Part shown: in pieces, positions 1-64,000 of the stretch | Position numbering within the stretch: position 1 is the first letter of the stretch | Layout of the letters: each line of letters starts with the position of its first letter | Origin: an uncultured Mycoplasmatota bacterium | Lineage (GTDB): Bacteria > Bacillota_I > Bacilli_A > RF39 > UBA660 | DNA length: 64,000 nucleotides | Direction of reading: 5' to 3' | Assembly (NCBI GenBank): GCA_900546275.1 | Contig: URCH01000005.1 | Coordinates: forward strand, 7,828-71,827 | Translations under genes and position numbers: made by a program | The notes under the pieces: model-generated | Seen by the model: only the letters and a program-made list of their open reading frames with translations | The model's database searches: none | What the model was told of the DNA's origin: nothing

Positions 1-81
1 ATTGAAAATAATGATAGATTATCAAGTGAAAGAGAAATTAAAGATAATATATTTAAACAAATATTAAAAATAAAAATGTAA
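1..81 (+). CDS. C-terminal fragment of an unidentified CDS entering from upstream of the window
   Basis: Frame 1 is open from nt 1 (..IENNDRLSSEREIKDNIFKQILKIKM) to TAA 79-81 and is followed at once by a hairpin plus T-run. Too short to name. Confidence 0.3.
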   Translation: MENNDRLSSEREIKDNIFKQILKIKM

Positions 82-105
82 GAAAATTTAATCTTACATT
101 TTTTC
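76..105. terminator. Rho-independent terminator shared by the convergent upstream CDS and agrD
   Basis: ATGTAAGA (76-83) pairs with TCTTACAT (92-99): 8-bp stem, 8-nt loop. T-run 99-104 on the + strand; the A-rich run 66-75 gives a T-run on the - strand. Confidence 0.6.
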
Positions 106-117
106 TAATTAAATAAC

Positions 118-231
118 TTATTTAATTAAACTTTTTGGACATTCAGGTTCATCTAAAACTACACATAAACATGCTTGACTTCCAAAAGAAGCGGCCTTAA
201 ATCCAAAGAATGACAATATAGCTGAAAACAT
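118..231 (-). CDS. agrD: AgrD-type cyclic autoinducing peptide precursor (37 aa)
   Basis: Not in the ORF track. Reverse-strand ATG 229-231 with GGGAGG (238-243) 6 nt upstream; stop 118-120. Translation MFSAILSFFGFKAASFGSQACLCVVLDEPECPKSLIK has a hydrophobic leader, a Cys-containing core and the acidic DEPExPKxL-type tail typical of AgrD. Lies 39 nt downstream of agrB on the same strand. Confidence 0.8.
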   Translation of the reverse strand: MFSAILSFFGFKAASFGSQACLCVVLDEPECPKSLIK

Positions 232-270
232 ATTATTCCTCCCTTTCTATTCTTTTATGTTTAAATTTCT

Positions 271-876
271 TTAAACCTCACTTAACAAATAATTTTTATA
301 ATTGTTATATGGCATGTTAAATAATTTATATATCAATGGCGAAATTATAAAACATTGTAATAATATTGAAAAACATAAACAATTTGCTAAAAAATTATTA
401 TTTATAAATACTGATACAAAACTATATAAAATTGTAATTAATATAGATAATAATTTATATATTTCTCTTCTTCTTTTATTAATAATAGGCCTTTTAACTG
501 TATCTGCTGGACTAAATAAATACATAAAGATGATACCTAATATTCCTATTATGGATTTTAATAAAAGTGATAAATTTATAAATTTTATTAAAAACGGAAT
601 ACATATAAAAATGATAGACGACATTACCAAACATATCCAACTTTTAGGAGCATGAAATCCAAAAGATGGTAGTCTAATAATGTTATAAAAAATCATAAAT
701 ATAACAGTTTCTTTTAGTATCCCTAAAATAAAACATAGAGCAAAAATTATTACTAATTTAGTTATTAATAAGTATATAGAAACTAATCCATATTCTAATA
801 TTTCTAATTCTTCATTAGAATAACTTCTATTTTCTTGAACTTTCTTTAAACACCAATTAATAATTTTTTTTTTCAT
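271..876 (-). CDS. agrB: AgrB accessory gene regulator B (AgrD-processing membrane endopeptidase)
   Basis: 201-aa polytopic membrane protein. Motif RLPSFGFHAPKSWIC has His and Cys 7 residues apart, as in the catalytic H77/C84 pair of staphylococcal AgrB. Followed by agrD. Confidence 0.85.
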   Translation of the reverse strand: MKKKIINWCLKKVQENRSYSNEELEILEYGLVSIYLLITKLVIIFALCFILGILKETVIFMIFYNIIRLPSFGFHAPKSWICLVMSSIIFICIPFLIKFINLSLLLKSIIGILGIIFMYLFSPADTVKRPIINKRRREIYKLLSILITILYSFVSVFINNNFLANCLCFSILLQCFIISPLIYKLFNMPYNNYKNYLLSEV

Positions 877-923
877 ATCCCTTACTCCTGCGATGAGTAT
901 ACAATTTTAAAAGTCGAAAAATG

Positions 924-950
924 TAAAAAAAGCTTTAGAGTATAAAGCTT
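924..950 (-). terminator. Possible insulating intrinsic terminator upstream of agrB
   Basis: AAGCTTT (930-936) pairs with AAAGCTT (944-950), 7-nt loop. On the - strand it is followed by a T7 run (complement of 924-930). Lies 48 nt upstream of the agrB start. Confidence 0.35.
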
Positions 951-1193
951 ATGAATTAAATTTTTTTTTAATTATGAAAATTTATTTTTTTACCAATTCA
1001 TTCATATATAATAGGGTTTAATGCAAAAAAAGATATAAATTAAATTTGGATAGTACAATGTGATTTATACGTTTTATCAATCAAATAATTACGCAAAATT
1101 TGTCGAATTTTTGGGATTTGTTTTAATTGAATTTGGAGTATGTAGATTGTATATTAGTATTGTAAGCAATTTTACTAGAAGGGAGATTTAAGA

Positions 1194-1406
1194 ATGAAAG
1201 GAAAAGTAAAATGGTTTAATAATGAAAAGGGGTTTGGATTTATAGAATATAAAGAAGGCGAGGATATATTTGTTCATTATTCTGCGATACTTTCAGAAGG
1301 GTATAAAACTTTAGTTGAAGGACAATATGTTGAATTTGATTTAGTTCAAACAGATAAAGGACTTCAAGCAAAAAACGTTGTTGAAATTAAAGCAACTTTA
1401 GTATAA
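1194..1406 (+). CDS. Cold-shock protein, CspA family
   Basis: 70 aa. [17 protein letters not shown] and DIFVHYSAI correspond to the RNP1/RNP2 motifs of cold-shock domains. GGGAG RBS upstream; long AT-rich 5' UTR. Confidence 0.95.
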
Positions 1407-1437
1407 AAAATAATATCATAAGGTATTATTTTTTTTT
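1407..1437. terminator. Weak AT-only bidirectional hairpin between csp and the convergent glycosyltransferase gene
   Basis: AAAATAATA (1407-1415) pairs with TATTATTTT (1424-1432), followed by a T-run to 1437. Overlaps the 3' end of the minus-strand CDS. Confidence 0.4.
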
Positions 1438-2513
1438 ATAATTTCTTCAATTATTTTTTTATTATTAATTAATCTTTTATCATTAGGATTAATATTTAAA
1501 GCCATGTTTATATATATTAAAGATTCTTCAATATAACCAAGTTTAAAAGAACTAATAGTTAATAAATCATATATAGTTTCATTCCAACTAAATGTTTCAT
1601 TAATGTAATTTTTTTCATGTTTCTTTATTAAAAATGCTTTTTTACATAAATCATATACCTTCTTAAAATCATTAAGGTCATAGCACATCAATGCATATTC
1701 AATATAGGGATCCCTTAAATATGACGCTTCTAATATTGCTTTTTCATACCATAATTTTGCTTCATCAAATCTATTAAGATTTTTATAACATCTACCAATA
1801 AATCTCATAGATGCACATCTTTCATCTTTCCATTTTGCTGTTTTTAAACTTAAATGCTTAATTAAAGTATCAATTGCTTCATTCCATTTACTATGGAACA
1901 TATATTCCCTACCTAAATAATGCATATTTCTATCATCATTAGGACATTCTTCAACAGAAAGTTCTAAAAGATTAAGATAGGAACTTCTGGTTTTAGTGCG
2001 ATCTGGATAATGATTTAAAACAATATCATCAGTTGTTATAATATTTTCATGTGCTTCTTTATAAGTTAATACTTCGTGTACTGGATGCATCCAAGAATAT
2101 CCATGTCTTTTATGTATTTTATCAGTATAAAAACTTATAGCAGGAATTCCGTTTTCATCAAAACTCCAATTATAATGATAGTGTAATCTATCAGTATTCT
2201 TTTTCCACAGCTTTTCTAATTTATTTCTCCACCCTTTTTCTAGTACTTCATCTAAATCAGTACACACACATATATCTATATCATCAGGTACCATTTCAAG
2301 TGACCTATTTCTGGCAACATCAAATCTCCAAGGATTTATAATTTCTTCTTTTACAATAATGTTATGTTTTTTTAACTTTTCCACAGTATTATCGTTTGAA
2401 CCAGTATCAAGAACATATATACTATCAGCTTCTTTCATTGATTCTGCCCATCTATCTACGAATTTTTCTTCGTTTTTACATATTGCATATACACATATTT
2501 TTAATTTTTTCAT
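1416..2513 (-). CDS. Family-2 glycosyltransferase with C-terminal TPR repeats
   Basis: N-terminus YAICKNEE..VLDTGSNDNT..CTDLDEV matches the GT2 nucleotide-sugar fold with a DxD motif. The C-terminal half has TPR-like repeats (GREYMFHSKWNEAI, GRCYKNLNRFDEAKLWYEKAI). Divergent from the collagen-like gene. Confidence 0.75.
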   Translation of the reverse strand: MKKLKICVYAICKNEEKFVDRWAESMKEADSIYVLDTGSNDNTVEKLKKHNIIVKEEIINPWRFDVARNRSLEMVPDDIDICVCTDLDEVLEKGWRNKLEKLWKKNTDRLHYHYNWSFDENGIPAISFYTDKIHKRHGYSWMHPVHEVLTYKEAHENIITTDDIVLNHYPDRTKTRSSYLNLLELSVEECPNDDRNMHYLGREYMFHSKWNEAIDTLIKHLSLKTAKWKDERCASMRFIGRCYKNLNRFDEAKLWYEKAILEASYLRDPYIEYALMCYDLNDFKKVYDLCKKAFLIKKHEKNYINETFSWNETIYDLLTISSFKLGYIEESLIYINMALNINPNDKRLINNKKIIEEIIKKNNTL

Positions 2514-2725
2514 AATTCGCTCCTTTATTACAAGATATGCAAAAAAGAATTTAAGTATTTAATAAATATTCAGGCAACTATAATTTCATATAATTAAAGT
2601 TTTCATATAATAAATTTGAAAGGAGAAAGAATATTACGGATAGCTATTCAAAGGCCTTTGAAAAAATAAAATATGATCAAAAATGTAAACCCAGTTGTTG
2701 TGTTGGCCTAACAGGGCCAAGAGGA

Positions 2726-3298
2726 ATGATGAGACCAATTGGGAAGACAGGCCCGACTGGGCCAATAGGTCCAACAGGACCTGCTGGAACAAGTCTTCTA
2801 AGAACTGCATATTTAGTTACTTATAATGATGGAACACATCAAAATGGAAGACCGATTGTAAGTGAAGCGAGATTACCAATAGATCGTAATGAACTTGACC
2901 CAACTTCGTTAATTACATTAGACACAGAAAATGAAACAATCAGTTTCAATGTAATAGGTCATTATAAGATATCTGTTATAGTATCTGCGTATTCGTTGAA
3001 AATAGATACACAATTTAATCCAGCAACTGATTTTGTATCTATAGGATTTAGAACGGTAGGAACAGATAATATATACGTTGGAGCGAGCGAATGGTCTTAT
3101 GATGAAAAAGCAAAGCAGTTATATATGCATGGAATGTTATCTATTCCAGATACTAGTGAATTATATGAACTTGTAAATATAGGAAGTCAAACTATATATT
3201 TGGCTACCCCAGACTTAAAAAAAATTAAATCAAAATCATATTTTACAAATTCTCTAGTAACAATAATTATAGAATATTTGGGTAAACAAAGAGAATAA
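2726..3298 (+). CDS. BclA-like exosporium/spore-surface collagen-like protein (short GXX tract plus C-terminal jelly-roll-type domain)
   Basis: GKTGPTGPIGPTGPAGT GXX repeats. C-terminal motifs (HYKISVIVSA, SLVTIIIEYLG) resemble the remembered BclA C-terminal domain (FYKITVIANT, SASIIIEKVA). The frame is open back to 2594, and an ATT at 2633 sits 7 nt after AGGAG, so the true start may be upstream. Confidence 0.65.
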   Translation: MMRPIGKTGPTGPIGPTGPAGTSLLRTAYLVTYNDGTHQNGRPIVSEARLPIDRNELDPTSLITLDTENETISFNVIGHYKISVIVSAYSLKIDTQFNPATDFVSIGFRTVGTDNIYVGASEWSYDEKAKQLYMHGMLSIPDTSELYELVNIGSQTIYLATPDLKKIKSKSYFTNSLVTIIIEYLGKQRE

Positions 3299-3336
3299 TA
3301 TAAAGATGAAATTTTTGTGTTAATTCACATCTCTTA

Positions 3337-3365
3337 ATGACAAAAAAATAAATACATGTTATAAT
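3337..3365 (+). promoter_or_regulatory. Sigma-A-type promoter for hpf
   Basis: ATGACA (3337-3342), 17-nt spacer, TGtTATAAT extended -10 (TATAAT 3360-3365). Confidence 0.6.
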
Positions 3366-3384
3366 CATAGTAGGAGGGATATAA

Positions 3385-3909
3385 ATGAAAACAAATATTC
3401 ATGGAAACAAATTAGAAATAACAGAATCAATAAAAAGTTATATTATTGAAAAACTAGGAAAGTTAGATAAGTATTTTGAGAACCCTGAAGAATTGACGGC
3501 AACAATATCTCTAAAAGTAAGAGGAAAAGAGCAAATAGTAGAGATTACTATACCTATTAAAAAAGCAATTTTAAGATGCGAAGAATCAAATGATGATTTA
3601 TATGCATCAATAGATTTTGCAGTAGATAAATTAGAAAGACAAATAAGAAAAAATAAAACAAAAATGAAAAAAAATAAAGAAAAATATATTGAGATAAAAG
3701 AACTTGATATATCTTTAGATGAAGAAGAATCATCAAATATAGTAAAAAGAAAACAATTAGAAGTAAAACCAATGAGTGAAGAGGAAGCCATGCTTCAAAT
3801 GGATTTGTTGGGTCATACGTTTTTCGTATTTAAAGCAGTAGAAGATGGTTTTACAAAAGTAGTTTACAAAAGAAAAGATGGAAATTACGGAATAATTGAA
3901 ATAAAATAA
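3385..3909 (+). CDS. hpf: Ribosome hibernation promoting factor, long form
   Basis: 174 aa. N-terminal RaiA/YfiA-type domain (MKTNIHGNKLEITESIKSYIIEKLGKLDKYF), an acidic linker, and the C-terminal dimerisation domain (FFVFKAVEDGFTKVVYKRKDGNYGIIE). The position upstream of secA is typical of Firmicutes. Confidence 0.92.
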   Translation: MKTNIHGNKLEITESIKSYIIEKLGKLDKYFENPEELTATISLKVRGKEQIVEITIPIKKAILRCEESNDDLYASIDFAVDKLERQIRKNKTKMKKNKEKYIEIKELDISLDEEESSNIVKRKQLEVKPMSEEEAMLQMDLLGHTFFVFKAVEDGFTKVVYKRKDGNYGIIEIK

Positions 3910-3914
3910 TTATG

Positions 3915-3941
3915 AAAACTGTTTAAAAACAGTTTTTTTTG
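3915..3941 (+). terminator. Intrinsic terminator after hpf
   Basis: AAACTGTTT pairs with AAACAGTTT, followed by a T-run to 3940. Confidence 0.6.
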
Positions 3942-4001
3942 TTTATTTTTTTTGCTATTTTTGATAAAATGATATAGAGACATATAGAAGGAGATACAAA
4001 C

Positions 4002-6491
4002 ATGAATTTATTAAAAAAACTATTTGATCATGAATATAAAGAATTAAATAAATTTGATGCATTAGCTGACCAGGTAATTGAACTTGACGAAGAAATGCAA
4101 AAACTAAGTGATGAAGAATTAAAAAATAAAACACAAGAATTTAAAGACAGACTAAAAAACGGTGAAACACTAGAAGACATAAAAGTCGAAGCTTTTGCAG
4201 TAGTGAGAGAGGCTGCATATCGTGTAATAAAAGAAAAACCATTTAAAGTTCAGATAATTGGTGGTTTTGCTATTCATTATGGTAACATTGCAGAAATGAA
4301 AACAGGTGAAGGAAAAACATTAACTTCAACAATGCCTGCATATTTAAATGCACTAACAGGTGAAGGGGTTCATATAATTACTGTAAACGAATACCTTGCT
4401 GGAAGAGATGCAGAATGGATGGGTTCTATATATAGATTTTTAGGTCTTACAGTTGGGGTTAACTATAGAGAACTTACTTCAGAAGAAAAAAAGAACGCAT
4501 ATAATTGTGATATAATGTATTCCACAAATAATGAAATTGGATTTGATTATCTAAGAGATAACATGGTTGTAAAAGCTCAAGATAGAGTTGCACGCCCATT
4601 TAACTTTGCGATTGTCGATGAAGTAGACTCAGTTCTTATAGATGAAGCAAGAACACCACTTATTATTTCAGGTGGAAGCATGAATTCTGCTAATTTATAT
4701 ATTCAAGCCGATAAATTTGCTAAAACATTAAAGGAAAATAAAGGATATATATATGATGAACAAACAAAAGCAGTAAGTTTAGATAAAGAGGGTATAGATA
4801 AAGCAGAAAAGAAGTTTGGAGTTTCTAATTTATATGATATTAACAATTCAACTTTAGTACATTTTATTAATCAAGCCCTAAAAGCTAATTTTGCTATGAA
4901 AAGAGATTTTGATTATGTTGTAGAAGATGGAGAAGTTGTAATAGTAGATCCATTTACTGGACGTTTAATGAAAGGAAGAAATTACTCTGATGGATTACAT
5001 CAAGCAATAGAAGCAAAAGAAGGAGTAAAGATTCAAGAAGAAACAAAAACTTTAGCAACTATTACATTCCAAAATTTATTTAGAATGTATAAAAAACTTT
5101 CTGGTATGACAGGTACAGCAAAGACAGAAGAAGAAGAATTTAGGGATATTTATAATATGTATGTTATATGTATTCCAACAAATAAACCAGTAATAAGAGA
5201 AGATTTTAAAGATTTGATATTCGCAACTAAACAAGGTAAATATAAAGCAATAATAAATGAAATAAAAGAAAGACATGCTAAAGGACAACCAGTTTTAGTT
5301 GGTACAATAGCTGTAGAAACAAGTGAATTAATAAGTTCAATGTTAAAAAAAGAACATATTCCACATGAAGTTTTAAATGCGAAAAATAACGCAAGAGAAG
5401 CAGAAATAATTGCCAAAGCTGGTAATAAAGGTGCGGTTACAATCGCAACTAATATGGCTGGACGTGGAACCGATATAAAATTAACAGATGAAGTAAAAGA
5501 ACTTGGTGGTTTATGTGTAATCGGTACAGAACGTCATGAGTCAAGAAGAATTGATAACCAATTAAGAGGTAGATCAGGTAGACAAGGCGACCCAGGATTT
5601 TCACAATTCTGTGTATCTTTTGAAGATGATTTAATGGTTAGGTTTGGTACTGATAGAGCCAAAGCTATGCTTGAAAGAGTAGGATTTTCAGGAGACCTTT
5701 CAATTAGAAATGGCATGTTATCTAAATCTGTTGAAAGCGCACAAAAACGTATAGAAGGTAATAACTATGATATACGTAAAACATTACTTCAATATGATGA
5801 TGTAATTAATCAACAAAGAGAAATTATATACGAAAGAAGAAATGAAATTTTAGATAATGAAAATATTCATGAAATGATACTTGATACCATAAAAAATTAC
5901 TGTGAACTTCAAGTTGAATCTCATTTGAATGATGAAAATAAATTAGCTTCTAACGAATTAAGTGAGTTATTAGAGTCAGTAAACGAACTTTTGAGAAATA
6001 AAATAGAGTTTAAAGATATTGAAAATAAGTCAATTGATGAAATAAATTCATTTATTTATGATAAGTTTGTAACTGAATATGAAAATAAAATAAAAGATAT
6101 TCCAGCTCATATTCATCAAGAATTTGAACGTGCAATTACTTTAAGAGTTATTGATACTCACTGGATGGAACACATTAATACTATGTCTGTTCTTAGAGAG
6201 GGAATTCATTTAAGGGGATATGCACAAGAAGATCCATTAAGAGCTTATACAACAGAAGGATACGAATTATTTGATAATTTATTAGATGTAATTGATAAAG
6301 AGGTTGTAACTTTCTTAATGAAAGCTGAAGTTAGACAAAATACTGAGAGAAAAGAAGTTGTCAAGGGTAATGCTGCTGAAGATAATTCAAAAGTTAAAAA
6401 GCAGACTCCAAAGAAAACAGAAAAAATTGGTAGAAATGAACCTTGTCCATGTGGATCAGGAAAAAAATACAAACAATGCTGTGGTAAATAG
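4002..6491 (+). CDS. secA: Preprotein translocase ATPase SecA
   Basis: 829 aa. Walker A MKTGEGKTL, DEAD-like VDEVDSVLIDEARTPLIISG, and the C-terminal zinc-binding tail CPCGSGKKYKQCCGK. Confidence 0.98.
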   Translation: MNLLKKLFDHEYKELNKFDALADQVIELDEEMQKLSDEELKNKTQEFKDRLKNGETLEDIKVEAFAVVREAAYRVIKEKPFKVQIIGGFAIHYGNIAEMKTGEGKTLTSTMPAYLNALTGEGVHIITVNEYLAGRDAEWMGSIYRFLGLTVGVNYRELTSEEKKNAYNCDIMYSTNNEIGFDYLRDNMVVKAQDRVARPFNFAIVDEVDSVLIDEARTPLIISGGSMNSANLYIQADKFAKTLKENKGYIYDEQTKAVSLDKEGIDKAEKKFGVSNLYDINNSTLVHFINQALKANFAMKRDFDYVVEDGEVVIVDPFTGRLMKGRNYSDGLHQAIEAKEGVKIQEETKTLATITFQNLFRMYKKLSGMTGTAKTEEEEFRDIYNMYVICIPTNKPVIREDFKDLIFATKQGKYKAIINEIKERHAKGQPVLVGTIAVETSELISSMLKKEHIPHEVLNAKNNAREAEIIAKAGNKGAVTIATNMAGRGTDIKLTDEVKELGGLCVIGTERHESRRIDNQLRGRSGRQGDPGFSQFCVSFEDDLMVRFGTDRAKAMLERVGFSGDLSIRNGMLSKSVESAQKRIEGNNYDIRKTLLQYDDVINQQREIIYERRNEILDNENIHEMILDTIKNYCELQVESHLNDENKLASNELSELLESVNELLRNKIEFKDIENKSIDEINSFIYDKFVTEYENKIKDIPAHIHQEFERAITLRVIDTHWMEHINTMSVLREGIHLRGYAQEDPLRAYTTEGYELFDNLLDVIDKEVVTFLMKAEVRQNTERKEVVKGNAAEDNSKVKKQTPKKTEKIGRNEPCPCGSGKKYKQCCGK

Positions 6492-6542
6492 CTTGTTTTA
6501 TAAGGGTTTGTGAGTTTGACAATAGTCAAAAAAAGGCAAAAA

Positions 6543-6624
6543 ATTGTGCACATGATACCAAAAATTATGTGCACAAATTAAAAAAATCCCCATATTATAA
6601 GGGAAAAATATATGTGCACATTAA
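6543..6624. repeat. Three copies of the 8-bp palindrome TGTGCACA in the secA 3' region
   Basis: TGTGCACA at 6546-6553, 6569-6576 and 6614-6621. The first two sit in a 12-bp inverted repeat, AATTGTGCACAT (6543-6554) and ATGTGCACAAATT (6568-6580). Confidence 0.7.
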
Positions 6625-6628
6625 TAGA

Positions 6629-6651
6629 AACTAGCGTTAAGCTAGTTTTTA
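6629..6651 (+). terminator. Intrinsic terminator closing the secA 3' UTR
   Basis: AAACTAGC (6629-6636) pairs with GCTAGTTT (6642-6649), 5-nt loop, with T residues continuing to 6651. Confidence 0.5.
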
Positions 6652-6861
6652 TGTAAGAAATATAAACAGTGTTGAGGTAAATAAACTTGCAAACTCGTAT
6701 AAAATTCCTTGGAGTTTCTGCTTTATTAATAAGCATTTTGACTAACAAGAGTGCAAAAGATAATTTTTTAACATTTGTATAGAATATTTTTCCAAGTGAG
6801 ATGATGTTCTATAATTACGATTTGTTACTTTTATAGTGACATTTTTTGCTTTTTATGGTGT

Positions 6862-7015
6862 ATAATATATTTGAAAGACTCGTACAGCAAATTTTAAAGG
6901 TAATGTGAATCTTAATACGTTGGGTCACGCGTATATTTGAGTCTTGTGTAGCCACTTATAAAAATTAAAGTGACCTTTGTGGCTTAACATCTTATTTTAA
7001 ATAAGGAGAAATCTT
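6862..7015 (+). promoter_or_regulatory. Candidate promoter plus roughly 140-nt structured 5' leader of the vWA gene
   Basis: TATAAT at 6862-6867. Stems: AAGACTC 6876-6882 with GAGTCTT 6940-6946, enclosing ATACG 6916-6920 with CGTAT 6931-6935. Mutually exclusive pairings AGCCAC 6951-6956 with GTGGCT 6980-6985, or CACTT 6954-6958 with AAGTG 6969-6973. The hairpin CTTATTT 6992-6998 with AAATAAG 7000-7006 reaches into the AAGGAG RBS. Confidence 0.3.
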
Positions 7016-8449
7016 ATGAATTTATTAGATGGAATAAAAAAGAATAACACCAGTGTTAGTATTAACGGTTCAAAATACTATGAGACATCATATAATAGTA
7101 ATCTAGATGTTTTTACAATGGTTACAAGATTTAATTATGAACCTAATGTAATTAAACTGTTTAACAATGCATTAGTAGAAAATGAAGAATTAGCACTTGC
7201 TAATTTATTATATATATTAGATATAAGAGAAGGAAAAGGTGAAAGACGTCTTTTCAAAATAATTTATAAATTTATATGCAATGAATATCCTAATCAAGCA
7301 TTACGCATTCTTCCATTTATAAGTGAACTTGGTCGTTATGATTATCTTCTTGTTGGAATAAATACAAAGATAGAAAATGAAACAATTGAAGTAATTAAAA
7401 ATCAATTAAATAATGATAAAACTAGTGATACACCATCACTATTAGCTAAATGGCTACCTTCAATTCGTACTCATAAAAAAAATAATTCACTTGCAAAAAA
7501 ATTAGTTAAGCTACTAAATATAAGTGAAAAAGAATATAGGAAACTTTTAGCGCAACTTAGATCAAAATTAAATATAATAGAAAAAAATTTAACAAATAAA
7601 GAATATGACAAAATTGAATTTTATAAAATTCCGGCAAAAGCTTTACTTAAGTATAATCAAGCTTATATAAAGAATATTAATGAAAGATATAGTAAGTATA
7701 AAGATGATGTTAAAAACAAAAAATCAAATATTAACACATCTGGATTATTTTCATATGAAATAGTAAAAAAAATATTATCAGAAAAAGATTATGATAATGA
7801 GATATATGATTTAATGTGGAAAAATCAAAAAGAAATACTTAAAAATAATAGTGAAAACTTGATAGTTGTAGCTGATACATCAGAATCGATGTTTCAGTAC
7901 GATTGTATTCCCTATTGTACATCTATAGGACTTGCTATATATATTTCAGAAAGAAATAAGGGCTTTTTTCAAAATAATTTTATATCATTTTCAAGAAAAC
8001 CAATATTACAACAAATTAAAGGTAATACTTTAGTGGAAAAAATACAGAATATTGAAACTATTAATGCTACAACTACCGATATTGATAAAGTATTTGAATT
8101 GATTTTAACAATAGCACAAGAAAATAAACTAAAACAATCAGATTTACCAACAAAAATTTTAATAATTACAGACATGAATTTTAACAAAGGTGTGTATTCT
8201 AAAAATAGTACAAATTTTGAAGGTTGGAAGCAAGCCTTTAAAGAAAATGGTTATAAATTACCAACAATCATATTTTGGAATGCTGGATGTGAGACAAAAG
8301 GTGTTCCTGTAACAAATTTAGATGATAATGTTATAATAGTTAGTGGATTTTCAACTAATATATTAGACAATCTTTTAACTATAGAAAAATATACACCGGA
8401 ATATGCAATGTTAGATAAATTATCTAAATATTTAAAAATACTTAATTAA
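7016..8449 (+). CDS. vWA-domain protein with MIDAS motif and a large N-terminal helical domain (DUF2828-like)
   Basis: 477 aa. N-terminus (..ANLLYILDIREGKGERRLF..) matches my recollection of the DUF2828 family. The C-terminal half has a DxSxS MIDAS motif (VVADTSESM) and a vWA-like beta-alpha pattern. Confidence 0.6.
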   Translation: MNLLDGIKKNNTSVSINGSKYYETSYNSNLDVFTMVTRFNYEPNVIKLFNNALVENEELALANLLYILDIREGKGERRLFKIIYKFICNEYPNQALRILPFISELGRYDYLLVGINTKIENETIEVIKNQLNNDKTSDTPSLLAKWLPSIRTHKKNNSLAKKLVKLLNISEKEYRKLLAQLRSKLNIIEKNLTNKEYDKIEFYKIPAKALLKYNQAYIKNINERYSKYKDDVKNKKSNINTSGLFSYEIVKKILSEKDYDNEIYDLMWKNQKEILKNNSENLIVVADTSESMFQYDCIPYCTSIGLAIYISERNKGFFQNNFISFSRKPILQQIKGNTLVEKIQNIETINATTTDIDKVFELILTIAQENKLKQSDLPTKILIITDMNFNKGVYSKNSTNFEGWKQAFKENGYKLPTIIFWNAGCETKGVPVTNLDDNVIIVSGFSTNILDNLLTIEKYTPEYAMLDKLSKYLKILN

Positions 8450-8467
8450 AAAGAGGTTTTATAAAAA

Positions 8468-8938
8468 ATGCAACAAAAATTAAAAATAAATGAATATATA
8501 TTTGAAATAAAACAGAATGATATTCGTAATGCATATTTAGAATATTCATTTGAGAAAATACAATGTAGTAATTTTAAAGATGGTAAGAAGATAAACACAA
8601 ATCTTATAGATTCAATTAATTTTCAAATAAGTGGAATAGATGAAAATAATAAGGAAGCATATTTATCCTTTTTAATAAAAACTAATTTAAAAGAATTAAA
8701 TAAATATACCAATAAACCTATTGATATTACAAATTATTTAGTAGAAGGTGAGTTAATTGTAAAAGAACCACCAGAAGATTTATTTGACTTTTTGGACTTT
8801 TATAGGTCTAAAAATACAATAGATGATATGTATAATCACATCTCTAATTTATATGTTTTTAAAATCTGTGAAAACAATTTTATATTTAAGTTATCAATTC
8901 CAAATGAAATTTTTCTTTGGTTTAAAGTTAAATTCTAA
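8468..8938 (+). CDS. Hypothetical protein, probably co-transcribed with the vWA gene
   Basis: 156-aa ORF 18 nt after the vWA stop, followed by a terminator. No family recognised. Confidence 0.55.
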   Translation: MQQKLKINEYIFEIKQNDIRNAYLEYSFEKIQCSNFKDGKKINTNLIDSINFQISGIDENNKEAYLSFLIKTNLKELNKYTNKPIDITNYLVEGELIVKEPPEDLFDFLDFYRSKNTIDDMYNHISNLYVFKICENNFIFKLSIPNEIFLWFKVKF

Positions 8939-8962
8939 ACTACTAATTGAAGTAGTTTTTTT
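8937..8962 (+). terminator. Intrinsic terminator
   Basis: AAACTACT (8937-8944) pairs with AGTAGTTT (8951-8958), followed by a T-run to 8962. Confidence 0.65.
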
Positions 8963-9037
8963 GATATATATGTTATAATTATAATGATAAAGTTATTTAA
9001 AATTTAATTATTAAATAGAAATATAGAGGAGTACAAA

Positions 9038-9925
9038 ATGATTTTAAATGTAAGTGGAAGAACAGATATAGTCGCACTTTATTCAAAGTGGTTCATGAAT
9101 AGATATAAAGAAGGATTTGTTGATGTGAGAAATCCTTTTAATGAAAAATTAGTAAGTAGAATATACTTTAAAGATGTAGATTTAATAATGTTTTGTACAA
9201 AAAATCCTATTCCCATTTTAAATGAAATAGAAAAAATAGACAAAAAAATATTGTTTCATGTAACATTAACTCCTTATAAAAATGATATAGAACCTAACAT
9301 ACTTCCAAAAGGAAAAATAATAGAAGCAATAAAAAAATTATCAAGCATAATTGGAATAGATAATTTACAAGTTAGATATGATCCAATATTTATAAGTGAA
9401 AAATATAATTTAGAATATCATATAAAGGCATTTGATAATCTTTGTACATTATTAAAAGGATATGTAAATAAAATAATAGTTTCTTTTTTAGATGATTATA
9501 AAAATGTAAGAAAAAATATGAAAATAATTAATTATAAACCTCTAACAGAATATGATTATGAAATGATAGGAAAAAACTTTAGTAAGAGTGCTAAAAAAAA
9601 CGGAATGATAGTACAAACATGTTTTGAAGATAGAAATTTAGTAGAATATGGATTTACTAAAGGTGAATGTATTTCACATGAACTTGCATATAAATTAACA
9701 GGAAAAACTTATAAAAATTGGACTGCTAGAAAAGAAAAAAAATGTAATTGTGTAAAAATGGTTGATATTGGTGCATATAACACCTGCAAACATTTTTGTA
9801 AATATTGTTATGCAAATTATGATGAAAATCAAGTTATAGAAAATTATAAGTTACATGATCCTAATTCATCTTTATTGGTTGGAAATTTAAAAAAAGATGA
9901 TATAATTAAAATAAGAATAGTTTGA
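9038..9925 (+). CDS. DUF1848-family protein (radical-SAM-like C-terminal Cys cluster)
   Basis: The N-terminus MILNVSGRTDIVALYSKWFMNRYKEGF is the DUF1848 signature as I remember it. The C-terminus has CNC..C..CKHFCKYC (CxxxCxxC). Confidence 0.75.
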   Translation: MILNVSGRTDIVALYSKWFMNRYKEGFVDVRNPFNEKLVSRIYFKDVDLIMFCTKNPIPILNEIEKIDKKILFHVTLTPYKNDIEPNILPKGKIIEAIKKLSSIIGIDNLQVRYDPIFISEKYNLEYHIKAFDNLCTLLKGYVNKIIVSFLDDYKNVRKNMKIINYKPLTEYDYEMIGKNFSKSAKKNGMIVQTCFEDRNLVEYGFTKGECISHELAYKLTGKTYKNWTARKEKKCNCVKMVDIGAYNTCKHFCKYCYANYDENQVIENYKLHDPNSSLLVGNLKKDDIIKIRIV

Positions 9926-9937
9926 GAGGTCGTATTT

Positions 9938-11812
9938 ATGAAAAAAATTTTATTATTAACATTATTAATGTTACCACTTCAAGTTTTTGCAAGCACAGGT
10001 TCTGTATCTGAAGCAATAATGATTCAGTTATTCACTACAATACATATGTCAATATTTGTTTTATTCCCACTTGCTAATATGCTAAGTGAAGAAGGTGAAT
10101 TAAAAAGTTTATTTATTAAATTATTTGTAACTAGAGCAGTAATATTATTAGTTTTTGATTTATTTATACCTGACGTTATGTTGTCAATTGATTTTTTTGC
10201 AATCTTTATTGGTGCATTTATCGTTGTGCCTATATGTGCAGTAATAACAAAAAAATCCCCATTTAAATTAAAAACTAAACCTGTTCAAAACTCTATTAAT
10301 GTAATTAAAAAATGTCAAAATTGTGGAGCTACATTAAATACAGATGATAAGTTTTGTGCAAGTTGTGGAACAAAAATAGAAGAAGTTTTAATTCAAAGTG
10401 TTAAAACACAATATGATAGTGTCTTTGATTTAAATGAAACTGCCATGGTAGAAGAATTTATTGATAGAGAATTAAAAAAAGCAGATATAGATAGAAATAC
10501 AAAATTAATTCCAAGAGAAGTATTAAAAAAGAAAAAAATTTTAAATGTTATATTTTCTATATTATTGTTTATTTATATTTCACTAATATTCTTTCATTTA
10601 ACAATGGCTATATATGTAATAGGGGCAATTATATTATTTATATTTTTTAAAGTTTCAAGAAAATATAATTTGATGACATATTTAAAAAAACAACTAAAAT
10701 CAAGACCTAGTGAAAAAGTATCAAATATAGTTATGAATACTAAATCTCAATTAGTAGAAAACAATACTAAATATATTACACTTTCAGTCATGTTTTTAGC
10801 TCTTATAATTCCACTTATTATTTTCATGAATCCAAGAGTATTTTATGAAAAAATTGACAATGGATATGCAGTAAGATTTTATACTTTTGGATTAACTAAT
10901 TTTAAAACCGTTACTATACCAAGTACATATAAGGGTGAAAATGTTGTAGCATTAAGAGGAAATACATTTTCAAATATGCCATTTTTAGAAGAAGTAACAC
11001 TTCCTGATACAATTACAGAAATAAGAGGTCGAGCATTCAAAAATGATAAAAAATTAACTAAAATTAATATTCCAAAAAACTTAGAATATTTAGGTGGAGG
11101 AGCATTCTATAATTGTACTTCACTAAAAACTATAGAATTACCAAACTCTTTAACATATATGGGAGGAGAAACTTTTTATAATGCAACATCATTAGAAAGC
11201 ATTAAATTATCAAATAATTTAACTGAAATAAGAGGAAACACATTTGAAGAATGTAGTTCATTAGAATCAATAACAATTCCAGATAGTGTTACTAGAATTG
11301 GTGGTCATGCATTTTATGGAAATACATCACTTAAAACTGTTACTTTAACAGAAAATAGTAAGTTAAAAGAAATAGGATCTTCTGCATTTAGAATGTGTTC
11401 AAATTTGGATGAAATAACACTTCCTAAAGAAACTTCTGTAAATAGTCGAGCATTTAAAGAAAGCCCTACTGTAGTAAGGAGGTTTGGAGAAAATACTTTA
11501 ACCAATACATCAAATAATAAATATAAATATGATACATATAGATATATAAAGTTAAATCAAGAAATTACAATAGACCCCTATCAATCAGATTCCAAATCAT
11601 CTAGTTTTAGTATAGAACTTGCTAATGTTTTAGAACAAGGAAATTCAAATTCTTTTAATTTAATATATAAAGACGCTGATGGAACTGTTAATTTTATGTT
11701 AACAAAAGATGCACCTTATCAAGAAATTAATAAAAATGTAGCCGTTGAAATACCTTCAAGTTATATTTTTAATAGAACAGATAGTGTTTCTTTAAATGTA
11801 TATTATAATTAG
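9938..11812 (+). CDS. Multi-pass membrane protein with a double zinc-ribbon and a C-terminal BspA-type leucine-rich repeat domain
   Basis: Signal/TM N-terminus, zinc ribbon CQNCGATLNTDDKFCASCGTKI, further TM helices, then about 23-aa LRRs (..LEEVTLPDTITEIRGRAFKN.., ..LKTIELPNSLTYMGGETFYN.., ..LESITIPDSVTRIGGHAFYG..). Confidence 0.7.
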   Translation: MKKILLLTLLMLPLQVFASTGSVSEAIMIQLFTTIHMSIFVLFPLANMLSEEGELKSLFIKLFVTRAVILLVFDLFIPDVMLSIDFFAIFIGAFIVVPICAVITKKSPFKLKTKPVQNSINVIKKCQNCGATLNTDDKFCASCGTKIEEVLIQSVKTQYDSVFDLNETAMVEEFIDRELKKADIDRNTKLIPREVLKKKKILNVIFSILLFIYISLIFFHLTMAIYVIGAIILFIFFKVSRKYNLMTYLKKQLKSRPSEKVSNIVMNTKSQLVENNTKYITLSVMFLALIIPLIIFMNPRVFYEKIDNGYAVRFYTFGLTNFKTVTIPSTYKGENVVALRGNTFSNMPFLEEVTLPDTITEIRGRAFKNDKKLTKINIPKNLEYLGGGAFYNCTSLKTIELPNSLTYMGGETFYNATSLESIKLSNNLTEIRGNTFEECSSLESITIPDSVTRIGGHAFYGNTSLKTVTLTENSKLKEIGSSAFRMCSNLDEITLPKETSVNSRAFKESPTVVRRFGENTLTNTSNNKYKYDTYRYIKLNQEITIDPYQSDSKSSSFSIELANVLEQGNSNSFNLIYKDADGTVNFMLTKDAPYQEINKNVAVEIPSSYIFNRTDSVSLNVYYN

Positions 11813-11821
11813 AGGTTAAAC

Positions 11822-13564
11822 ATGGAAAATAAGTATATACATTTATTATATGTTCCAACAATGGCTTGTAATATGGGGTGCAAATACTGTTATTTAGAAG
11901 AGAATACCAAAGATGAAAAAACAAAATATAAGCCACTTGAAACTTTAGAATATGCAATAGAAAAATTTAGACAAAATAATGTTATTCCTTTTAATATTTC
12001 ACTTCATGGTGGAGAAGTAACAACCCTTTCAAAAAAAGATTTTCATGATATTATAGAGTATATTAGTAATTACTATAATAAAAATAGAGAAATTATAACA
12101 AACGCAGGATTTAAAGTTGGAACACCACACATAAAAACAAATCTATATGATTTAGAAAAACATATAGACACAATAAAAGAATTTAACGTATCTATATCAG
12201 GAAGTTTAGATTTACCACTCTTTCTTCATGATAAATATAGAGTCACAAAAGGTAATAAAAAAACACTAGATAAAATATTTAAAAACATAGAACTAATGAA
12301 AAATATTCCAAATAAGAAAAAAGTTTCTTCTACTATTTTTAAGGAACATTATAATCATATTGAAGAAATAATAAAAGATATCAAATATTTAAATGAAAAT
12401 ACATGTTTAGATATGAATGATTTCAATTTTATGATAGGATTTGATTATAATTCAAATGGAATATTACATCATATAACAGAAGAAGAACAAGTTGATTTTT
12501 ATAAAAGAATGCATAAAGAATTTGATGGAACCGATTTAACAGTTGGAGTAAATGGCCCATGGTTTGATGAATTTGGGCCAGGCTACTGTACTAATTGTGA
12601 TAATTGCGGAGAAAAATTTTTCTTACTTGAAAAAAATGGGGATATATATTCATGTGTAAGAGGTCAAAAAAATAAAGATTACTATTATGGGAATATATAT
12701 GAAAATAGTGTAGAAGAAATATTAAATACTGCCCAAAAGAAAATATTTTTAAACCATAATAAAATGCCATTAGCAGAAGAATGCACAAAATGTGGATATT
12801 TGTACCTATGTAAAACTGGTTGTCCATTTGTAAAAAATACATACAATACAAATAAAAGTTATACTTGTAAATTACAACAACAATTATATAAGGATAGAAA
12901 CTATAATATAGATGAATACAATGATGAATTTGTATACCAATATTTGATTAAAATGAGAGCACAAGATAATAGTAAATATATACCTAAAAGAAATAATGAT
13001 TATAATCAATTAGAAGAAATTATTAAACAAGATAAAAAATTAAAATATATATACGATGACAATGTATTTATTTTAAAAGTAGATGATATAGAATACAAGC
13101 TATCATCACAAATAATAAAAAAAGTAAGAGACTTTATATATATAACACCAGAAAGCAAAATTAAAATATATATGAAAAAACATATGATTAATGAAGAATG
13201 TGATTATCCGGAAAATAACTCATTATATATAATGTTATTAAGTGGTGATTTAGTAACATATGGAGATGAACAAAGAACAAAACAAAGGCATGTATTTACT
13301 CATCAAGTATATAAAGGTGTTTTAGATAATACAAAAACAGATAAAGAAGATTATTATGAATATGATATAACTTCATTAATAAATGAATATAAACATTCTT
13401 TAACATTTGATATGCCTAACAACATATTTTTTACAACATCTTCATTAAGAGATTACCATTATATAAAACAAAAAAATAATGCGTATTATCACATTCAAGC
13501 AATAAATTTGCCATTCCAAAATATAGAATTTTATTATATTGATAAGGAGGAAATAAAAAAATGA
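11822..13564 (+). CDS. Radical SAM/SPASM-domain enzyme with an approximately 215-aa uncharacterised C-terminal extension
   Basis: CNMGCKYC (CxxxCxxC) at aa 16-23 and a GGEVT motif. SPASM-type auxiliary Cys cluster: CTNCDNCGEKFFLLEKNGDIYSC...CTKCGYLYLCKTGCPF. Confidence 0.8.
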   Translation: MENKYIHLLYVPTMACNMGCKYCYLEENTKDEKTKYKPLETLEYAIEKFRQNNVIPFNISLHGGEVTTLSKKDFHDIIEYISNYYNKNREIITNAGFKVGTPHIKTNLYDLEKHIDTIKEFNVSISGSLDLPLFLHDKYRVTKGNKKTLDKIFKNIELMKNIPNKKKVSSTIFKEHYNHIEEIIKDIKYLNENTCLDMNDFNFMIGFDYNSNGILHHITEEEQVDFYKRMHKEFDGTDLTVGVNGPWFDEFGPGYCTNCDNCGEKFFLLEKNGDIYSCVRGQKNKDYYYGNIYENSVEEILNTAQKKIFLNHNKMPLAEECTKCGYLYLCKTGCPFVKNTYNTNKSYTCKLQQQLYKDRNYNIDEYNDEFVYQYLIKMRAQDNSKYIPKRNNDYNQLEEIIKQDKKLKYIYDDNVFILKVDDIEYKLSSQIIKKVRDFIYITPESKIKIYMKKHMINEECDYPENNSLYIMLLSGDLVTYGDEQRTKQRHVFTHQVYKGVLDNTKTDKEDYYEYDITSLINEYKHSLTFDMPNNIFFTTSSLRDYHYIKQKNNAYYHIQAINLPFQNIEFYYIDKEEIKK

Positions 13565-13914
13565 ACAAAGAACCAGACACATATGAAGAAATAATCAGAA
13601 AAAAAAGATGCATAGATTTAGCTAAATATTATTCTTTAACTGATGATAATTTAGAGAAAGTTTATTCCTTTTTAGAACAAAATCCAAAAGGAAGAGTAAT
13701 AGGTGGAAAAAACAATATAACTTTAAAAATAGGATTAAAAGTACTAGAAGTTATTCCATCATATATTACCAATTCTGCAATAGATGGGTTAGTTATGAGC
13801 AATGATTTTTTTAGGACAATTGATCATTATGTACCATCATCTAGTTCTTATTCAAGCGGAGGATCTTCATCTAATAATAACAACAATAACAATAATAATA
13901 ACAATAATAATTAA
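13561..13914 (+). CDS. Small protein with a Ser/Gly/Asn low-complexity tail ending in 13 Asn
   Basis: The ATG overlaps the radical-SAM stop (ATGA, 13561-13564). 117 aa ending PSSSSYSSGGSSSNNNNNNNNNNNNN. Confidence 0.6.
   Translation: MNKEPDTYEEIIRKKRCIDLAKYYSLTDDNLEKVYSFLEQNPKGRVIGGKNNITLKIGLKVLEVIPSYITNSAIDGLVMSNDFFRTIDHYVPSSSSYSSGGSSSNNNNNNNNNNNNN
13873..13911 (+). repeat. In-frame (AAT/AAC)13 trinucleotide tract encoding poly-Asn
   Basis: aataataacaacaataacaataataataacaataataat read directly; codons 105-117 of the 117-aa ORF. Confidence 0.9.
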
Positions 13915-13926
13915 TAGGAGAAAAAT

Positions 13927-14940
13927 ATGTCATTGATATCTGATAACTTTCATAACAAAAAATTAAAAGATTATGGAATAAATATAAAAACAAAATACAT
14001 AGTAGGAAATAAAATATTAGAACGCAACACAGATAATTCTATAAATGATGATATTATAAATGGTATAAGATGTGAAAAACAATATTATTTAAAAAATAAA
14101 TTAATTCATAAAGAAAATCTATTTGACTCAAGAATAGAATATACATTTATTTCTAAAGAACTTGAAACTACAAATTACAAATGTAAAAACTGTGGATTTG
14201 AATCAAACATAAAAGAGTTTGAAAATGGATGTCCATATTGTAGAACTTATTATAATATTGATTATATAGATAAAGATTTAGGAAGTAAATATCATTATGA
14301 TAAAGTTTTAAGAAGCAATATTTATAGAATAGTAACTGGAATAGTTGATTTAATAATAAGTATTATTATTAGTTACATATATATAAAAACAACATCTAGA
14401 ACATTTAATAATTATGATATATCAAAAATAGTTGTATCTAGTTTAATAATCTCCTTAGTTTTATACTATCTTTTTTACATTATAGATGCATATATCATTT
14501 TAACTCCAATAAAAATATATAAAAATAAACAAAATGAAAAGCAAATTAAATTTTGGAATAAAACAAAAATAGATAAAAAGAAATTTTTTAATAACTTAAA
14601 TTATGAAGTAAGAAAGTATTATTATAGTAAAAGTAATATAATTGATTATGACATCTTAGATTATGTTAATTTTAAAGATTACATTAAAAATAATCTAAAC
14701 TATATAGAAGTATGTGCAGATGTAAGAATTATATATTTTGAAAACAATAAAATAAAATCTAAAATTGTTAAAGATAACTATATTATGAGGCATAATGAAA
14801 ATGGAGTTTTAGAATTAAATAACAAAGTTAATATGATAAAATGTCAAAACTGTGGAGCCTCTATAAATGCAATAGATAAAGTTTGTAAATATTGTCATAC
14901 AGAAATAAAATATTTACAAGAATGGATATTAGAACGTTAA
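13927..14940 (+). CDS. Membrane protein with two zinc-ribbon motifs flanking two TM helices
   Basis: CKNCGFES..CPYC and KCQNCGASINAIDKVCKYC. The second ribbon shares KCQNCGA with the LRR protein at 9938. Hydrophobic helices sit around aa 130-190. Confidence 0.6.
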   Translation: MSLISDNFHNKKLKDYGINIKTKYIVGNKILERNTDNSINDDIINGIRCEKQYYLKNKLIHKENLFDSRIEYTFISKELETTNYKCKNCGFESNIKEFENGCPYCRTYYNIDYIDKDLGSKYHYDKVLRSNIYRIVTGIVDLIISIIISYIYIKTTSRTFNNYDISKIVVSSLIISLVLYYLFYIIDAYIILTPIKIYKNKQNEKQIKFWNKTKIDKKKFFNNLNYEVRKYYYSKSNIIDYDILDYVNFKDYIKNNLNYIEVCADVRIIYFENNKIKSKIVKDNYIMRHNENGVLELNNKVNMIKCQNCGASINAIDKVCKYCHTEIKYLQEWILER

Positions 14941-15139
14941 AATAAACTTAAAAAGTTTGTTTTTTCTTTACACTTTTTTATAATTAAAATATTTATAAAA
15001 ATCAATAAAGTATTGATTTTAAAATAAAAAAGGTAATACTTTTAAAAAATAATGAATAATTTAGCATTTAAAACTTTACATTAGTCTTATTTACTAAAAT
15101 TATATATTATAAATAAAAAATATTATTAATTAAAAAGTC

Positions 15140-16355
15140 AAGTGCAACAAACGAATAATTAAATGGTATTCACAACTTCTTGTAATTTATAAATTTTATT
15201 AATAATAGATTTATCATTAAACTCTTCTAGAACAGCTTCTAGAGGAGTTTTATAATTTAAACTTTTTCTAGGATAATTATTCATCCAATTAGCGATGTTA
15301 TTTATATCTTCGCAGGAATAGTTTTCTATTAAAGTTTTTTTAGGAATAAAATATCTAATCATACTATTTTGTTTTTCGTTAGTTCCTTTTTCTCCAGAAC
15401 AATAAGGATGACAAAAATATATTTGTGTTTTTGAATCTTTTATTATTCCTAAAAAGTCAGAAAATTCTGAACCATTGTCTGTAGAAAATGATTTAAATAT
15501 TTTATTGTAATGTTTTTTCATGAATGATTTAATTTGGTTAATTTTATTAACTACATTTTCAGAAGTTTTAGAAGAAATTTTAAAAATAATTTCAAATTTT
15601 GTTTTTCTTTCTGTAATGGTTAGAAGACATTCATGCTTGCCACGGCTAGTACCAATTACAGTATCGATTTCAAAGTGACCAAAAGTGGAACGATTATTAA
15701 TTTCTTCAGGCCTATTTTCGATACTATAAGGTATTTTACTAATAGGAAGAGAATTTTTATCTTTATATTTATATTCAGGTTTATATTTCATTCTTCTTGT
15801 ATCCTCAAGTTTAACGTTTATAATACCATATCTAATAGCGTTATAAATAGTAGGAACAGTAATTTCACAGAAACCATCTTTTTTAAAATAATTATGAACT
15901 TGCATATAACCAACAATTACATCAGGAGCCCATTTATCCATTTTAATTTTATCTTCAATATATTTAGCCATTTTAGTATATTTACGTAGCTTATATTCAC
16001 CTTTAGATAAACCACGTTTAAATAAATAATTTATAAGGTTTTTCGATAGTTCTACCAGATCTAACCATAAATCGATAAGATTTTCTGTTCTTAAGTTCTC
16101 TAGAAATAGTAGAACGATGAACGCCAAGATAGTTAGCTATATAAGTATTATTAAATAAACGTTTACCATTTCCGTCCTTTTGTTCTATTAAAGCTTGAAT
16201 AGTAGCTCTATCTTTTTCTGTTAAATGATGGTATTGATTTTCTTTCTTTTTTAGTGTATTATTTGTGTCAGACATATGAATTTTCCTTTCTGTTTGTTGC
16301 GAATAGATATTATAGATTATTCATATGTCTTTTTCAATGCAACTTTGTTGCACTT
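15140..16355 (-). mobile_element. IS30-family insertion sequence (about 1.2 kb)
   Basis: Terminal inverted repeat core AAGTGCAACAAA (15140-15151) and TTTGTTGCACTT (16344-16355) brackets an IS30-type transposase reading frame. The exact ends were not resolved. Confidence 0.75.
15159..16275 (-). pseudogene. IS30-family DDE transposase split by a frameshift
   Basis: The N-terminal HTH part (16018-16275, ..YLGVHRSTISRELKNRK..) and the catalytic part (15159-~16030, ..HFEIDTVIG..STDNGSEF..) are in different frames. Removing one A from the A5 run (T5 on the + strand, 16039-16043) fuses them as ..SGRTIENLINYLFKRGLSKGEYKL.. Confidence 0.75.
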
Positions 16356-16437
16356 CAAATTTAAAATAACATTTATAAAAAATCTATCTAATAATTTTTA
16401 TTTGTGATATAATTAAATTCAAGGTAGGTAATGTTGT

Positions 16438-16884
16438 ATGAAAGAAAAAAATAATTCAAAATTAATTAAAAATTGTATAGTTTCAGGTGTAATAATAATA
16501 GTTATTGTTTTATCAATATTTTTAATATTTTCACTTAAGAAAAAAACAATAAGTAATTCAGAACAATTAACCAAATCACTTAAAGATATGGGAGTTCAAT
16601 TCTATGAGGATTTTTATTACAATCAAATAGGGAAAAACGAAACTGAGAGAAAAGCATTTTTAGAAAAATACAAAGATATTGGAATAAAAGTTAGTTTAGA
16701 TAATATACTTCGTTCTAAAAAAACAGAAACTACGGATGAAAATAACACTTTTATTAATAAAGAAACTAACGAAGAATGTAATAAAAATACTTCAATGGTA
16801 GTAATTTATCCAAAAGAACCATATGGAAAAACAGATTATAGCATTGATGCAATATTAGATTGTGGTTTTGAAAGTGAAAAATAG
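16438..16884 (+). CDS. Small membrane-anchored hypothetical protein
   Basis: 148 aa with one N-terminal TM helix (IVSGVIIIVIVLSIFLIFSL). Has its own terminator. Confidence 0.5.
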   Translation: MKEKNNSKLIKNCIVSGVIIIVIVLSIFLIFSLKKKTISNSEQLTKSLKDMGVQFYEDFYYNQIGKNETERKAFLEKYKDIGIKVSLDNILRSKKTETTDENNTFINKETNEECNKNTSMVVIYPKEPYGKTDYSIDAILDCGFESEK

Positions 16885-16909
16885 GTACTTGAAAAAGTAC
16901 TTTTTTTTT
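16885..16909 (+). terminator. Intrinsic terminator
   Basis: GTACTT (16885-16890) pairs with AAGTAC (16895-16900), GAAA loop, T9 run 16901-16909. Confidence 0.6.
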
Positions 16910-16927
16910 AAATATATCTATTGCATG

Positions 16928-16956
16928 ATGACAAAATTTAAAAAATATTATATAAT
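16928..16956 (+). promoter_or_regulatory. Sigma-A-type promoter of the giant surface-protein gene
   Basis: ATGACA (16928-16933), 17-nt spacer, TATAAT (16951-16956). The predicted start site is only about 9 nt before the first ATG. Confidence 0.5.
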
Positions 16957-16971
16957 TATTAAGATAGTAAG

Positions 16972-19900
16972 ATGGACGATGATAGTATGGTAGAAACTAA
17001 AAAAATTGAAAAAGAATTTACTATAAAGTTTATATTAGCGTTTGCGTTAATATTCTTTTTTGCATGTCCATTTATGATAACTAAAGCAAATGCTGCAGGT
17101 CCAACATATGAATTTGAATATAGTGGAGATTATCAAACATTTGTTGTACCACGAAGCGGTATATATAAATTAGAAACATGGGGAGCACAAGGAGGCGACC
17201 GTGGAGCTAATAATGGTGGAAAAGGTGGATATACAACTGGTGAAGTATATTTAAAACGTGGAGATATTTTATATATATATGTTGGTGGTTCAGGAAAAAC
17301 ACATGGAGGATATAATGGTGGAGGAGCTCAACCTACTTTAAAAACGTATGGTGGAGGAGCTACAGACATTAGATTTGTAAATGGTGCTTGGGATAATGAA
17401 GCTAGTTTAAAATCAAGATTAATAGTGGCCGGTGGAGGTGGAACCGTAGGTGCTAGCAATAAAGTTGGTGGTGCTGGTGGATTAACTGGTGGTTCTTCTT
17501 CTGGATATGGAACTGGTGGTGTAGGTGCAACATTGTCTGGCGCTGGTTCTCTTCGTGCGGGATTTGGTTTTGGTGGAAGTGGAACTTCAGGTTCAGGAGG
17601 CCATGCTGGTGCCGGTGGAGGTGGCTGGTATGGTGGAGGTGGATCTACCCCAGATGGCTCTGCTGATGATGACCGTGGAGGTGGAGGTGGTTCAAGTTTT
17701 ACTTGGAACACTCAAACTAAACAATATGTTCCAACTGGTTATTCAGTTTCTACTGATTATTATATGACAAATGTTAATTATTCAACCGGTTCAAGAGCAG
17801 GAGATGGATATGCCAAAATAACTGCCCTAAAACTTGATGGAATAACTAATTTTGAAATTAATCGTGGAAATGTACCAATTGATTATAAATACAATTTATA
17901 TGAATACAATTTAACAATAGATAATGATGTTGAAAATATTAGATTTAACATTTTAACAGAAGATGGTTATACTTTAACACAATCAAATAGAAGTACTGAT
18001 ATGACTAATAATTTATCAGTAACAAACACAATAACTTTAACCGATGAAGAAACAGGAATTGTTCAAGTTTATACTGTAAATGTAAAAAAACAGAATGCGT
18101 ATTTAGAAAACCTTGGAGTAGTATCTTATGGATATTCTTATACTGGAAATTATGAAAAATTTTATGTTCCAGCAACTGGTATTTATACCTTAGAAACATG
18201 GGGAGCGCAAGGTGGACATCGTGGGAATAATAACGGTGGAAAAGGTGGATACGCTAAAGCAGAAATGTATCTAGTAAAAGGTGAAGTTCTTTACGTATAC
18301 GTTGGTGGAAGTGGATCTACCCTTTCACAAGATGGAAAAACAAAAGGATGGAATGGTGGTGGACACACTAACGGATACTATTCAGCTGGTGGTGTATGGA
18401 GTGAAACTACTAACATGTATGGTGGAGGAGCTACAGACATCCGTTATGGTGGAAATTCACTTTATAATAGAGTATTAGTGGCCGGTGGAGGCGGTTCAGT
18501 AGGCGCTAGCAATAAAGCTGGTGCTGCTGCAGGGTTAAGTGCTGATAGCGGCTGTGGTACTGGAGGTACTGCTGGTGCAATTAATGCTGCAGGTTCTTAT
18601 AGAGCTGGCTTTGGGTACGGTGGAAATGGTACTTTTGGAAACGGTGGCTATGGCGGCGCCGGTGGAGGCGGCTGGTATGGCGGTGGAGGAGCTAATCCAG
18701 ATGGCTCTGCTGATGATGATAAAGGTGGAGGTGGAGGATCCAACTTTGCCTTTACTAGTCAAAATAGTAAATATGTACCAGAAGGTTATCTAGTAACAGA
18801 TAAAAATTATTTAACTAATGCTACTTTATCAAATGGTAATGTAAGTTTTAAAAATCCAAGTGGAGTAACAGAAACAGGACATACAGGAAATGGGTATGTT
18901 AGAATCAGCCCAAAATTAATCAATGGTGTAAGTGATATAACTATTAATGATGGTGAAATTCCAATAGATTTTGATTATACAATATATGAATATCATATTT
19001 CAGTTTTAGATAGTGTAAAAGCAATAAATGTTAATTTACAACTAAATGAAGGTTATTCAATGGTTGAAAGTTACACTGGAAGTTATGATATTACAAATGA
19101 AAAACAATATGTTTATAGTGTAGATGTAAAAAATGATATTACAGGTTTGACAGTTAATTATAAAATAACATTTCATAAACAAAGTGATTATTTAATGAGT
19201 GGAACAACAGGTTCATATGGTTATACATACAATGGACTTCCACAAAAATTTGTTGCCCCAGCAGCAGGTATTTATACATTGGAAGCATGGGGAGCACAAG
19301 GTGGAGACCGTGGAAATAATAACGGTGGAAAAGGTGGATATTCTACAGGACAAATATTTTTAAATAAAGGACAAATACTTTATGTATATGTTGGAAGCTC
19401 TGGTAATGCTGGAGGATGGAATGGCGGCGGTAAAGCTGGGTACGGAACTATCTATGGTGGAGGAGCATCTGATATACGTATAGGTGGTCAATCTTTATAT
19501 AACCGTTTAATAGTCGCTGGTGGCGGTGGTTCAGTAGGATCAACAAATAATGCTGGTGGAGTCGGTGGAGGCTCAACTGGTGGTGCTGGAGCTGGAAGCT
19601 ATGGATCAGGAGCTGAAGGCGCATCGCAAATAAAAGCTGGAAATAATTACGGAACATTTGGACAAGGTGGCTCAGGTATAGCCGCAAATGGAGGCTACGG
19701 CGGCGGAGGCGGCGGTGGCTGGTACGGCGGTGGAGGAGCTGGTGTAGATGGCTCTGGTGATGATGATCGTGCCGGTGGTGGTGGTTCAGGATTTGTTTGG
19801 ACTAGTGCTAGTTCTACAACCGTTCCAAGTGAATACTTATTGTCATCTAGCCAATATTTAATGGAAGCTTCAACAAAAGCCGGAAATACTTCATTCCCAA

Positions 19901-22900
19901 ATACAACAGGTGGAACAGAAACAGGACATGAAGGAAATGGATTTGTAAAAATATCTTTCTCGTTATCATATGATTTTGATATTATCGTTAGTGACAATGT
20001 TACTTTGGATAAAGAATTTGACTATGATGTAAAAGATTACACTGGTACATTAGATAGTAACGATTCATCTTTAGTAACTTTTAAAGTTACAGATAGTGAT
20101 TCAATTTTAAGTGTAGATGGTGATGGAACTAGAGAAATTCATGTTGGTGATAACACATTTAATATAACAATTACATATATAAATGGTGCTGTTGAAGTAT
20201 TTAGTTATCATATCTATCGTGAAGCAAATGATATAGATTATTTAAATAATATATATTTTGATGAGCATTCTATATCTGAATTTTCAGATGTTTCATTTGA
20301 TAAGAACACGTATACATATAATGTTAATTTACCGTACTATATGGACGAATATGATTTAACTGTTGACAAAGGTTCATCAGATCAAATCATCACAAATATT
20401 GGACATATATCTAATAAAAGTAATTCTTACAGTATACCTATTTCAGTAACAAATGAAACAGGTACAAGTACAAAAATTTATACATTAAATATTAACTTAC
20501 CTCATTCTAGTAAAATAAAAAAACTAACATTTAATAGTAGTGGTGGTTCAGTAATAGATTTTCCAATAACTGATGATAAAACAGAATTTGATATTGAATT
20601 TGAAAGTCATATAGCTTCAATTGATACACTAGTTGAACTTTACGATGGAGAAGCAAAAGCTACTGTATCTGGTGATGGATATATTCAATCAGATAAATTC
20701 GATATCATTATTACAGTAACAGAACCACATGTTGAACCTACAACTTATACTTTACATGCAAAAAGAGTTACTGTAAGTGGATATGAAAAAAATCTAGGAT
20801 ATAATGGTAACGTTCAAACAATAATAATTCCATATGACCATGAATATTTATTAGAAGTATGGGGAGCTCAAGGAGGAGCTGGAGGTGGCCGTGGAGGTTA
20901 CTCATATGGAACAATATATTTAGAAAAAGGAACAATTCTTTATGCTTACGCTGGTGGTAGTGGAGCAAATGGAGGATTTAATGGTGGTGGTTCTTCACGT
21001 GTAGGAAAAGGTGGAGGAGCATCCGATATACGTATTGGAACTGATTCATTATATAGTCGTGTAATTGTAGCCGGAGGTGGTGGCGGTCATGGTTCAGATG
21101 GCTGTGCTGCTGGAGCTGTTGGAGGAGGACTTAATGGTGGAGGTTCAAGTGCAAGTGGATCTTGTGGAACTCAAGCTGGTGGAGGTACTCAAACAGACGG
21201 TGGAACATACGGAAAATATAATAAAGCAATTGGTACAATAGGAAAATTTGGTATAGGCGCAAATGCACCAACTAGTGGCGGAAACTACTTTGGAGGTGGA
21301 GGCGGCGGCGGCTGGTACGGCGGTGGCTCTGGAGCAACAAGTGGTTGGTCAAATGGTGGTGGAGGTGGATCAGGATTTATATATACTTCTGAAACTGCCT
21401 ATGTAATTGAAAACGCAAAAGAATGGTTACTTGATAGCAAGTATTATTTAACAAATGCTAATACAGTTAGTGGTTCAAATTATTTTAAATCACCAACTGG
21501 TACAATGGAAACAGGACATTCTGGAAATGGTTATGTTAAAGTAACTATTCCATATCAACAAAGTGAAAATAATTTCTTAGACGGAATTATATCTAATAAA
21601 GGTGTTATGACACCAGAATGGGATTATAATGTCGACACATATTATTTAAAATTAAATTCAGATGATGTTGAAATTAATATTGAAGGTGTTCCTGCTGATA
21701 GTAAAGCAAGTGTTGTAGGAAATGGAAATTATACAATAGAAAGTGGAACAACAGAAATTCCTTTAGTAGTAACAGCAGAAAATGGATATACAAAGACATA
21801 TAAAGTTATTGTTACAAGAGATGCAGATACAAATGCGACTCCAAAAAATATTTTCATAAACGGATTAATAGAAGAGTATTGTGCAACTTTAGATGGTGCA
21901 TGTGATTATAAATTTGATCCTGAAATTAATACATATAATGTTAAAGTTCCATATACAATTAGAGAAATTGTTATGGTTGTTGATAAAGCTCACTATTTTC
22001 AAACTGTAAATGGTGATGGTTTGTATGAATTGTCTGGTGGAAATAATAAATTCCAAGTAGATGTTACAAGTGAAGATAAAAATCATACAACATCATGGAA
22101 TTATAATATTTATCGTGATATGGATGGAAATGCGGATTTAAAAGTTTTAAGAATGATTTCACCAGAATATGAAATAAACTATTCATATAATATAACTGAT
22201 TATTATGTAACTGTTCCAAATGAAACAGAGCGTGTAGAGTTAGAAGCAATTGCAGATGATGAAAATGCAACTGTAAAAATAGATTCATCTGATTTACAGT
22301 ATGGTGAAAATACAATTACAATAACTGTAACTGCTGCAAATGGAAATCAAAAACAATATAATGTTCATGTTAACAGATTAGAAAGTAATAACGCTTTCTT
22401 AAAAGAACTTACAATAAATGACATTACAGATTCAGAAAATATTAAAGAACTAGAAATTACTCCAACATTTAATAAGATGAACTTGAAATATAACATGGTA
22501 GTTGAAAATTCAGTTTCAAAAATATCATTGTCAGGTGTTTTGGAAGATTCATTACTTGCAACAGTAACTGGATTAGACGAATATAACTTAAATGTAGGTG
22601 CTAATACAATTAATGTAGTTGTAACCGCACAAGATGGAAGTACATTAACTTATACTTTTATAATAAATAGAAAAGCAAATGCAAATACATTATTATCTAG
22701 TTTAACTGTAGATGAAGCAAATTTAACAGAACCTTTTGAATCAACAAAATTTGTATATTACATGTATATAACAGGTGAAACTGAAAAATTAACAATCAAT
22801 GCAGTTCCAGAAGCTGATACATCAAAATATACAATAATTGGAAATTATAATAATTTACAAGCTGGAAAAAATGAAATTATAATCCGTGTAACAGCAGAAG

Positions 22901-25900
22901 ATGGTTCAACTTGTGATTATAAAATTATAGTAAATCGTGCAGGATATACAGATAATTATTTACAATCATTATTAGTAACAAATGGAAGCGAAATTTATAA
23001 ATTGACTCCAAATTTCGATCCATTATACGACAATTACACATTAACTATTCCAAATGAAGTTACAAATGTATTACTAACAGCAACAGCGGATGGAAACAAA
23101 CGTGCTAAAATAGGAAATAGTAGTGTATATGTTAAAAATATAAATTTATTGACAGAAAATCCTTCTAACAATGTTATAACTGTAACCGCAGAGGATGGTA
23201 CTGTTAGAACGTATACTCTTACTATAACTAGAGAAAAATCTGATGATAATTCTCTTAGTACACTAATTGTAAAAGACAATAACCTAATACCAAGTTTTAA
23301 TTCTGATACACTAGATTATAGTTTTACAACAAACGATCGTACTCTTGATATAACTGCAATTCCAACAAACAAATATGCAAAAGTTGAAATAAGTGAAAAT
23401 GCTAAATCACTTGTAGCTGGTTTAAATGTAGTAACAATAAAAGTAACAAGTGAAACAGGAAATGAAAGAATATATACATTAAATGTAACAAGAGAATTAA
23501 GCAATGATAACACATTAAAAACATTAGAAGTAAAAAATAATACTTTAACACCAAGTTTTGATCCAGAACAATTAGAATATAATTTAGATACATTTGATAA
23601 AAAAATTGATATAACTGCAATTGCTAATAATAAATATGCAACTGTAAAAATAGAGGGAGACCTTAATTTAAAAGAAGGAATAAATGATATCAAAATTTTG
23701 GTTACTAGTGAATCTGGTGATACTAGAGAATATATAATTCATGCTAATCGTGTTTTAGATGATAATAATTATTTAGCTAGTTTAACAACAAATGTAGGAT
23801 TTAATGAAACTTTTGATAAAGAAACATTAGAATATACAAAAACTACAGAAGATAAGCAAATTTCTATAAATGCAACATTAGAAAGTAAAAATGCAGTTTA
23901 TAGCATTACTGATGTAGATGGAAATATTATTACTAGTTTTCCACAGAATCTTAAACTAGGAGAAAATATTTTCTTCATTAATGTAACTGCCCAAAATGGT
24001 AATGTTAGAACATACAAAATAACTATTACAAATAATAAAAATAGTGATTCGAAATTATCTAATTTAACAACAAGTGAAGGAATTAATGAAACTTTTTCAC
24101 CAGACAGTTATCAATATACTTTAAGTACTAAAGAACATAAGATTACTATTACACCAATTCTAAGAAGTAAATATTCTTCATATAAAATTTATGATATAAA
24201 TGGTGATGTAGTATCAAATGAGGTTGAACTTACAACTGGACAAAATATATATATGATAATAGTAGAAGCAGAAAATGGTACAACTACAACATACAATCTT
24301 GTGGTTGATAGAAGTGCTAAAGATATTGCTACTATTGATAGTTTAGGTATAGATGTAACTCCGACATTTAATAAAAATAATTTTGATTATACAATTACAA
24401 CAGATGAAACAAGTTTGAATTTAGAAAATATAGTTTTAACTGATTCATATTCAACTTATACAATTTCTGGTAATAGTAATTTTAGTAATGATAGTACATC
24501 AACAGTGACAATAAAGGTAACAAGTGAAGATTTAAAAGTTACAAATACATATACAATTGTTGTAACAAAAATAGTTTCTACTGATCCTAGATTAAGTACA
24601 TTCGAATTAAATAACTATGATTTTAATCCTGTTTTTGATAAAGATAAAACAGAATATGAAGTATTTGTTCCAAATGGTTTACAACAAGCTAGTTTAAAAT
24701 TAAAAACATTAAAAAATACTTCAAAAATCAAAAGTATTATGATAAATAATTCAGAACAAGTTGTTAGTGAAATAAATAGTTTTGAAAATAATGTTTCAAT
24801 TCCTGATGTTTCTTCTAGTCCAACTATTACAGTTATAGTAGAAGCAGAAAATGGAGATGAAAAAACTTACACTTTAACTATTAGCAGTGAAGATCTAATA
24901 AACAATTATCTATCAACTTTAAATGTAAGTTGTGGTAATTTAGAACCTGCATTTGATAGAACAATAAATGAGTATATTGTATTTACAGATAGTTCAACTA
25001 CTTCATGCAATGTTCTATCAACACCAGAAGTTTCTATATCTACAGTTGAAGGAAATGGTGATTATAATTTTGATGCAAATGCAAAATATTTACTTGTTCC
25101 TATAACTGTTACATCTAGTAGAGGAGAAAAAAGAGTTTATAATGTAAAAATCAGGAAACCATTGTCTAATGAATCAAGATTATCAAGTTTAGATTTGATT
25201 GGAAATACATTAACTCCTTTATTTGATAGTGATACGTTTGAATATTCAGTAACAGTTTCAAATAATATTAGCAAACTTAATAAAGAGTCATTTACTTATA
25301 CAACTATTGATCCAGATAGTGTAGTAACATTCCCAGAAATTAATTTAAAATCAGGAAATGTAACACAGTATGTAATAACTTCTAAATCAGAAGATGGAAC
25401 AACTGAATCAAAATATACATTAAATGTAACAAGAGAAAAATCAAGTAATACTATCATCACAGAAGTAAATATTGATACTTTAGGAAATACATATAAATGT
25501 GTTATGGATCAAACAACGAAATCATGTAATGTAACGCTTCCTAGTAATACATCAAACTTTACTTTGAATGCTACATTACCAGAAGGTGCAACTGTAAATC
25601 CTTCTAACCCTTCTAGTCATATTTTTGATGAAGAAGATAATAGCAAGACAATATCATTAGTAGTAACAGCTGAAGATGATACTGAAGATACATATACTGT
25701 AAATGTAAATAGAGCTGAATCATCAAATAATGATTTATTGGATCTAAAAGTTAATTATGTTTCATTACCAAATTTTTCATCACAAGTTTTAGAATATGAT
25801 AAAACTGTGTTAGGTACAATGAGTCAAGTAATGATTTCAGCTACACTTGCAGATAAGAAAGCTACTATTGTAACTGATTTAAGTCAACCATTTAATTTGG

Positions 25901-28900
25901 AATATGGTATTAATAAGATAGATGTTGTAGTTAGAGCACAAAATAAAGAAGAAAAAACTTATACTATAAATATTACTCGTAGTGATAGTGCAGATGCTAC
26001 ATTAAGTTCTTTAAGTGTAAAGAATTATCCATTTGAAGAAACTTATGATCCAGAAGAAACTGACTATACAATTCGTGTTCCAAGAACAAAGAAGACATTA
26101 ACAAGAGAAGAAATTTTATATACTTTATCTGATAAAAATGCAATTATTTCGCTAGATAACAAGTTAGATATTGACTTTACAAAACCAAACAATATTTACA
26201 CAATAACAGTAACAGCTGGTGATGGTGTAGTTCAAAAATACTACCACATATCAGTATTACCTGAATTATCTACAAATAATAATGTTGAAAGTGTAGTTGT
26301 AAATCAAACTGAGCTTAAACATAAAGATAATGTATTTACATATGATATCTTTGATACAGATGCAAGTGCAATATTAGAGAGTATTACTTTGAGTAATGAA
26401 TATGCTACCCATAATGTAATATTGCCACAAAAAATTTCTTATGATAATCCATATAAATTTATTGTAACAGCAGAAAATGGGGATGTTGCTTTATACACAG
26501 TTCAATTAGCTCGTACAAAAACACGTGAATTAAAATTATCAAATATAGAAGTTAAGTTTAATGAAGATGATGATTGTACAGATATTTGTACACTAGATAA
26601 AGTATTTAATGAAGATGCAACAGATTATGAAATATATATTCCAAATGAATTAACTAGTTTAGAAAATATTATTGTTACACCAAAAAATGATCTTCAAAAC
26701 TATGAAATAATAGGAAATGAAGATTTAAAAGTTGGTGAAAATAAAATAATAATTAGGGTTAAAAATTCATTGGATGAAATATTTGATTATACTTTAACAG
26801 TATATAGAGAAGCAAATTCTGATCCTAATATAGCAGGAATTTCATTTAAAACACCAGAATATGATATAACTGAATTTGATGAAAATTTATATGAATACAA
26901 TGTTGAATTCAATGCTATAGAAAGTGGTAAATATGAATTAGAATTTGAGAAGAAAAATGAAAATCAAAATATCACAATAAAAGGTGCAAAAGTATTATAC
27001 TTTGGAAGAAACGATATAATTGTTCATACAGAATCAGAAAGTTGTTCAAGTACAGTTAAAACAAGAAAAGGATGTAATGAAAGAGATTATATTATACATG
27101 CATATAGAAATGAGGCTTATAGTAATTTACTTGCAAGCTTAACAGTTTCATCAGGGGATACAGCAGATTTATTACAAGTATTTAATAAATATAAATTTGA
27201 CTATGTCTTAGAAGTAGATAGTGAAATCAGTAAAATCAAAATTGAGGGAACAGCATTTGATACAACTCATACTACAGTAACTGGAAATGGAGAGTTTGAC
27301 CTTGAACAAGGGTTGAATACATTTAATATAATTGTTACTCCAGAAACTGGTGATTCTGCAACTTATACTTTAAGTATTATAAGAAAACAAAGCGATAATG
27401 TTAATCTTGCAAATTTAAAAGTTAAAGGTTATGAATTAACTCCAAGTTTCTCAAAAAATGTTTTAGATTATTATATTGAAATTGATAGCACGGTTAATTC
27501 ATTAGATATTATTTATGAAAAAGAATCTCCAGAACAAACTGTATATATATCAGGAAATTCTAACTTCGTAACAGGTGAAAATATAGTCAAAGTAGTAGTA
27601 TTATCAGGTGATAAAACGCGTGGTAAAACATATAATATTCATGCTACTAGAAAACCAAGTGAAAATAATTTATTAAATGGAATAACTGTAAAATCTACAA
27701 AAAATGGAGTAGAAACAATTCATGCTTTAACACCATCATTTGATAGTTTAGTAAATAATTATACAGTTAATGTTTCATCAACAATAAGTGAAGTTACTAT
27801 ATCAACAATAAAAGGACAAGTAATGCAAAATATTACAGGTAACGGAAGTTATATATTAGAGTATGGTGAAAATATAATACCTATAATTGTTACAAGTGAA
27901 AATGGAAGTATTAATACTTATCAAGTAACTATTAATCGAGAGTTCGATTTCGAATTATTAGATTTAACTGTTAGTCATGATGGTACGATTTATCCAATCA
28001 CTCCAAATTATAGTAATGATGTATTTGAATATAATGTTTCTGTTGGAAATGAAGTAAAAGATGTGTTAATTAACGCAACTTTAAAAGAAACATTAAATGA
28101 TATTTCTGGGTTAGGAGAATATGAACTTAATACTGGAAACAATGATATAACTCTTACGGTAAGTTATTTAGATAAAGGAAGTATTAATTATGTAATACAT
28201 ATAAATAGAGAAAAATCTTCTGATAATTTACTTAAAAACTTACAAGTTGCTGAAGGAGTAATAACGCCAATATTTGATCCAGACACTTTAGAATATAGTG
28301 TAAATATTCCTTTTGAATATGAAAGTGCAACAATAATTTATGAAACAAATTCTAAGGAAGCAACTGTAGAAATAAAAAATAATACTAACCTTGAGGTTGA
28401 AGTAACAAAGGATATAGAAGTAATAGTTACAGCAGAAAATGGGGATAAGAAAACTTATATTATTCATGCAACAAGAATGCAAAAGCCTGTTGCAAGTAAT
28501 CGTTTAACAGATATGTATATAGATGAGGGAACATTAGATCCAATATTTAATATAGGAATGATGAATTATACAACTGAAGTAGGAAAAGATGTAAAAAGAA
28601 TAAACCTTCATTTGAAGGCTGAAGAACCTTTATATACCAAAGTAGAAGTTTACAAGTTAGGTTCTACATCAACAACAACAGTTGATATGACTGTGAGTGA
28701 TCCTAAAATAATGTTAAACGTAGATTCTGGTAAAAATCCATTTGTTATTAGAGTAACAAATTATGAAGGAAATATTAGAAATTATCAATTAGATGTTTAT
28801 AAAGCTGGTCCAAATGAAGCAAGAATTAAGTCATTATCATTTGATTATGGAACACTTTCACCAACATTTGATAAAAATAAAAATGCATATACAATGGAAG

Positions 28901-31413
28901 TTGATAGTAAAGTAACATCTATTAATGAGTCTGTTGTTATGATGGATGAAAAAGCAACATATACAATTACAGGTAATAAAAACTTAAAAATAGGTGAAAA
29001 TACTGTAACAATAACTACAGTTGCTCAAGATGGAAAAACAAGTTTAGAGTATACAATAATTGTTACAAAAAAAGCTTCCAGCAATGCTTATTTAAGTGAT
29101 ATTGTAACATTCCCAGAAAAAGATTTTGAATTTGATAAAGATAAATATAATTATATTTATCACGTAGAAAACAATGTTAATACAATACAAATTATTGGTG
29201 TTAGAGAAGATACAACAGCCAAAATTACAGGAAATGGAATTTATAAACTTACCGACAATGATTTAACTGTTAAACTTACTGTAACAGCAGAAGATGGGAC
29301 AACAAAAGTTTATACTGTTGTTGTAACTAAGAAAAAAGATAGTAACGCTAACTTACAAAGTTTAACAATAAATAATGGTGAGTTGGTACCATCATTTGAT
29401 AAAGATACTACTTCATATACAGTAGAAGTTGAAAATTATGTTGATTCTATTACATTAAATGGAATAGCAGAGTCAGAAAAGGCTACTGTTAGTGGAAATC
29501 AAACTTATGATTTAGTTGAAGGTACAAATAAATTATCAATTACTGTAACAGCAGAAGATGGAACAATAAAAACATATTTTGTAAATGTTACTAGAAAAGA
29601 AAATGAATTACAACAAACTTTATTAGAAGACTTAACTGTTTTAGAAGGTGAATTAAATCCAAAATTCAGTCCTAATACATTTAATTATGTTGTAAACATA
29701 CCAAATGAATATGAAAGTGCAACTATTAATTATGTTAAACATAATAAAGATGCCATAGTTGATATATATGGAAACGATAATTTAGAAGTAGGACACAATA
29801 TTATTACAGTAAAAGTTTCTTATAATGGTGAAGGCACTACATATACTATAGACGCAATTAGACAAGAAGCAAGTAATACATATTTGAGTGTATTATCTGT
29901 AAGCGAAAATGAAATAGTTCCAGAATTTGATAAAACAATTCAAAATTATACATTAGATGTAGGTAATGAAGTTTCTTTTGTTAATTTAAAAGCGACACCT
30001 GAACTTTCTACCAGCACGGTATATATAAAATCTGATTCTTCTTATGTTGAATATAAAGACATAACACAAATTAATTTAAAACCAGGAATAAATGACATAT
30101 ATATTAAAGTTATTAGTTCAACAAAATCAGAAAGAGTATATAAACTTACAATTACACGTGCAAATAGTGATGAAAATAAATTGTTGACTTTAAATACAAG
30201 TACTGGTGAAATAAGTCCTAAGTTTGATCCTGAAGTAAATAGTTATACATTAAATGTACCAATTGGTACAAAATATGTAACTTTATCAGGAACAGTATCC
30301 GATGGGGCTACAGTAACTGGCTTAGAAACATATCAACTATCAGTAGGAAGTGTTACAAAGTTTATTAACGTTACATCACAAAGTGGATTAGTTAACACTT
30401 ATGAGGTTACTATTGTAAGACAAGCAAGTAATGATGCTACAATTACTGATATAAAACCATCAGTAAGTACACTTAATCCTGAATTTTCTTCTGAAATTAG
30501 TGATTATAAAATAGAAGTTGAAGGGGATGTTAAGAATATTTCATTTGATGTTACGACAGCATCAACAGATGCAGTTGTAATAGGAGATGGAGTTACTGAA
30601 TTATTCCCAGGTAAAAATATAATTACTATAACTGTTATAGCAGAAGATGGAATTACTCAACAAAGTGTTAATATAGAAGTTTATAAAAAAACAGATATTA
30701 ATTCATTTGAAACCGATTTAGAAATCAATGTACCAATAGGAAATGATTATCAAATTGATATAAAATATAATCCTGAAAATACTGATTATAAAGAAATGAC
30801 TTATGTACCACAAGATACATCTATATTAAGTGTTTCAAAAGATGGTTTAATTACACCAAATAAAGTAGGTGATACAACTATTAAAGTTACTTCAACTAGA
30901 AATTCCACACTTACTAAAACTATAACTGTTCATGTAATTAATCCAATGATAGAAACTGATACTTATATTATAAATCGTGATACAGAAGGTTATGAATATA
31001 TTACAGGTATGGAACCACATACAACAGTGGATGAATTTTTAAATAATTTAAAGAATGAACGAAGTAATCTTCAAGTTTATGATAGTACAGAAACAGATGT
31101 AATTTCTGATGATGTTAATATTAAAACAAGATATGTAGTTAAATTATCTATTAATGGAACAGTATATGATCAACTTGTATTAGTAATTAAAGGTGATATA
31201 AGTGGTGATGGATATATTACTGTTGCAGATATAAATAAATCTAAAAATCAAATATCAGCTAAAATAGAGTTTGATGAAATAGATAAAGCTGCTGCAGATA
31301 TTAATATGGATACTTATAATACTGTTGCGGATATAAATAAAATGAAAAACTATATATCAGGAAAAATTAGTTCGTTGAATACAGAATTATATGATTTCTA
31401 TAATAAAAAATAA
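16972..31413 (+). CDS. Giant (4813 aa) secreted dockerin-bearing protein: 4 ALK/LTK-type glycine-rich modules, about 38 cadherin-like beta-sandwich repeats, a Big_2-like Ig domain and a C-terminal dockerin
   Basis: Uninterrupted 14.4-kb ORF. Sec signal peptide (..FMITKANA/AG). Repeats of about 85 aa end in ..Y.(I/L/V).(V/I).R, with the recurring VTAEDG/VTAENG strand. Ig-like segment ..SILSVSKDGLITPNKVGDTTIKVTS... The start may be the second ATG at 16987. Confidence 0.9.
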   Translation: MDDDSMVETKKIEKEFTIKFILAFALIFFFACPFMITKANAAGPTYEFEYSGDYQTFVVPRSGIYKLETWGAQGGDRGANNGGKGGYTTGEVYLKRGDILYIYVGGSGKTHGGYNGGGAQPTLKTYGGGATDIRFVNGAWDNEASLKSRLIVAGGGGTVGASNKVGGAGGLTGGSSSGYGTGGVGATLSGAGSLRAGFGFGGSGTSGSGGHAGAGGGGWYGGGGSTPDGSADDDRGGGGGSSFTWNTQTKQYVPTGYSVSTDYYMTNVNYSTGSRAGDGYAKITALKLDGITNFEINRGNVPIDYKYNLYEYNLTIDNDVENIRFNILTEDGYTLTQSNRSTDMTNNLSVTNTITLTDEETGIVQVYTVNVKKQNAYLENLGVVSYGYSYTGNYEKFYVPATGIYTLETWGAQGGHRGNNNGGKGGYAKAEMYLVKGEVLYVYVGGSGSTLSQDGKTKGWNGGGHTNGYYSAGGVWSETTNMYGGGATDIRYGGNSLYNRVLVAGGGGSVGASNKAGAAAGLSADSGCGTGGTAGAINAAGSYRAGFGYGGNGTFGNGGYGGAGGGGWYGGGGANPDGSADDDKGGGGGSNFAFTSQNSKYVPEGYLVTDKNYLTNATLSNGNVSFKNPSGVTETGHTGNGYVRISPKLINGVSDITINDGEIPIDFDYTIYEYHISVLDSVKAINVNLQLNEGYSMVESYTGSYDITNEKQYVYSVDVKNDITGLTVNYKITFHKQSDYLMSGTTGSYGYTYNGLPQKFVAPAAGIYTLEAWGAQGGDRGNNNGGKGGYSTGQIFLNKGQILYVYVGSSGNAGGWNGGGKAGYGTIYGGGASDIRIGGQSLYNRLIVAGGGGSVGSTNNAGGVGGGSTGGAGAGSYGSGAEGASQIKAGNNYGTFGQGGSGIAANGGYGGGGGGGWYGGGGAGVDGSGDDDRAGGGGSGFVWTSASSTTVPSEYLLSSSQYLMEASTKAGNTSFPNTTGGTETGHEGNGFVKISFSLSYDFDIIVSDNVTLDKEFDYDVKDYTGTLDSNDSSLVTFKVTDSDSILSVDGDGTREIHVGDNTFNITITYINGAVEVFSYHIYREANDIDYLNNIYFDEHSISEFSDVSFDKNTYTYNVNLPYYMDEYDLTVDKGSSDQIITNIGHISNKSNSYSIPISVTNETGTSTKIYTLNINLPHSSKIKKLTFNSSGGSVIDFPITDDKTEFDIEFESHIASIDTLVELYDGEAKATVSGDGYIQSDKFDIIITVTEPHVEPTTYTLHAKRVTVSGYEKNLGYNGNVQTIIIPYDHEYLLEVWGAQGGAGGGRGGYSYGTIYLEKGTILYAYAGGSGANGGFNGGGSSRVGKGGGASDIRIGTDSLYSRVIVAGGGGGHGSDGCAAGAVGGGLNGGGSSASGSCGTQAGGGTQTDGGTYGKYNKAIGTIGKFGIGANAPTSGGNYFGGGGGGGWYGGGSGATSGWSNGGGGGSGFIYTSETAYVIENAKEWLLDSKYYLTNANTVSGSNYFKSPTGTMETGHSGNGYVKVTIPYQQSENNFLDGIISNKGVMTPEWDYNVDTYYLKLNSDDVEINIEGVPADSKASVVGNGNYTIESGTTEIPLVVTAENGYTKTYKVIVTRDADTNATPKNIFINGLIEEYCATLDGACDYKFDPEINTYNVKVPYTIREIVMVVDKAHYFQTVNGDGLYELSGGNNKFQVDVTSEDKNHTTSWNYNIYRDMDGNADLKVLRMISPEYEINYSYNITDYYVTVPNETERVELEAIADDENATVKIDSSDLQYGENTITITVTAANGNQKQYNVHVNRLESNNAFLKELTINDITDSENIKELEITPTFNKMNLKYNMVVENSVSKISLSGVLEDSLLATVTGLDEYNLNVGANTINVVVTAQDGSTLTYTFIINRKANANTLLSSLTVDEANLTEPFESTKFVYYMYITGETEKLTINAVPEADTSKYTIIGNYNNLQAGKNEIIIRVTAEDGSTCDYKIIVNRAGYTDNYLQSLLVTNGSEIYKLTPNFDPLYDNYTLTIPNEVTNVLLTATADGNKRAKIGNSSVYVKNINLLTENPSNNVITVTAEDGTVRTYTLTITREKSDDNSLSTLIVKDNNLIPSFNSDTLDYSFTTNDRTLDITAIPTNKYAKVEISENAKSLVAGLNVVTIKVTSETGNERIYTLNVTRELSNDNTLKTLEVKNNTLTPSFDPEQLEYNLDTFDKKIDITAIANNKYATVKIEGDLNLKEGINDIKILVTSESGDTREYIIHANRVLDDNNYLASLTTNVGFNETFDKETLEYTKTTEDKQISINATLESKNAVYSITDVDGNIITSFPQNLKLGENIFFINVTAQNGNVRTYKITITNNKNSDSKLSNLTTSEGINETFSPDSYQYTLSTKEHKITITPILRSKYSSYKIYDINGDVVSNEVELTTGQNIYMIIVEAENGTTTTYNLVVDRSAKDIATIDSLGIDVTPTFNKNNFDYTITTDETSLNLENIVLTDSYSTYTISGNSNFSNDSTSTVTIKVTSEDLKVTNTYTIVVTKIVSTDPRLSTFELNNYDFNPVFDKDKTEYEVFVPNGLQQASLKLKTLKNTSKIKSIMINNSEQVVSEINSFENNVSIPDVSSSPTITVIVEAENGDEKTYTLTISSEDLINNYLSTLNVSCGNLEPAFDRTINEYIVFTDSSTTSCNVLSTPEVSISTVEGNGDYNFDANAKYLLVPITVTSSRGEKRVYNVKIRKPLSNESRLSSLDLIGNTLTPLFDSDTFEYSVTVSNNISKLNKESFTYTTIDPDSVVTFPEINLKSGNVTQYVITSKSEDGTTESKYTLNVTREKSSNTIITEVNIDTLGNTYKCVMDQTTKSCNVTLPSNTSNFTLNATLPEGATVNPSNPSSHIFDEEDNSKTISLVVTAEDDTEDTYTVNVNRAESSNNDLLDLKVNYVSLPNFSSQVLEYDKTVLGTMSQVMISATLADKKATIVTDLSQPFNLEYGINKIDVVVRAQNKEEKTYTINITRSDSADATLSSLSVKNYPFEETYDPEETDYTIRVPRTKKTLTREEILYTLSDKNAIISLDNKLDIDFTKPNNIYTITVTAGDGVVQKYYHISVLPELSTNNNVESVVVNQTELKHKDNVFTYDIFDTDASAILESITLSNEYATHNVILPQKISYDNPYKFIVTAENGDVALYTVQLARTKTRELKLSNIEVKFNEDDDCTDICTLDKVFNEDATDYEIYIPNELTSLENIIVTPKNDLQNYEIIGNEDLKVGENKIIIRVKNSLDEIFDYTLTVYREANSDPNIAGISFKTPEYDITEFDENLYEYNVEFNAIESGKYELEFEKKNENQNITIKGAKVLYFGRNDIIVHTESESCSSTVKTRKGCNERDYIIHAYRNEAYSNLLASLTVSSGDTADLLQVFNKYKFDYVLEVDSEISKIKIEGTAFDTTHTTVTGNGEFDLEQGLNTFNIIVTPETGDSATYTLSIIRKQSDNVNLANLKVKGYELTPSFSKNVLDYYIEIDSTVNSLDIIYEKESPEQTVYISGNSNFVTGENIVKVVVLSGDKTRGKTYNIHATRKPSENNLLNGITVKSTKNGVETIHALTPSFDSLVNNYTVNVSSTISEVTISTIKGQVMQNITGNGSYILEYGENIIPIIVTSENGSINTYQVTINREFDFELLDLTVSHDGTIYPITPNYSNDVFEYNVSVGNEVKDVLINATLKETLNDISGLGEYELNTGNNDITLTVSYLDKGSINYVIHINREKSSDNLLKNLQVAEGVITPIFDPDTLEYSVNIPFEYESATIIYETNSKEATVEIKNNTNLEVEVTKDIEVIVTAENGDKKTYIIHATRMQKPVASNRLTDMYIDEGTLDPIFNIGMMNYTTEVGKDVKRINLHLKAEEPLYTKVEVYKLGSTSTTTVDMTVSDPKIMLNVDSGKNPFVIRVTNYEGNIRNYQLDVYKAGPNEARIKSLSFDYGTLSPTFDKNKNAYTMEVDSKVTSINESVVMMDEKATYTITGNKNLKIGENTVTITTVAQDGKTSLEYTIIVTKKASSNAYLSDIVTFPEKDFEFDKDKYNYIYHVENNVNTIQIIGVREDTTAKITGNGIYKLTDNDLTVKLTVTAEDGTTKVYTVVVTKKKDSNANLQSLTINNGELVPSFDKDTTSYTVEVENYVDSITLNGIAESEKATVSGNQTYDLVEGTNKLSITVTAEDGTIKTYFVNVTRKENELQQTLLEDLTVLEGELNPKFSPNTFNYVVNIPNEYESATINYVKHNKDAIVDIYGNDNLEVGHNIITVKVSYNGEGTTYTIDAIRQEASNTYLSVLSVSENEIVPEFDKTIQNYTLDVGNEVSFVNLKATPELSTSTVYIKSDSSYVEYKDITQINLKPGINDIYIKVISSTKSERVYKLTITRANSDENKLLTLNTSTGEISPKFDPEVNSYTLNVPIGTKYVTLSGTVSDGATVTGLETYQLSVGSVTKFINVTSQSGLVNTYEVTIVRQASNDATITDIKPSVSTLNPEFSSEISDYKIEVEGDVKNISFDVTTASTDAVVIGDGVTELFPGKNIITITVIAEDGITQQSVNIEVYKKTDINSFETDLEINVPIGNDYQIDIKYNPENTDYKEMTYVPQDTSILSVSKDGLITPNKVGDTTIKVTSTRNSTLTKTITVHVINPMIETDTYIINRDTEGYEYITGMEPHTTVDEFLNNLKNERSNLQVYDSTETDVISDDVNIKTRYVVKLSINGTVYDQLVLVIKGDISGDGYITVADINKSKNQISAKIEFDEIDKAAADINMDTYNTVADINKMKNYISGKISSLNTELYDFYNKK
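17101..21553 (+). repeat. Four paralogous glycine-rich modules (about 245-265 aa each) resembling the ALK/LTK glycine-rich domain family
   Basis: Approximate modules: 17101-17832, 18118-18918, 19211-19963, 20774-21553. Each has F/YxVPxxGIYxLExWGAQGG (TGG at 17179, 18199, 19289, 20861), GGKGGY, LY(I/V)YVGG(S)G, YGGGA(T/S)DIR, R(L/V)(I/L)VAGGGG, GGGGWYGGGG, and a closing GH.GNG(Y/F)V(K/R)(I/V). Confidence 0.8.
31189..31368 (+). other. Dockerin module of the giant protein
   Basis: Duplicated calcium-loop/helix segments DISGDGYITVADINKSKNQIS and DINMDTYNTVADINKMKNYIS separated by a short linker. Confidence 0.8.
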
Positions 31414-31414
31414 A

Positions 31415-31451
31415 AGGAATTTTAATTTTAAATAATTAAAATTCTTTTTTT
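31415..31451 (+). terminator. Intrinsic terminator after the giant gene
   Basis: AGGAATTTTAATT (31415-31427) pairs with AATTAAAATTCTT (~31434-31446), followed by a T-run to 31451. Confidence 0.6.
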
Positions 31452-31656
31452 GTTTAATTAGTGATATATATAGTTTAGATATTAATAATTTTTCACTAAT
31501 GTTACTTATTATATAATTAATAATATTCATTTTTATAAATTAAATATTTAGTTTAATTTTATAATGAAAATTCTATATTTTTTTGCGAATTTTGTAGAAA
31601 AAAAACGAAAAAATTGATATACTTGTATAGAATAGTAAAGGTAGGATTGTCGTGGT

Positions 31657-34600
31657 ATGAAAAATGATAAAAAGTATTTTAAACATATCTGTTCATTGTT
31701 TATTTTATTTATTACAATTTGTTTTACAAATGCAAAGGCAGATACAGCTCATAACTTAAATATTAAAATGATTAAGTGTGATGAATCAAAATATAATTCA
31801 TTCGCAACACAAAATGATTATAAAAGTTGTTACAATGATTATGTATCAGGAAAACTTTCATCATATGTAATTAATACAGGTGATGAAGTGGATACTGGAA
31901 CTGTAATTTTAACAATCTTAAATTATACACCAGGGAGTCCTCAAGTAATAACAAGTATTAATACTCGTTTAAATATTGATACCGATGTTTTAACACCAAT
32001 AGTAAAAACAAATGGAAGTCTTTTATATTACCAAACTACTTATTGGCCTGAAGATTCAAATTACTCTACAAGTTTTAACTATAATTCGACTTCAGGAATA
32101 ATAGGTGGTTCATTTGTTGATAGTGAAGATGTTCCTTTGACAGAAGAAACAGAACTATTATATTTTTTCTTAAAAATAAATGATTCTGCTACAGGAACAA
32201 TTCCTATTGAATTTTCAAAAAAACCAGGAGATAATGATATGACTGATTTTGATGGAAATCAATATGAGTTTACAACTACTGATGCGAATGTAAAAATACC
32301 AGGAGAATCATTATCACATGATGCTTCACTTGGAACATTAACAGTAACAAATGGATCTACAACTTATCCACTTTCTCCTGAGTTTGTATCAGGAAGTGTA
32401 GATAATAAATCATATACTGCTGTAGTTCCAAATGATATAGAATATATTAACTTAAATGCAACAGCAAATCATAGCAAGGCTTCAATATTAAGTGGCATTT
32501 TAGGAAAAAATAACATTAATGTTGGAGAAAATAGTTTTACAATTACAGTAACAAGTGAGTTTGGTAACATTGAAGTTTATACATTAAACGTATATAGATT
32601 ATCAAATGATGCAACACTTTCTTCAATTAATTTAACTAATGGTATAAGTTTTGGAAATTTAATTAGTGGAACTTATAGTTATTCAACAACAATACCTTAT
32701 GCCATAACTTCTACATCAGTTTCTGCAACTCCTACTCATGCCAATGCTTATGTTGATAGTGGACTTGGAACATGGAATCTATCTAATTCTGGAACATTAT
32801 CAAATAATAAAGTTTTAGTTGTAAAAGCAGAAAACTGTCTAAGTAAATACTCAAGTGTACCAGGTAATAGTTGTACATCTCAAAATTATAATTTAACAAT
32901 TAATCGACAAGCAGCATCAGATAATAGTTATTTAAAAAGTTTAACTGTTGATGGTGTAAGCGTTAGCGATTTTAACAAAACCAAACAAGAATATGATTTA
33001 GGAACAGTAGCAAATAATAAATCATCAATGTTATTAAATGGTTTAGTTGACGATACAGGCAAAGCAAGTGTTTCAGGTCTTGGAACAGTAAATTTAAATA
33101 TTGGAGAAAACAATTTCACAATTACAGTAACAGCAGAAGATAAATCAACAAGAGAATATAAAATTAAAGTATATAGATTATCAAATGAAAATAAATTATC
33201 TAGTTTAACTATAACATCTTCTCCTCAAGCTACAATGTCTCCAGCATTTACTTCAACATTTAATGGAACTTATACATATAATTATGATGCAACTGTTACA
33301 GATATTACAGTAAGTGCTACTGTACTTGATACAGGAAAAGCAAGTGTATCAATTTATGATTTAGAAAAAGGTGAGTCATCTTCTTCAGCAACACTTAATA
33401 CACAATCAAAAACTTTTGGAATAGAAACTAAAAATGTTTATGTAGTAGTAACAGCAGAGGATGGAACAGTAAATACTTATACAATAGATTTAACTAGAAC
33501 AAAATCATCAGATAACAGTTTAAAATCTTTAATAATAGATAATGGAACATTAACACCTTCATTTAATTCAACAACAAGAACATATACAGCAGAAGTAGAA
33601 GGTAATGTAACTTCAATTAATGTTAATGCAATACCTAATTCATTATATGGAAAAATTAAGAGTATAACTGGTAATACTAATTTGAATTTTGGTAATAATC
33701 AAATAGAAATCATAGTAGAAGCAGAAAATGGAAATACAGCATCTTATATTATTAATGTAACAAGAAAACAATATGATATTTCAACACTAGATGATATAAA
33801 AATAGATGGTGTAAGTATAGAAAACTTTAATAAAGATACTAAAGAATATGATTTAAAAACAGTAAATTTTGAAAAAGATAGTATTAACATTGAAACAACA
33901 AAAAGTAATAGTTATGCAACAGTATCAGGCGACGGATTAGTGTCACTTAAAACAGGTGATAATAAAATAGTCATTACAGTAACTGCACAAAATGGTATAG
34001 ATAAATCAGAATATGTATTAAATTTATATAGAGAAAAAAATAATGATACTTCAATATCAAATTTAAAAGTTAAAGGCATAGAAGCAAAAAATACAGATGT
34101 TGGTATTTATGAAGTAACAGTACCAAACGATGTTACTATCCTTACTCCAAGCGATGTAATCTTTGATTATCCAAGTGATGCAACAATAGTAAAAAGTCAA
34201 ACATTAACTCTATTAACTACTGAAGTTAATGACTATCGCTTTAAAGTTATTGCAGAAGATAGTACAGAACAAGAATATTCAATAAAAGTAACTAGAACAG
34301 CTTCAAATGATTCATCTTTAAATAAAGTTACTTTAATTATAGGAAACGATGACAGCAGATATTGCTTAATGGATAGTGATAATACTTGCCGTATTGAAGT
34401 ACCTGTAGATACATTACAATTTACTTTAGAAACAGATATAGCAAGTACAGCATCTGTTGTACCATCAGATGATACTGTTCACTCAATGCCAGCAAGTGAA
34501 TCATCAAAAAGTATTACTTTAACTGTAACGGCAGAAGACGGAACAACTACTGTTTATACAGTTAATGTTGAAAGACAAAAATCATCAAATGCAAATTTAT

Positions 34601-37600
34601 CAGACTTAAAAGTTAATGGACAAACAATAGAAGGGTTTAATTCATCAAAGCAAACATATGAAATATCAGTTCCTGGAACTATAGATAAGGCTCTTATAGA
34701 AGCAACTGTTGAAGATACAGATAAAGCAGTAATAACTACAGATTTATCAAATCAATTTGATTTAGAATTTGATAAACAAAATAAAATTGAAATATCAGTT
34801 CAAGCTGAAAATAAAACAGTAAAAACTTATACAATTTATATTACCAGAAACCATAGACAAGATATTACTTTAAAAGACTTAACAATTAATGGTGTAACTA
34901 TATCAGATTTTACTTCAACAAAAGATGAATACACTTTATCTGAATTACCTTATAACACACATCAACTTAACATAGTAGCAACTCCAAATGATGAATTGGC
35001 TACAAAAACAGGTGATGGACTAGTAAGAATTAATACTGGAAATAACGATATAACCATTACAGTTTATGCACATGATACAAGCATATATCATGATTATGTG
35101 ATACATGTTAGTCGTAAACTTAATGATGATGCAGGAATTAAAGAAATAAGTTTATCTGGAAATAAAGCAACATATAATAGTTCAACTAAAAAATATGAAG
35201 TAACAGTACCAAACAATATAGAAGAAGTCAATGCAAGTAATTTAATCGTTAATGTAAATGATCCAATAACATCTAGTGATAAAAAAGCAACCGTAGCATT
35301 TGATACAACACCTATTTTAACTACATCAACAAATGATATAACAATTAAAGTAACAGCAGAGGATGGAACAGTTAAAGACTATATTTTGTCAGTAACAAGA
35401 ACTAAATCAAATATTGCAACATTAGATAGTTTAACAGTAACAAATGGTTCATTTAATCCAAGTTTTTCAAAAGATACATTTGAATATTCAGTAACCGTAC
35501 CTGTTGAAACTACTGAATTTAATGTTTCCGGAGTAACAACAGAAAGCCATGCTAATATAACATCAGGCGTTGGTCATTATACAATGACTGAAAGTAGTAC
35601 AAGAGTTGAAGTAGTAGTTGTAAGTGAAGATTTATCAGTAACAAATACATATATATTAAATATTACTAGAACAAAATCAAGTGTGAATACACTTTCAGAT
35701 ATTACTGTAAGTGAAGGAACATTAACACCTACTTTTGCTTCTAACAAAACATCATATACTGTAAATGTAGCAGGAGATATAGATTCAATAGAAATAGGTG
35801 CTACTTTAACAGATAGTAGAGCTAAAATATTATCTGGAACAGGTACACATCAATTAAATGTAGGCAGTAATACAATTACTATAGAAGTTGAAAGTGAATC
35901 TGGAGCAAAACAAAACTATACAATAAATGTTATTAGAGCTAAAAAACTAAATAATAATTTAGCAACCTTAAAAGTAGATGGAATAAGTGTTAAAGACTTT
36001 GATAAAGATACACTTGAATATACATTAGATGATGTATTATATTCAAAAACTAGTATTGATATATCTGCCACTGCTGAAGATGAAGATGCTACAATTGAAG
36101 GTGTAGGAACAAAAGGATTAAAAACAGGTTTAAATGAATTTAATATAGTTGTAACTGCACAAAATGGTGATAAGAAAACATATACAATTAAAATAAATAG
36201 AGCTAAAAATGATAATGCTAATTTAAGTTTACTAGCGGTAAGTGGATATGTTTTAGTTCCAACATTTGATAGTGAAATTTATGACTATGAAGTAACCGTT
36301 GATGCAATAAAAGAAAAATTACTTGCATCTGAGGTAACAGCAGAACCAGAGGATAGCAATGCAACAGTAGAAAAACCAGAAGAAATTTCTTTATCAACAA
36401 CTAATGATAATTATTATATAATTAAGGTAACTGCAGAAAATGGAAATGTAAAAACATATACAATTAAAGTAATTAGACCAAAATCTAGTGATGCAACTAT
36501 TAAAGAAGTTAAATTAACTGGTGCTACAATATCTCCAACATTTACTCCAAATAATAAAGATTATGTATTAACTGTCCCTTATGGAAAAACAGATTTTAGG
36601 GTAGAAGCAATTGCTAATGTTAAAACAACTACTATTACAGGAAATGGAAATTATAAATTGTCTGATGGAAAAGTAATAATAACTTCACAAGCAGAAGATG
36701 GAACTGTATTGGTATATAATTTCACAATAGTAGAAGCACTAAGTAATGATGCAACGTTAAGTGATTTAAATGTTAGTGGATATCCTTTGGATAAAACATT
36801 CTATTCAACAACACTTAATTACTCAATAGGAGATTTACCTTATGGAACAACACAACTAAGAATTAATGCAACACCTAATAACGCATTGTCTACTATTGAA
36901 TATTACGTAGATGGTGTAAAACAAGAAAGTAATATAGTTAATATACCTGAAATTCTAGGCTCAAAAACTATTTCAGTTAAAGTTCTAGCCAATGATAAAG
37001 TTACAACACAAACTTATAATATTAGTTATAACATTGTAGCTTCTGATAATTCATATTTAAGTAAACTAGTTTCATCAGTTGGTACAATTGACTTTATAAA
37101 GACAAATTCAAATTATAACATTACTGTTGACAATGAAATTACTAGTGTTGACTTAACTTTAGAAACTGAAGATAAAAATGCAACAATAACAGTTAATGGA
37201 GCTACATCATTTACTCCAAAAACAGTTACTATTTCAGATTTAAATATAGGAAATAATTCAATTAGTATATTAGTAACTGCTCAAAACGCAACAACAAGAA
37301 CTTATAATTTAGTAATTAAAAGATTAGATAAACAAGCTTCAAATGATGCATATTTAAGTTCATTAAGTGTAGATGGTTATGAATTTGATAAGGAATTTAC
37401 AATGAATCAAGAAGAATATTCAATTGGACAAATTCCGTTTGAAACAGATAAACTTACAGTAAATGCAACAGCTAATATGGGAACATCAAAAATAAGTTAT
37501 TTAGTAAATGGAATTAAACAAGATAGCAATGTTGTAACAATTCCAAAAATAGAGGGTACATCAGCTATAGTTGTTCAAGTAACAGCAGAAGATGGAAAAA

Positions 37601-38364
37601 CAGTAAAAAATTATAAAATAACTTATACAAAAACAGCTTCAACAAATGCATATTTAAGTAACATAATAGTAAGTAAAGGAAATTTATCATTCAACAAAAA
37701 TACTTTTGCTTATACTGTAAATGTTGATAGAACAGTTTCTTCAATAGATGTAACTGCAATGACTGAAGATAGTACAGCTATCATGAAAATAAATGGAGTG
37801 ACATATACATCTCCACATACAATAACTATTTCTCCACTTGATGCTGGTACAACTGAATTAATAATTTTGAATACAGCTCAAAATGGTACTGTACTAACAT
37901 ATAGAGTAACTATCATAAAAGAAGCAGATCCTGCAAGTACAATAACATCAAATGTTTTTGGTCATAAAATAGCTAATGGTTATATAAAAACTGTTAAACT
38001 TGGAATAACTGGATTAGACTTAAAAAATCAATTAGATAATGAAAATAAATATCTTGAGATTTGGTCTTCTGATGAAACAAGAAAAATAAATGACAATGAT
38101 ACCTTAGCTACAGGAATGATAGTTAAATTAATAATAGATAATGAAGAAAAAGATAGAAAATATATTGTAATTAAAGGTGATACATCTGGTGATGGTGAAA
38201 TAGACTTATTTGATGCAGTAAAAATCTTAAATCATTATTTAGTTCGTACATTATTAGATGGTGCATATAAAGAAGCAGCATATGTAAACGATGATACAGA
38301 AATAGATTTATTTGACTCAGTAATGATTTTAAATCATTATTTAGGAAGAATATCATTACACTAG
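31657..38364 (+). CDS. 2235-aa secreted adaptor-like protein: N-terminal cohesin-like module, about 20 cadherin-like repeats, C-terminal dockerin
   Basis: Signal peptide ..CFTNAKA/DT. Repeats end in ..VYTLNVYR, ..YKIKVYR, ..YTIKINR and similar. The stop TAG is embedded in the next gene's TAGGAGG RBS. Confidence 0.9.
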   Translation: MKNDKKYFKHICSLFILFITICFTNAKADTAHNLNIKMIKCDESKYNSFATQNDYKSCYNDYVSGKLSSYVINTGDEVDTGTVILTILNYTPGSPQVITSINTRLNIDTDVLTPIVKTNGSLLYYQTTYWPEDSNYSTSFNYNSTSGIIGGSFVDSEDVPLTEETELLYFFLKINDSATGTIPIEFSKKPGDNDMTDFDGNQYEFTTTDANVKIPGESLSHDASLGTLTVTNGSTTYPLSPEFVSGSVDNKSYTAVVPNDIEYINLNATANHSKASILSGILGKNNINVGENSFTITVTSEFGNIEVYTLNVYRLSNDATLSSINLTNGISFGNLISGTYSYSTTIPYAITSTSVSATPTHANAYVDSGLGTWNLSNSGTLSNNKVLVVKAENCLSKYSSVPGNSCTSQNYNLTINRQAASDNSYLKSLTVDGVSVSDFNKTKQEYDLGTVANNKSSMLLNGLVDDTGKASVSGLGTVNLNIGENNFTITVTAEDKSTREYKIKVYRLSNENKLSSLTITSSPQATMSPAFTSTFNGTYTYNYDATVTDITVSATVLDTGKASVSIYDLEKGESSSSATLNTQSKTFGIETKNVYVVVTAEDGTVNTYTIDLTRTKSSDNSLKSLIIDNGTLTPSFNSTTRTYTAEVEGNVTSINVNAIPNSLYGKIKSITGNTNLNFGNNQIEIIVEAENGNTASYIINVTRKQYDISTLDDIKIDGVSIENFNKDTKEYDLKTVNFEKDSINIETTKSNSYATVSGDGLVSLKTGDNKIVITVTAQNGIDKSEYVLNLYREKNNDTSISNLKVKGIEAKNTDVGIYEVTVPNDVTILTPSDVIFDYPSDATIVKSQTLTLLTTEVNDYRFKVIAEDSTEQEYSIKVTRTASNDSSLNKVTLIIGNDDSRYCLMDSDNTCRIEVPVDTLQFTLETDIASTASVVPSDDTVHSMPASESSKSITLTVTAEDGTTTVYTVNVERQKSSNANLSDLKVNGQTIEGFNSSKQTYEISVPGTIDKALIEATVEDTDKAVITTDLSNQFDLEFDKQNKIEISVQAENKTVKTYTIYITRNHRQDITLKDLTINGVTISDFTSTKDEYTLSELPYNTHQLNIVATPNDELATKTGDGLVRINTGNNDITITVYAHDTSIYHDYVIHVSRKLNDDAGIKEISLSGNKATYNSSTKKYEVTVPNNIEEVNASNLIVNVNDPITSSDKKATVAFDTTPILTTSTNDITIKVTAEDGTVKDYILSVTRTKSNIATLDSLTVTNGSFNPSFSKDTFEYSVTVPVETTEFNVSGVTTESHANITSGVGHYTMTESSTRVEVVVVSEDLSVTNTYILNITRTKSSVNTLSDITVSEGTLTPTFASNKTSYTVNVAGDIDSIEIGATLTDSRAKILSGTGTHQLNVGSNTITIEVESESGAKQNYTINVIRAKKLNNNLATLKVDGISVKDFDKDTLEYTLDDVLYSKTSIDISATAEDEDATIEGVGTKGLKTGLNEFNIVVTAQNGDKKTYTIKINRAKNDNANLSLLAVSGYVLVPTFDSEIYDYEVTVDAIKEKLLASEVTAEPEDSNATVEKPEEISLSTTNDNYYIIKVTAENGNVKTYTIKVIRPKSSDATIKEVKLTGATISPTFTPNNKDYVLTVPYGKTDFRVEAIANVKTTTITGNGNYKLSDGKVIITSQAEDGTVLVYNFTIVEALSNDATLSDLNVSGYPLDKTFYSTTLNYSIGDLPYGTTQLRINATPNNALSTIEYYVDGVKQESNIVNIPEILGSKTISVKVLANDKVTTQTYNISYNIVASDNSYLSKLVSSVGTIDFIKTNSNYNITVDNEITSVDLTLETEDKNATITVNGATSFTPKTVTISDLNIGNNSISILVTAQNATTRTYNLVIKRLDKQASNDAYLSSLSVDGYEFDKEFTMNQEEYSIGQIPFETDKLTVNATANMGTSKISYLVNGIKQDSNVVTIPKIEGTSAIVVQVTAEDGKTVKNYKITYTKTASTNAYLSNIIVSKGNLSFNKNTFAYTVNVDRTVSSIDVTAMTEDSTAIMKINGVTYTSPHTITISPLDAGTTELIILNTAQNGTVLTYRVTIIKEADPASTITSNVFGHKIANGYIKTVKLGITGLDLKNQLDNENKYLEIWSSDETRKINDNDTLATGMIVKLIIDNEEKDRKYIVIKGDTSGDGEIDLFDAVKILNHYLVRTLLDGAYKEAAYVNDDTEIDLFDSVMILNHYLGRISLH
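31741..32299 (+). other. Cohesin-like N-terminal module of the adaptor (tentative)
   Basis: Beta-rich module of about 185 aa with a cohesin-like pattern (..GTVILTILNY.., ..TEETELLYFFLKINDSATGTIPIEFS.., ..YEFTTTDANVKI). Weaker match than the two anchor cohesins. Confidence 0.45.
38173..38352 (+). other. Dockerin module of the adaptor
   Basis: Duplicated segments DTSGDGEIDLFDAVKILNHYLVR and NDDTEIDLFDSVMILNHYLGR. Confidence 0.85.
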
Positions 38365-38374
38365 GAGGTAAAGA

Positions 38375-40540
38375 ATGAAAAATAAAAAAAGTACAAAAAT
38401 ATTAATGACGTTAATTATCAGTCTTTCAACATTCTTTTATACGTCAATCGCAAAAGCTGCAACAGCTACTGTTGGATTCGATGGAAATTCAACAGTAAGT
38501 GTTGGTAGCAATATTACTATAAAAATGTATGTTACAGGAGGTAGTAATATAGATGGTGGAATAGTAAGTGTAGGTGGTAATTTAACATTTGATTCAAATT
38601 ATTTAGAATATGTATCTGCAAAAGGTATTCAAACTCCATATGCATTTCAAATTAACACAAATGCAAATTACATTATAGCCGGCTTAGATACTACATTATC
38701 AAATGGAATAACTTCGAAAACACAAGTGCTTACTATAACATTTAAAGCAAAGAAAAAAGGAACAACGCAGGTAAGTCTTACTAATGCAAAACTTAGCGAT
38801 GTTTCATCAAAACTTTCAACAACAGTTGTTCCAAAAACAATAACTATAAATGATTCTAGTACAATTGTAGATCCAGGTAATACTAAAAGTAGTGATGCAA
38901 CATTAAAAAGTTTATCAGCAAGAGGTTATACATTAAGCCCATCATTTAATCCAAATACTACTAGTTATACTATAAAGGTACCAAATGATGTAAGTACTGT
39001 AAAATTAGATGGTAGTGTAAATAATAGTAATGCTAAAGTAAGTGGGCTTGGTAATATAAGTTTAACTGGGGATACAACAACTGCTACTATAAAAGTAACA
39101 GCAGAAGATGGAACAGTTAAAACTTATACAGTTAAAATAGAAAAAGAAAGTAAATCTACGGTTGAAAAAAGTAGTGATGCAACATTAAAAAAATTGGATG
39201 TAAGTGGATATACACTAACTCCTACATTTTCAAAAAATGTAACAACTTATTCAATGAAAGTAAAAAACAATATTACAGCACTAAATGTAACAGCTATTGC
39301 TAATGATAAAAATGCTACTGTTTCAATTTCTGGAAATAAAAATTGGAAAGAAGGAAATAACACAATTACAATTCGTGTAACTGCTGAGGATGGTAGTGTT
39401 AATACATATATTGTAAATGTAGAAAGAGAAGTATCTAGTAGTAGTACAGTTGTAGCTACTAAATCTAGTGATAATTATTTAAAAAAACTAATAATTAATT
39501 CACCATATGAATCTGATCAAGAATTTGATAAAAATATAAATAATTATAATATAACTGTACCAAATGAAGTAGAAAAATTAGATATTAAAGCTATTGCAAA
39601 TAACACAAAATCAAAAGTAGAAATAACAGGAAATGAAGATTTTAAAGTTGGAAAAGTAAATGTAGTTGAAATTAAAGTAACAGCAGAAGATGGTAGTGTA
39701 AGAATTTATTCATTAAATGTAACACGTAGTATTGTAACAAGTGAAACAGATTTAAAAAATATTGAAATAGATGGTACTTCAATAAATCCTAAATTTGATC
39801 CAAATACTTTAGAATATACTACAAATGTTGATTCAAAAACAGATAAATTAGATATTAAAGCAACACCAAGTAACAGTGATAGTAAAGTAGAAATAATAGG
39901 AAACGAAAACTTAAAAGAAGGACACAATACAGTATTGATTAAAGTTACAGATAAAGAAGGTTTTGTTAAATATTATACAATTGATGTCGTAAAAGAAGCT
40001 TCTAAAACAGCAACTTCTAATTCAACATTGTTTGGATTAACTCCACTACAATTTGGATTTATGTTAGGATTATTAAGTTTAATATTACTATTAATAATTC
40101 TAATAATAGTTTTATCTCGTAAAAAGAAAGAGCAAGAATCAAAAATCGCACCAGTTATAGAAGTTAAACCAGAATTTAACTTTGGCTCTAAAAATTCAGA
40201 TGATGATGTAATCCATGGTGATTATAATCAAAATAGTGATATAGATAATAAGGATACAACCCCAAAATCTATACCGGAGCCAAAAATTAATGTGTATGAC
40301 GCTGATTATGAGGATAATCTTCCATATGATCCATATGATGAAATAGTTACAAAAAGAGAAGTAATTGATGCCATACATGAAGCGATGAAAACAAAAGATC
40401 CTTCAAAATTAAAGATGTTATTGCAACAAGATGCTTTGAATCAAGCAAAAAAAGAACTAAAGCAAAAAGAAGAAATGAATCAAAATAATGAATTAAATTC
40501 AGAGGAAACTAAAGAACAAATCGATGATGAATGGAGGTAA
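38375..40540 (+). CDS. Membrane-anchored cohesin protein A (signal peptide, cohesin, 4 cadherin-like repeats, TM helix, about 140-aa acidic cytoplasmic tail)
   Basis: RBS TAGGAGGT. Signal peptide ..TSIAKA/AT. TM FGFMLGLLSLILLLIILIIVLS (about 40051-40118), then RKKK stop-transfer and a D/E/K-rich tail with a coiled-coil-like end. Confidence 0.88.
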   Translation: MKNKKSTKILMTLIISLSTFFYTSIAKAATATVGFDGNSTVSVGSNITIKMYVTGGSNIDGGIVSVGGNLTFDSNYLEYVSAKGIQTPYAFQINTNANYIIAGLDTTLSNGITSKTQVLTITFKAKKKGTTQVSLTNAKLSDVSSKLSTTVVPKTITINDSSTIVDPGNTKSSDATLKSLSARGYTLSPSFNPNTTSYTIKVPNDVSTVKLDGSVNNSNAKVSGLGNISLTGDTTTATIKVTAEDGTVKTYTVKIEKESKSTVEKSSDATLKKLDVSGYTLTPTFSKNVTTYSMKVKNNITALNVTAIANDKNATVSISGNKNWKEGNNTITIRVTAEDGSVNTYIVNVEREVSSSSTVVATKSSDNYLKKLIINSPYESDQEFDKNINNYNITVPNEVEKLDIKAIANNTKSKVEITGNEDFKVGKVNVVEIKVTAEDGSVRIYSLNVTRSIVTSETDLKNIEIDGTSINPKFDPNTLEYTTNVDSKTDKLDIKATPSNSDSKVEIIGNENLKEGHNTVLIKVTDKEGFVKYYTIDVVKEASKTATSNSTLFGLTPLQFGFMLGLLSLILLLIILIIVLSRKKKEQESKIAPVIEVKPEFNFGSKNSDDDVIHGDYNQNSDIDNKDTTPKSIPEPKINVYDADYEDNLPYDPYDEIVTKREVIDAIHEAMKTKDPSKLKMLLQQDALNQAKKELKQKEEMNQNNELNSEETKEQIDDEWR
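38459..38864 (+). other. Cohesin module of anchor A
   Basis: ATATVGFDGNSTVSVGSNITIKMYV..GGNLTFDSNYLEYVSAKG..VLTITFKAKKKGTTQVSLTNAKLSD fits the cohesin pattern (bait strand, the YD..LE-type strand, the ..itFkak..G.. strand). Confidence 0.8.
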
Positions 40541-40545
40541 GGAAT

Positions 40546-42225
40546 ATGAAAAATATATTAAATAAAAAAATCAATTTTCTTATTCTTTCCTTCTTTCTTT
40601 TTTTGTTTCCAGTACTAACTGCTAAAGCAGATGGAACTGCAACAACAGGAATAAGTGGAAATAGTAGTGTATATGTTGGAAAAACAATAGATGTAGTATT
40701 ATACGTTTCAACTAACGCACCAATAGCGGCATTTCAAGGAACTTTAAAATATGATACTTCAAAACTAGAACTTGTTAGTCAGACGTCATTGGCACCATAT
40801 GAAATATCCTTAAATGGCTTTGTTATTGGAGGACTAGATTTAAGTGGAAATTCAGCAATAAATGGAAAGAAAAATTTATTAAAACTAAGATTTAAGGCTA
40901 AGACTGTTGGAAACACCACTATTACTTTTTCAGGCCCAAAACAGCCAGGAATCAATAACACCTCAGTTTCAACTTCTGGGGCAAGTAAAACCATTAGTAT
41001 TACCAATCCACCTAGTACAAATAATAATTTAAGTAGTTTATCTGTAAGTAATGGAAGTATTAATTTTAATAAAAATACAACAAGTTATAATATATCTGTA
41101 GATACAAATGTTACAAGTATAAAAATATCTGCCACTGCTGAAGATAAAGGAGCTAGTGTCTCTGGAACTGGTACAAAGAATTTAGGTTATGGTAATAATA
41201 AATTTAGTATAATTGTAACAGCTCCATCTGGAGATAAAAAAACATATACAATTACGGTAAATAGAAAAGATAATCGTAGTAGCAACAATAAATTATCAAG
41301 CTTAAGTGTTGATGGCGCTGAATTAAGTCCTAAATTTAATTCAAATACAAAAAGTTATACTGTATCTGTTCCTTTTAGTATTTCAAGTTTAAAAATAAAT
41401 GCAAAAGCAGATGATTCAAAATCAAAAGTAAGTATTTCTAATACAAGTATAAATGCAGAGGAAACAAAGGATATTAATATAACAGTAACAGCAGAAAATG
41501 GTAGTACAAATACCTATGTAATACGTGCTACTAGGGGTAAGGATCCAAATAAAGTTCTTTCTAAAAATAATAATTTGTCAAGTTTAAAAGTTTCTCAAGG
41601 AATATTAAGTCCGGCATTTAAAAAAGAACAAGATAAATATATTGTGTATCTTCCATATGAAGTCGATTCAATTAAAATTGATGCAACCGTAGAAGATACT
41701 AAATATGCAACTATAAAAATTGAAGGAGCAGAAAAGTTATCCACAGGAAATAATAATTACAAAATAATTGTAACAGCAGAGGATGGTTCTACTAAAACAT
41801 ATACTGTTGTTGTATCAAGAGGATTGAATATGACTGAAGAATCTTTAAGTAGTAATGTATATTTAAAAAGTATTACATTAAAAAAAGGTTCATTAAAAGA
41901 AAATTTTAATAAAGAAGTATTTGATTATACTTATACTGGAAGTGAAATTGAAGCTGTTCCTGAAGATGATAAAAGTACAGTTAATATAATAAATAGAAAA
42001 GACAAATCAATTATTATTGTAAAATCACAATCTGGTGATATTGGAGTTTATACGTTAACTAAATATAAATCTAATTTTATAAATATCATTATTTATATAC
42101 TTTTATCTTTAACAACAATTTTAAGTGCAACAGGATGTTATTTAATGAAAAACAAATTAAAAAAAATTAACCCTGATTTGAAAAATAAAAATAAGAAAAA
42201 TAAAGTAAATATTGATAATAAATAA
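40546..42225 (+). CDS. Membrane-anchored cohesin protein B (signal peptide, cohesin, about 4 cadherin-like repeats, C-terminal TM helix, short basic tail)
   Basis: I prefer ATG 40546, 6 nt after GGAGGTAAGG, over the track start 40531. Signal peptide ..VLTAKA/DG. TM FINIIIYILLSLTTILSATGCYLM (about 42075-42147) followed by a K-rich tail. Confidence 0.88.
   Translation: MKNILNKKINFLILSFFLFLFPVLTAKADGTATTGISGNSSVYVGKTIDVVLYVSTNAPIAAFQGTLKYDTSKLELVSQTSLAPYEISLNGFVIGGLDLSGNSAINGKKNLLKLRFKAKTVGNTTITFSGPKQPGINNTSVSTSGASKTISITNPPSTNNNLSSLSVSNGSINFNKNTTSYNISVDTNVTSIKISATAEDKGASVSGTGTKNLGYGNNKFSIIVTAPSGDKKTYTITVNRKDNRSSNNKLSSLSVDGAELSPKFNSNTKSYTVSVPFSISSLKINAKADDSKSKVSISNTSINAEETKDINITVTAENGSTNTYVIRATRGKDPNKVLSKNNNLSSLKVSQGILSPAFKKEQDKYIVYLPYEVDSIKIDATVEDTKYATIKIEGAEKLSTGNNNYKIIVTAEDGSTKTYTVVVSRGLNMTEESLSSNVYLKSITLKKGSLKENFNKEVFDYTYTGSEIEAVPEDDKSTVNIINRKDKSIIIVKSQSGDIGVYTLTKYKSNFINIIIYILLSLTTILSATGCYLMKNKLKKINPDLKNKNKKNKVNIDNK
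40630..41008 (+). other. Cohesin module of anchor B
   Basis: DGTATTGISGNSSVYVGKTIDVVLYV..QGTLKYDTSKLELVSQTS..LLKLRFKAKTVGNTTITFSG. Confidence 0.8.
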
Positions 42226-42230
42226 TATCA

Positions 42231-42260
42231 ATTAGTAAGTTTAATGCTTACTAATTTTTT
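42231..42260 (+). terminator. Intrinsic terminator ending the adaptor/anchor operon
   Basis: ATTAGTAAG (42231-42239) pairs with CTTACTAAT (42247-42255), followed by a T-run to 42260. Confidence 0.7.
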
Positions 42261-42287
42261 TGACAATTATTTAAATTATGATATAAT
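42260..42287 (+). promoter_or_regulatory. Sigma-A-type promoter of the HA-domain gene
   Basis: TTGACA (42260-42265), 16-nt spacer, TATAAT (42282-42287). It lies inside the track ORF, which argues for the downstream start at 42313. Confidence 0.6.
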
Positions 42288-42312
42288 ACATAGCATTCAA
42301 AGAAGGTATACT

Positions 42313-43248
42313 ATGAAAAATAATATAAAAGAAAGTTGGATGCATAAATATAGTTTAGCCAAAGCTTATTTTGAATATCATGGAAATTTAGAAATTTCAC
42401 AAAGTTATAAAACACTTAATGGGTATGAATATTCTGAAGAAGGAATAGCATTAGGAACATGGATAACAAATCAACGCCAAGCATATAAAGGAATGGGAAA
42501 TTGTAAAATAACAGAAGAACAGATAAATTTGTTAGAAGAAATAGGAATGCGCTTTGAAACTAATTATAAAGAAAAAGAATGGAATAAAAAATATGAATTA
42601 GCTAAGACTTATTTTGAGCACAACAGAAATTTAGAAATTCCGCAAAGTTATAAAACATTAAATGGATATGAATATACAGAAGGCGGAATAGCTTTAGGGA
42701 CATGGCTAAATACTCAACGTCAAGCATATAAAAATCAAGGTATTTATAAAATAACCGAAGAACAAATCAAATTATTAGAAGAAATAGGAATGCACTTTGA
42801 AACACGTGATAATAATGAAGAATGGAATAAAAAATATGAACTAGCTAAGGCTTATTTTGAACATCATGGAAATTTAGAAATTCCACAAAGTTATAAAACA
42901 TTAAATGGATATGAATATGCAGAAGGCGGAATAGCTTTAGGGGTGTGGGTAATAACTCAACGTCAAGCATATAAAGGACAGGGTACCAATAAAATAACAG
43001 AAATTCAAATTAAACTATTAGAAGAAATAAGAATGAAATGGTTTTTAAAAATTGGAACTGATAAAAAAAATCAGGAAGAAATAATAACAGAAAAAAATAG
43101 TAAAAGAAAACAAATAGAAATGTTAAATAGAGTAAGAACATATTTAAATACACTAGATGAAAGCGAAGTATTATCAAAAAAAGAAATTAATCAAGGAATG
43201 ATGGATGTATTAAATAATAAAATAAAACGTTTAAAAATAAAAAAATAG
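42313..43248 (+). CDS. Protein made of three tandem helicase-associated (HA) domains plus a basic C-terminal tail
   Basis: Three approximately 80-aa repeats: W..KY.LAK.YFE.HGNLEI.QSYKTLNGYEY.E.GIALG.W...QRQAYK..G..KITEEQI.LLEEIGM.FE. Start moved to ATG 42313 (RBS AGAAGG). Confidence 0.7.
   Translation: MKNNIKESWMHKYSLAKAYFEYHGNLEISQSYKTLNGYEYSEEGIALGTWITNQRQAYKGMGNCKITEEQINLLEEIGMRFETNYKEKEWNKKYELAKTYFEHNRNLEIPQSYKTLNGYEYTEGGIALGTWLNTQRQAYKNQGIYKITEEQIKLLEEIGMHFETRDNNEEWNKKYELAKAYFEHHGNLEIPQSYKTLNGYEYAEGGIALGVWVITQRQAYKGQGTNKITEIQIKLLEEIRMKWFLKIGTDKKNQEEIITEKNSKRKQIEMLNRVRTYLNTLDESEVLSKKEINQGMMDVLNNKIKRLKIKK
42331..43045 (+). repeat. Three tandem DNA repeats of about 240 bp encoding the HA domains
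   Basis: Repeat units begin near 42331, 42571 and 42814. Long near-identical stretches, e.g. caaagttataaaaca(c/t)t(t/a)aatgg(g/a)tatgaatat. Confidence 0.8.
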
Positions 43249-43348
43249 TGAATAGCAAGCTTTTAAAGTTTGCTTTTTTAGGTTAATTAATACAATTTGA
43301 CAATTAAATATGTTTTTGATAGAATACTCAAGAAAAAGAGGGGATTTT

Positions 43349-45307
43349 ATGGATGTTTTTAATGAATTATTAGAAAATATAAAAATTGAAAGGGAAAATG
43401 AAAAACCATGTTCTAAACCATATAAATGTGGAAATAAAATACCAAAAAAAATTCAAAAAGTTTTAGAAGAAATTGATCAAAATAGAAATCATTCATGGGC
43501 TGTTGAAATGTATAACAGAAATGAAAAAAATATGAGTGCAGTAGCTTTATTTTATCGTGGAAATAAAATAACATATAAAGAAATGTTTGAAAAAGCATTT
43601 ATGTATGCTAAATCATTAAAAGCACTAGGATACAAGAAAGGTGATCAAATTCCAGTTTGTATTACTAATACTCCTGAGTTTATATATATGCTTTTAGCTA
43701 TTAGTTTTATAGGTGCGCAAACACATGCAGTTGGAGAATGGTTTGATAAAGATTATTTAAAAGAAATATTAAATAAAACAAATAGTGAAACTATATTTAT
43801 TGATGATACATCATATGAGTCTATAAAAAATTCAATATGTGAAAGTAACATAAAAAGAATTGTTTGTTTTTCATTAACAAATTCTTTAAAACAAGGTAAT
43901 GAAAAAATAAATCCATATGCCGAAATAGAAAACAAATTTCATATAATAACAGATAATTTTGAATATATAAAAAGCGATTATAATGGAATAACATTTAATG
44001 AAGAAAATTTTATAAAAATGGGAGAAAATTATAAACAACAAGTAATAGAAAATGTTGATTTAAACGATATTTCTACTATAACATATACAAGTGGAACAAC
44101 ATCACCAGGACGTCCTAAAGGAGTTATTCAATCAAATAGAAGTTACATTACACTATCAAGATTTAAAGAATCAGATGTTTCTGGAATGCCTACTATGAAA
44201 AATTTAACAGTACTTGCTCATATACCAACATATACACATATGGAATTATCATGTGCAATATCAGATACATTATATTGTGGATGTACAATAGCGCTAGAAC
44301 CATTTTATGATAAAAACTTCTTTCCATATTCACTTGTAATAAATAAACCAAACTTTGTATGTGCAAGTACAGGTTTCTGGGGTAATTTATGTAAACTATT
44401 AAACTTTGATGAATCATGGAAACACGTTAATATGCCTTACCTAATGATTCCAACAGTAACAGGAGAAGGATGCTCAGTTGGTGAAGAAAAATTCTTTAAC
44501 TTTACAGCAAGAAAGCATAAATTTGGAACAGCAAAATTACCTTTCCCACTTTCACCAGTCACTTTTTCGATAGGTGGTGGAACAACAGAAAGTAGTGGGA
44601 TTTTTGTAACACTATATAAATCATTACAAGAAAAAAAATTAAATCATTTAATAAAAAAAGAACGTTTGGGATTAAGACCATATAAATTTGCAGAAATTGA
44701 AGTACTAGATGAATTTGGAAACTATTGTGATATAGAAAAACCAGGATTATTAGTTGCTAAAAACCCTTGTGAAATGACTGGGTATACAGATGAAAAATTA
44801 AATAAAAATACACACGTTGTTGATTCAAAAGGAGTTAGTTGGTTAAGTCTTGGAACATATGCATACAAAGACAAAACTGGTGGAATAAAAATGAAGGGTA
44901 GAATGGGTAGTGACTTAATTTTAAAAAACAACCATAAAATACCATATTACTATATAGAAGATACGATTTTATCAGACACAAAAAATATAATGTCTTGTTC
45001 AGTAGTTTCTAATAATGGAATTTTAATATGTCATATAGAATTTCAACCTTTTGCTCAAAAATCAAAAACAGAAATAATCAAAAGCATAATCAATAGATTA
45101 GAAGCAAAATATGAAGAAGAAGTAACACAAAAGCTATACTTTAGATTTAGGGATAATGTAGAATCATTTCCTTTAGATCCAAGTGGAAAAAGAAGTATAA
45201 GTACATTAAGTAAAATAGGTATAGACGAAAAAACATTTTCATTTGAACAATGGAAGAAAAAATATACTGTGGAAAAAGAAAAAGTAAAAATCCTAGGAAA
45301 GAAATAA
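43349..45307 (+). CDS. AMP-binding (adenylate-forming, acyl-CoA-synthetase-like) enzyme
   Basis: ITYTSGTTSPGRPKGVIQSNRS matches the AMP-binding core motif (T)SGTTGxPKG. Start moved to ATG 43349 behind AGAGGGG. Confidence 0.75.
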   Translation: MDVFNELLENIKIERENEKPCSKPYKCGNKIPKKIQKVLEEIDQNRNHSWAVEMYNRNEKNMSAVALFYRGNKITYKEMFEKAFMYAKSLKALGYKKGDQIPVCITNTPEFIYMLLAISFIGAQTHAVGEWFDKDYLKEILNKTNSETIFIDDTSYESIKNSICESNIKRIVCFSLTNSLKQGNEKINPYAEIENKFHIITDNFEYIKSDYNGITFNEENFIKMGENYKQQVIENVDLNDISTITYTSGTTSPGRPKGVIQSNRSYITLSRFKESDVSGMPTMKNLTVLAHIPTYTHMELSCAISDTLYCGCTIALEPFYDKNFFPYSLVINKPNFVCASTGFWGNLCKLLNFDESWKHVNMPYLMIPTVTGEGCSVGEEKFFNFTARKHKFGTAKLPFPLSPVTFSIGGGTTESSGIFVTLYKSLQEKKLNHLIKKERLGLRPYKFAEIEVLDEFGNYCDIEKPGLLVAKNPCEMTGYTDEKLNKNTHVVDSKGVSWLSLGTYAYKDKTGGIKMKGRMGSDLILKNNHKIPYYYIEDTILSDTKNIMSCSVVSNNGILICHIEFQPFAQKSKTEIIKSIINRLEAKYEEEVTQKLYFRFRDNVESFPLDPSGKRSISTLSKIGIDEKTFSFEQWKKKYTVEKEKVKILGKK

Positions 45308-45358
45308 TCTTTCCTTTTTTTTGAATGAGTGGTAAAATCTACAATAGAGGTGTATGTT

Positions 45359-47239
45359 ATGAGCAATTTTTTTTACTTTATATTATGTGGATTTATTTTT
45401 TCTTGTTTTTTAAATATAATATATTTTTCTAAAAAACACGTAAAAACAGGTGAAACAAAAATATTTTCTATCTTATTAATTGTGAACCTAATAAGTTTAG
45501 CAAGCGAACTTGCTTGTTCATATATAGGTTATACATTTTTAGAAAATACAATATATACACATGTAATGACAAAAATATATTTAATCTGTTTAATGACATT
45601 TTTATTATATATGACACTTTATATTTACGTTATATGTTATGTTGAAAGCAAGAGAGAAAATAAAAAACGCTATAAAAAATTAAAGTTAATATCATACATT
45701 ATTTGGTTTATTTGCGCTATTATAGAAATTTTGTTACCAATAACAACAGAAAGTGGTTATGCAACAGGATTAGCTGTAAATTGGTTATATATATGTTCAA
45801 CAATAGTACTTATAATTTGGGTAATACCACTTATAAAAAACTTTAAAATAATCGATAAAAGAAAAATACTTCCTATATTACTATTTGTAATATTTATGTC
45901 AGTAATTGCATTCATACAAAAACTATATCCAAATATTACAATAGTTACAGTAATGGAATTTTTAATAATTTTTATTATGTATCATACCATAGAAAATCCA
46001 GACGTAAAACTATTAGAAGAAGTAATAATGGCTAAAAACCAAGCAGAAAAAGCAAATAGAGCAAAATCAGATTTCCTATCAAGTATGAGCCATGAAATAA
46101 GAACACCATTAAATGCAATAGTAGGATTATCTGAAGATATCGCACAATATAAAAATGAAGTTCCAAAAGAAGTAGTAGAAGATTCAGATGATATAATAAA
46201 TGCTTCACAAACATTACTTGAAATAGTTGGTAACATACTTGATATAAATAAAATAGAAAGTAATAAAATGGAAATTATAGAAGGAACTTATAATTTTAAA
46301 GAAACAATAACTAAAATGTGCAGAGTAACATCAACACGTATTGGAGAAAAACCAATAAGCTTTAAATTAAACATAGCAGAAGATATTCCATATGAATTAA
46401 TTGGAGATAGAGGAAAAGTAAAAGAAATAATAAATAACCTACTTACAAATGCAATAAAATATACAGAACAAGGAGAAATAAATTTAAAAGTAAAATGTGT
46501 AAATGATTTAAATAAAAAAATGACAAACCTAATAATAACTTGTCAGGATACAGGAAGAGGAATAAAAGCGGAATATATAAATAAATTATTTACAAAATTT
46601 GAAAGACTAGATATAGAAAAAAATACAACTGCAGAAGGAACAGGACTTGGACTTGCAATTACAAAATCATTAATAGAAATGATGGGTGGCAAAATAAATG
46701 TTGAATCAAGATTTGGACAAGGTTCAATATTTATGGTTAATATTCCACAAAAAATAAGTAAAATATCTGCCCCTATGACAGAAAAAGAAATCATGGATAC
46801 TGCAAGCAATTTATTTGGAAGAAAAGAAAATAACTTACAAGAAGAAACAAATATTTCGTTTGAAAAATATAAAGGTAAAAAAATACTTGTTGTAGATGAT
46901 AATAAATTAAATATAAAGGTAGCAAGACGTGCATTACAAAACTTTGAATTTGAGATAGATGAGGCAGAGGATGGACAAGTATGTTTAGATAAAATAAATG
47001 CAGGAAATGAGTATGATCTAATACTAATGGATATAATGATGCCAAATATGAGCGGAGAAGAAACAATAAAAAAACTAAAAGAAAATAAAAACTTTAATAC
47101 ACCAGTTATAGCGTTAACAGCAGATGCATTATCAGGTGCTAAAGAAAAATATATGCAAGAAGGATTTGTAGATTATATAGCAAAACCTTTCTCAAGAGAT
47201 CAAATAAAAGAAAAATTAGATAATATATTTAAAGATTAA
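45359..47239 (+). CDS. Hybrid sensor histidine kinase/response regulator with a multi-TM N-terminal sensor
   Basis: About 6-7 TM helices. H-box [18 protein letters not shown], HATPase_c G-boxes ([14 protein letters not shown]), and a C-terminal receiver ([28 protein letters not shown]). Start moved to ATG 45359 (RBS AGAGGTG). Confidence 0.88.
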
Positions 47240-47245
47240 AAAACT

Positions 47246-47274
47246 TTGTACGATTAACAATAATATGATATAAT
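47246..47274 (+). promoter_or_regulatory. Sigma-A-type promoter
   Basis: TTGTAC (47246-47251), 17-nt spacer, TATAAT (47269-47274). Confidence 0.5.
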
Positions 47275-47317
47275 TAAATCAGTGAGTAAGGCACTATTTA
47301 TAAGAAAGAGGTAGAAT

Positions 47318-48112
47318 ATGAACGAAAAGAAAAAAGGTATAATAGTATTAGCTGTTCTTCTATTATTTGTAGCTTTAGTAGTAGCATTTATAATAATAGA
47401 TAACGTTAATTCAAAAAAAGAATTAGACAAATTTATGAAATATTATAATTCACAAGAAACAACATTAGTTATGCTTGGAAAAGAAGGATGTTCTTATTGC
47501 GAAGCATTCCAACCAGAACTTGATTTTATGGCAGAACAATATAATTTTAAATATGAATATATTGCAATGGATAAATTAAATTCAAACGATTACAAGAAAC
47601 TACTTGATATAGTAGAAGTAAGTTCGGAAGATTTTGGAACACCATATACATTTGTTGTAGAAAATGGTAAAAAAATCGATTCATTAGCTGGTGCAGTAGA
47701 AGAATCAGAATTATTAGATTTCCTAAAAAAATATAACTTTGTAGGAGAAGACGCTAAATTATTAATAAATTATATTGATTACAATAAATATGATGAATTA
47801 CTAAAAAGTTCTACTAAACAAATAATTGGAATAGGAAAAACAACATGTATATATTGTAAAATGTCTAAACCAGTATTAAATAGAATCATCAAACAATATG
47901 GAATCACTATAAATTATTTGAATTTAGATTCATTAAAAGAAGAACAATTAAATTCACTATATAATTCATTAGAATTCTTTACAACAGAAGAATGGGGAAC
48001 ACCAACATTCCTAATAGTTGAAAATGGAAAATTAGTTGATTATATATCAGGACTTCAAACAGATAGTAAGTTTGTATCAATATTTAAAGAATATGGTTTA
48101 ATAGGAGATTAA
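47318..48112 (+). CDS. Membrane-anchored protein with two thioredoxin-like domains
   Basis: N-terminal TM helix followed by two homologous halves, each with a CxxC (GKEGCSYCEAFQPEL; GKTTCIYCKMSKPVL) and a GTPT(F)-type cis-Pro loop (FGTPYTFV, WGTPTFLI). Confidence 0.7.
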   Translation: MNEKKKGIIVLAVLLLFVALVVAFIIIDNVNSKKELDKFMKYYNSQETTLVMLGKEGCSYCEAFQPELDFMAEQYNFKYEYIAMDKLNSNDYKKLLDIVEVSSEDFGTPYTFVVENGKKIDSLAGAVEESELLDFLKKYNFVGEDAKLLINYIDYNKYDELLKSSTKQIIGIGKTTCIYCKMSKPVLNRIIKQYGITINYLNLDSLKEEQLNSLYNSLEFFTTEEWGTPTFLIVENGKLVDYISGLQTDSKFVSIFKEYGLIGD

Positions 48113-48113
48113 T

Positions 48114-48566
48114 ATGGAAAGTTTAGTATATCAAAAAGTAAAAGAGTTCAAAAACAAATACCCAATGACAATATCATGGAGGTTAAAAAAACATGCAAAA
48201 GTTGTAGAAGAACACTTAAATAGCGATGAAAAGGTTTTATATGCTTTTGCTGCTCAAAAAAATGATAATCCTATAGATATAATTACAACAAATGTTATCG
48301 CAATTACTAATAAAAGAATCGTATTAGGTCAAAAAAGATTATTGTTTGGTTATTTCTTCACATCAATTACACCAGACATGTTTAATGACTTAAAAGTAAA
48401 AATGGGACTAGTATGGGGAAAAATATATATTGATACAGTAAAAGAATTTGTAACTCTATCAAATATACAAAAAGCTGCACTTAGCGAAATAGAAAGTGCA
48501 ATATCAGAATATATAATAGAAGAAAAAAAGAAATATGCTAAACGAGAAGTAGAAAAAAACGTATAA
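48114..48566 (+). CDS. Bacterial PH-domain (YdbS/YdbT-like) protein, tentative
   Basis: 150 aa. EKVLYAFAAQ..TNVIAITNKRIVLGQKR resembles the bPH pattern. Starts 1 nt after the upstream stop. Confidence 0.45.
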   Translation: MESLVYQKVKEFKNKYPMTISWRLKKHAKVVEEHLNSDEKVLYAFAAQKNDNPIDIITTNVIAITNKRIVLGQKRLLFGYFFTSITPDMFNDLKVKMGLVWGKIYIDTVKEFVTLSNIQKAALSEIESAISEYIIEEKKKYAKREVEKNV

Positions 48567-48599
48567 TATTTATACGTTTTAATTGTAAAGAGGTAAAAA

Positions 48600-49850
48600 A
48601 TGAAAACAAAAATAAGCAAATACATAATTTCAATACTATTTATATTAATATTTATAAGAATCTCATATTTATTTTTAAGAAATAAAATAGAAAATAAATA
48701 TGAATTAAAATATAACGATTATTTAATTAAAGTAGAAGAAAAATATGAAAAATCAAAAACAGATAATTTAGATGCTTATAATTATAAAATACTAGTTGAT
48801 AATGCAGAATATAATTTTCAAATATTTGATAATTTATATAAACAAGAAAAGAATATAAAAAAAATATATTATTATGATAATTCAGATTATAAATGTATAT
48901 ATCCTATTTTTAAAAACAAAAAGCAATATATAGATATAATTTGTACAGATTCTAAAGAATATAATTATTATCACAATATAAATGATAAAAGTGAAACCTT
49001 ACAAGAATTTGCTAAAAACATTAAAGAATATAATGAAAATCAATATGATAATATAAAAGAATTAGAAGAAATTGATAATGTAAAAATAACAAAAAAATTT
49101 GACACGTTCGGATTCATGTCAAATTATAAAGGATTTTATGATTTAAAAAACAAAAAAAATGTTCAATTATTTAAAAAAGATATATATAATCAAACATTAA
49201 ATTATTTTCTAGATAAATATTATATAGTTGCTGATTATAATCAAACATACGAATTTGATAAATTAATTATAGTTGATATGACAACAGGAAAACAAAAAGA
49301 AATTATCTGTTATCCTAAAATATCATTTGATTCATATATACAAGGTGAAGTAAATAATGAATTATATTTATATGATAAAAAAAATAAAAAACAATATAAG
49401 ATTAATCCTAGTAAACTAAGTATAGAAGAAATCGGTAACTACGAAAAAGGAATAAAAATATATAAAAATAATGAATGGACCATAGAAAAGAGTTCAAATT
49501 GTTCAAATAATGAAATATTATTTGAAAATAAATATTATACAAATATGAAAGATAATACTTATGAAAAAATAGAAAAGTTAGGTACAGAATTAGGTTATTA
49601 TTATTTTTATAAATTAGAGGATGAAACATATAAAATTTATAGATCAACAATAGATAATACGGAAGATAAAATATATTTATTTGAAACAAAAACAATAAAT
49701 CAAATAAAATATTATAAAGCTGAAGTATATTATATAGATAATGATGAACTAAAAAAGTATTCAGACACAAATGGAACAGAAGTAATTGCTTCATTTAAAG
49801 AATTGGAATTTAATAATACAATAAAATTCGGAGTATACAAAAAGAGCTAA
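48600..49850 (+). CDS. Hypothetical membrane-anchored protein
   Basis: 416-aa ORF with an N-terminal TM helix (IISILFILIFIRISYLFL). K/N/Y-rich; no family recognised. Confidence 0.5.
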   Translation: MKTKISKYIISILFILIFIRISYLFLRNKIENKYELKYNDYLIKVEEKYEKSKTDNLDAYNYKILVDNAEYNFQIFDNLYKQEKNIKKIYYYDNSDYKCIYPIFKNKKQYIDIICTDSKEYNYYHNINDKSETLQEFAKNIKEYNENQYDNIKELEEIDNVKITKKFDTFGFMSNYKGFYDLKNKKNVQLFKKDIYNQTLNYFLDKYYIVADYNQTYEFDKLIIVDMTTGKQKEIICYPKISFDSYIQGEVNNELYLYDKKNKKQYKINPSKLSIEEIGNYEKGIKIYKNNEWTIEKSSNCSNNEILFENKYYTNMKDNTYEKIEKLGTELGYYYFYKLEDETYKIYRSTIDNTEDKIYLFETKTINQIKYYKAEVYYIDNDELKKYSDTNGTEVIASFKELEFNNTIKFGVYKKS

Positions 49851-49853
49851 AAA

Positions 49854-50516
49854 TTATTTTTTGCTCTTTTTAAATAAATCAAATCTTAAATCAGGAAATG
49901 CTTTTACTATTCTTCTAAAAAAATAACCTTTTGACATAATTTCTGATTTTACTTTTTTTGAAACTTCATTAGTAGAATCCTTTCTTAAATTTGAAGCTGA
50001 AATTTTAATCTTTTTGATAATATTACAAGATAAAATAACATCTAAAATAAATAAAACAAATAAAGTGCAACTTATAATATTAAATAATAAAGGATTAATC
50101 TTTAATAATAAATTACTAAAAAATGGATTTATGAATTTTATTAATAAGACACCTAACATACCAAATGCAATAGAATTAATTAAACAAATTCTCCCATTTA
50201 AATTGAAAGGTTCATTAGTATAATCCCACCAACGAGCTTTAAAAATTTTTTCCATGATATAACTTGTCAAATATTCAGTTATAGAACAAATTATTATTGA
50301 CATAAAAAATAAAACTAAAATATCTTCTTTATAACGTGATAACAAAAATATCATAATTAAAGAAGCAGAGCCATAAATAGGACAATAGGGACCTATTAAG
50401 AAACCTCTATTTGCAAATTTTTGTTTAAGAATAACATTAACACAAAACATTTCAATAAGCCATCCTATAAATGAATAAATAAAAAATAATGCGAAATAAA
50501 ATAAAACTTCTTTCAT
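49854..50516 (-). CDS. Polytopic membrane protein of the putative ABC-transporter type IV (CmpB-like) family
   Basis: The FFIYSFIGWLIE N-terminal motif and about 6 TM helices match my recollection of that family. Start moved to the ATG at 50516, 4 nt after GGGAGG. Confidence 0.55.
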   Translation of the reverse strand: MKEVLFYFALFFIYSFIGWLIEMFCVNVILKQKFANRGFLIGPYCPIYGSASLIMIFLLSRYKEDILVLFFMSIIICSITEYLTSYIMEKIFKARWWDYTNEPFNLNGRICLINSIAFGMLGVLLIKFINPFFSNLLLKINPLLFNIISCTLFVLFILDVILSCNIIKKIKISASNLRKDSTNEVSKKVKSEIMSKGYFFRRIVKAFPDLRFDLFKKSKK

Positions 50517-50598
50517 AAATCCTCCCAATGATAAAAATTATACCACGAATAATTGAATAAGTAAACTTTTTGTGCTATATTAAAAAAGGAGGAAATAT

Positions 50599-51783
50599 AT
50601 GGAAAAAGTTGGTATTGTTTTGTCGGGTGGTGGAGCCAGAGGATCATATCAAATTGGAGTTTGGAAAGCATTAAACAAACTAAAAATTAAATATGATGTT
50701 GTTACTGGAACAAGCGTTGGAGCATTAAATGGATTATTATTTGTTCAAAAAGATTATAAAAAAGCTTATAAAATATGGAAAAATATAGGTTATGATTTTT
50801 TATTTGACGATGCTGAAAAATTGAATATAACTACTGAACATATATATAAAACATATATTAGTGAATTTTTTAAACATGGCGGTATGGAAGTAAAACAATT
50901 AGAAAAACAAATTGAAATTGCATATGATGAAAAAAAATTCTATTCTTCGCCAGTGGACTACGGAATAGTAGTATATAATCTTACTAAATTAAAACCAGAA
51001 ATGTTAACAAAAAATATGTTAACAAACGAAAATATTAAAGACTATGTTTTAGCATCAGCAAGTTGTTTTCCAACATTTAAAATGAAAAATATTGAAGGAA
51101 TGAATTATATAGATGGTGGATATTACGATAATATGCCAATAAACTTATGTGCTACACTAGGTGCAACAAAAATAATTGCTGTTGATATGAAAGCAATAGG
51201 AATTAAAAGAAAAACTAAAAATAAAAATTTAGATATAACAATAATAACACCTAATAATAAAATAACACCTACATTTGTTTTTGACTCAGATTTAGCTGTA
51301 AAAACAATGAAATTTGGATATAATGATACAATGAAAGTTTTTGGGAAATATGTTGGTAAAAAATTCACATATAAAAAGAAATCATTTGAAAAATATAAAA
51401 ATAAAAAAACAAGTAAAAATAATATAGATAAGATACTATCATATTATCCGTTAAAACATCAAAAAACAATATATGAACTTTTAGTAAGTAGTCAATTACT
51501 TGATATAATTGAATACCTTGGGACAACTTTTTCTATAGAAGAATCTAAAATATATAGTATAAAAAAATTTAATAAACTACTTATAAAAAAGTTAAATGAA
51601 ACACAAACAAAAGAATTTAATATAAAAGATAAATTTAAAACTAAGAAAAACATACAAAATAAAGAGTATGTTAAATATATTACTCAATCTATATATAATC
51701 AAGATGAAAAAGTAATAAAAAAATCAATAAATGAAACACCAAAAGAATTTATCTCAGCACTTTATTTATACACAATTTTATAA
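50599..51783 (+). CDS. Patatin-like phospholipase
   Basis: Oxyanion GGGARG, nucleophile elbow GTSVG, and catalytic DGG (NYIDGGYYDN). Confidence 0.88.
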   Translation: MEKVGIVLSGGGARGSYQIGVWKALNKLKIKYDVVTGTSVGALNGLLFVQKDYKKAYKIWKNIGYDFLFDDAEKLNITTEHIYKTYISEFFKHGGMEVKQLEKQIEIAYDEKKFYSSPVDYGIVVYNLTKLKPEMLTKNMLTNENIKDYVLASASCFPTFKMKNIEGMNYIDGGYYDNMPINLCATLGATKIIAVDMKAIGIKRKTKNKNLDITIITPNNKITPTFVFDSDLAVKTMKFGYNDTMKVFGKYVGKKFTYKKKSFEKYKNKKTSKNNIDKILSYYPLKHQKTIYELLVSSQLLDIIEYLGTTFSIEESKIYSIKKFNKLLIKKLNETQTKEFNIKDKFKTKKNIQNKEYVKYITQSIYNQDEKVIKKSINETPKEFISALYLYTIL

Positions 51784-51798
51784 CAAAAGGAGAAACAT

Positions 51799-52806
51799 AT
51801 GAAAAAAAGAATATTAACAGGAATAAGACCGACAGGAAATCTACATATAGGACATTATTTTGGAGCTGTTCAAAATTGGATAAAACTACAAGATGAATAT
51901 GAAATGTTTATTGAAATAGCCGATGTCCAAGCACTTACCGATAACTTTAATAATCCAGAAAAAATAAGAAAAAGTTTAAAAGAATTAACAATAGATTTAT
52001 TATCAGTAGGAATAGATCCAAGTAAAGTAACTATTTTTATACAATCAATGATACCACAAATTGCAGAATTAACAGTATTTTATTCAAACCTAGTAACTAT
52101 GTCTAGATTATATAGAAACCCAACTGTTAAGACAGAAATAGCTCAAAAAAAAGAATTATTTGGAAACCAAGGTGAAAGTGTTACATATGGGTTTGTGGGT
52201 TATCCAATCAGTCAAGCAGCGGATATAACGTGCTTTAAAGGAAGATATATACCTGTTGGAGAAGATCAATTGCCTTTGATAGAACAAACACGTGAAATTG
52301 TTAGAAAATTTAATTCAATTTACAATTCTTCGTTAGTAGAACCAGAAGCATTACTTACAAAGGAAAGTAGAATAAAAGGATTAGACGGAAACGAAAAAAT
52401 GGGAAAAAGCCTTGGAAATGCAATATACCTTATAGATGATGAACAAACAATAACAAAAAAAATAATGTCTGCTTTAACAGATACTCAAAAAATAAAAGCA
52501 AATGATCCAGCAAATCCAGATGTATGTATGGTTTATTATTATCACAAACTAGTAAATAAACAAAATGTTAACACAGTATGTGAGGAATGTAAAAAAGGTG
52601 CAAGAGGCTGTGTAAATTGCAAAAAAGAATTAATTCAAAAAATGAATGAGTTTTTAAATCCATTTAGGGAAAAACGAAAATATTATGAAAATAATATGAA
52701 TGAAGTAGATAACATATTAAAAAATGGAACAAAAAAAGCACAAGAAGAAGCGCAACAAACAATAAAAGAAATAAAAAAAGATATGAAAATAGACTATTAT
52801 GAATAA
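51799..52806 (+). CDS. trpS: Tryptophan--tRNA ligase
   Basis: ILTGIRPTGNLHIGHYFGA (HIGH motif) and KMGKSLGN (KMSKS motif). Class I TrpRS length, plus a Cys cluster near aa 245-275. Confidence 0.95.
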   Translation: MKKRILTGIRPTGNLHIGHYFGAVQNWIKLQDEYEMFIEIADVQALTDNFNNPEKIRKSLKELTIDLLSVGIDPSKVTIFIQSMIPQIAELTVFYSNLVTMSRLYRNPTVKTEIAQKKELFGNQGESVTYGFVGYPISQAADITCFKGRYIPVGEDQLPLIEQTREIVRKFNSIYNSSLVEPEALLTKESRIKGLDGNEKMGKSLGNAIYLIDDEQTITKKIMSALTDTQKIKANDPANPDVCMVYYYHKLVNKQNVNTVCEECKKGARGCVNCKKELIQKMNEFLNPFREKRKYYENNMNEVDNILKNGTKKAQEEAQQTIKEIKKDMKIDYYE

Positions 52807-52978
52807 AATAAAGTAAAAAAGTATTATAAAAGTATTATAGATATTATTTAATATAATACTTTTTTATTTGTATTTAAAACTTTTGTTTTTAAAAATCAAA
52901 TCTTTGTAAGTTCAAATTTTTATGAATTTTGATTTTAAAAAATCTATGATTTGTTAAGATTTGTGATAGGGAGAATAT

Positions 52979-53797
52979 ATGAAAAATATAATTATAAACT
53001 TATTAAAAGGTATAGTGATAGGAATTGGAAAGATAATTCCTGGAGTAAGTGGCGCAGTTATAGCAATTAGTTTAGGTGTATACGAAAAGGGTTTAGAAGC
53101 AATAACTAAAATTAATAAAGAAAATATAAAATTTTTGATAAATATAGGAAGTGGAATTGTAATATCAATAATATTATTTAGCAAGTTAATATTATATTTT
53201 ATGAATAATTATTATCTACCAACAATGTTGCTATTTATAGGTCTTATAATAGGTGGTACTTTTGAGCTAAAAAAAAATATCAAATTTGATAGAAAAATCG
53301 ATATTGTTATACTTTTAATATCAATAATTTTAATGTATTTAATTAGTATATTAAAAAATCCACAAAATAATGTAATGCTTCAAATGAATGTACATACATA
53401 TATAAAATTGATATTTGCAGGTATATTAGATGCATTTGCAACAGTTTTTCCAGGGATAAGTGGGACAGCACTTCTAATGTTGTATGGATGCTATAACACA
53501 ATAATGATGGCGCTTAGTAATGTACTGCAATCTAGCTTGATTGTATCTAATTTATTTGTACTAACTTCATACGGAAGTGGAATGTTAATTGGAATAATAA
53601 TGTTTTCTAAAATCATAACATATTTGTTCAAAAAATATTCAAAGCAAACAAGTATTTTCATATTAGGGATAAGTGTTTCAACAATATTTATGCTTTTAAA
53701 AGACACAATTGGTATGAGTAAAAATATAATTGAGATTATATTTTCAATATTTTTACTTGTAATTGGATATTTTTTATCAAGAAAAATAATTAAATAA
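52979..53797 (+). CDS. DUF368-family membrane protein (polyprenyl-phosphate transporter PopT-like)
   Basis: LLKGIVIGIGKIIPGVSGAVIAISLGVYEK and a second FPGISGTALLMLYG repeat are the duplicated DUF368 signature. Confidence 0.75.
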   Translation: MKNIIINLLKGIVIGIGKIIPGVSGAVIAISLGVYEKGLEAITKINKENIKFLINIGSGIVISIILFSKLILYFMNNYYLPTMLLFIGLIIGGTFELKKNIKFDRKIDIVILLISIILMYLISILKNPQNNVMLQMNVHTYIKLIFAGILDAFATVFPGISGTALLMLYGCYNTIMMALSNVLQSSLIVSNLFVLTSYGSGMLIGIIMFSKIITYLFKKYSKQTSIFILGISVSTIFMLLKDTIGMSKNIIEIIFSIFLLVIGYFLSRKIIK

Positions 53798-53825
53798 CAT
53801 ATCATATATAGAGGTGACACGAATA

Positions 53826-54155
53826 ATGGAAAAAAAGCCAAATGTATTTGTTAATAAAATAAATAAGGCGATACATAATAATGAAAATGTGTATTTTTCA
53901 CAGGGAGAAAAAATAGAAAAGGAGGAGCAAAAAAATACAACTAATTTTGAACTGCCATCAAAAACAATAGAACAAAAAATTAAAGAAATCTTTGATTCTA
54001 ATACTTATATATACAAAGCAGATGTAGAAATCACAACAAAAGATACTAAAATGACGAAAAGATTAATAGGAAAAAATGGTAAATATTTAATCACAATGGA
54101 TAATGAGCTTATCCCAATAGAAGAAATAACAGATATAAAAAATAAAAATGATTAA
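53826..54155 (+). CDS. Small hypothetical protein
   Basis: ATG 53826 lies 8 nt after AGAGGTGA; the track's GTG start sits inside that RBS. 109 aa, no family recognised. Confidence 0.5.
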   Translation: MEKKPNVFVNKINKAIHNNENVYFSQGEKIEKEEQKNTTNFELPSKTIEQKIKEIFDSNTYIYKADVEITTKDTKMTKRLIGKNGKYLITMDNELIPIEEITDIKNKND

Positions 54156-54157
54156 AA

Positions 54158-54183
54158 TAAAAAGCGAGGAAACCCGCTTTTTA
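54158..54183. terminator. Bidirectional terminator between convergent genes
   Basis: AAAGCG (54161-54166) pairs with CGCTTT (54175-54180), flanked by an A-run and a T-run. Confidence 0.55.
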
Positions 54184-54189
54184 AAATGT

Positions 54190-54621
54190 TTAAATGCATT
54201 CTACAAATGTATCAGATAAGCATCTTAATGCACAGCAACAGTTTAGATTCATTGTAAAGAAAGAATTAGTTGTTATGTATGGTATATTTGTTTGAGAACT
54301 ATCAGGATTAGGAGCTAATACTCTAAAAGTAGCACAACATCCATCAAGTTTTTCAATTCTAAATACACTAGATGTTGTGGCAGTTTCTTCTTTTTCTATA
54401 GGCATACTCCATGGTGTACCATTACCACAACAAGTGTATAACATTACTGGTCTAGTATTGCAACTAACTGTTGAAACAGAACATCCTAGAAATCCTCTAT
54501 CACAAGTATCTAAACAGCAACTTCCACAATCAGCATTTTTTTGAAGAATTAAAATTACTTTTAATATTTCATTTATGCATTGACATTCGTTAGAATTATC
54601 ATTATTACACATATAATCCAC
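54190..54621 (-). CDS. CotY/CotZ-family cysteine-rich spore coat/exosporium protein
   Basis: 143 aa with more than 20 Cys. The pattern C.C..E.L..I..LQ.., NTRPVMLY, VFRIEKLDGCCATFRVL and NLNCCCALRCL parallels the remembered B. subtilis CotZ (FFRVERVHGSCATLSLL .. DLDCFCAINCL). Confidence 0.75.
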   Translation of the reverse strand: MDYMCNNDNSNECQCINEILKVILILQKNADCGSCCLDTCDRGFLGCSVSTVSCNTRPVMLYTCCGNGTPWSMPIEKEETATTSSVFRIEKLDGCCATFRVLAPNPDSSQTNIPYITTNSFFTMNLNCCCALRCLSDTFVECI

Positions 54622-54761
54622 CCCTCCATTTTGTTTCTAATATAACATATTCATTAAAGATAAATGAGTGTGAATTAAAAACCTATTTTTATTAATATTT
54701 TCTATTGTAAAAATAAAATTTTTGTTTTATAATTATAGCAGAATAAAAGGAGGGTATATTT

Positions 54762-55457
54762 GTGAATAATAATATGAATGATATCTTATTAAAGAATGAG
54801 TTAGGAGAAAGTGCGACAGCAAAGGTTTTGAAACTTTTTAAATATAATGATGAAATATATATGTTGTACACATTAAATGAAATAGATCCATCAAATTATA
54901 TAAAATTATATGGAGTAAAATTGACAATGAATCCATCAACAAATCAAATATCTGCTTCTATGATAGATGATTCTGTATGGGGAAGTATTGTTTCTTTAAT
55001 AAAAGAAATGGTTAAACCAGTACAGGAAAGAACAAACAATAATTTTATAGATTTGGATTCAAGAAATTTGACTTCTGTTGATTTGATTTCAAAAAGAATT
55101 TTCAAAATTAATAAAGATATGGCAGATTTGATTGTAAAAAATTCAACTTTACAACAACAAATTACTAATAATTCTAATCAACCTGTTCAAACTGTTCAAT
55201 CTGAGCAAATAATAAATACTTCAAATATGGTAGCTCCATCTATGGAAACACAAACAAACTTAAATGCAACGTCAGCACAAGCTTCAACAGAGCAAATTCC
55301 AAGTAGCCAAAATAATTTGAATCAAAATCAGGTCTCACAAGAGTTAGATTATAAGGCATTATATGAAGAGCAAACAAAAAACATTGAAACCTTAATGCAA
55401 GAAATAAATAGTTTGAAAAATAAATTATCTGCTATTGAAAATATATTAAAGGGTTAA
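54762..55457 (+). CDS. Hypothetical protein with a Q/N/S/T-rich linker and a C-terminal coiled coil
   Basis: GTG start 7 nt after AAAGGAGGG. 231 aa with a low-complexity QQQITNNSNQPVQTVQSEQ..NNLNQNQVSQ region. Confidence 0.55.
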   Translation: MNNNMNDILLKNELGESATAKVLKLFKYNDEIYMLYTLNEIDPSNYIKLYGVKLTMNPSTNQISASMIDDSVWGSIVSLIKEMVKPVQERTNNNFIDLDSRNLTSVDLISKRIFKINKDMADLIVKNSTLQQQITNNSNQPVQTVQSEQIINTSNMVAPSMETQTNLNATSAQASTEQIPSSQNNLNQNQVSQELDYKALYEEQTKNIETLMQEINSLKNKLSAIENILKG

Positions 55458-55504
55458 CACATAAGTTTAACTCTTTTTTCATAGAATTTTATAGAGGTGA
55501 ATAT

Positions 55505-56437
55505 ATGAAGAATGCAATTAGATATTACTACAACATGAATGTAGATGATATTCACCAAAATAATAAAAATTACAGATTTTATTACAATGGATACTTATAT
55601 GTTTTAACATTATATGAAGATAATATAGAAAAAATAAATGAAATTTATAATATGCATGTAAGCATTTTGCAAACAGGGTTGTACTGCCATCAGATTATTT
55701 TAAATATAGAAAATATGCCATTTACTAAATTGAATGAAAAAAACTATATTTTACTGAAAGTTTTAGCAAATAGCGAACAAGTAAACAAAAAAATTGATCT
55801 AGATGATATTATTTATTTTTCCAAATCATACGTTTTTCAAAAAAATAATAATATCGCAAAAAAGAGTTGGATAGATTTGTGGGGTGCAAAGACAGACTAT
55901 ATTGAGTATCAAATTAATCAATTTGGAATAAAATATCCCGTAATTAGTGAGGGGGCAAGTTATTATATAGGTATGGCAGAGAATGCTATATCATATTTGG
56001 CTAATAATAAGTTAAATGAAGAATTAGCCTATTGCATTGCACATAGAAGATTAAACATAAATTCGACTTTGTATGATTTATATAATCCAATTAATTTTAT
56101 TGTTGATTATTCTGTCAGAGACGTCTGTGAATATGCTAAAAATGTATTTTTTGATAATAAAGAAAAATCATATATGGTATATGATTATATAAAAAGTGCA
56201 GGTTTTAATTATGATGAGACTATATTATTGCTTGCAAGATTTTTGTATCCTACATATTATTTTGATATGATTCAAGATTGTATTTACAATAAGAAGCAAG
56301 AAAATGATTTATGGGAATGTATTAGAAAATATGTTTCGAAGGTTGATGAATATGAAGCATATTTAAAAAATATTTTTGAATACTTTAGCCAGGTTTACAA
56401 CATAGAATTAGTAGAATGGATAATTACAAAAAAATAA
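55505..56437 (+). CDS. CotS/YutH-like spore-coat-associated protein (tentative)
   Basis: 310 aa. The size, N-terminal pattern and neighbourhood (CotZ-like gene upstream, YutI-type NifU gene downstream) suggest a YutH/CotS-type pseudokinase. No motif was verified. Confidence 0.35.
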   Translation: MKNAIRYYYNMNVDDIHQNNKNYRFYYNGYLYVLTLYEDNIEKINEIYNMHVSILQTGLYCHQIILNIENMPFTKLNEKNYILLKVLANSEQVNKKIDLDDIIYFSKSYVFQKNNNIAKKSWIDLWGAKTDYIEYQINQFGIKYPVISEGASYYIGMAENAISYLANNKLNEELAYCIAHRRLNINSTLYDLYNPINFIVDYSVRDVCEYAKNVFFDNKEKSYMVYDYIKSAGFNYDETILLLARFLYPTYYFDMIQDCIYNKKQENDLWECIRKYVSKVDEYEAYLKNIFEYFSQVYNIELVEWIITKK

Positions 56438-56454
56438 AACATGTATTACAGTTG

Positions 56455-56688
56455 TTAATCCATGTTATTGATGTTTATGACTTGTTTGACTTGTGGGACC
56501 TCTTCTTTTATAGCGTCTTCGATTACGTCTTTTACAGTAAAATCGATCAAATGACAATTTGAACATGCACCCATCATTTTAATATATACTATATTGTCTT
56601 CATATTTTACAAATTCTATATCCCCACCATCATTTATTAAGAAGGGACGTATTTTGTCAATTACATCGATTATTTTTTCTTTTTCCAT
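56455..56688 (-). CDS. NifU C-terminal-domain (Nfu/YutI-type) Fe-S cluster carrier
   Basis: 77 aa. IRPFLINDGGDIEFV and GACSNCHLIDFT (CxxC) are the Nfu signature. Confidence 0.88.
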   Translation of the reverse strand: MEKEKIIDVIDKIRPFLINDGGDIEFVKYEDNIVYIKMMGACSNCHLIDFTVKDVIEDAIKEEVPQVKQVININNMD

Positions 56689-56882
56689 AATATTATCACC
56701 TTTTTCTGAAATATTTCATTCTAATTATACATCAAAATATTAAATTAGCAAAGAGTAATTATTATTTCAATTATATTATTATATGTTATTATTTTTTTTA
56801 TATTTTTATAGTGTACTTGTTTTTTACTATAATTTACATATTAAATCATACGTGTTATAATTTAAACGGAGTGTGATTTTAT

Positions 56883-57227
56883 ATGAAATATAAAATTGGA
56901 AAAATAATAAAAGGAACTGTGAGTGGAATTGAAAATTATGGAATTTTTGTTTCGTTTGATCAGCTTTATAGTGGGATGATACATATTTCCGAAATATCCA
57001 ACGATTTTGTTAAAAACATACATAACATAGTCAGAGTTGGTGATATTATATATGTTAAAATAATAGATATAGATGAAAAAATGAACCATTTATCTTTAAG
57101 TATAAAAGATATAAATTATAAGGATACTAGTTTTCAACGTAAGAGAAAAATAAATGAAACAAGTCTCGGATTCACTACTTTGAAGAGTAATTTGCCAGAC
57201 TGGATAAAAGAAAGTTTAAAAAAATAA
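56883..57227 (+). CDS. S1 RNA-binding domain protein (general stress protein 13/YugI-like)
   Basis: GKIIKGTVSGIENYGIFVSF..GMIHISEISNDFVKNI..VGDIIYVKIIDIDEK..LSLSIK is a canonical S1 fold sequence. Confidence 0.88.
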   Translation: MKYKIGKIIKGTVSGIENYGIFVSFDQLYSGMIHISEISNDFVKNIHNIVRVGDIIYVKIIDIDEKMNHLSLSIKDINYKDTSFQRKRKINETSLGFTTLKSNLPDWIKESLKK

Positions 57228-57246
57228 ATAAAATATTATAATTCTA

Positions 57247-57275
57247 TTGACAAATTATTATATAAATGGTATATT
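57247..57275 (+). promoter_or_regulatory. Promoter of the first tRNA operon
   Basis: TTGACA (57247-57252), 17-nt spacer, TATATT (57270-57275). Confidence 0.65.
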
Positions 57276-57294
57276 TAATTACGTCAATGTTTTT

Positions 57295-57371
57295 GGGCGA
57301 TTAGCTCAGTTGGTTAGAGCACTTGCCTTACAAGCAAGGGGTCATAGGTTCGAGTCCTATATCGCCCACCA
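57295..57371 (+). tRNA. tRNA-Val (UAC)
   Basis: Cloverleaf folds by hand; anticodon loop CTTACAA; GTTCGAGTC T-loop; encoded CCA. Confidence 0.95.
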
Positions 57372-57376
57372 TTAAT

Positions 57377-57452
<76 letters not shown>

Positions 57453-57459
57453 CTTTAAT

Positions 57460-57543
57460 GGAGGGATAGCGAAGTGGTCAAACGCGGCAGACTGTAAATC
57501 TGTTCCTTCGGGTTCAATGGTTCAAATCCATTTCCCTCCACCA
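57460..57543 (+). tRNA. tRNA-Tyr (GUA)
   Basis: Acceptor GGAGGGA pairs with TCCCTCC; anticodon loop CTGTAAA; long variable arm; encoded CCA. Confidence 0.95.
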
Positions 57544-57558
57544 TTTCTTAGGTTAGAT

Positions 57559-57633
57559 TGCCTCGTAGCCAAGCGGTAAGGCACCACACTTTGACTGTGG
57601 CATGCGCTAGTTCGAATCTAGCCGAGGCAGCCA
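57559..57633 (+). tRNA. tRNA-Gln (UUG)
   Basis: Acceptor TGCCTCG pairs with CGAGGCA; anticodon loop CTTTGAC; encoded CCA. Confidence 0.93.
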
Positions 57634-57642
57634 CTATATTAT

Positions 57643-57718
57643 GTCCCGTTAGCTCAGTTGGTAGAGCATTTGACTTTTAATCAAAGGGTCACAGATTCGA
57701 GTTCTGTACGGGACACCA
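57643..57718 (+). tRNA. tRNA-Lys (UUU)
   Basis: Acceptor GTCCCGT pairs with ACGGGAC; anticodon loop CTTTTAA; encoded CCA. Confidence 0.95.
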
Positions 57719-57730
57719 TTTTGTAAGTTT

Positions 57731-57763
57731 ACCTTCAATAATTAGTATTGAAGGTTCTTTTTT
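57731..57763 (+). terminator. Intrinsic terminator of the first tRNA operon
   Basis: ACCTTCAATA (57731-57740) pairs with TATTGAAGGT (57746-57755), followed by a T-run to 57763. Confidence 0.8.
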
Positions 57764-57804
57764 ACTAAAAAAAGTTATTTTTTGAAAAAAATAGTAAAAA
57801 ACTA

Positions 57805-57833
57805 TTGCCAAAAGCAATAAGATGTAATATAAT
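57805..57833 (+). promoter_or_regulatory. Promoter of the second tRNA operon
   Basis: TTGCCA (57805-57810), 17-nt spacer, TATAAT (57828-57833). Confidence 0.7.
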
Positions 57834-57870
57834 TAAATAGTCTTATATTTATATGTAAGAATTGAACGAT

Positions 57871-57959
57871 GCCTGAGTGGCGGAATTGGTAGACGCACAG
57901 GACTTAAAATCCTGCGAAGGTCATACTTCATGCCGGTTCAAGTCCGGCCTTAGGCACCA
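57871..57959 (+). tRNA. tRNA-Leu (UAA)
   Basis: Anticodon loop CTTAAAA; long variable arm; encoded CCA. Confidence 0.95.
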
Positions 57960-57988
57960 TTTATTTTTTTATTGAATGTTTAGGTTTT

Positions 57989-58079
57989 GGAGAAATACCC
58001 AAGTCTGGTTGAAGGGACCGGTCTTGAAAACCGGGAGGTCGGAAACGGCGCGGGGGTTCGAATCCCTCTTTCTCCGCCA
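57989..58079 (+). tRNA. tRNA-Ser (UGA)
   Basis: Acceptor GGAGAAA pairs with TTTCTCC; anticodon loop CTTGAAA; long variable arm; encoded CCA. Confidence 0.95.
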
Positions 58080-58101
58080 TTCATAGTTTTTATTATAATA
58101 T

Positions 58102-58178
<77 letters not shown>

Positions 58179-58182
58179 TAAT

Positions 58183-58258
58183 GGTTCCGTGGTGTAGCGG
58201 TTATCACGTCTGCCTGTCACGCAGAAGATCGCGAGTTCGATTCTCGTCGGAACCGCCA
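58183..58258 (+). tRNA. tRNA-Asp (GUC)
   Basis: Acceptor GGTTCCG pairs with CGGAACC; anticodon loop CTGTCAC; encoded CCA. Confidence 0.95.
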
Positions 58259-58265
58259 TTTATTT

Positions 58266-58341
58266 GGCTTCATAGCTCAGTCGGTAGAGCAAAGGACTGA
58301 AAATCCTTGTGTCATTGGTTCGATTCCAATTGAAGCCACCA
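58266..58341 (+). tRNA. tRNA-Phe (GAA)
   Basis: Acceptor GGCTTCA pairs with TGAAGCC; anticodon loop CTGAAAA; encoded CCA. Confidence 0.95.
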
Positions 58342-58379
58342 TATAAGATTATATTAGGTGTGTACCCAATAGTTAAGAT

Positions 58380-58456
58380 GCGCTCGTAGCTCAGCTGGAT
58401 AGAGTATTTGGCTACGAACCAAAAGGTCAGGGGTTCGAATCCCTTCGGGCGCACCA
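58380..58456 (+). tRNA. tRNA-Arg (ACG)
   Basis: Acceptor GCGCTCG pairs with CGGGCGC; anticodon loop CTACGAA; encoded CCA. Confidence 0.95.
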
Positions 58457-58462
58457 TTTTAA

Positions 58463-58539
58463 CGGGAAATGGCTCAACTTGGTAGAGCACTTGGTTTGGG
58501 ACCAAGGGGTTGCAGGTTCAAATCCTGTTTTCCCGACCA
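58463..58539 (+). tRNA. tRNA-Pro (UGG)
   Basis: Acceptor CGGGAAA pairs with TTTCCCG; anticodon loop TTTGGGA with G37; encoded CCA. Confidence 0.95.
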
Positions 58540-58551
58540 CGTTGATTTTAA

Positions 58552-58579
58552 ATTCTTATGAAAATAGGAATTTTTTTTT
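58552..58579 (+). terminator. Intrinsic terminator of the second tRNA operon
   Basis: ATTCTTAT (58552-58559) pairs with ATAGGAAT (58564-58571) with one G-U pair, GAAA loop, T9 run to 58579. Confidence 0.75.
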
Positions 58580-58603
58580 GATATTTTATATTAAAAAGCA
58601 ATA

Positions 58604-59344
58604 TCAGTCTATGGATATTTCTTTAAATAATTTTCCTATTTCATATTTATTAATACAAAATTTTGTTCCATGATCGTATAATTGACCAAATTTTTTGCCA
58701 GACTTATATATTCCAATTGAAAAACATACTCTAATTTTATTTTTATTTATTAATTCTAAAAAATTATTAAAACTTTTTAGTTTATAATATTTTATAGTAT
58801 TATATTTAAAATATAATTTACCGTTAATAATTGTTTTTTCTGCATATATAATTGCAATTTTATTTAATTTTCTTTCTAATTTTTCTTTTAACATATTAAA
58901 GCTCCAGCTTGTTTTGTTATCAATTAAATTTAAGTTAGAATCATATACATTTAATTCAATCACATTTTCTTTATAGTTGATGTATAACTTAAAATATAAG
59001 TTATTAAATTCATTTATTTTTAATTTTGAATATACTGAGGTTTGGAATATATTATAGTTTGGAAAATCTTTATCTGAATATCCGTATTCATCGCTTATTC
59101 GCTTTATTTCATATAAAAAACTATCTGGAGTTGCATTAAAAAGTGAAATGTACTTTTCTTTGTTGCTATATTTTACTTTTAATTCTATATCTTTAAAATC
59201 AGGAATTTCGAAATTGTTAGTTTGTATATTTAATAATTTTTCAAAAGTTATTCCTCCTGCTCCATTTCCATTTCCTTGACTCAAAATCCAACCGTTATTT
59301 TTTATTTTGTTGAATTTTTTATTTAATTCAAAAAATGTTTTCAA
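58604..59344 (-). CDS. MvaI/BcnI-family (MutH-like) type II restriction endonuclease homologue, no adjacent methyltransferase
   Basis: 246 aa with a TTG start 7 nt after AGGA. The motifs GITFEKLL..IPDFKDIELKVK (PD..ExK), ISLFNATP, KIAIIYAEK and LYDHGTKFCI..L..LF line up with the remembered BcnI motifs (GQILERQFG..LGDLGEFELKG, LTLFHKKP, KLVLVFAE, HDRGPHLRI..L.KLY). Confidence 0.65.
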   Translation of the reverse strand: MKTFFELNKKFNKIKNNGWILSQGNGNGAGGITFEKLLNIQTNNFEIPDFKDIELKVKYSNKEKYISLFNATPDSFLYEIKRISDEYGYSDKDFPNYNIFQTSVYSKLKINEFNNLYFKLYINYKENVIELNVYDSNLNLIDNKTSWSFNMLKEKLERKLNKIAIIYAEKTIINGKLYFKYNTIKYYKLKSFNNFLELINKNKIRVCFSIGIYKSGKKFGQLYDHGTKFCINKYEIGKLFKEISID

Positions 59345-59444
59345 TATATCATCCTTTCTTTTGTTACTACTAATAATATACTTTGTTTTTGTATAATTTC
59401 CTTTTATTAAATTTAAAGTTAGCTAATTGAAAACAGAAGAGCTA

Positions 59445-59481
59445 TAAAAAAATTACTTTTTAATGCAAAGTAATTTTTTGT
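59445..59481. terminator. Bidirectional intrinsic terminator (ends the CotH-VTC-DUF4956 operon)
   Basis: AATTACTTT (59451-59459) pairs with AAAGTAATT (59467-59475), flanked by an A-run and a T-run. Confidence 0.7.
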
Positions 59482-59483
59482 TT

Positions 59484-60152
59484 CTATGCTCCAAAATCAT
59501 TTTGATAACTTATTAAATTTACGCTATCAATGCCTTCGACTTCTTTGAATATATCCATAAGTTTTAAAGAATTTTTATCTGATATTTCAAAAGACAATTC
59601 AACCTTATCTTTTGTGATTGATTTGCTTTTAATTTTATGTTTTGGAATTTTTTCTATCATTTTTCCTATTTTAGCATCTATCCTAGAGTCATATCTAAGT
59701 ATCATTAAGTATTGCGAATTTGCTTTAAATCCCAAAATATAACTAACATAATATAATAAACCTAAAGCAACAGAACTTATTATTGCTATTAAATATAACC
59801 CAGCCCCAGCCATTATACCAGCTGTTATTCCCCAAAACATAAATCCAGTGTCGACAGGCTCTTTAACAGCGGTTCTAAATCTAACGATTGATAAGGCACC
59901 AACCATTCCAAGTGAGAGTGCTAAATTAGAGTTAATTGTTCTAATTATAAGCGCTGTAACCATTGCAAGTAGTATTATACATAGGGAAAATGATTTTGAG
60001 TAAACAACACCACTGTAAGTTTTTTTATAAATGTAAATTATAAAAATTCCAATTATAAATGCAGTTATAAGTGACAATACTATTTTATCTATTGATATTG
60101 TTCCTGTAAATTCATTTATAACACTTTTTTTTACTAAATCAACAAAATTCAT
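59484..60152 (-). CDS. DUF4956-family membrane protein
   Basis: 222 aa with four TM helices in the N-terminal two-thirds and a soluble C-terminal domain. Follows a VTC-domain gene, as this family typically does. Confidence 0.65.
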   Translation of the reverse strand: MNFVDLVKKSVINEFTGTISIDKIVLSLITAFIIGIFIIYIYKKTYSGVVYSKSFSLCIILLAMVTALIIRTINSNLALSLGMVGALSIVRFRTAVKEPVDTGFMFWGITAGIMAGAGLYLIAIISSVALGLLYYVSYILGFKANSQYLMILRYDSRIDAKIGKMIEKIPKHKIKSKSITKDKVELSFEISDKNSLKLMDIFKEVEGIDSVNLISYQNDFGA

Positions 60153-60262
60153 AAATCTTTAAATCTCCTTTTCAAATGTTTTATTATTTTTTAATATATC
60201 TAATATAATTATCTATTATTTTATTATATAAATCAATGATTTTTACGAATTTTAATAAATAT

Positions 60263-60958
60263 TTATTTTATACTTCTACAAAGTGCAAATTTTGATACTG
60301 CTTGTCTATACATTGGAATTGTTTGCAAAATTATAGAAATATGTTCTGGTAAAACTTCATTAAATTTAACTTCTAAAACTACTTCATCATTATCAATAAC
60401 ATCGTATGTAATTCTATCCATATTAAATAAATTACAATTATATAGTCCTGATTTTATTTTTTCATCGAAAGTTATCCGTACTTCGGAAATGGGGTATGTA
60501 TAAGCAAGGCGTTTATAATCAACAATTACAGAAGGCTTTAATCCAAACACTTTGATATCAGTGATAAATTCTTTCATCAAACTGTGGTTAAGTAATTCTT
60601 TATCAATATTATCAAATTGATTTGTTAATAAATTGATACAATTTTCTTTACTTATTTTTAGTTGATCCTTTGAGGTCATATTATTATGTTTCCATTTTCT
60701 TTCTAATCGTATAAAAGAGGAATCATTGTTATACATTCTTATTCTATATTTTTTTCTGTATAGGACACCATCAATTTTTTCATAATAAGCTGTTGAATTG
60801 ATATCATCGAAATACAAACTTCTTATAAAGTAGGTGTTATCTAAATTTACAGAATTTTTATCGATATCCATAGCAAGCGCTAGTCTTTGTTTTAAAACCA
60901 AACTCATTTGTTTACTTATTATGAATTTTATTTCATGTCTATATTTTCTTGTATTCAT
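60263..60958 (-). CDS. VTC-domain (CYTH-like, polyphosphate-polymerase-type) protein
   Basis: YRHEIKFIIS...YFIRSLYFDD...YRKKYRIRMY matches the VTC/CYTH tunnel pattern (E.K.., R..YfD). I prefer ATG 60958, 9 nt after GGTGA, over the overlapping TTG at 60973. Confidence 0.75.
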   Translation of the reverse strand: MNTRKYRHEIKFIISKQMSLVLKQRLALAMDIDKNSVNLDNTYFIRSLYFDDINSTAYYEKIDGVLYRKKYRIRMYNNDSSFIRLERKWKHNNMTSKDQLKISKENCINLLTNQFDNIDKELLNHSLMKEFITDIKVFGLKPSVIVDYKRLAYTYPISEVRITFDEKIKSGLYNCNLFNMDRITYDVIDNDEVVLEVKFNEVLPEHISIILQTIPMYRQAVSKFALCRSIK

Positions 60959-60962
60959 ATAT

Positions 60963-63842
60963 CTAATCACCAAAATATTCTTTCATTTGTGCGTTTGACA
61001 AGCCAAATTGTGCTTTAGTTTGTGATAATAAATAATCTTCTCTTTTATCGATGTATTCTTTTAATTTATCAATATTTTCATTCCATTCCTCTATTGATGA
61101 ACCCCATCTTTTCATATCTCTTTCCATTTCGGGAGCTAATTTACTGTATATTTCGTCTAACTTTTTTAATATATTTTCTTTTTTCCATGTGTTTTTCATG
61201 TTATAGCTTAGTCGTTCTAAAAAAATCTTTTTGAATTCATCATTTTTCATCATATTTCTCATAAGTGAAGTATCTAAGTTATATCCTTCTTGCATCCCGT
61301 TTGGATTTAAAATGAAGGAATAATAGTTGTTTCTGTAGTTATACCATGCATAATCTAAATCATAAAATATAAAGTGTAATTTTCCATTATCAACATCTTT
61401 GTGTGAGAAAAACCTACAATTTATTATATCATTGTTAGTTACATAAAGTTCAGCTATCCAATAATCTGCCATGTTCTCAATGTTTATTTTTTCCTTAATG
61501 TAGTCATAATTTTTTTGTAATGCCATGTTGTTATTGTTAACATAATTAAGTATGGAAGTATAGAATTTAGATGTTCCAGCAGTAATTGTATTATCAATTC
61601 TCATTATATTAGCATCTTCTTCATTTACATTATAATGATTTGATATAAAAGTTTCATCAACTTTTTCTCTTATATTATATATACCATGATATTCACCATT
61701 TATGTAAAGAATTACCGATTTGTAGGCTTGCACATCTACAGATGTATATTCATCAACCATTGAAGTACCTAGAATGTCCCGTAGAAATGTCGTTTTATAA
61801 TCCTGAGAACCAGACCTTAAAACTAATGTGTCAAATGACGAAAAATCTCTGTTATCAAATACTTTATAGTTAAGTTTGGACTCTCCATATTTTTTCTTAA
61901 ATTTTAAGGCATAGCTTTTTTTAGGCAATGATCTAGTTGAACCACCAAATAGTTTTATTCCACAAGGAATACTGAAACTCTTGCCATTTTCATATAGTTC
62001 TGCGTATGCGCTATATTCTATGTTCGAATTAGTATTAGCTTCTAAAGTCCTAAATTCGTTTGGATTTAGAGAAACAGACATAACGGGAAGTGTATGATTT
62101 TCATTTACTATATAACTTTTAGTAACAACATTACTTTGTATCTTTCCATCCTCCTTCGACATTATTTTTAATACACTAGTTTTTTTTATAAAAAGAGGAC
62201 TTTTATATACATTCGAAGATGTTGTAGGTTTACTTCCATCTAATGTATAGTAAATAGTCCCAGGAGCATTTATGGCTATTTCTACAGAATCAACATTGTT
62301 ATAAATTCCAGAAGAAATACTTACAAGAGGTGTTGCAGAAATTTCTCTAGTTCCAGTATTATTTGATTTGTTAGGAGTAGGTGAACTAATATAGTAGAAT
62401 CCGTGCTGACCTCTACCATAACTATATCCGTTTGGTATGTTAGAAATCATTACAGAATCAATAATATTATTATCTTTAAACAAATATAATGATTCTGTCT
62501 TTGAAAGTTTAAAGTTAGCATGTATGTATGAATCGTTTGTAAGGTTTGAATCTCCTGATAACATTACAATATAGTATTCACCAGACTTAAGTGTTTTATC
62601 AGGTAAATTAAACATTTTTGTGTCTTTATTAGACAAGTTGTAATTTTTTAAATTTATCTCATGATTTGAATTGTTTTTTAATTCAACCCAACTATAATAG
62701 TTATTACCGTTTTGTGGCATATATGAGTAATTATTATTCATGACTTCATTAATTATTAAATCATCAGGTGTACTAATTTTCTCGTTAAATTTTTCAACCC
62801 CGTTACTATCGTTAGAATAACCCGGACTTATAACATTTGATTCTACAAATTGATTGTTAACTTTTATCATAGCTATTCCATTTTCCAAGTTTTTATATTC
62901 TTGTTTTTCGATAATTTTACCATTTTTTCCTAGTATAATAACTCCGTTTTTTGAGTTTAATTTAAAATTTGTTTCTATTATATCATTGTTCTTGTTTTTG
63001 CCAGACGTGTATAAAACTACAACTTCATTAGGCTTTAATATTTTATCAGGAAGATTATATTTAAATATAGAATTCATATTGTTAGGATCATCAGACGATG
63101 ACAATGTATAATTTTTTAAATTTATTTCTTCATCACCGGTATTGGTAAGTTCAATATATCCTAAAAATTGATCATTAATTTTGAAATTCCCATTATTTTT
63201 AGGTAAAAATTCTGTTATTTTTAATATATCTTCTTCTCCATTAAGACTTTCAATGTATTTATTGTATCCTTCGATTGTATTAGCAAATCCAGGAGTAACT
63301 TGTTCAAAAGTGTGCCAAATTCCATTCAAATCTCTTCCCATAGAAGTATTTTTATCTAAATTTGCTGTTTCGACTGCATCAATTACCTTTCCACTTGCGT
63401 TTGTTAGTGCTATTGTTTCTCCACCACCACTTTTGAGTTTAAAAGGTGCATATAATCCATTTTTTTGAGTTCCACATAGATTAACAATTAAGTATTCATT
63501 GCTTTTAATTGTAACTTCAGGAAATGCCCATTTAGATTTTTTCTTTTCATCGCTTAATCCATAGTTTTTTAAATTAATATCATTAGCTGTACCATTATAT
63601 AATTCTATAAAGTCACATACACTACCATCTTCGGAAGAATATACTCCATCGTTTGAGGTTACTATTTCATTAATCAATAGTTTTGAAATAGTATTCTTTC
63701 CATTTTCTTCTAAGTCTTTAGTTTCTAATTTATTATTTTTACTTATAAACAAACTTAATAGTATAAACAAAATTATAACCAAAAAGCTAATTAAAAAGAA
63801 AAGTTTATTTTTTTTAAATTCCTCTTTTTTTATATCAAACAT
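60963..63842 (-). CDS. cotH: Membrane-anchored CotH-family kinase-like protein with three lamin-tail domains
   Basis: TM anchor LFFLISFLVIILFILLSLFI. Three LTDs: LLINEIVTSN..CDFIELYNG, LKITEFLPKN..GYIELTNTG, LIINEVMNNN..SWVELKNNS. A chitobiase-C-like segment (TIYYTLDGSKPTTSS). CotH core ..LVLRSGSQDYKTTFLRD..LYINGEYHGIYNIREKVD... Start moved to ATG 63842 (MFDIKKEE). Confidence 0.85.
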   Translation of the reverse strand: MFDIKKEEFKKNKLFFLISFLVIILFILLSLFISKNNKLETKDLEENGKNTISKLLINEIVTSNDGVYSSEDGSVCDFIELYNGTANDINLKNYGLSDEKKKSKWAFPEVTIKSNEYLIVNLCGTQKNGLYAPFKLKSGGGETIALTNASGKVIDAVETANLDKNTSMGRDLNGIWHTFEQVTPGFANTIEGYNKYIESLNGEEDILKITEFLPKNNGNFKINDQFLGYIELTNTGDEEINLKNYTLSSSDDPNNMNSIFKYNLPDKILKPNEVVVLYTSGKNKNNDIIETNFKLNSKNGVIILGKNGKIIEKQEYKNLENGIAMIKVNNQFVESNVISPGYSNDSNGVEKFNEKISTPDDLIINEVMNNNYSYMPQNGNNYYSWVELKNNSNHEINLKNYNLSNKDTKMFNLPDKTLKSGEYYIVMLSGDSNLTNDSYIHANFKLSKTESLYLFKDNNIIDSVMISNIPNGYSYGRGQHGFYYISSPTPNKSNNTGTREISATPLVSISSGIYNNVDSVEIAINAPGTIYYTLDGSKPTTSSNVYKSPLFIKKTSVLKIMSKEDGKIQSNVVTKSYIVNENHTLPVMSVSLNPNEFRTLEANTNSNIEYSAYAELYENGKSFSIPCGIKLFGGSTRSLPKKSYALKFKKKYGESKLNYKVFDNRDFSSFDTLVLRSGSQDYKTTFLRDILGTSMVDEYTSVDVQAYKSVILYINGEYHGIYNIREKVDETFISNHYNVNEEDANIMRIDNTITAGTSKFYTSILNYVNNNNMALQKNYDYIKEKINIENMADYWIAELYVTNNDIINCRFFSHKDVDNGKLHFIFYDLDYAWYNYRNNYYSFILNPNGMQEGYNLDTSLMRNMMKNDEFKKIFLERLSYNMKNTWKKENILKKLDEIYSKLAPEMERDMKRWGSSIEEWNENIDKLKEYIDKREDYLLSQTKAQFGLSNAQMKEYFGD

Positions 63843-64000
63843 ATAACACAACCTCTTACTTTTATTAATCAAATAAATCTTATCACATAAAATTAAATAT
63901 ATCAATAATACAAAAATATAAAATCAAAAAAATATATATCAAAAATTTGAAATTCCTATCTGGAAAAATTTATATTTTGTATTCTACCATTTAAGTATAT

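Follow-up and report, generated by a model that had tools for sequence, protein, structure and literature searches.

In a 64-kb window (the whole stretch of DNA analysed) from an uncultured, low-GC human-gut bacterium, positions 16972-42225 hold four co-directional genes, g1 to g4, whose module content, judged from the ORF listing and Pfam, is purely assembly-related or structural. Their products probably build a non-covalent, three-tier surface fibre, the distal heads of which would act as an adhesin or tether. The gene neighbourhood, conserved in 73 loci, and modest covariation lead us to a chain of anchor (g3), adaptor (g2) and cargo (g1). The features of the cassette, and of a small neighbouring gene, g0, are as follows:

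16438..16884, + strand: g0, 148 aa, small, N-terminally membrane-anchored, with two invariant Cys
16972..31413, + strand: g1, 4813 aa, secreted 'cargo' giant
17095..21558, + strand: g1 distal head region, four ALK/LTK-type glycine-rich domains interleaved with five cadherin-like repeats
21559..30690, + strand: g1 stalk, 33 contiguous cadherin-like beta-sandwich repeats, residues 1530-4573
30730..31380, + strand: g1 C-terminal attachment end (Big_2, X-module, dockerin type A)
30730-30921, + strand: g1 Big_2, 29 bits when scanned in isolation
30946-31191, + strand: g1 X-module, HMM coordinates
31192-31380, + strand: g1 dockerin type A, HMM coordinates, Pfam Dockerin_1
31412..31449, + strand: terminator-like hairpin and T-run after g1, -12.2 kcal/mol, z -4.35
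31657..38364, + strand: g2, 2235 aa, 'adaptor'
31741..32337, + strand: g2 N-terminal module, residues 29-227, modelled as a cohesin (AF2 and Foldseek)
37939-38175, + strand: g2 X-module, beta fold in the AF2 C-terminal model
38176-38361, + strand: g2 dockerin type B, from the AF2 model and PDB structural matches
38375..40540, + strand: g3, 721 aa, primary membrane anchor
38459-38860, + strand: g3 cohesin, Pfam Cohesin 26.4 bits
38885-39997, + strand: g3, four cadherin-like repeats (repeat HMM)
40034-40129, + strand: g3 TM helix, residues 554-585
40130-40537, + strand: g3 cytoplasmic tail, ~135 aa, conserved, ending in WR
40546..42225, + strand: g4, 559 aa, second or accessory membrane anchor
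40633-41010, + strand: g4 cohesin, Pfam Cohesin 35.3 bits in isolation
41011-42072, + strand: g4, four cadherin-like repeats (repeat HMM)
42073-42144, + strand: g4 C-terminal TM helix, residues 510-533
42230..42256, + strand: terminator-like hairpin and T-run at the end of the g2-g3-g4 unit, -10.6 kcal/mol, z -5.39

ORF coordinates and Pfam bear out the description, in an earlier note on this DNA, of four consecutive same-strand genes of assembly and structural modules. Gene callers prefer Met6 as the start of g1, giving 4808 aa instead of 4813 aa, and g4 has a longer ORF of 564 aa starting at 40531. Coupled stop codons had been placed inside the GGAGG of the next gene. This is literally so for g2/g3 only, where the TAG stop of g2 overlaps AGGAGG and the g3 ATG follows 10 nt on; the g3 stop lies beyond the GGAGG, between it and the g4 ATG, with a gap of 5 nt. 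The terminator ascribed to g1 stands, as none of 200 shuffles folds as well as the hairpin. As for the promoter ascribed to the same gene, promoter-like hexamers are present, yet no commoner than in shuffled AT-rich sequence. Downstream of the post-g4 hairpin, 42260-42287 matches a promoter at 12/12 positions and carries a TG extension.

All module calls that HMMs or models could check held up: two dockerin types, three cohesin-fold modules, signal peptides and TM anchors. An HMM scan of the 64-kb window confines its three cohesins and two dockerins to g1-g4. As claimed earlier, Pfam finds no glycoside hydrolase, CBM or SLH domain in the four genes, and a motif scan of the cassette proteins finds no LPXTG. 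With a repeat HMM built in this analysis we count 38 cadherin-like repeats in g1, 20 in g2 and four each in g3 and g4, or 66 in total over the four genes, which corrects the earlier overall figure of about 38 Ig-like domains.

The cargo giant g1 reads, after its signal peptide, GRD1-Cad-GRD2-Cad-GRD3-Cad3-GRD4-Cad33, Big_2, X-module, dockerin. The glycine-rich domains lie at residues ~42-288, 375-649, 738-1001 and 1267-1529, the boundaries being the gaps between repeats; four stretches match ALK_LTK_GRD (PF12810; E 5.6e-132), the best spanning 7-242 of 243 profile positions. Each repeat of the stalk has an i-Evalue of 2e-11 or better with the in-house HMM, and g1 matches Pfam Cadherin-like (PF12733) at E 2.7e-195. 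Its dockerin scores 23.1 bits in the full-length protein and 28.7 bits in isolation, over the Dockerin_1 cut-off of 22.9, so the secreted 4813-aa protein does end in a dockerin, as had been read from the sequence. PF12810 domains also occur in C. difficile phage proteins at the tail-module end, and the family takes in the phage 'glycine rich family proteins' phrog_1589, 5811 and 7388. In phiCD505 the gene follows the tail-fibre and XkdX genes and precedes the holin gene, a position consistent with a surface-recognition role. We found no characterisation of this domain in bacteria and phages in the literature; by analogy it may be adhesive.

In g2 a signal peptide and N-terminal module precede 20 cadherin-like repeats (Pfam Cadherin-like, E 6e-129), an X-module and the type B dockerin, in keeping with the N-cohesin, ~20 repeats and different dockerin described before. 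The N-terminal module has no Pfam match and models as a divergent cohesin: the AlphaFold model (pLDDT 87.4, pTM 0.83) finds cohesins in all of its best 50 Foldseek matches in the PDB (E 2.5e-8 to 5e-6), and the family profile against PDB sequences has the cohesins 6kg8 and 6kgc as best hits (E 0.03). An extra helical insert (module residues ~15-35) is bracketed by two invariant residues, Cys13 and Cys30, and the subfamily has just 18 cluster representatives in 1.84 billion proteins. The C-terminus (37939..38361) models as X-module plus dockerin (pLDDT 91.1); its best 28 PDB matches all contain a dockerin or X-dockerin (dockerin versus 2ccl_B, TM 0.93, rmsd 1.0 A), while the X-module has no convincing match among PDB structures. 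The dockerin scores 20.6-20.7 bits, under the Dockerin_1 cut-off; nine of ten family members match, the best at 3e-12. Read from the sequence, its second calcium loop is atypical, with Tyr at position 1. The g1 and g2 dockerins are each internally symmetric, and their sequences are very unlike (TVADINK.KN versus IDLFDAVKILNHY) at the helix positions through which dockerins touch cohesins in solved complexes.

Signal peptide, cohesin and four cadherin-like repeats are shared by g3 and g4. In g4 a C-terminal TM helix, as previously described for both, and a short basic tail follow; the g3 helix is not C-terminal, since the ~135-aa tail follows it. The g3 cohesin exceeds the Pfam Cohesin cut-off of 24.1 bits, a match not reproduced in Pfam when the N-terminus alone is scanned. 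Among solved structures, the sequence nearest to the g3/g4 cohesin profile is that of the C. perfringens NagJ cohesin (E 1.7e-4).

The search for relatives extends the synteny. Across the 73 metagenome loci, mostly from human gut, a g3-type anchor-cohesin gene follows g2 in 67, of which 53 have a detectable g3-type tail; an X-dockerin gene lies upstream of g2 in 33 of 37. As an anchor g4 is optional and additional: of the 37 loci long enough to show it, 15 have it. The closest genome, labelled 'uncultured Tenericutes bacterium UMGS484', has the gene order of the window, and the arrangement recurs in L006, L007, L011 and L015, where membership is kept and order varies (g0 between g1 and g2 in L006; g2-g3-g4-(g0 reversed)-glycine-rich-domain giant in L015). 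The earlier four-gene list lacked g0, a conserved fifth cassette member with a TM segment at residues 7-38 and no match in Pfam, NCBIfam or PDB. Its orthologues (34-55% identity) adjoin the cassette in the same four loci and also in L036, L073, L074, L075, L081, L086 and L087, in varying position and orientation.

Two variant loci keep only the parts predicted to interact, which supports the anchor-adaptor-cargo reading. In L010 two N-cohesin/X-dockerin-only proteins of 362-379 aa come directly after a 5643-aa giant that has glycine-rich domains and an X-dockerin, and in L014 such a giant directly precedes an N-cohesin protein that itself carries a TM helix. The modules evolve at unequal rates: mean identity is 72% for the g2 dockerin and 59% for the g3 cohesin (slow), 41% for the g1 dockerin and 36% for the g2 N-cohesin (fast). 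With a phylogeny proxy controlled, the g1 dockerin still covaries with the g2 N-cohesin across 8 distinct loci (partial rho 0.71, versus 0.29 with the g3 cohesin). For the g2 dockerin and g3 cohesin a rho of 0.85-0.93 drops to a partial rho of 0.20 once the proxy is controlled, so it is adjacency and translational coupling that argue for this pair.

In the proposed fibre, the single TM helix of g3, and here also of g4, would insert the anchor into the cytoplasmic membrane, and its four repeats would hold one cohesin about 15-20 nm out. The highly conserved X-dockerin of g2 would dock there, displaying the divergent N-cohesin 20 repeats away to receive the g1 X-dockerin; the distal end would then be the 38 repeats and four glycine-rich domains of g1. 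We infer that the proteins are expressed and surface-exposed and that docking is calcium-dependent. Ig-like folds typically measure ~4 nm per domain, and the 62 repeats of a fully extended g3-g2-g1 chain might reach the order of 250-300 nm. The most likely targets of the heads would be surfaces such as host mucus or glycans, other cells or food particles. Where classical systems use sortase or SLH anchors, this one would use membrane helices, which fits a thin-walled or wall-less lineage of gut 'Tenericutes' (RF39/RFN20-like): for the gut lineages RF39, RFN20 and ML615J-28 a thin wall or a deficiency of peptidoglycan has been predicted, and sortases are missing from two of these orders (PMC10868615, PMC7301438).

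Cohesin-dockerin systems classically organise enzymes, and the membrane cohesins, especially that of g4, might instead mainly recruit dockerin-bearing hydrolases encoded elsewhere, as a minimal cellulosome- or amylosome-like apparatus with g1 and g2 as two of many clients. The g4 cohesin has no defined partner and shows allelic mosaicism (P0006, P0007), and the window covers 64 kb of the genome. We nevertheless consider enzyme display unlikely: with one cohesin per protein there is no multi-cohesin scaffoldin, no CAZyme, CBM or additional dockerin was found in the 64-kb window, and it is always the repeat proteins that are conserved next to the cohesins. Related loci, scanned with the cassette HMMs only, likewise show cassette-type modules only.

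Proteins with an N-cohesin and an X-dockerin could also chain head to tail into indefinite fibres or an S-layer-like protective mesh. Both the g1-like and the g2 protein of L007 carry this pair of modules, as do the tandem small proteins of L010, and relatives with a thin wall or none might need a coat (PMC10868615). The g1 of the window lacks a cohesin, however, and can thus only cap a chain, and the near-invariant g2 dockerin beside a fast-evolving g2 N-cohesin is evidence against self-recognition, which makes a polymer quite improbable. We give equally little credence to independent surface or secreted proteins whose modules no longer pair and bind host ligands or carbohydrates or are purely structural. 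Non-cellulosomal cohesin and dockerin modules without an assigned role are widespread (Peer et al. 2009, cited in PMC10066038), and the atypical second calcium loop of the g2 dockerin would suit such a loss. Yet few parts of the cassette are as conserved as this dockerin, and the strict co-occurrence of dockerin and cohesin genes, their translational coupling and the adaptors reduced to cohesin and X-dockerin are hard to explain without pairing.

The proposed anchored fibre has partial counterparts. In Ruminococcus a non-enzymatic adhesin hangs from a cohesin through a CttA/ScaE-type XDoc:Coh complex (R. flavefaciens CttA-ScaE; R. champanellensis XMod-Doc:Coh, PMC7456326), sharing with the predicted assembly a target-binder, an X-module/dockerin dyad and a single-cohesin anchor; that complex is load-bearing in the gut. 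There, however, the anchor is sortase-linked to the wall within a cellulosome and the cargo is small and cellulose-binding, whereas the cassette has membrane helices, an additional adaptor tier and a repeat giant of 4813 aa headed by glycine-rich domains. The proposed two-specificity hierarchy, in which the cargo dockerin pairs with the adaptor's cohesin and the adaptor's X-dockerin with that of the anchor, is that of cellulosome scaffoldins (Acetivibrio cellulolyticus ScaA/ScaB/ScaC; C. thermocellum CipA-SdbA type II), whose adaptor and anchoring members are the best structural matches of the g2 N-cohesin and dockerin; these organise enzymes and bear multiple cohesins, CBMs, and anchors of the SLH or sortase kind. 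Pfam and motif scans of g1-g4 show none of this, and no protein has more than one cohesin. Outside cellulose degradation, C. perfringens NagJ cohesin pairs (PDB 2w1n, 2jh2, 2ozn) join secreted glycoside-hydrolase toxins, and the amylosome of Ruminococcus bromii, also a human-gut Firmicute, has its dockerins on GH13 amylases (PMC4611034); the cassette has no catalytic domains or enzyme genes, and its cohesins are membrane-anchored. Giant tandem-repeat adhesins such as RTX proteins (PMC7493085) likewise project distal ligand-binding domains on long beta-sandwich stalks, but as single polypeptides, type I-secreted and outer-membrane-held, whereas the cassette stalk is split over three Sec-exported proteins predicted to join non-covalently. 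In animals PF12810 serves a receptor kinase as its cytokine-binding region; here it forms the head of a bacterial protein, with four matches to the full-length profile.

What is new is the set of parts and the way they would be anchored; the principle of a non-enzymatic adhesin on a cohesin is already known from Ruminococcus. To our knowledge, ruminococcal cohesin-dockerin adhesins have no membrane-helix anchors, no cohesins of this g2-type subfamily and no glycine-rich-domain giants. In these gut bacteria the assembly parts of the cellulosome would have been reused for what appears to be attachment, not digestion.

The stretch from 16972 to 42225 is filled by four ORFs on the same strand, flanked on the 5' side by a small gene for a membrane protein (g0):

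16438-16884: g0, small membrane protein
16972-31413, + strand: g1, proposed cargo giant; ORF of 4813 aa (4808 aa from the Met6 start of gene callers)
31657-38364, + strand: g2, proposed adaptor; 2235 aa
38375-40540, + strand: g3, proposed main membrane anchor; 721 aa
40546-42225, + strand: g4, proposed accessory anchor; 559 aa from the ATG at 40546

The window (GC about 25% by composition count) has the same sequence as the human-gut metagenome contigs ENA ERZ919654 and Logan ERR414323. The flanks are ordinary chromosomal genes (SecA, a hibernation factor, TrpRS and a tRNA array), and an HMM scan confines the cohesins and dockerins of the 64-kb window to the cassette genes. The ORFs, modules and synteny bear out the four-gene cohesin-dockerin system described in the earlier note; its interpretation, that giant proteins are hung from the membrane, is supported, with binding, localization and function predicted from sequence and structural models.

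The g2 stop codon TAG overlaps an AGGAGG located 10 nt upstream of the g3 ATG; the gap between g3 and g4 is 5 nt, with the g3 stop between GGAGG and the g4 ATG. The 243-nt spacer between g1 and g2 contains a hairpin with a T-run (-12.2 kcal/mol, z -4.4), and another hairpin lies 3' of g4 (-10.6 kcal/mol, z -5.4); such AT-rich hairpins were missed by a consensus terminator scan and were checked by folding. Of the separate promoter and terminator proposed for g1, the terminator thus stands, but the promoter claim is unverifiable because promoter-like hexamers are no more frequent in the window than in shuffled AT-rich sequence. A perfect 12/12 promoter match lies downstream of the post-g4 hairpin. 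The genes that follow, encoding an HA-domain protein, an AMP-binding enzyme and a hybrid kinase, were considered as members of the system and rejected: a terminator and a promoter lie in between, and the ORFs after g4 at the related locus L005 differ in size (ORFs were compared by size).

Cohesins are nine-stranded beta-sandwich domains (PF00963), and three are present in three proteins, one apiece. Those of g3 and g4 are recognized by Pfam (cut-off 24.1 bits), the former at 26.4 bits in the full-length scan (the isolated N-terminus gave no match) and the latter at 35.3 bits when the terminus was scanned in isolation (full-length g4 matched just the cadherin-like family); the closest PDB match of their joint profile is the C. 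perfringens NagJ cohesin (E 1.7e-4). The third cohesin call, for the N-terminal module of g2 (the N-module), does not hold in Pfam, which gives no match to either the full-length protein or its isolated terminus, but is recovered from the predicted fold. Word-indexed homolog searches yielded 2-5 proteins for each of three queries (g2 N-module, N-module alignment and g4 cohesin), and an exhaustive representative search of 1.84 billion proteins identified 18 cluster representatives of the N-module family. A signal peptide always directly precedes the module in this family, and two Cys are invariant in the alignment of 14 sequences. Cohesins are the best matches of the family profile among PDB sequences (E 0.03), and hhalign aligns it collinearly with the g3/g4 cohesin profile, a weak match at 8.7% probability. 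The family alignment gave a confident AlphaFold model (pLDDT 87.4, pTM 0.83). All of the 50 best PDB matches that Foldseek returns for this model are cohesins (E 2.5e-8 to 5e-6), spanning type I, type II, the A. fulgidus non-cellulosomal cohesin and C. perfringens NagJ. Because of this model and these matches, we identify the N-module as a predicted cohesin fold in which the two Cys bracket an additional helical insert.

Two metagenomic relatives of window positions 40546-41010, the proteins P0006 and P0007, join the signal peptide and the first ~25 residues of the mature g4 protein of the window to a cohesin core of the type found at loci L005 and L006. This points to allelic mosaicism or recombination of the g4 cohesin, either inside one species or between closely related ones.

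Dockerins consist of a duplicated calcium-binding loop-helix (F-hand; PF00404). The HMM evidence for the two dockerins is split: that of g1 exceeds the Pfam cut-off of 22.9 bits (23.1 full-length, 28.7 in isolation), but that of g2 falls below it (20.6-20.7 bits), probably because of the Tyr at position 1 of its second calcium loop, and is established by fold superposition instead. The AlphaFold model of the last 144 residues of g2 (pLDDT 91) comprises a beta X-module followed by three helices, and the helical part superimposes on 2ccl_B with a TM-score of 0.93 and an rmsd of 1.0 A; dockerins and X-dockerins account for the 28 best matches. Nine of the 10 members of the X-dockerin family (X-module plus dockerin) match PF00404, the best at 3e-12. 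The X-module itself, conserved over ~80 residues before both dockerins, is common to g1 and g2 and aligns across both dockerin types. Structure comparison of the g2 C-terminal model found no convincing counterpart of it in the PDB; 4iu2, 4iu3 and 4wkz match the model weakly (E 0.025-0.09), with poor overall superposition. The two dockerins are each internally symmetric and are unlike one another at those helix positions known from solved complexes to touch the cohesin.

Between these terminal modules lie long arrays of cadherin-like repeats (PF12733; 633.9, 421.2, 133.8 and 121.2 bits from g1 to g4). With an iterated repeat HMM, trained on g3, we count 38 contiguous repeats in g1, 20 in g2 and four each in g3 and g4; g1 additionally has a Pfam match to Big_2. 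Four gaps of about 265 residues between the g1 repeats correspond to four ALK_LTK_GRD glycine-rich domains (PF12810; E 5.6e-132, 439.6 bits against a cut-off of 24.5 bits), the best of which spans profile positions 7-242 of 243. Both the ALK/LTK-type glycine-rich and the cadherin-like family score above their Pfam cut-offs. A single-sequence phmmer search of the PDB with one glycine-rich domain gave no match, probably because of its composition.

Hydropathy analysis places N-terminal signal sequences in g1-g4 and one transmembrane helix each in g3 (residues 554-585) and g4 (residues 510-533). No LPXTG motif is present in g1-g4, and there is no Pfam match to SLH. The g3 cytoplasmic tail (residues 586-721, window 40130-40537) is among the most conserved parts of the cassette: 48 positions are invariant in five sequences, with the motifs PEFNF.SKN, PYDPYDE.VTK.E.IDAI.EA..TKD.SKLKMLL and a C-terminal WR. 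Since the tail is so strongly conserved, its sequence suggests an intracellular partner. Neither the tail nor g0 has a significant match in Pfam, NCBIfam or the PDB, and no part of the cassette is covered by an NCBIfam model.

Scanning metagenomes with the g2 X-dockerin alignment retrieved 73 loci, mostly on contigs with human-gut names, 12 of which are 100% identical to the window over the X-dockerin segment. The cassette neighborhood is conserved across these 73 loci. By HMM architecture, an anchor-cohesin gene follows g2 within 400 nt in 67 of the 73; the remaining six include contig ends (L043, L067 and L068) and module HMMs scoring below threshold (L069, L075 and L076). Of these 67 loci, 53 also have the g3 cytoplasmic tail by HMM. 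Where g2 is complete and there is enough upstream sequence, an X-dockerin gene lies upstream of it in 33 of 37 loci, and g4 is present in just 15 of the 37 loci reaching far enough. The nearest genome, 'uncultured Tenericutes bacterium UMGS484', keeps the order g1-g2-g3-g4 (g3 identity 65%); it appears among the human-gut Tenericutes listed in PMC7301438.

The layout varies among relatives. At L006 the order is glycine-rich-domain giant, g0, g2, g3, g4, and at L015 it is g2, g3, g4, g0 (on the opposite strand), glycine-rich-domain giant. A 5643-aa glycine-rich-domain giant at L010 is followed by two small proteins consisting of an N-cohesin and an X-dockerin alone, and the giant at L014 by an N-cohesin protein with a transmembrane helix of its own. 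At L007 and L008 infB and rbfA flank the inserted cassette, and the g1-like protein of L007 is 1127 aa long, lacks the glycine-rich domain and carries its own N-cohesin. In L007 (about 14279-16425), L008 and L009, three independent assemblies, the cassette lies inside the nusA-infB operon of a more distant relative, and two ORFs take the place of g3, one of 203 aa with the cohesin and one of 424 aa with the repeats, TM helix and tail. The small, N-terminally membrane-anchored g0 protein has two invariant Cys and adjoins the cassette in many loci in varying position and strand; because its orthologs recur there across related loci, g0 travels with the cassette.

We infer from sequence that the g1 dockerin binds the g2 N-cohesin and the g2 dockerin binds the g3 cohesin. 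The architectural arguments for this pairing are stronger than the covariation. The minimal adaptors of L010 and the TM-anchored N-cohesin of L014 directly follow glycine-rich-domain giants, and g3 is the universal, translationally coupled neighbor of g2. Mean pairwise identities are high for the g2 dockerin (about 71-72%), g3 tail (62-63%) and g3 cohesin (57-59%) and low for the g1 dockerin (41%) and g2 N-cohesin (34-36%). Mirror-tree analysis correlates the g2 dockerin with the g3 cohesin at rho 0.93 (six loci). However, the g2 dockerin correlates equally with the neighboring g3 repeats (rho 0.91, 11 distinct loci), and the partial rho with the g3 cohesin falls to 0.20; we therefore dropped this covariation as pairing evidence. 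For the g1 dockerin, the partial rho is 0.71 with the g2 N-cohesin against 0.29 with the g3 cohesin (eight loci, non-independent pairs).

Cohesin-dockerin pairs are textbook cellulosome parts. A cellulosome or amylosome scaffoldin integrates enzymes through multiple cohesins, whereas each protein here has one; its dockerins sit on CAZymes and it includes CBMs, whereas neither GH nor CBM is present in g1-g4 or elsewhere in the 64-kb window; and it is anchored to the wall through SLH domains or a sortase (LPXTG), whereas g3 and g4 have transmembrane helices. In line with the earlier note, g1-g4 thus lack the defining features of a cellulosome: multi-cohesin scaffoldin, CAZyme dockerins, CBM and SLH/sortase anchoring. 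The hierarchical adaptor logic already exists in cellulosomes. Use of cohesin-dockerin pairs outside cellulosomes is known from C. perfringens. It is also reported from surveys (Peer et al. 2009, as cited in PMC10066038), and a non-enzymatic adhesin whose X-dockerin binds a single-cohesin anchor is known in Ruminococcus (PMC7456326). The Ruminococcus CttA/ScaE type shares with the cassette an X-module directly N-terminal of the dockerin on non-catalytic cargo, but its type III (ScaE/CttA) homology and sortase-anchored cohesin are absent here. A phage-borne cassette was rejected, as the viral contigs searched contained no relative. Set apart from these known systems are the membrane-helix anchors, the g3 tail, the Cys-bracketed N-cohesin subfamily and the X-module, as well as the giant cadherin-like stalks, the glycine-rich heads and the accessory gene g0; we found no description of such a cohesin-dockerin system in the literature.

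Several other features of the window merit mention:

271-876, - strand: AgrB-family gene (E 1e-34) at the window edge; AgrB is a component of peptide quorum sensing
9938-14940: consecutive genes for a zinc-ribbon-containing BspA-type leucine-rich-repeat protein, a radical SAM/SPASM enzyme, a 117-aa product and a second zinc-ribbon protein, this one in the membrane; possible peptide-modification cluster
15159-16127, - strand: ORF just upstream of g0 with a weak rve (integrase-core) match under the Pfam cut-off; possibly the remnant of an insertion sequence at the cassette border
57295-58539: array of 12 tRNA genes (in order: Val, Thr, Tyr, Gln, Lys, Leu, Ser, Met, Asp, Phe, Arg, Pro)
58604-59344: MvaI/BcnI-type restriction endonuclease gene
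59484-63905, - strand: 980-aa protein with lamin-tail, chitobiase C-terminal and CotH kinase domains, adjoining VTC-domain and DUF4956 proteins

The g1 dockerin is C-terminal, and the four glycine-rich domains would therefore lie at the distal tip of the proposed fiber. An Ig-like repeat is roughly 4 nm long, so we estimate the g3-g2-g1 chain of 62 repeats at about 250-300 nm. PF12810 domains are also found in C. difficile phage proteins (phrog_1589, phrog_5811 and phrog_7388), and the 'glycine rich family proteins' of phiCD505 (L089 6989-8554) and 33 other C. difficile phage records contain a full ALK_LTK_GRD domain (E 1.3e-46 in phiCD505). In phiCD505, the single record that we inspected, the gene follows the tail-fiber and XkdX genes and lies just before the holin gene, a position typical of distal tail components. 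By analogy, this position hints that the glycine-rich domain may act in surface recognition. Our literature searches turned up no characterization of the domain's role in bacteria or phages. Its predicted place at the surface-fiber tip, together with its presence in proteins from the phage tail region, opens a binding function to direct testing.

Anchoring by membrane helices fits the lineage. According to PMC10868615, thin walls or peptidoglycan deficiency are predicted for the gut RF39/RFN20/ML615J-28 lineages, and two of these orders are without sortases; PMC7301438 describes peptidoglycan synthesis in these gut lineages as seemingly deteriorating. A more far-reaching proposal, which we regard as improbable, is that wall-reduced gut Bacilli use the cassette product as their main attachment organelle. 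A length-modular tether of about 0.25-0.3 um would be put together outside the cell, possibly with g0 as a dedicated assembly factor; the g3 tail would couple the anchor to an intracellular partner, and binding or pulling at the glycine-rich tip would pass a signal or force across the membrane. If true, cohesin-dockerin pairs would here serve a new purpose, with a function similar to that of mycoplasma attachment structures, possibly holding on to host mucus or partner cells.

Cellulosome parts here appear to build a purely structural, membrane-rooted fiber. The cohesins with the Cys-bracketed helical insert form a new subfamily. The X-module and the mode of anchoring are likewise new, and protein engineering could draw on two cohesin-dockerin pairs that appear to be orthogonal. 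The bacteria that carry the cassette belong to a recurrent uncultured human-gut group with reduced walls and few known surface structures, and the fiber would be a candidate colonization or attachment factor for these gut bacteria.

Follow-up and report, generated by a model that had tools for sequence, protein, structure and literature searches.

Four glycine-rich domains of the ALK/LTK family at the N-terminal end of a giant, putatively tethered surface fibre from an uncultured gut bacterium

A single giant gene in the window, the whole 64,000-nucleotide stretch of DNA that was analysed, encodes a protein with four N-terminal glycine-rich domains that match the Pfam family PF12810 (ALK_LTK_GRD, 'ALK/LTK glycine-rich domain') from end to end, followed by a long cadherin-like stalk and a C-terminal dockerin (Table 1). 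We lean towards reading this protein as a secreted cell-surface fibre, tethered through its dockerin to a cohesin and bearing the four distal PF12810 domains as ligand-binding heads. The gene comes from an uncultured bacterium of very high AT content (~25% GC) with a high prevalence in the human gut, and it was also called on human-gut metagenome contigs; a metagenome gene caller gave an alternative start at 16987, corresponding to 4808 aa. A promoter-like ATGACA-17-TATAAT element at 16928–16956, 5' of the open reading frame, was not above shuffle expectation.

Table 1 Features of the giant fibre gene and the downstream cluster, in positions of the window.
Feature	Coordinates	Strand	Details
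Giant fibre gene	16972..31413	+	4813 aa; single unbroken ORF
Sec signal peptide, hydrophobic core	17017..17094	+	aa 16-41, ending ...TKANA/AG; read from translation
Glycine-rich (TNF-like/GlyR) head 1	17095..17835	+	aa 42-288; PF12810 117.6 bits, E 1.2e-33
Spacer 1, one cadherin-like beta-sandwich	17818..18051	+	local HMM 34.1 bits; PF12733 19.1 bits
Glycine-rich head 2	18115..18921	+	aa 382-650; PF12810 118.3 bits, E 7e-34
Spacer 2, one cadherin-like beta-sandwich	18901..19182	+	local HMM 41.4 bits; PF12733 22.7 bits
Glycine-rich head 3 (module modelled)	19204..19968	+	aa 745-999; PF12810 127.8 bits, E 9e-37
Spacer 3, three cadherin-like beta-sandwiches	19975..20727	+	local HMM 38.1, 44.0, 10.3 bits
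Glycine-rich head 4	20737..21558	+	aa 1256-1529; PF12810 127.0 bits, E 1.6e-36
Stalk, 32 tandem cadherin-like beta-sandwich domains after head 4	21547..30648	+	local HMM
Big_2 Ig-like domain	30730..30921	+	PF02368 24.1 bits; converted from segment residues 3060-3123
Type I dockerin, C-terminal	31180..31365	+	PF00404 28.7 bits scanned alone, cut-off 22.9
Second fibre, ORF2	31657..38364	+	2235 aa; signal peptide, ~20 cadherin-like domains, C-terminal dockerin
ORF2 dockerin	38164..38349		21.4 bits, E 3e-4
Anchor 1	38375..40540	+	721 aa; signal peptide, cohesin, 4 cadherin-like domains, TM helix, cytoplasmic tail of ~140 aa
Anchor 1 cohesin	38453..38872		PF00963 31.9 bits
Anchor 1 TM helix	40031..40114		read from sequence
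Anchor 2	40531..42225	+	564 aa; signal peptide, cohesin, 4 cadherin-like domains, C-terminal TM helix
Anchor 2 cohesin	40627..41025		PF00963 35.9 bits
Anchor 2 TM helix	42076..42144

An earlier note, made from the sequence alone, had placed four tandem paralogous modules at 17101–21553; in agreement with it, the domain envelopes that we found span 17095–21558, with module lengths of 247–274 aa. In the HMM comparison that it had proposed, all four modules matched PF12810 (117–128 bits against a cut-off of 24.5 bits, E 1e-33 to 1e-37), each covering the 243-position model from position 6–9 to 241–243 (7–243 for head 1). Modules 2–4 are 47–59% identical to module 1, and head 2 carries a loop insertion of 15–20 aa in the module alignment. 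The motif series described in the note was recovered as seven classes, each occurring four times and in constant order: WGAQGG, GG(K/R)GGY, LY.Y.G.SG, GGGA(T/S)DIR, R(L/V)(I/L)VAGGGG, GGGGWYGGG plus GGGGS.F, and GH.GNGY.K, with module 1 deviating in the last (GDGYAKI, without the His). As a control for bias, we used an HMM trained solely on homologues from databases, against which the real modules scored 205–286 bits and the best of 1000 composition-preserving shuffles −30 bits, indicating that the similarity is not compositional and excluding the mere glycine bias that the note had raised against its own assignment.

A template-free AlphaFold2 model of module 3 (pLDDT 91.8, pTM 0.92) predicts β-strands at both ends of the domain and a strand-poor, glycine-rich middle. 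In the structural comparison with ALK/LTK ectodomains that had been suggested, the PDB matches of this model at Foldseek ranks 1–21 were exclusively ectodomains of ALK, LTK and Caenorhabditis elegans SCD-2 (E 5.5e-8 to 2e-5, probability 1.0), with TM-scores of 0.39–0.49 and an rmsd of 8–10 Å against ALK/LTK; after a 100-fold gap in E-value, rank 22 was the Bxb1 tail-tip protein (9D93_Qa, E 3.6e-3), beyond which lay noise (E > 0.4). The ALK/LTK identity proposed in the note was thus borne out for the Pfam family and the predicted fold, and not for direct sequence similarity to human ALK, which was not significant by hhalign and profile comparison with the modules. PF12810 in essence describes microbial sequences, and ALK lies at its margin: a verified human ALK fragment (816–1024, a partial domain) barely passed it, at 25.6 bits against the cut-off of 24.5, compared to 118–166 bits for microbial sequences, and phmmer with SCD-2 as query did not find human ALK either. 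These values, together with TM-scores below 0.5, would fit a convergent likeness, in which glycine-rich repeats on a β-sandwich arose independently and the microbial family is not truly homologous. We consider such convergence highly improbable, given that the motif order is collinear between the modules and the ALK family along the whole domain (WGAQGG/CGAGGG, GGGA..., ..VAGGGG/..AAGGGG, GGGG.Y.GG and a C-terminal GH.G), that SCD-2 (7LIR) was the sole PDB sequence match of the four-module profile (E 0.041; marginal in direct profile comparison, with a local hhalign P of 7e-5), and that the 21 best structural matches come from one family ahead of the E-value gap. The modelling supports a predicted fold shared with the ligand-binding domain of human ALK, the link to human ALK itself being indirect.

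PF12810 is common to the fibre heads and the TNF-like/glycine-rich (TG) ectodomains of the metazoan receptor kinases ALK, LTK and SCD-2 (7NX1, 7NX3, 7NX4, 7LRZ, 7LS0, 7N00, 7MZY, 7LIR), in which it is an extracellular recognition domain with the fold predicted here. Unlike the receptors, the fibre has no EGF-like module, transmembrane segment, kinase or ALKAL-type ligand, and it carries the domain in four tandem copies on a structural protein of 4813 aa.

Cadherin-like spacers alternate with the modules, in line with the earlier description, and contain one to three β-sandwiches per gap when scored with a local HMM derived from the repeats of the fibre's own stalk. With Pfam, PF12733 (cut-off 24.2 bits) left spacer 1 below threshold and matched 26 stretches of the stalk (E 9e-199), and spacer 3 gave one sub-threshold match. 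The expected dockerin was found at the C-terminal end. It contains two segments of the Ca-binding type, DISGDGYITVAD and DINMDTYNTVAD, and scored 21 bits inside the long protein and above the cut-off when scanned alone. The order of signal peptide, heads, stalk, Big_2 domain and dockerin also agrees with the distal, N-terminal placement of the modules that had been proposed.

Dockerin and cohesin proteins are encoded in one gene cluster. ORF2 shares the stalk and dockerin of the giant fibre and differs in its N-terminal domain, a head of ~190 aa without family assignment, which supports reading the N-terminal domains as heads. The signal peptides of ORF2 and the two anchors are analogous to that of the giant fibre and end in ...AKA, and a protein identical to anchor 1 was present on 17 or more metagenome contigs. 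The two cohesins are mutually 35% identical and the two dockerins 38% identical, and this distinctness fits two fibre–anchor pairs. Cohesin–dockerin surface assemblies include cellulosomes, the Ruminococcus bromii amylosome and non-cellulosomal cohesin/dockerin proteins. As in these assemblies, the cargo bears a type I dockerin and the anchor a cohesin; here, in contrast, a giant fibre of non-enzymatic nature serves as cargo, each anchor has one cohesin, and a C-terminal transmembrane helix takes the place of SLH domains or sortase.

The C-terminal dockerin and the downstream membrane-anchored cohesins would place the heads distally on a tethered fibre. In our model, the giant-fibre dockerin would plug into one of the two downstream cohesins, the fibre would project ~100–150 nm from the membrane by our own estimate (at ~4 nm per β-sandwich), and the four glycine-rich domains would sit at its far end. 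By analogy with ALK/LTK (which recognise a cytokine) and phage tail-fibre tips (a host receptor), the heads may act as adhesin modules, in which a rigid glycine-rich lattice on a β-sandwich core presents ligand-recognising loops; possible ligands include mucus or glycans of the host, food particles and the envelope of another microbe. The architectural context likewise suggests that they may be host- or particle-binding domains, as the earlier note had proposed. Giant adhesins such as SiiE, LapA, MpIBP and Ebh combine a repeat stalk with binding modules at its distal end, and the same logic of an Ig- or cadherin-like extender tipped with ligand-binding modules would apply here. In contrast to these adhesins, anchoring is predicted to be non-covalent, via cohesin–dockerin, and the heads are PF12810 domains, which to our knowledge have not been described in adhesins of this type.

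The microbial PF12810 family is already known and occurs very commonly in both bacteria and phages, comprising at least 14,000 clusters when grouped at 50% identity, and the giant-fibre heads are new among its members; our literature search found no papers on bacterial members. Glycine-rich domains combined with a cadherin-like stalk and a dockerin recur in at least ten loci of low-GC Bacilli-type gut MAGs (L011, L012, L016, L029 and others), as confirmed by Pfam for L016. In Prevotellaceae the domain is fused to the fimbrillin-like Mfa_like_1, a Nomurabacteria protein combines 12 TIG with three glycine-rich domains, and a 42.6-kb phage contig encodes a glycine-rich domain protein three genes past the tape-measure gene, within the region of the tail tip; these contexts point to surface recognition. 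The closest relatives of the modules are phage proteins (45–57% identity, TM 0.92), and the BFVD structural matches of the module model include 'tail fiber protein' and 'virion structural proteins'. Phage examples (Siphoviridae sp. ct5co22 A0A8S5QTR7, a cluster of a 397-aa 'Glycine rich protein [Caudoviricetes sp.]', and PHROGs 1589, 5811 and 7388, families annotated 'unknown function') carry the motif set of the modules, including PDGSxDDDRGGGGGS and ETGHxGxGY, with the domain N-terminal in 1–4 copies; their genes lie in tail modules, past the tape-measure gene, and unlike the giant fibre the proteins are short (median open frame 576 aa) and without signal peptide.

Heads 3 and 4 are 67–73% identical to their positional equivalents in other species (70–73% for head 4 against L026 and L024), compared to 43–55% to their own sister heads, indicating that the four heads are old, separately conserved paralogues, which probably have non-redundant specificities or act multivalently. 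Among close homologues, conservation runs along almost the entire domain and includes invariant charged residues (D90, R92, R101) and the two motifs named above.

In the myocyanophage Pam3, the tail fibre gp24 has a TNF-like and glycine-rich tip resembling SCD-2 (7LIR), which its authors proposed to function in host receptor recognition (PMC9608196). Gp24 is a homotrimer held together by an N-terminal helical bundle and needs the chaperone gp25, whereas the giant-fibre domains are strung in one polypeptide; its entry was absent from the module sequence searches and from the 50 listed Foldseek PDB matches. Glycine-rich PPII/PGII bundles serve at phage tail tips (PMC13243192), and those of Salmonella phage S16 gp38 (6F45) and mycobacteriophage Bxb1 gp33/gp29 (9D93) show a likeness to the heads; these proteins, however, belong to other families with other cores, gp38 lacking the TNF-like sandwich, and match the heads weakly.

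The model of ligand-binding heads has to be weighed against other functions. Conservation over nearly the full domain is unlike the conserved scaffold and hypervariable loops of classical receptor-binding tips, and the N-terminal position of the phage domain, usually the virion-attaching end, also counts against a role in tip binding. One possible, though somewhat unlikely, reading has the heads bind specifically to polymers of the bacterial envelope (cell-wall glycopolymers, capsule) in co-aggregation or an epibiotic or dependent life, not host attachment; it is a narrower version of the same binding model. Such recognition would suit a domain whose closest relatives are phage tail-module proteins, since phage tails bind bacterial surfaces, and which Patescibacteria (Nomurabacteria, Saccharibacteria), bacteria that live attached to other bacteria, carry on giant proteins; the combination with cadherin-like domains and dockerin, moreover, occurs chiefly in MAGs of low-GC Bacilli type or labelled 'Mycoplasma'. 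Yet gut taxa with a free-living or saccharolytic life, such as Prevotella/Segatella, Bacteroidales, Roseburia and Flavobacteriales, carry the domain in abundance too, and the 58% GC of the phage contig with the best match indicates that it infects a host unrelated to the AT-rich fibre bacterium.

A mainly structural role, in which the domains would cap or space the fibre as rigid elements resistant to proteases, stiffening or shielding its tip without a specific ligand, appears distinctly unlikely. Polyglycine-II bundles, among which sfAFP, S16 gp38 and ALK are listed, are compact, rigid scaffolds (PMC13243192), and close homologues show no obvious hypervariable loops; however, cheap β-sandwich domains already supply the stalk, four old and separately conserved distal paralogues argue for a tip function, the sister fibre bears a different head in their place, and the characterised relatives, ALK/LTK and Pam3 gp24, all employ the domain for recognition. 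The conserved charged residues and motifs would fit a metal or catalytic site equally well, and invariant Asp, Arg, Glu and His together with the acidic DDD motif are kept from phage to bacterium. Cohesin–dockerin systems classically display enzymes and many phage tail proteins are depolymerases, which would suit heads acting as, for example, glycan- or cell-wall-degrading enzymes on a cellulosome-like scaffold. We nevertheless regard this as very unlikely, because neither Pfam nor NCBIfam matched the modules to a catalytic family, their structural relatives in the PDB are solely non-enzymatic binding domains, and a Pfam scan detected no enzyme domain elsewhere on the giant fibre.

The glycine-rich coding also leaves a mark on base composition, as the earlier note had surmised: glycine accounts for 297 of the 1046 codons in the four modules, chiefly GGA and GGT, and GC content rises to 41–45% in the modules, compared to 23–27% in the spacers and stalk. 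The same coding explains the proline-rich open frames on the opposite strand: three antisense frames have a proline content of 23–35%.

The giant fibre gene (ORF1) is a single unbroken open reading frame whose N-terminal region encodes four glycine-rich modules, here called heads 1–4, of which modules 2–4 are 47–59% identical to module 1. An earlier note, made from the sequence alone, had proposed that they are ALK/LTK-type glycine-rich domains, and this interpretation was supported overall, the feature being real. Regular-expression searches of ORF1 recovered each motif of the series described in that note exactly four times and in constant order. Against Pfam, modules 1–4 matched ALK_LTK_GRD (PF12810, formerly 'glycine rich protein') at 117.6, 118.3, 127.8 and 127.0 bits (E 1e-33 to 1e-37; curated gathering threshold 24.5 bits), and the whole N-terminus matched in 4 stretches with E 2.6e-134. 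The HMM comparison that the note had suggested thus returned a near end-to-end match in each module, collinear with the model from positions 6–9 to 241–243 of 243. A second HMM, built from database homologues and excluding the sequences of the window, scored the modules at 205–286 bits, and none of 1000 shuffled sequences exceeded −30 bits, ruling out a merely compositional glycine bias, which the note had considered. An NCBIfam scan of the N-terminal 1543 aa of ORF1 returned no family. Glycine accounts for 297 of the 1046 codons in the modules, with GGA and GGT predominant, which explains, as had been suggested, both their raised GC content (41–45% vs 23–27% in spacers and stalk) and the three proline-rich open frames antisense to the module region.

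Coordinates of the fibre locus and its surroundings (window positions; residues in brackets are those of the protein or module named)
Feature	Position (nt)	Strand	Length	Remarks
Strain-variable region after secA	6492-16971			
Leucine-rich-repeat and radical SAM genes	9938-13564			
Integrase-like ORF	15159-16127	-		rve type
ORF1, giant fibre	16972-31413	+	4813 aa	
ORF1 heads 1-4	17095-21558 overall	+		envelopes (aa 42-288, 382-650, 745-999, 1256-1529)
Near-invariant motif sites, module 3	about 19744-19788, 19918-19953			(aa 181-195, 239-250); equivalents in all heads
Hairpin and T7	31414-31452			
ORF2, sister fibre	31657-38364		2235 aa	signal peptide, ~190-aa N-terminal domain, ~20 cadherin-like domains, dockerin
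ORF2 N-terminal head	31741-32300		~190 aa	(aa 29-215)
ORF3, anchor 1	38375-40540			
ORF4, anchor 2	40531-42225			
HA-repeat protein	42244-43248		334 aa	
tRNA cluster	57295-58539			12 tRNAs: Val, Thr, Tyr, Gln, Lys, Leu, Ser, Met, Asp, Phe, Arg, Pro
Lamin-tail/CotH protein	60963-63905	-	980 aa	

Template-free AF2 prediction of module 3 with a 77-sequence alignment gave a model with pLDDT 91.8 and pTM 0.92, superseding a run in which the four modules alone served as the alignment (pLDDT 51). The longer strands of the model lie at residues 2–105 and 220–253, at either end of the domain, and the glycine-rich middle contains scattered strands or bridges of one to three residues with little regular secondary structure; the DSSP assignment of this middle part, mostly '-' with isolated bridges, is compatible with a polyglycine-II lattice, though not diagnostic of it. 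When the model was compared with the PDB using Foldseek, ranks 1–21 were exclusively TNF-like/glycine-rich ectodomains of ALK, LTK and C. elegans SCD-2 (E 5.5e-8 to 2e-5, probability 1.0, with TM-scores of just 0.39–0.49 and large rmsd), followed at rank 22 by a tail-tip chain of mycobacteriophage Bxb1 (E 3.6e-3) and then by noise (E > 0.4). The proposed likeness to the ALK/LTK ectodomains is therefore borne out at the level of a predicted model, in which N- and C-terminal strands appear to form an ALK/LTK-type TNF-like sandwich with the glycine-rich subdomain inserted. Weighing these ranks and their caveats together with the Pfam scores, we regard the four modules as solid members of PF12810 with a predicted ALK-type fold.

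Sequence comparisons gave a fainter signal. A four-module profile searched against PDB sequences had SCD-2 (7LIR) as its sole match (E 0.041), and local hhalign of the microbial profiles with SCD-2 gave P 7e-5 and a probability of 62%; with a human ALK fragment (residues 816–1024, verified against PDB chains at 470 bits), hhalign of the same profiles found no significant alignment. A phmmer search of PDB sequences with a single module returned zero matches, and the 77-sequence profile returned noise only. Sequence methods are weak for this family; even from SCD-2, phmmer does not retrieve human ALK. The ALK fragment scored 25.6 bits on PF12810 (threshold 24.5), as opposed to 118–166 bits for the microbial domains, so that human ALK is, by these scores, a peripheral member of an essentially microbial family. 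The ORF1 protein shares one domain with ALK and is not an ALK-family receptor: in ALK and LTK, EGF-like, transmembrane (TM) and kinase segments follow, whereas in ORF1 cadherin-like, Big_2 and dockerin domains follow, and a domain scan of ORF1 found no EGF-like module, kinase or TM helix after the heads.

ORF1 begins with a Sec signal peptide (...ITKANA|AG), directly followed by head 1, with one cadherin-like beta-sandwich between heads 1 and 2, one between heads 2 and 3, and three between heads 3 and 4. This alternation, also claimed in the earlier note, was confirmed with an HMM of the stalk repeat, which scored 34–44 bits in four of the five spacer domains and 10.3 bits in the fifth; the corresponding Pfam scores (PF12733, 19.1–22.7 bits) are below the gathering threshold of 24.2. 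After head 4 comes a stalk of 32 cadherin-like domains (PF12733, 26 stretches, E 9e-199), then a Big_2 domain and a C-terminal type I dockerin at aa 4737–4798. The dockerin, too, had been proposed, and scored 28.7 bits on PF00404 when scanned alone (cut-off 22.9), with duplicated calcium-binding segments, DISGDGYITVAD and DINMDTYNTVAD, present in the sequence.

The sister fibre ORF2 has a sub-threshold dockerin at aa 2170–2231 (PF00404, 21.4 bits) and an N-terminal head without a Pfam match, a head type different from that of ORF1, and uncharacterised, on the shared stalk-and-dockerin chassis. We also considered whether this head could be a cohesin, allowing fibres to stack, and found the idea unsupported, with no Pfam match and an hhalign probability of 0.2%. 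The products of ORF3 and ORF4 share one layout: after a signal peptide come a single cohesin (31.9 bits in ORF3, 35.9 bits in ORF4), four cadherin-like domains and, towards the C-terminus, a TM helix. Pairwise identity is 35% between the two cohesins and 38% between the two dockerins, values that fit two fibre-anchor pairs. Both anchors are held by the C-terminal TM helix and are without SLH domains or an LPXTG motif, and anchor 1 has an additional charged cytoplasmic tail of ~140 aa; such anchoring is not usual for cohesin scaffoldins, and a possible explanation is a Mollicutes-like host whose wall is thin or missing. ORF2, ORF3 and ORF4 are separated by gaps of at most 10 nt or overlap, and probably form one operon. 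Directly after the ORF1 stop, a perfect, AT-rich hairpin (GAATTTTAATT ... AATTAAAATTC) with T7 behind it looks like an intrinsic terminator; it was missed by the terminator scanner, which needs at least 3 G-C pairs, and scans for Rho-independent terminators and promoters found nothing exceeding shuffle expectation.

Related domains are widespread among phages. The sequences closest to the modules are 45–57% identical, 300–400 aa long and without signal peptides, and one of them is named 'Glycine rich protein [Caudoviricetes sp.]'. In BFVD, 101 viral proteins matched at E <= 1e-3 (best match TM 0.92, 50% identity), among them one named 'tail fiber protein' and cyanophage proteins named 'virion structural proteins'; many phage and giant-virus matches carry the automatic name 'receptor protein-tyrosine kinase', an annotation artefact that goes back to what Pfam calls the family. 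Relatives are encoded on 192 viral contigs, with the domain N-terminal and in 1–4 copies. On one phage contig (42.6 kb, 58% GC), the gene lies three genes past the tape-measure gene and well upstream of the endolysin, and is followed by a gene for an Ig-domain protein. The PHROG families matching the domain have no known function. In the myocyanophage Pam3, the tail fibre gp24 has a TNF-like and glycine-rich tip, which its authors report to be structurally similar to SCD-2 and for which they proposed host recognition (PMC9608196); S16 gp38 and Bxb1 gp33/gp29 contain PPII/PGII bundles as well (PMC13243192). Unlike ORF1, in which head 1 follows a signal peptide, Pam3 gp24 trimerises and docks to the baseplate through an N-terminal helical domain and has its own chaperone. 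In our literature search, no paper dealt with bacterial PF12810 proteins; the sole paper found to cite the accession, on a fungus, treats it as a domain of unknown function.

An exhaustive search of 1.84 billion cluster representatives (clustered at 50% identity) with a profile returned 14,005 clusters at E <= 1e-3, of which 1,268 were still retained at E <= 1e-30; many of the clusters are proteins of 4000–7800 aa with up to 9–10 copies of the domain. The same architecture, in which 2–8 heads alternate with cadherin-like domains ahead of an extended cadherin-like stalk and a dockerin, recurs in low-GC (28–38%) MAGs labelled Bacilli bacterium, Clostridium sp. 28_12 and uncultured Mycoplasma sp. 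(L011, L012, L013, L016, L024, L026, L029 and other related loci, L016 being confirmed with Pfam). The ORF1 heads add a well-documented new member to a known domain family, in an architecture already recurrent in public data. Elsewhere, heads occur in a Nomurabacteria protein (12 TIG domains and three heads), in giant proteins of Flavobacteriales and Bacteroidales (7–9 heads), in a Roseburia protein (four heads) and in Prevotellaceae, where a fimbrillin-like Mfa_like_1 domain is combined with one head in tandem gene arrays. Such arrays, of up to 8 consecutive genes for proteins of 350–620 aa, were seen in a Prevotellaceae MAG (L010, 61-14403) and in Segatella (L018, L039, L087); the one array protein scanned has an Mfa_like_1 domain and a C-terminal glycine-rich domain, and these proteins may form a family of tip proteins for type V pili.

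From the domain order of ORF1 we infer that its C-terminal dockerin would be held at the membrane via a TM-anchored cohesin, which would make the N-terminal heads the distal end of the fibre. At about 4 nm for each of about 38 beta-sandwich domains, we estimate that the fibre could be 100–150 nm long. The heads would then act as binding domains at its tip, a role suggested, by analogy, by those relatives with an assigned or proposed function (ALK/LTK and, as proposed, Pam3 gp24), which recognise ligands. It is also suggested by the placement of the domain at the end of four unrelated appendages, namely cadherin-like/dockerin fibres, fimbrillin-like proteins, TIG stalks and phage tail modules, and by ORF2, which retains the stalk and dockerin and carries a different head. 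Furthermore, heads 3 and 4 are 67–73% identical to their positional equivalents in other species vs 43–55% to their own sister heads, and orthologous N-terminal fragments are 75–96% identical to head 1 and 41–48% to the other heads, indicating four old paralogues that have been maintained separately, in line with binding.

In a narrower version of this model, the heads would bind bacterial envelopes. Were the heads purely a structural cap, the separate upkeep of four paralogues and the different head on the ORF2 chassis would have to be accommodated. The N-terminal placement of the domain in phage proteins does advise caution about binding. So does the near-full-length conservation in close homologues, which could point to a metal or catalytic site instead of variable recognition loops. 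Two motifs, PDGSxDDDRGGGGGS and ETGHxGxGY(A/V)(R/K)I, are near-invariant across 77 bacterial and phage homologues, as are D90, R92 and R101, and could constitute a metal-binding or active site; head 1 lacks the motif histidine and reads RAGDGYAKI. A further alternative would make the heads enzymes. The resemblance to ALK could itself be convergent, an explanation to be weighed against the uniform Foldseek ranks. A wider reading, which we consider rather unlikely, would make PF12810 primarily a microbial surface recognition module, more than an 'ALK domain', with which phages, ultra-small epibiotic Patescibacteria and reduced low-GC gut Bacilli grip the envelopes of others, and the metazoan ALK/LTK domain a highly diverged offshoot, possibly acquired horizontally; in the same doubtful reading, the four heads of ORF1 would be borne by a cohesin-dockerin-tethered fibre of a new class.

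The interest of the locus does not rest on a new kind of system; it rests on how large the microbial family is compared with ALK, on a clean four-gene fibre-and-anchor cluster from a prevalent gut bacterium, and on testability. The ALK/LTK glycine-rich domain has been studied as an oddity of two human receptor kinases, and most of the family is microbial. The source species is present in hundreds of human-gut metagenome assemblies, and its four compact modules of ~250 aa are suited to expression and screening, which could yield a first function for the family. The fibre is a candidate colonisation or aggregation factor of this common uncultured bacterium, and the modules offer a comparison point for the origin of the ALK ligand-binding fold. 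The cohesin protein anchor 1 is identical on 17+ metagenome contigs, for the most part from human gut, its 90% cluster has 374 members, and SecA variants of 99–100% identity are indexed in 746 blocks of a sequence collection, indicating that the species is common in human guts. The full ORF1 product has no exact database record, as the public gene call begins 5 codons later, and when one genome per species was scanned, no relative exceeded 62% identity.

The window is a segment of bacterial chromosome with about 25% GC, and ORF1 is a cellular gene: its flanks include genes for SecA, a ribosome hibernation factor (HPF) and a class-I tRNA synthetase (TrpRS), together with a tRNA cluster that accounts for a second GC bump at 57–59 kb, and no phage genes were found in the neighbourhood. 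A prophage or a misassembly was rejected on account of these chromosomal flanks and because the locus is intact in many assemblies. An integrase-like ORF lies just upstream of ORF1, and the genes after secA differ among strains of this species (integrase, ABC transporter, CutA1/YgjV and DUF2828; related loci L001–L004 and L171–L178), so that the region from secA to the fibre cluster varies from strain to strain. Within it, a BspA-type leucine-rich-repeat protein with zinc ribbons is followed by a radical SAM/SPASM enzyme. Right after the fibre cluster lies a gene for a protein with three 'helicase-associated' (HA) repeats, and a further protein towards the end of the window, with three lamin-tail domains, a chitobiase/Fn3-associated domain and a CotH kinase domain, is large and probably surface-exposed.
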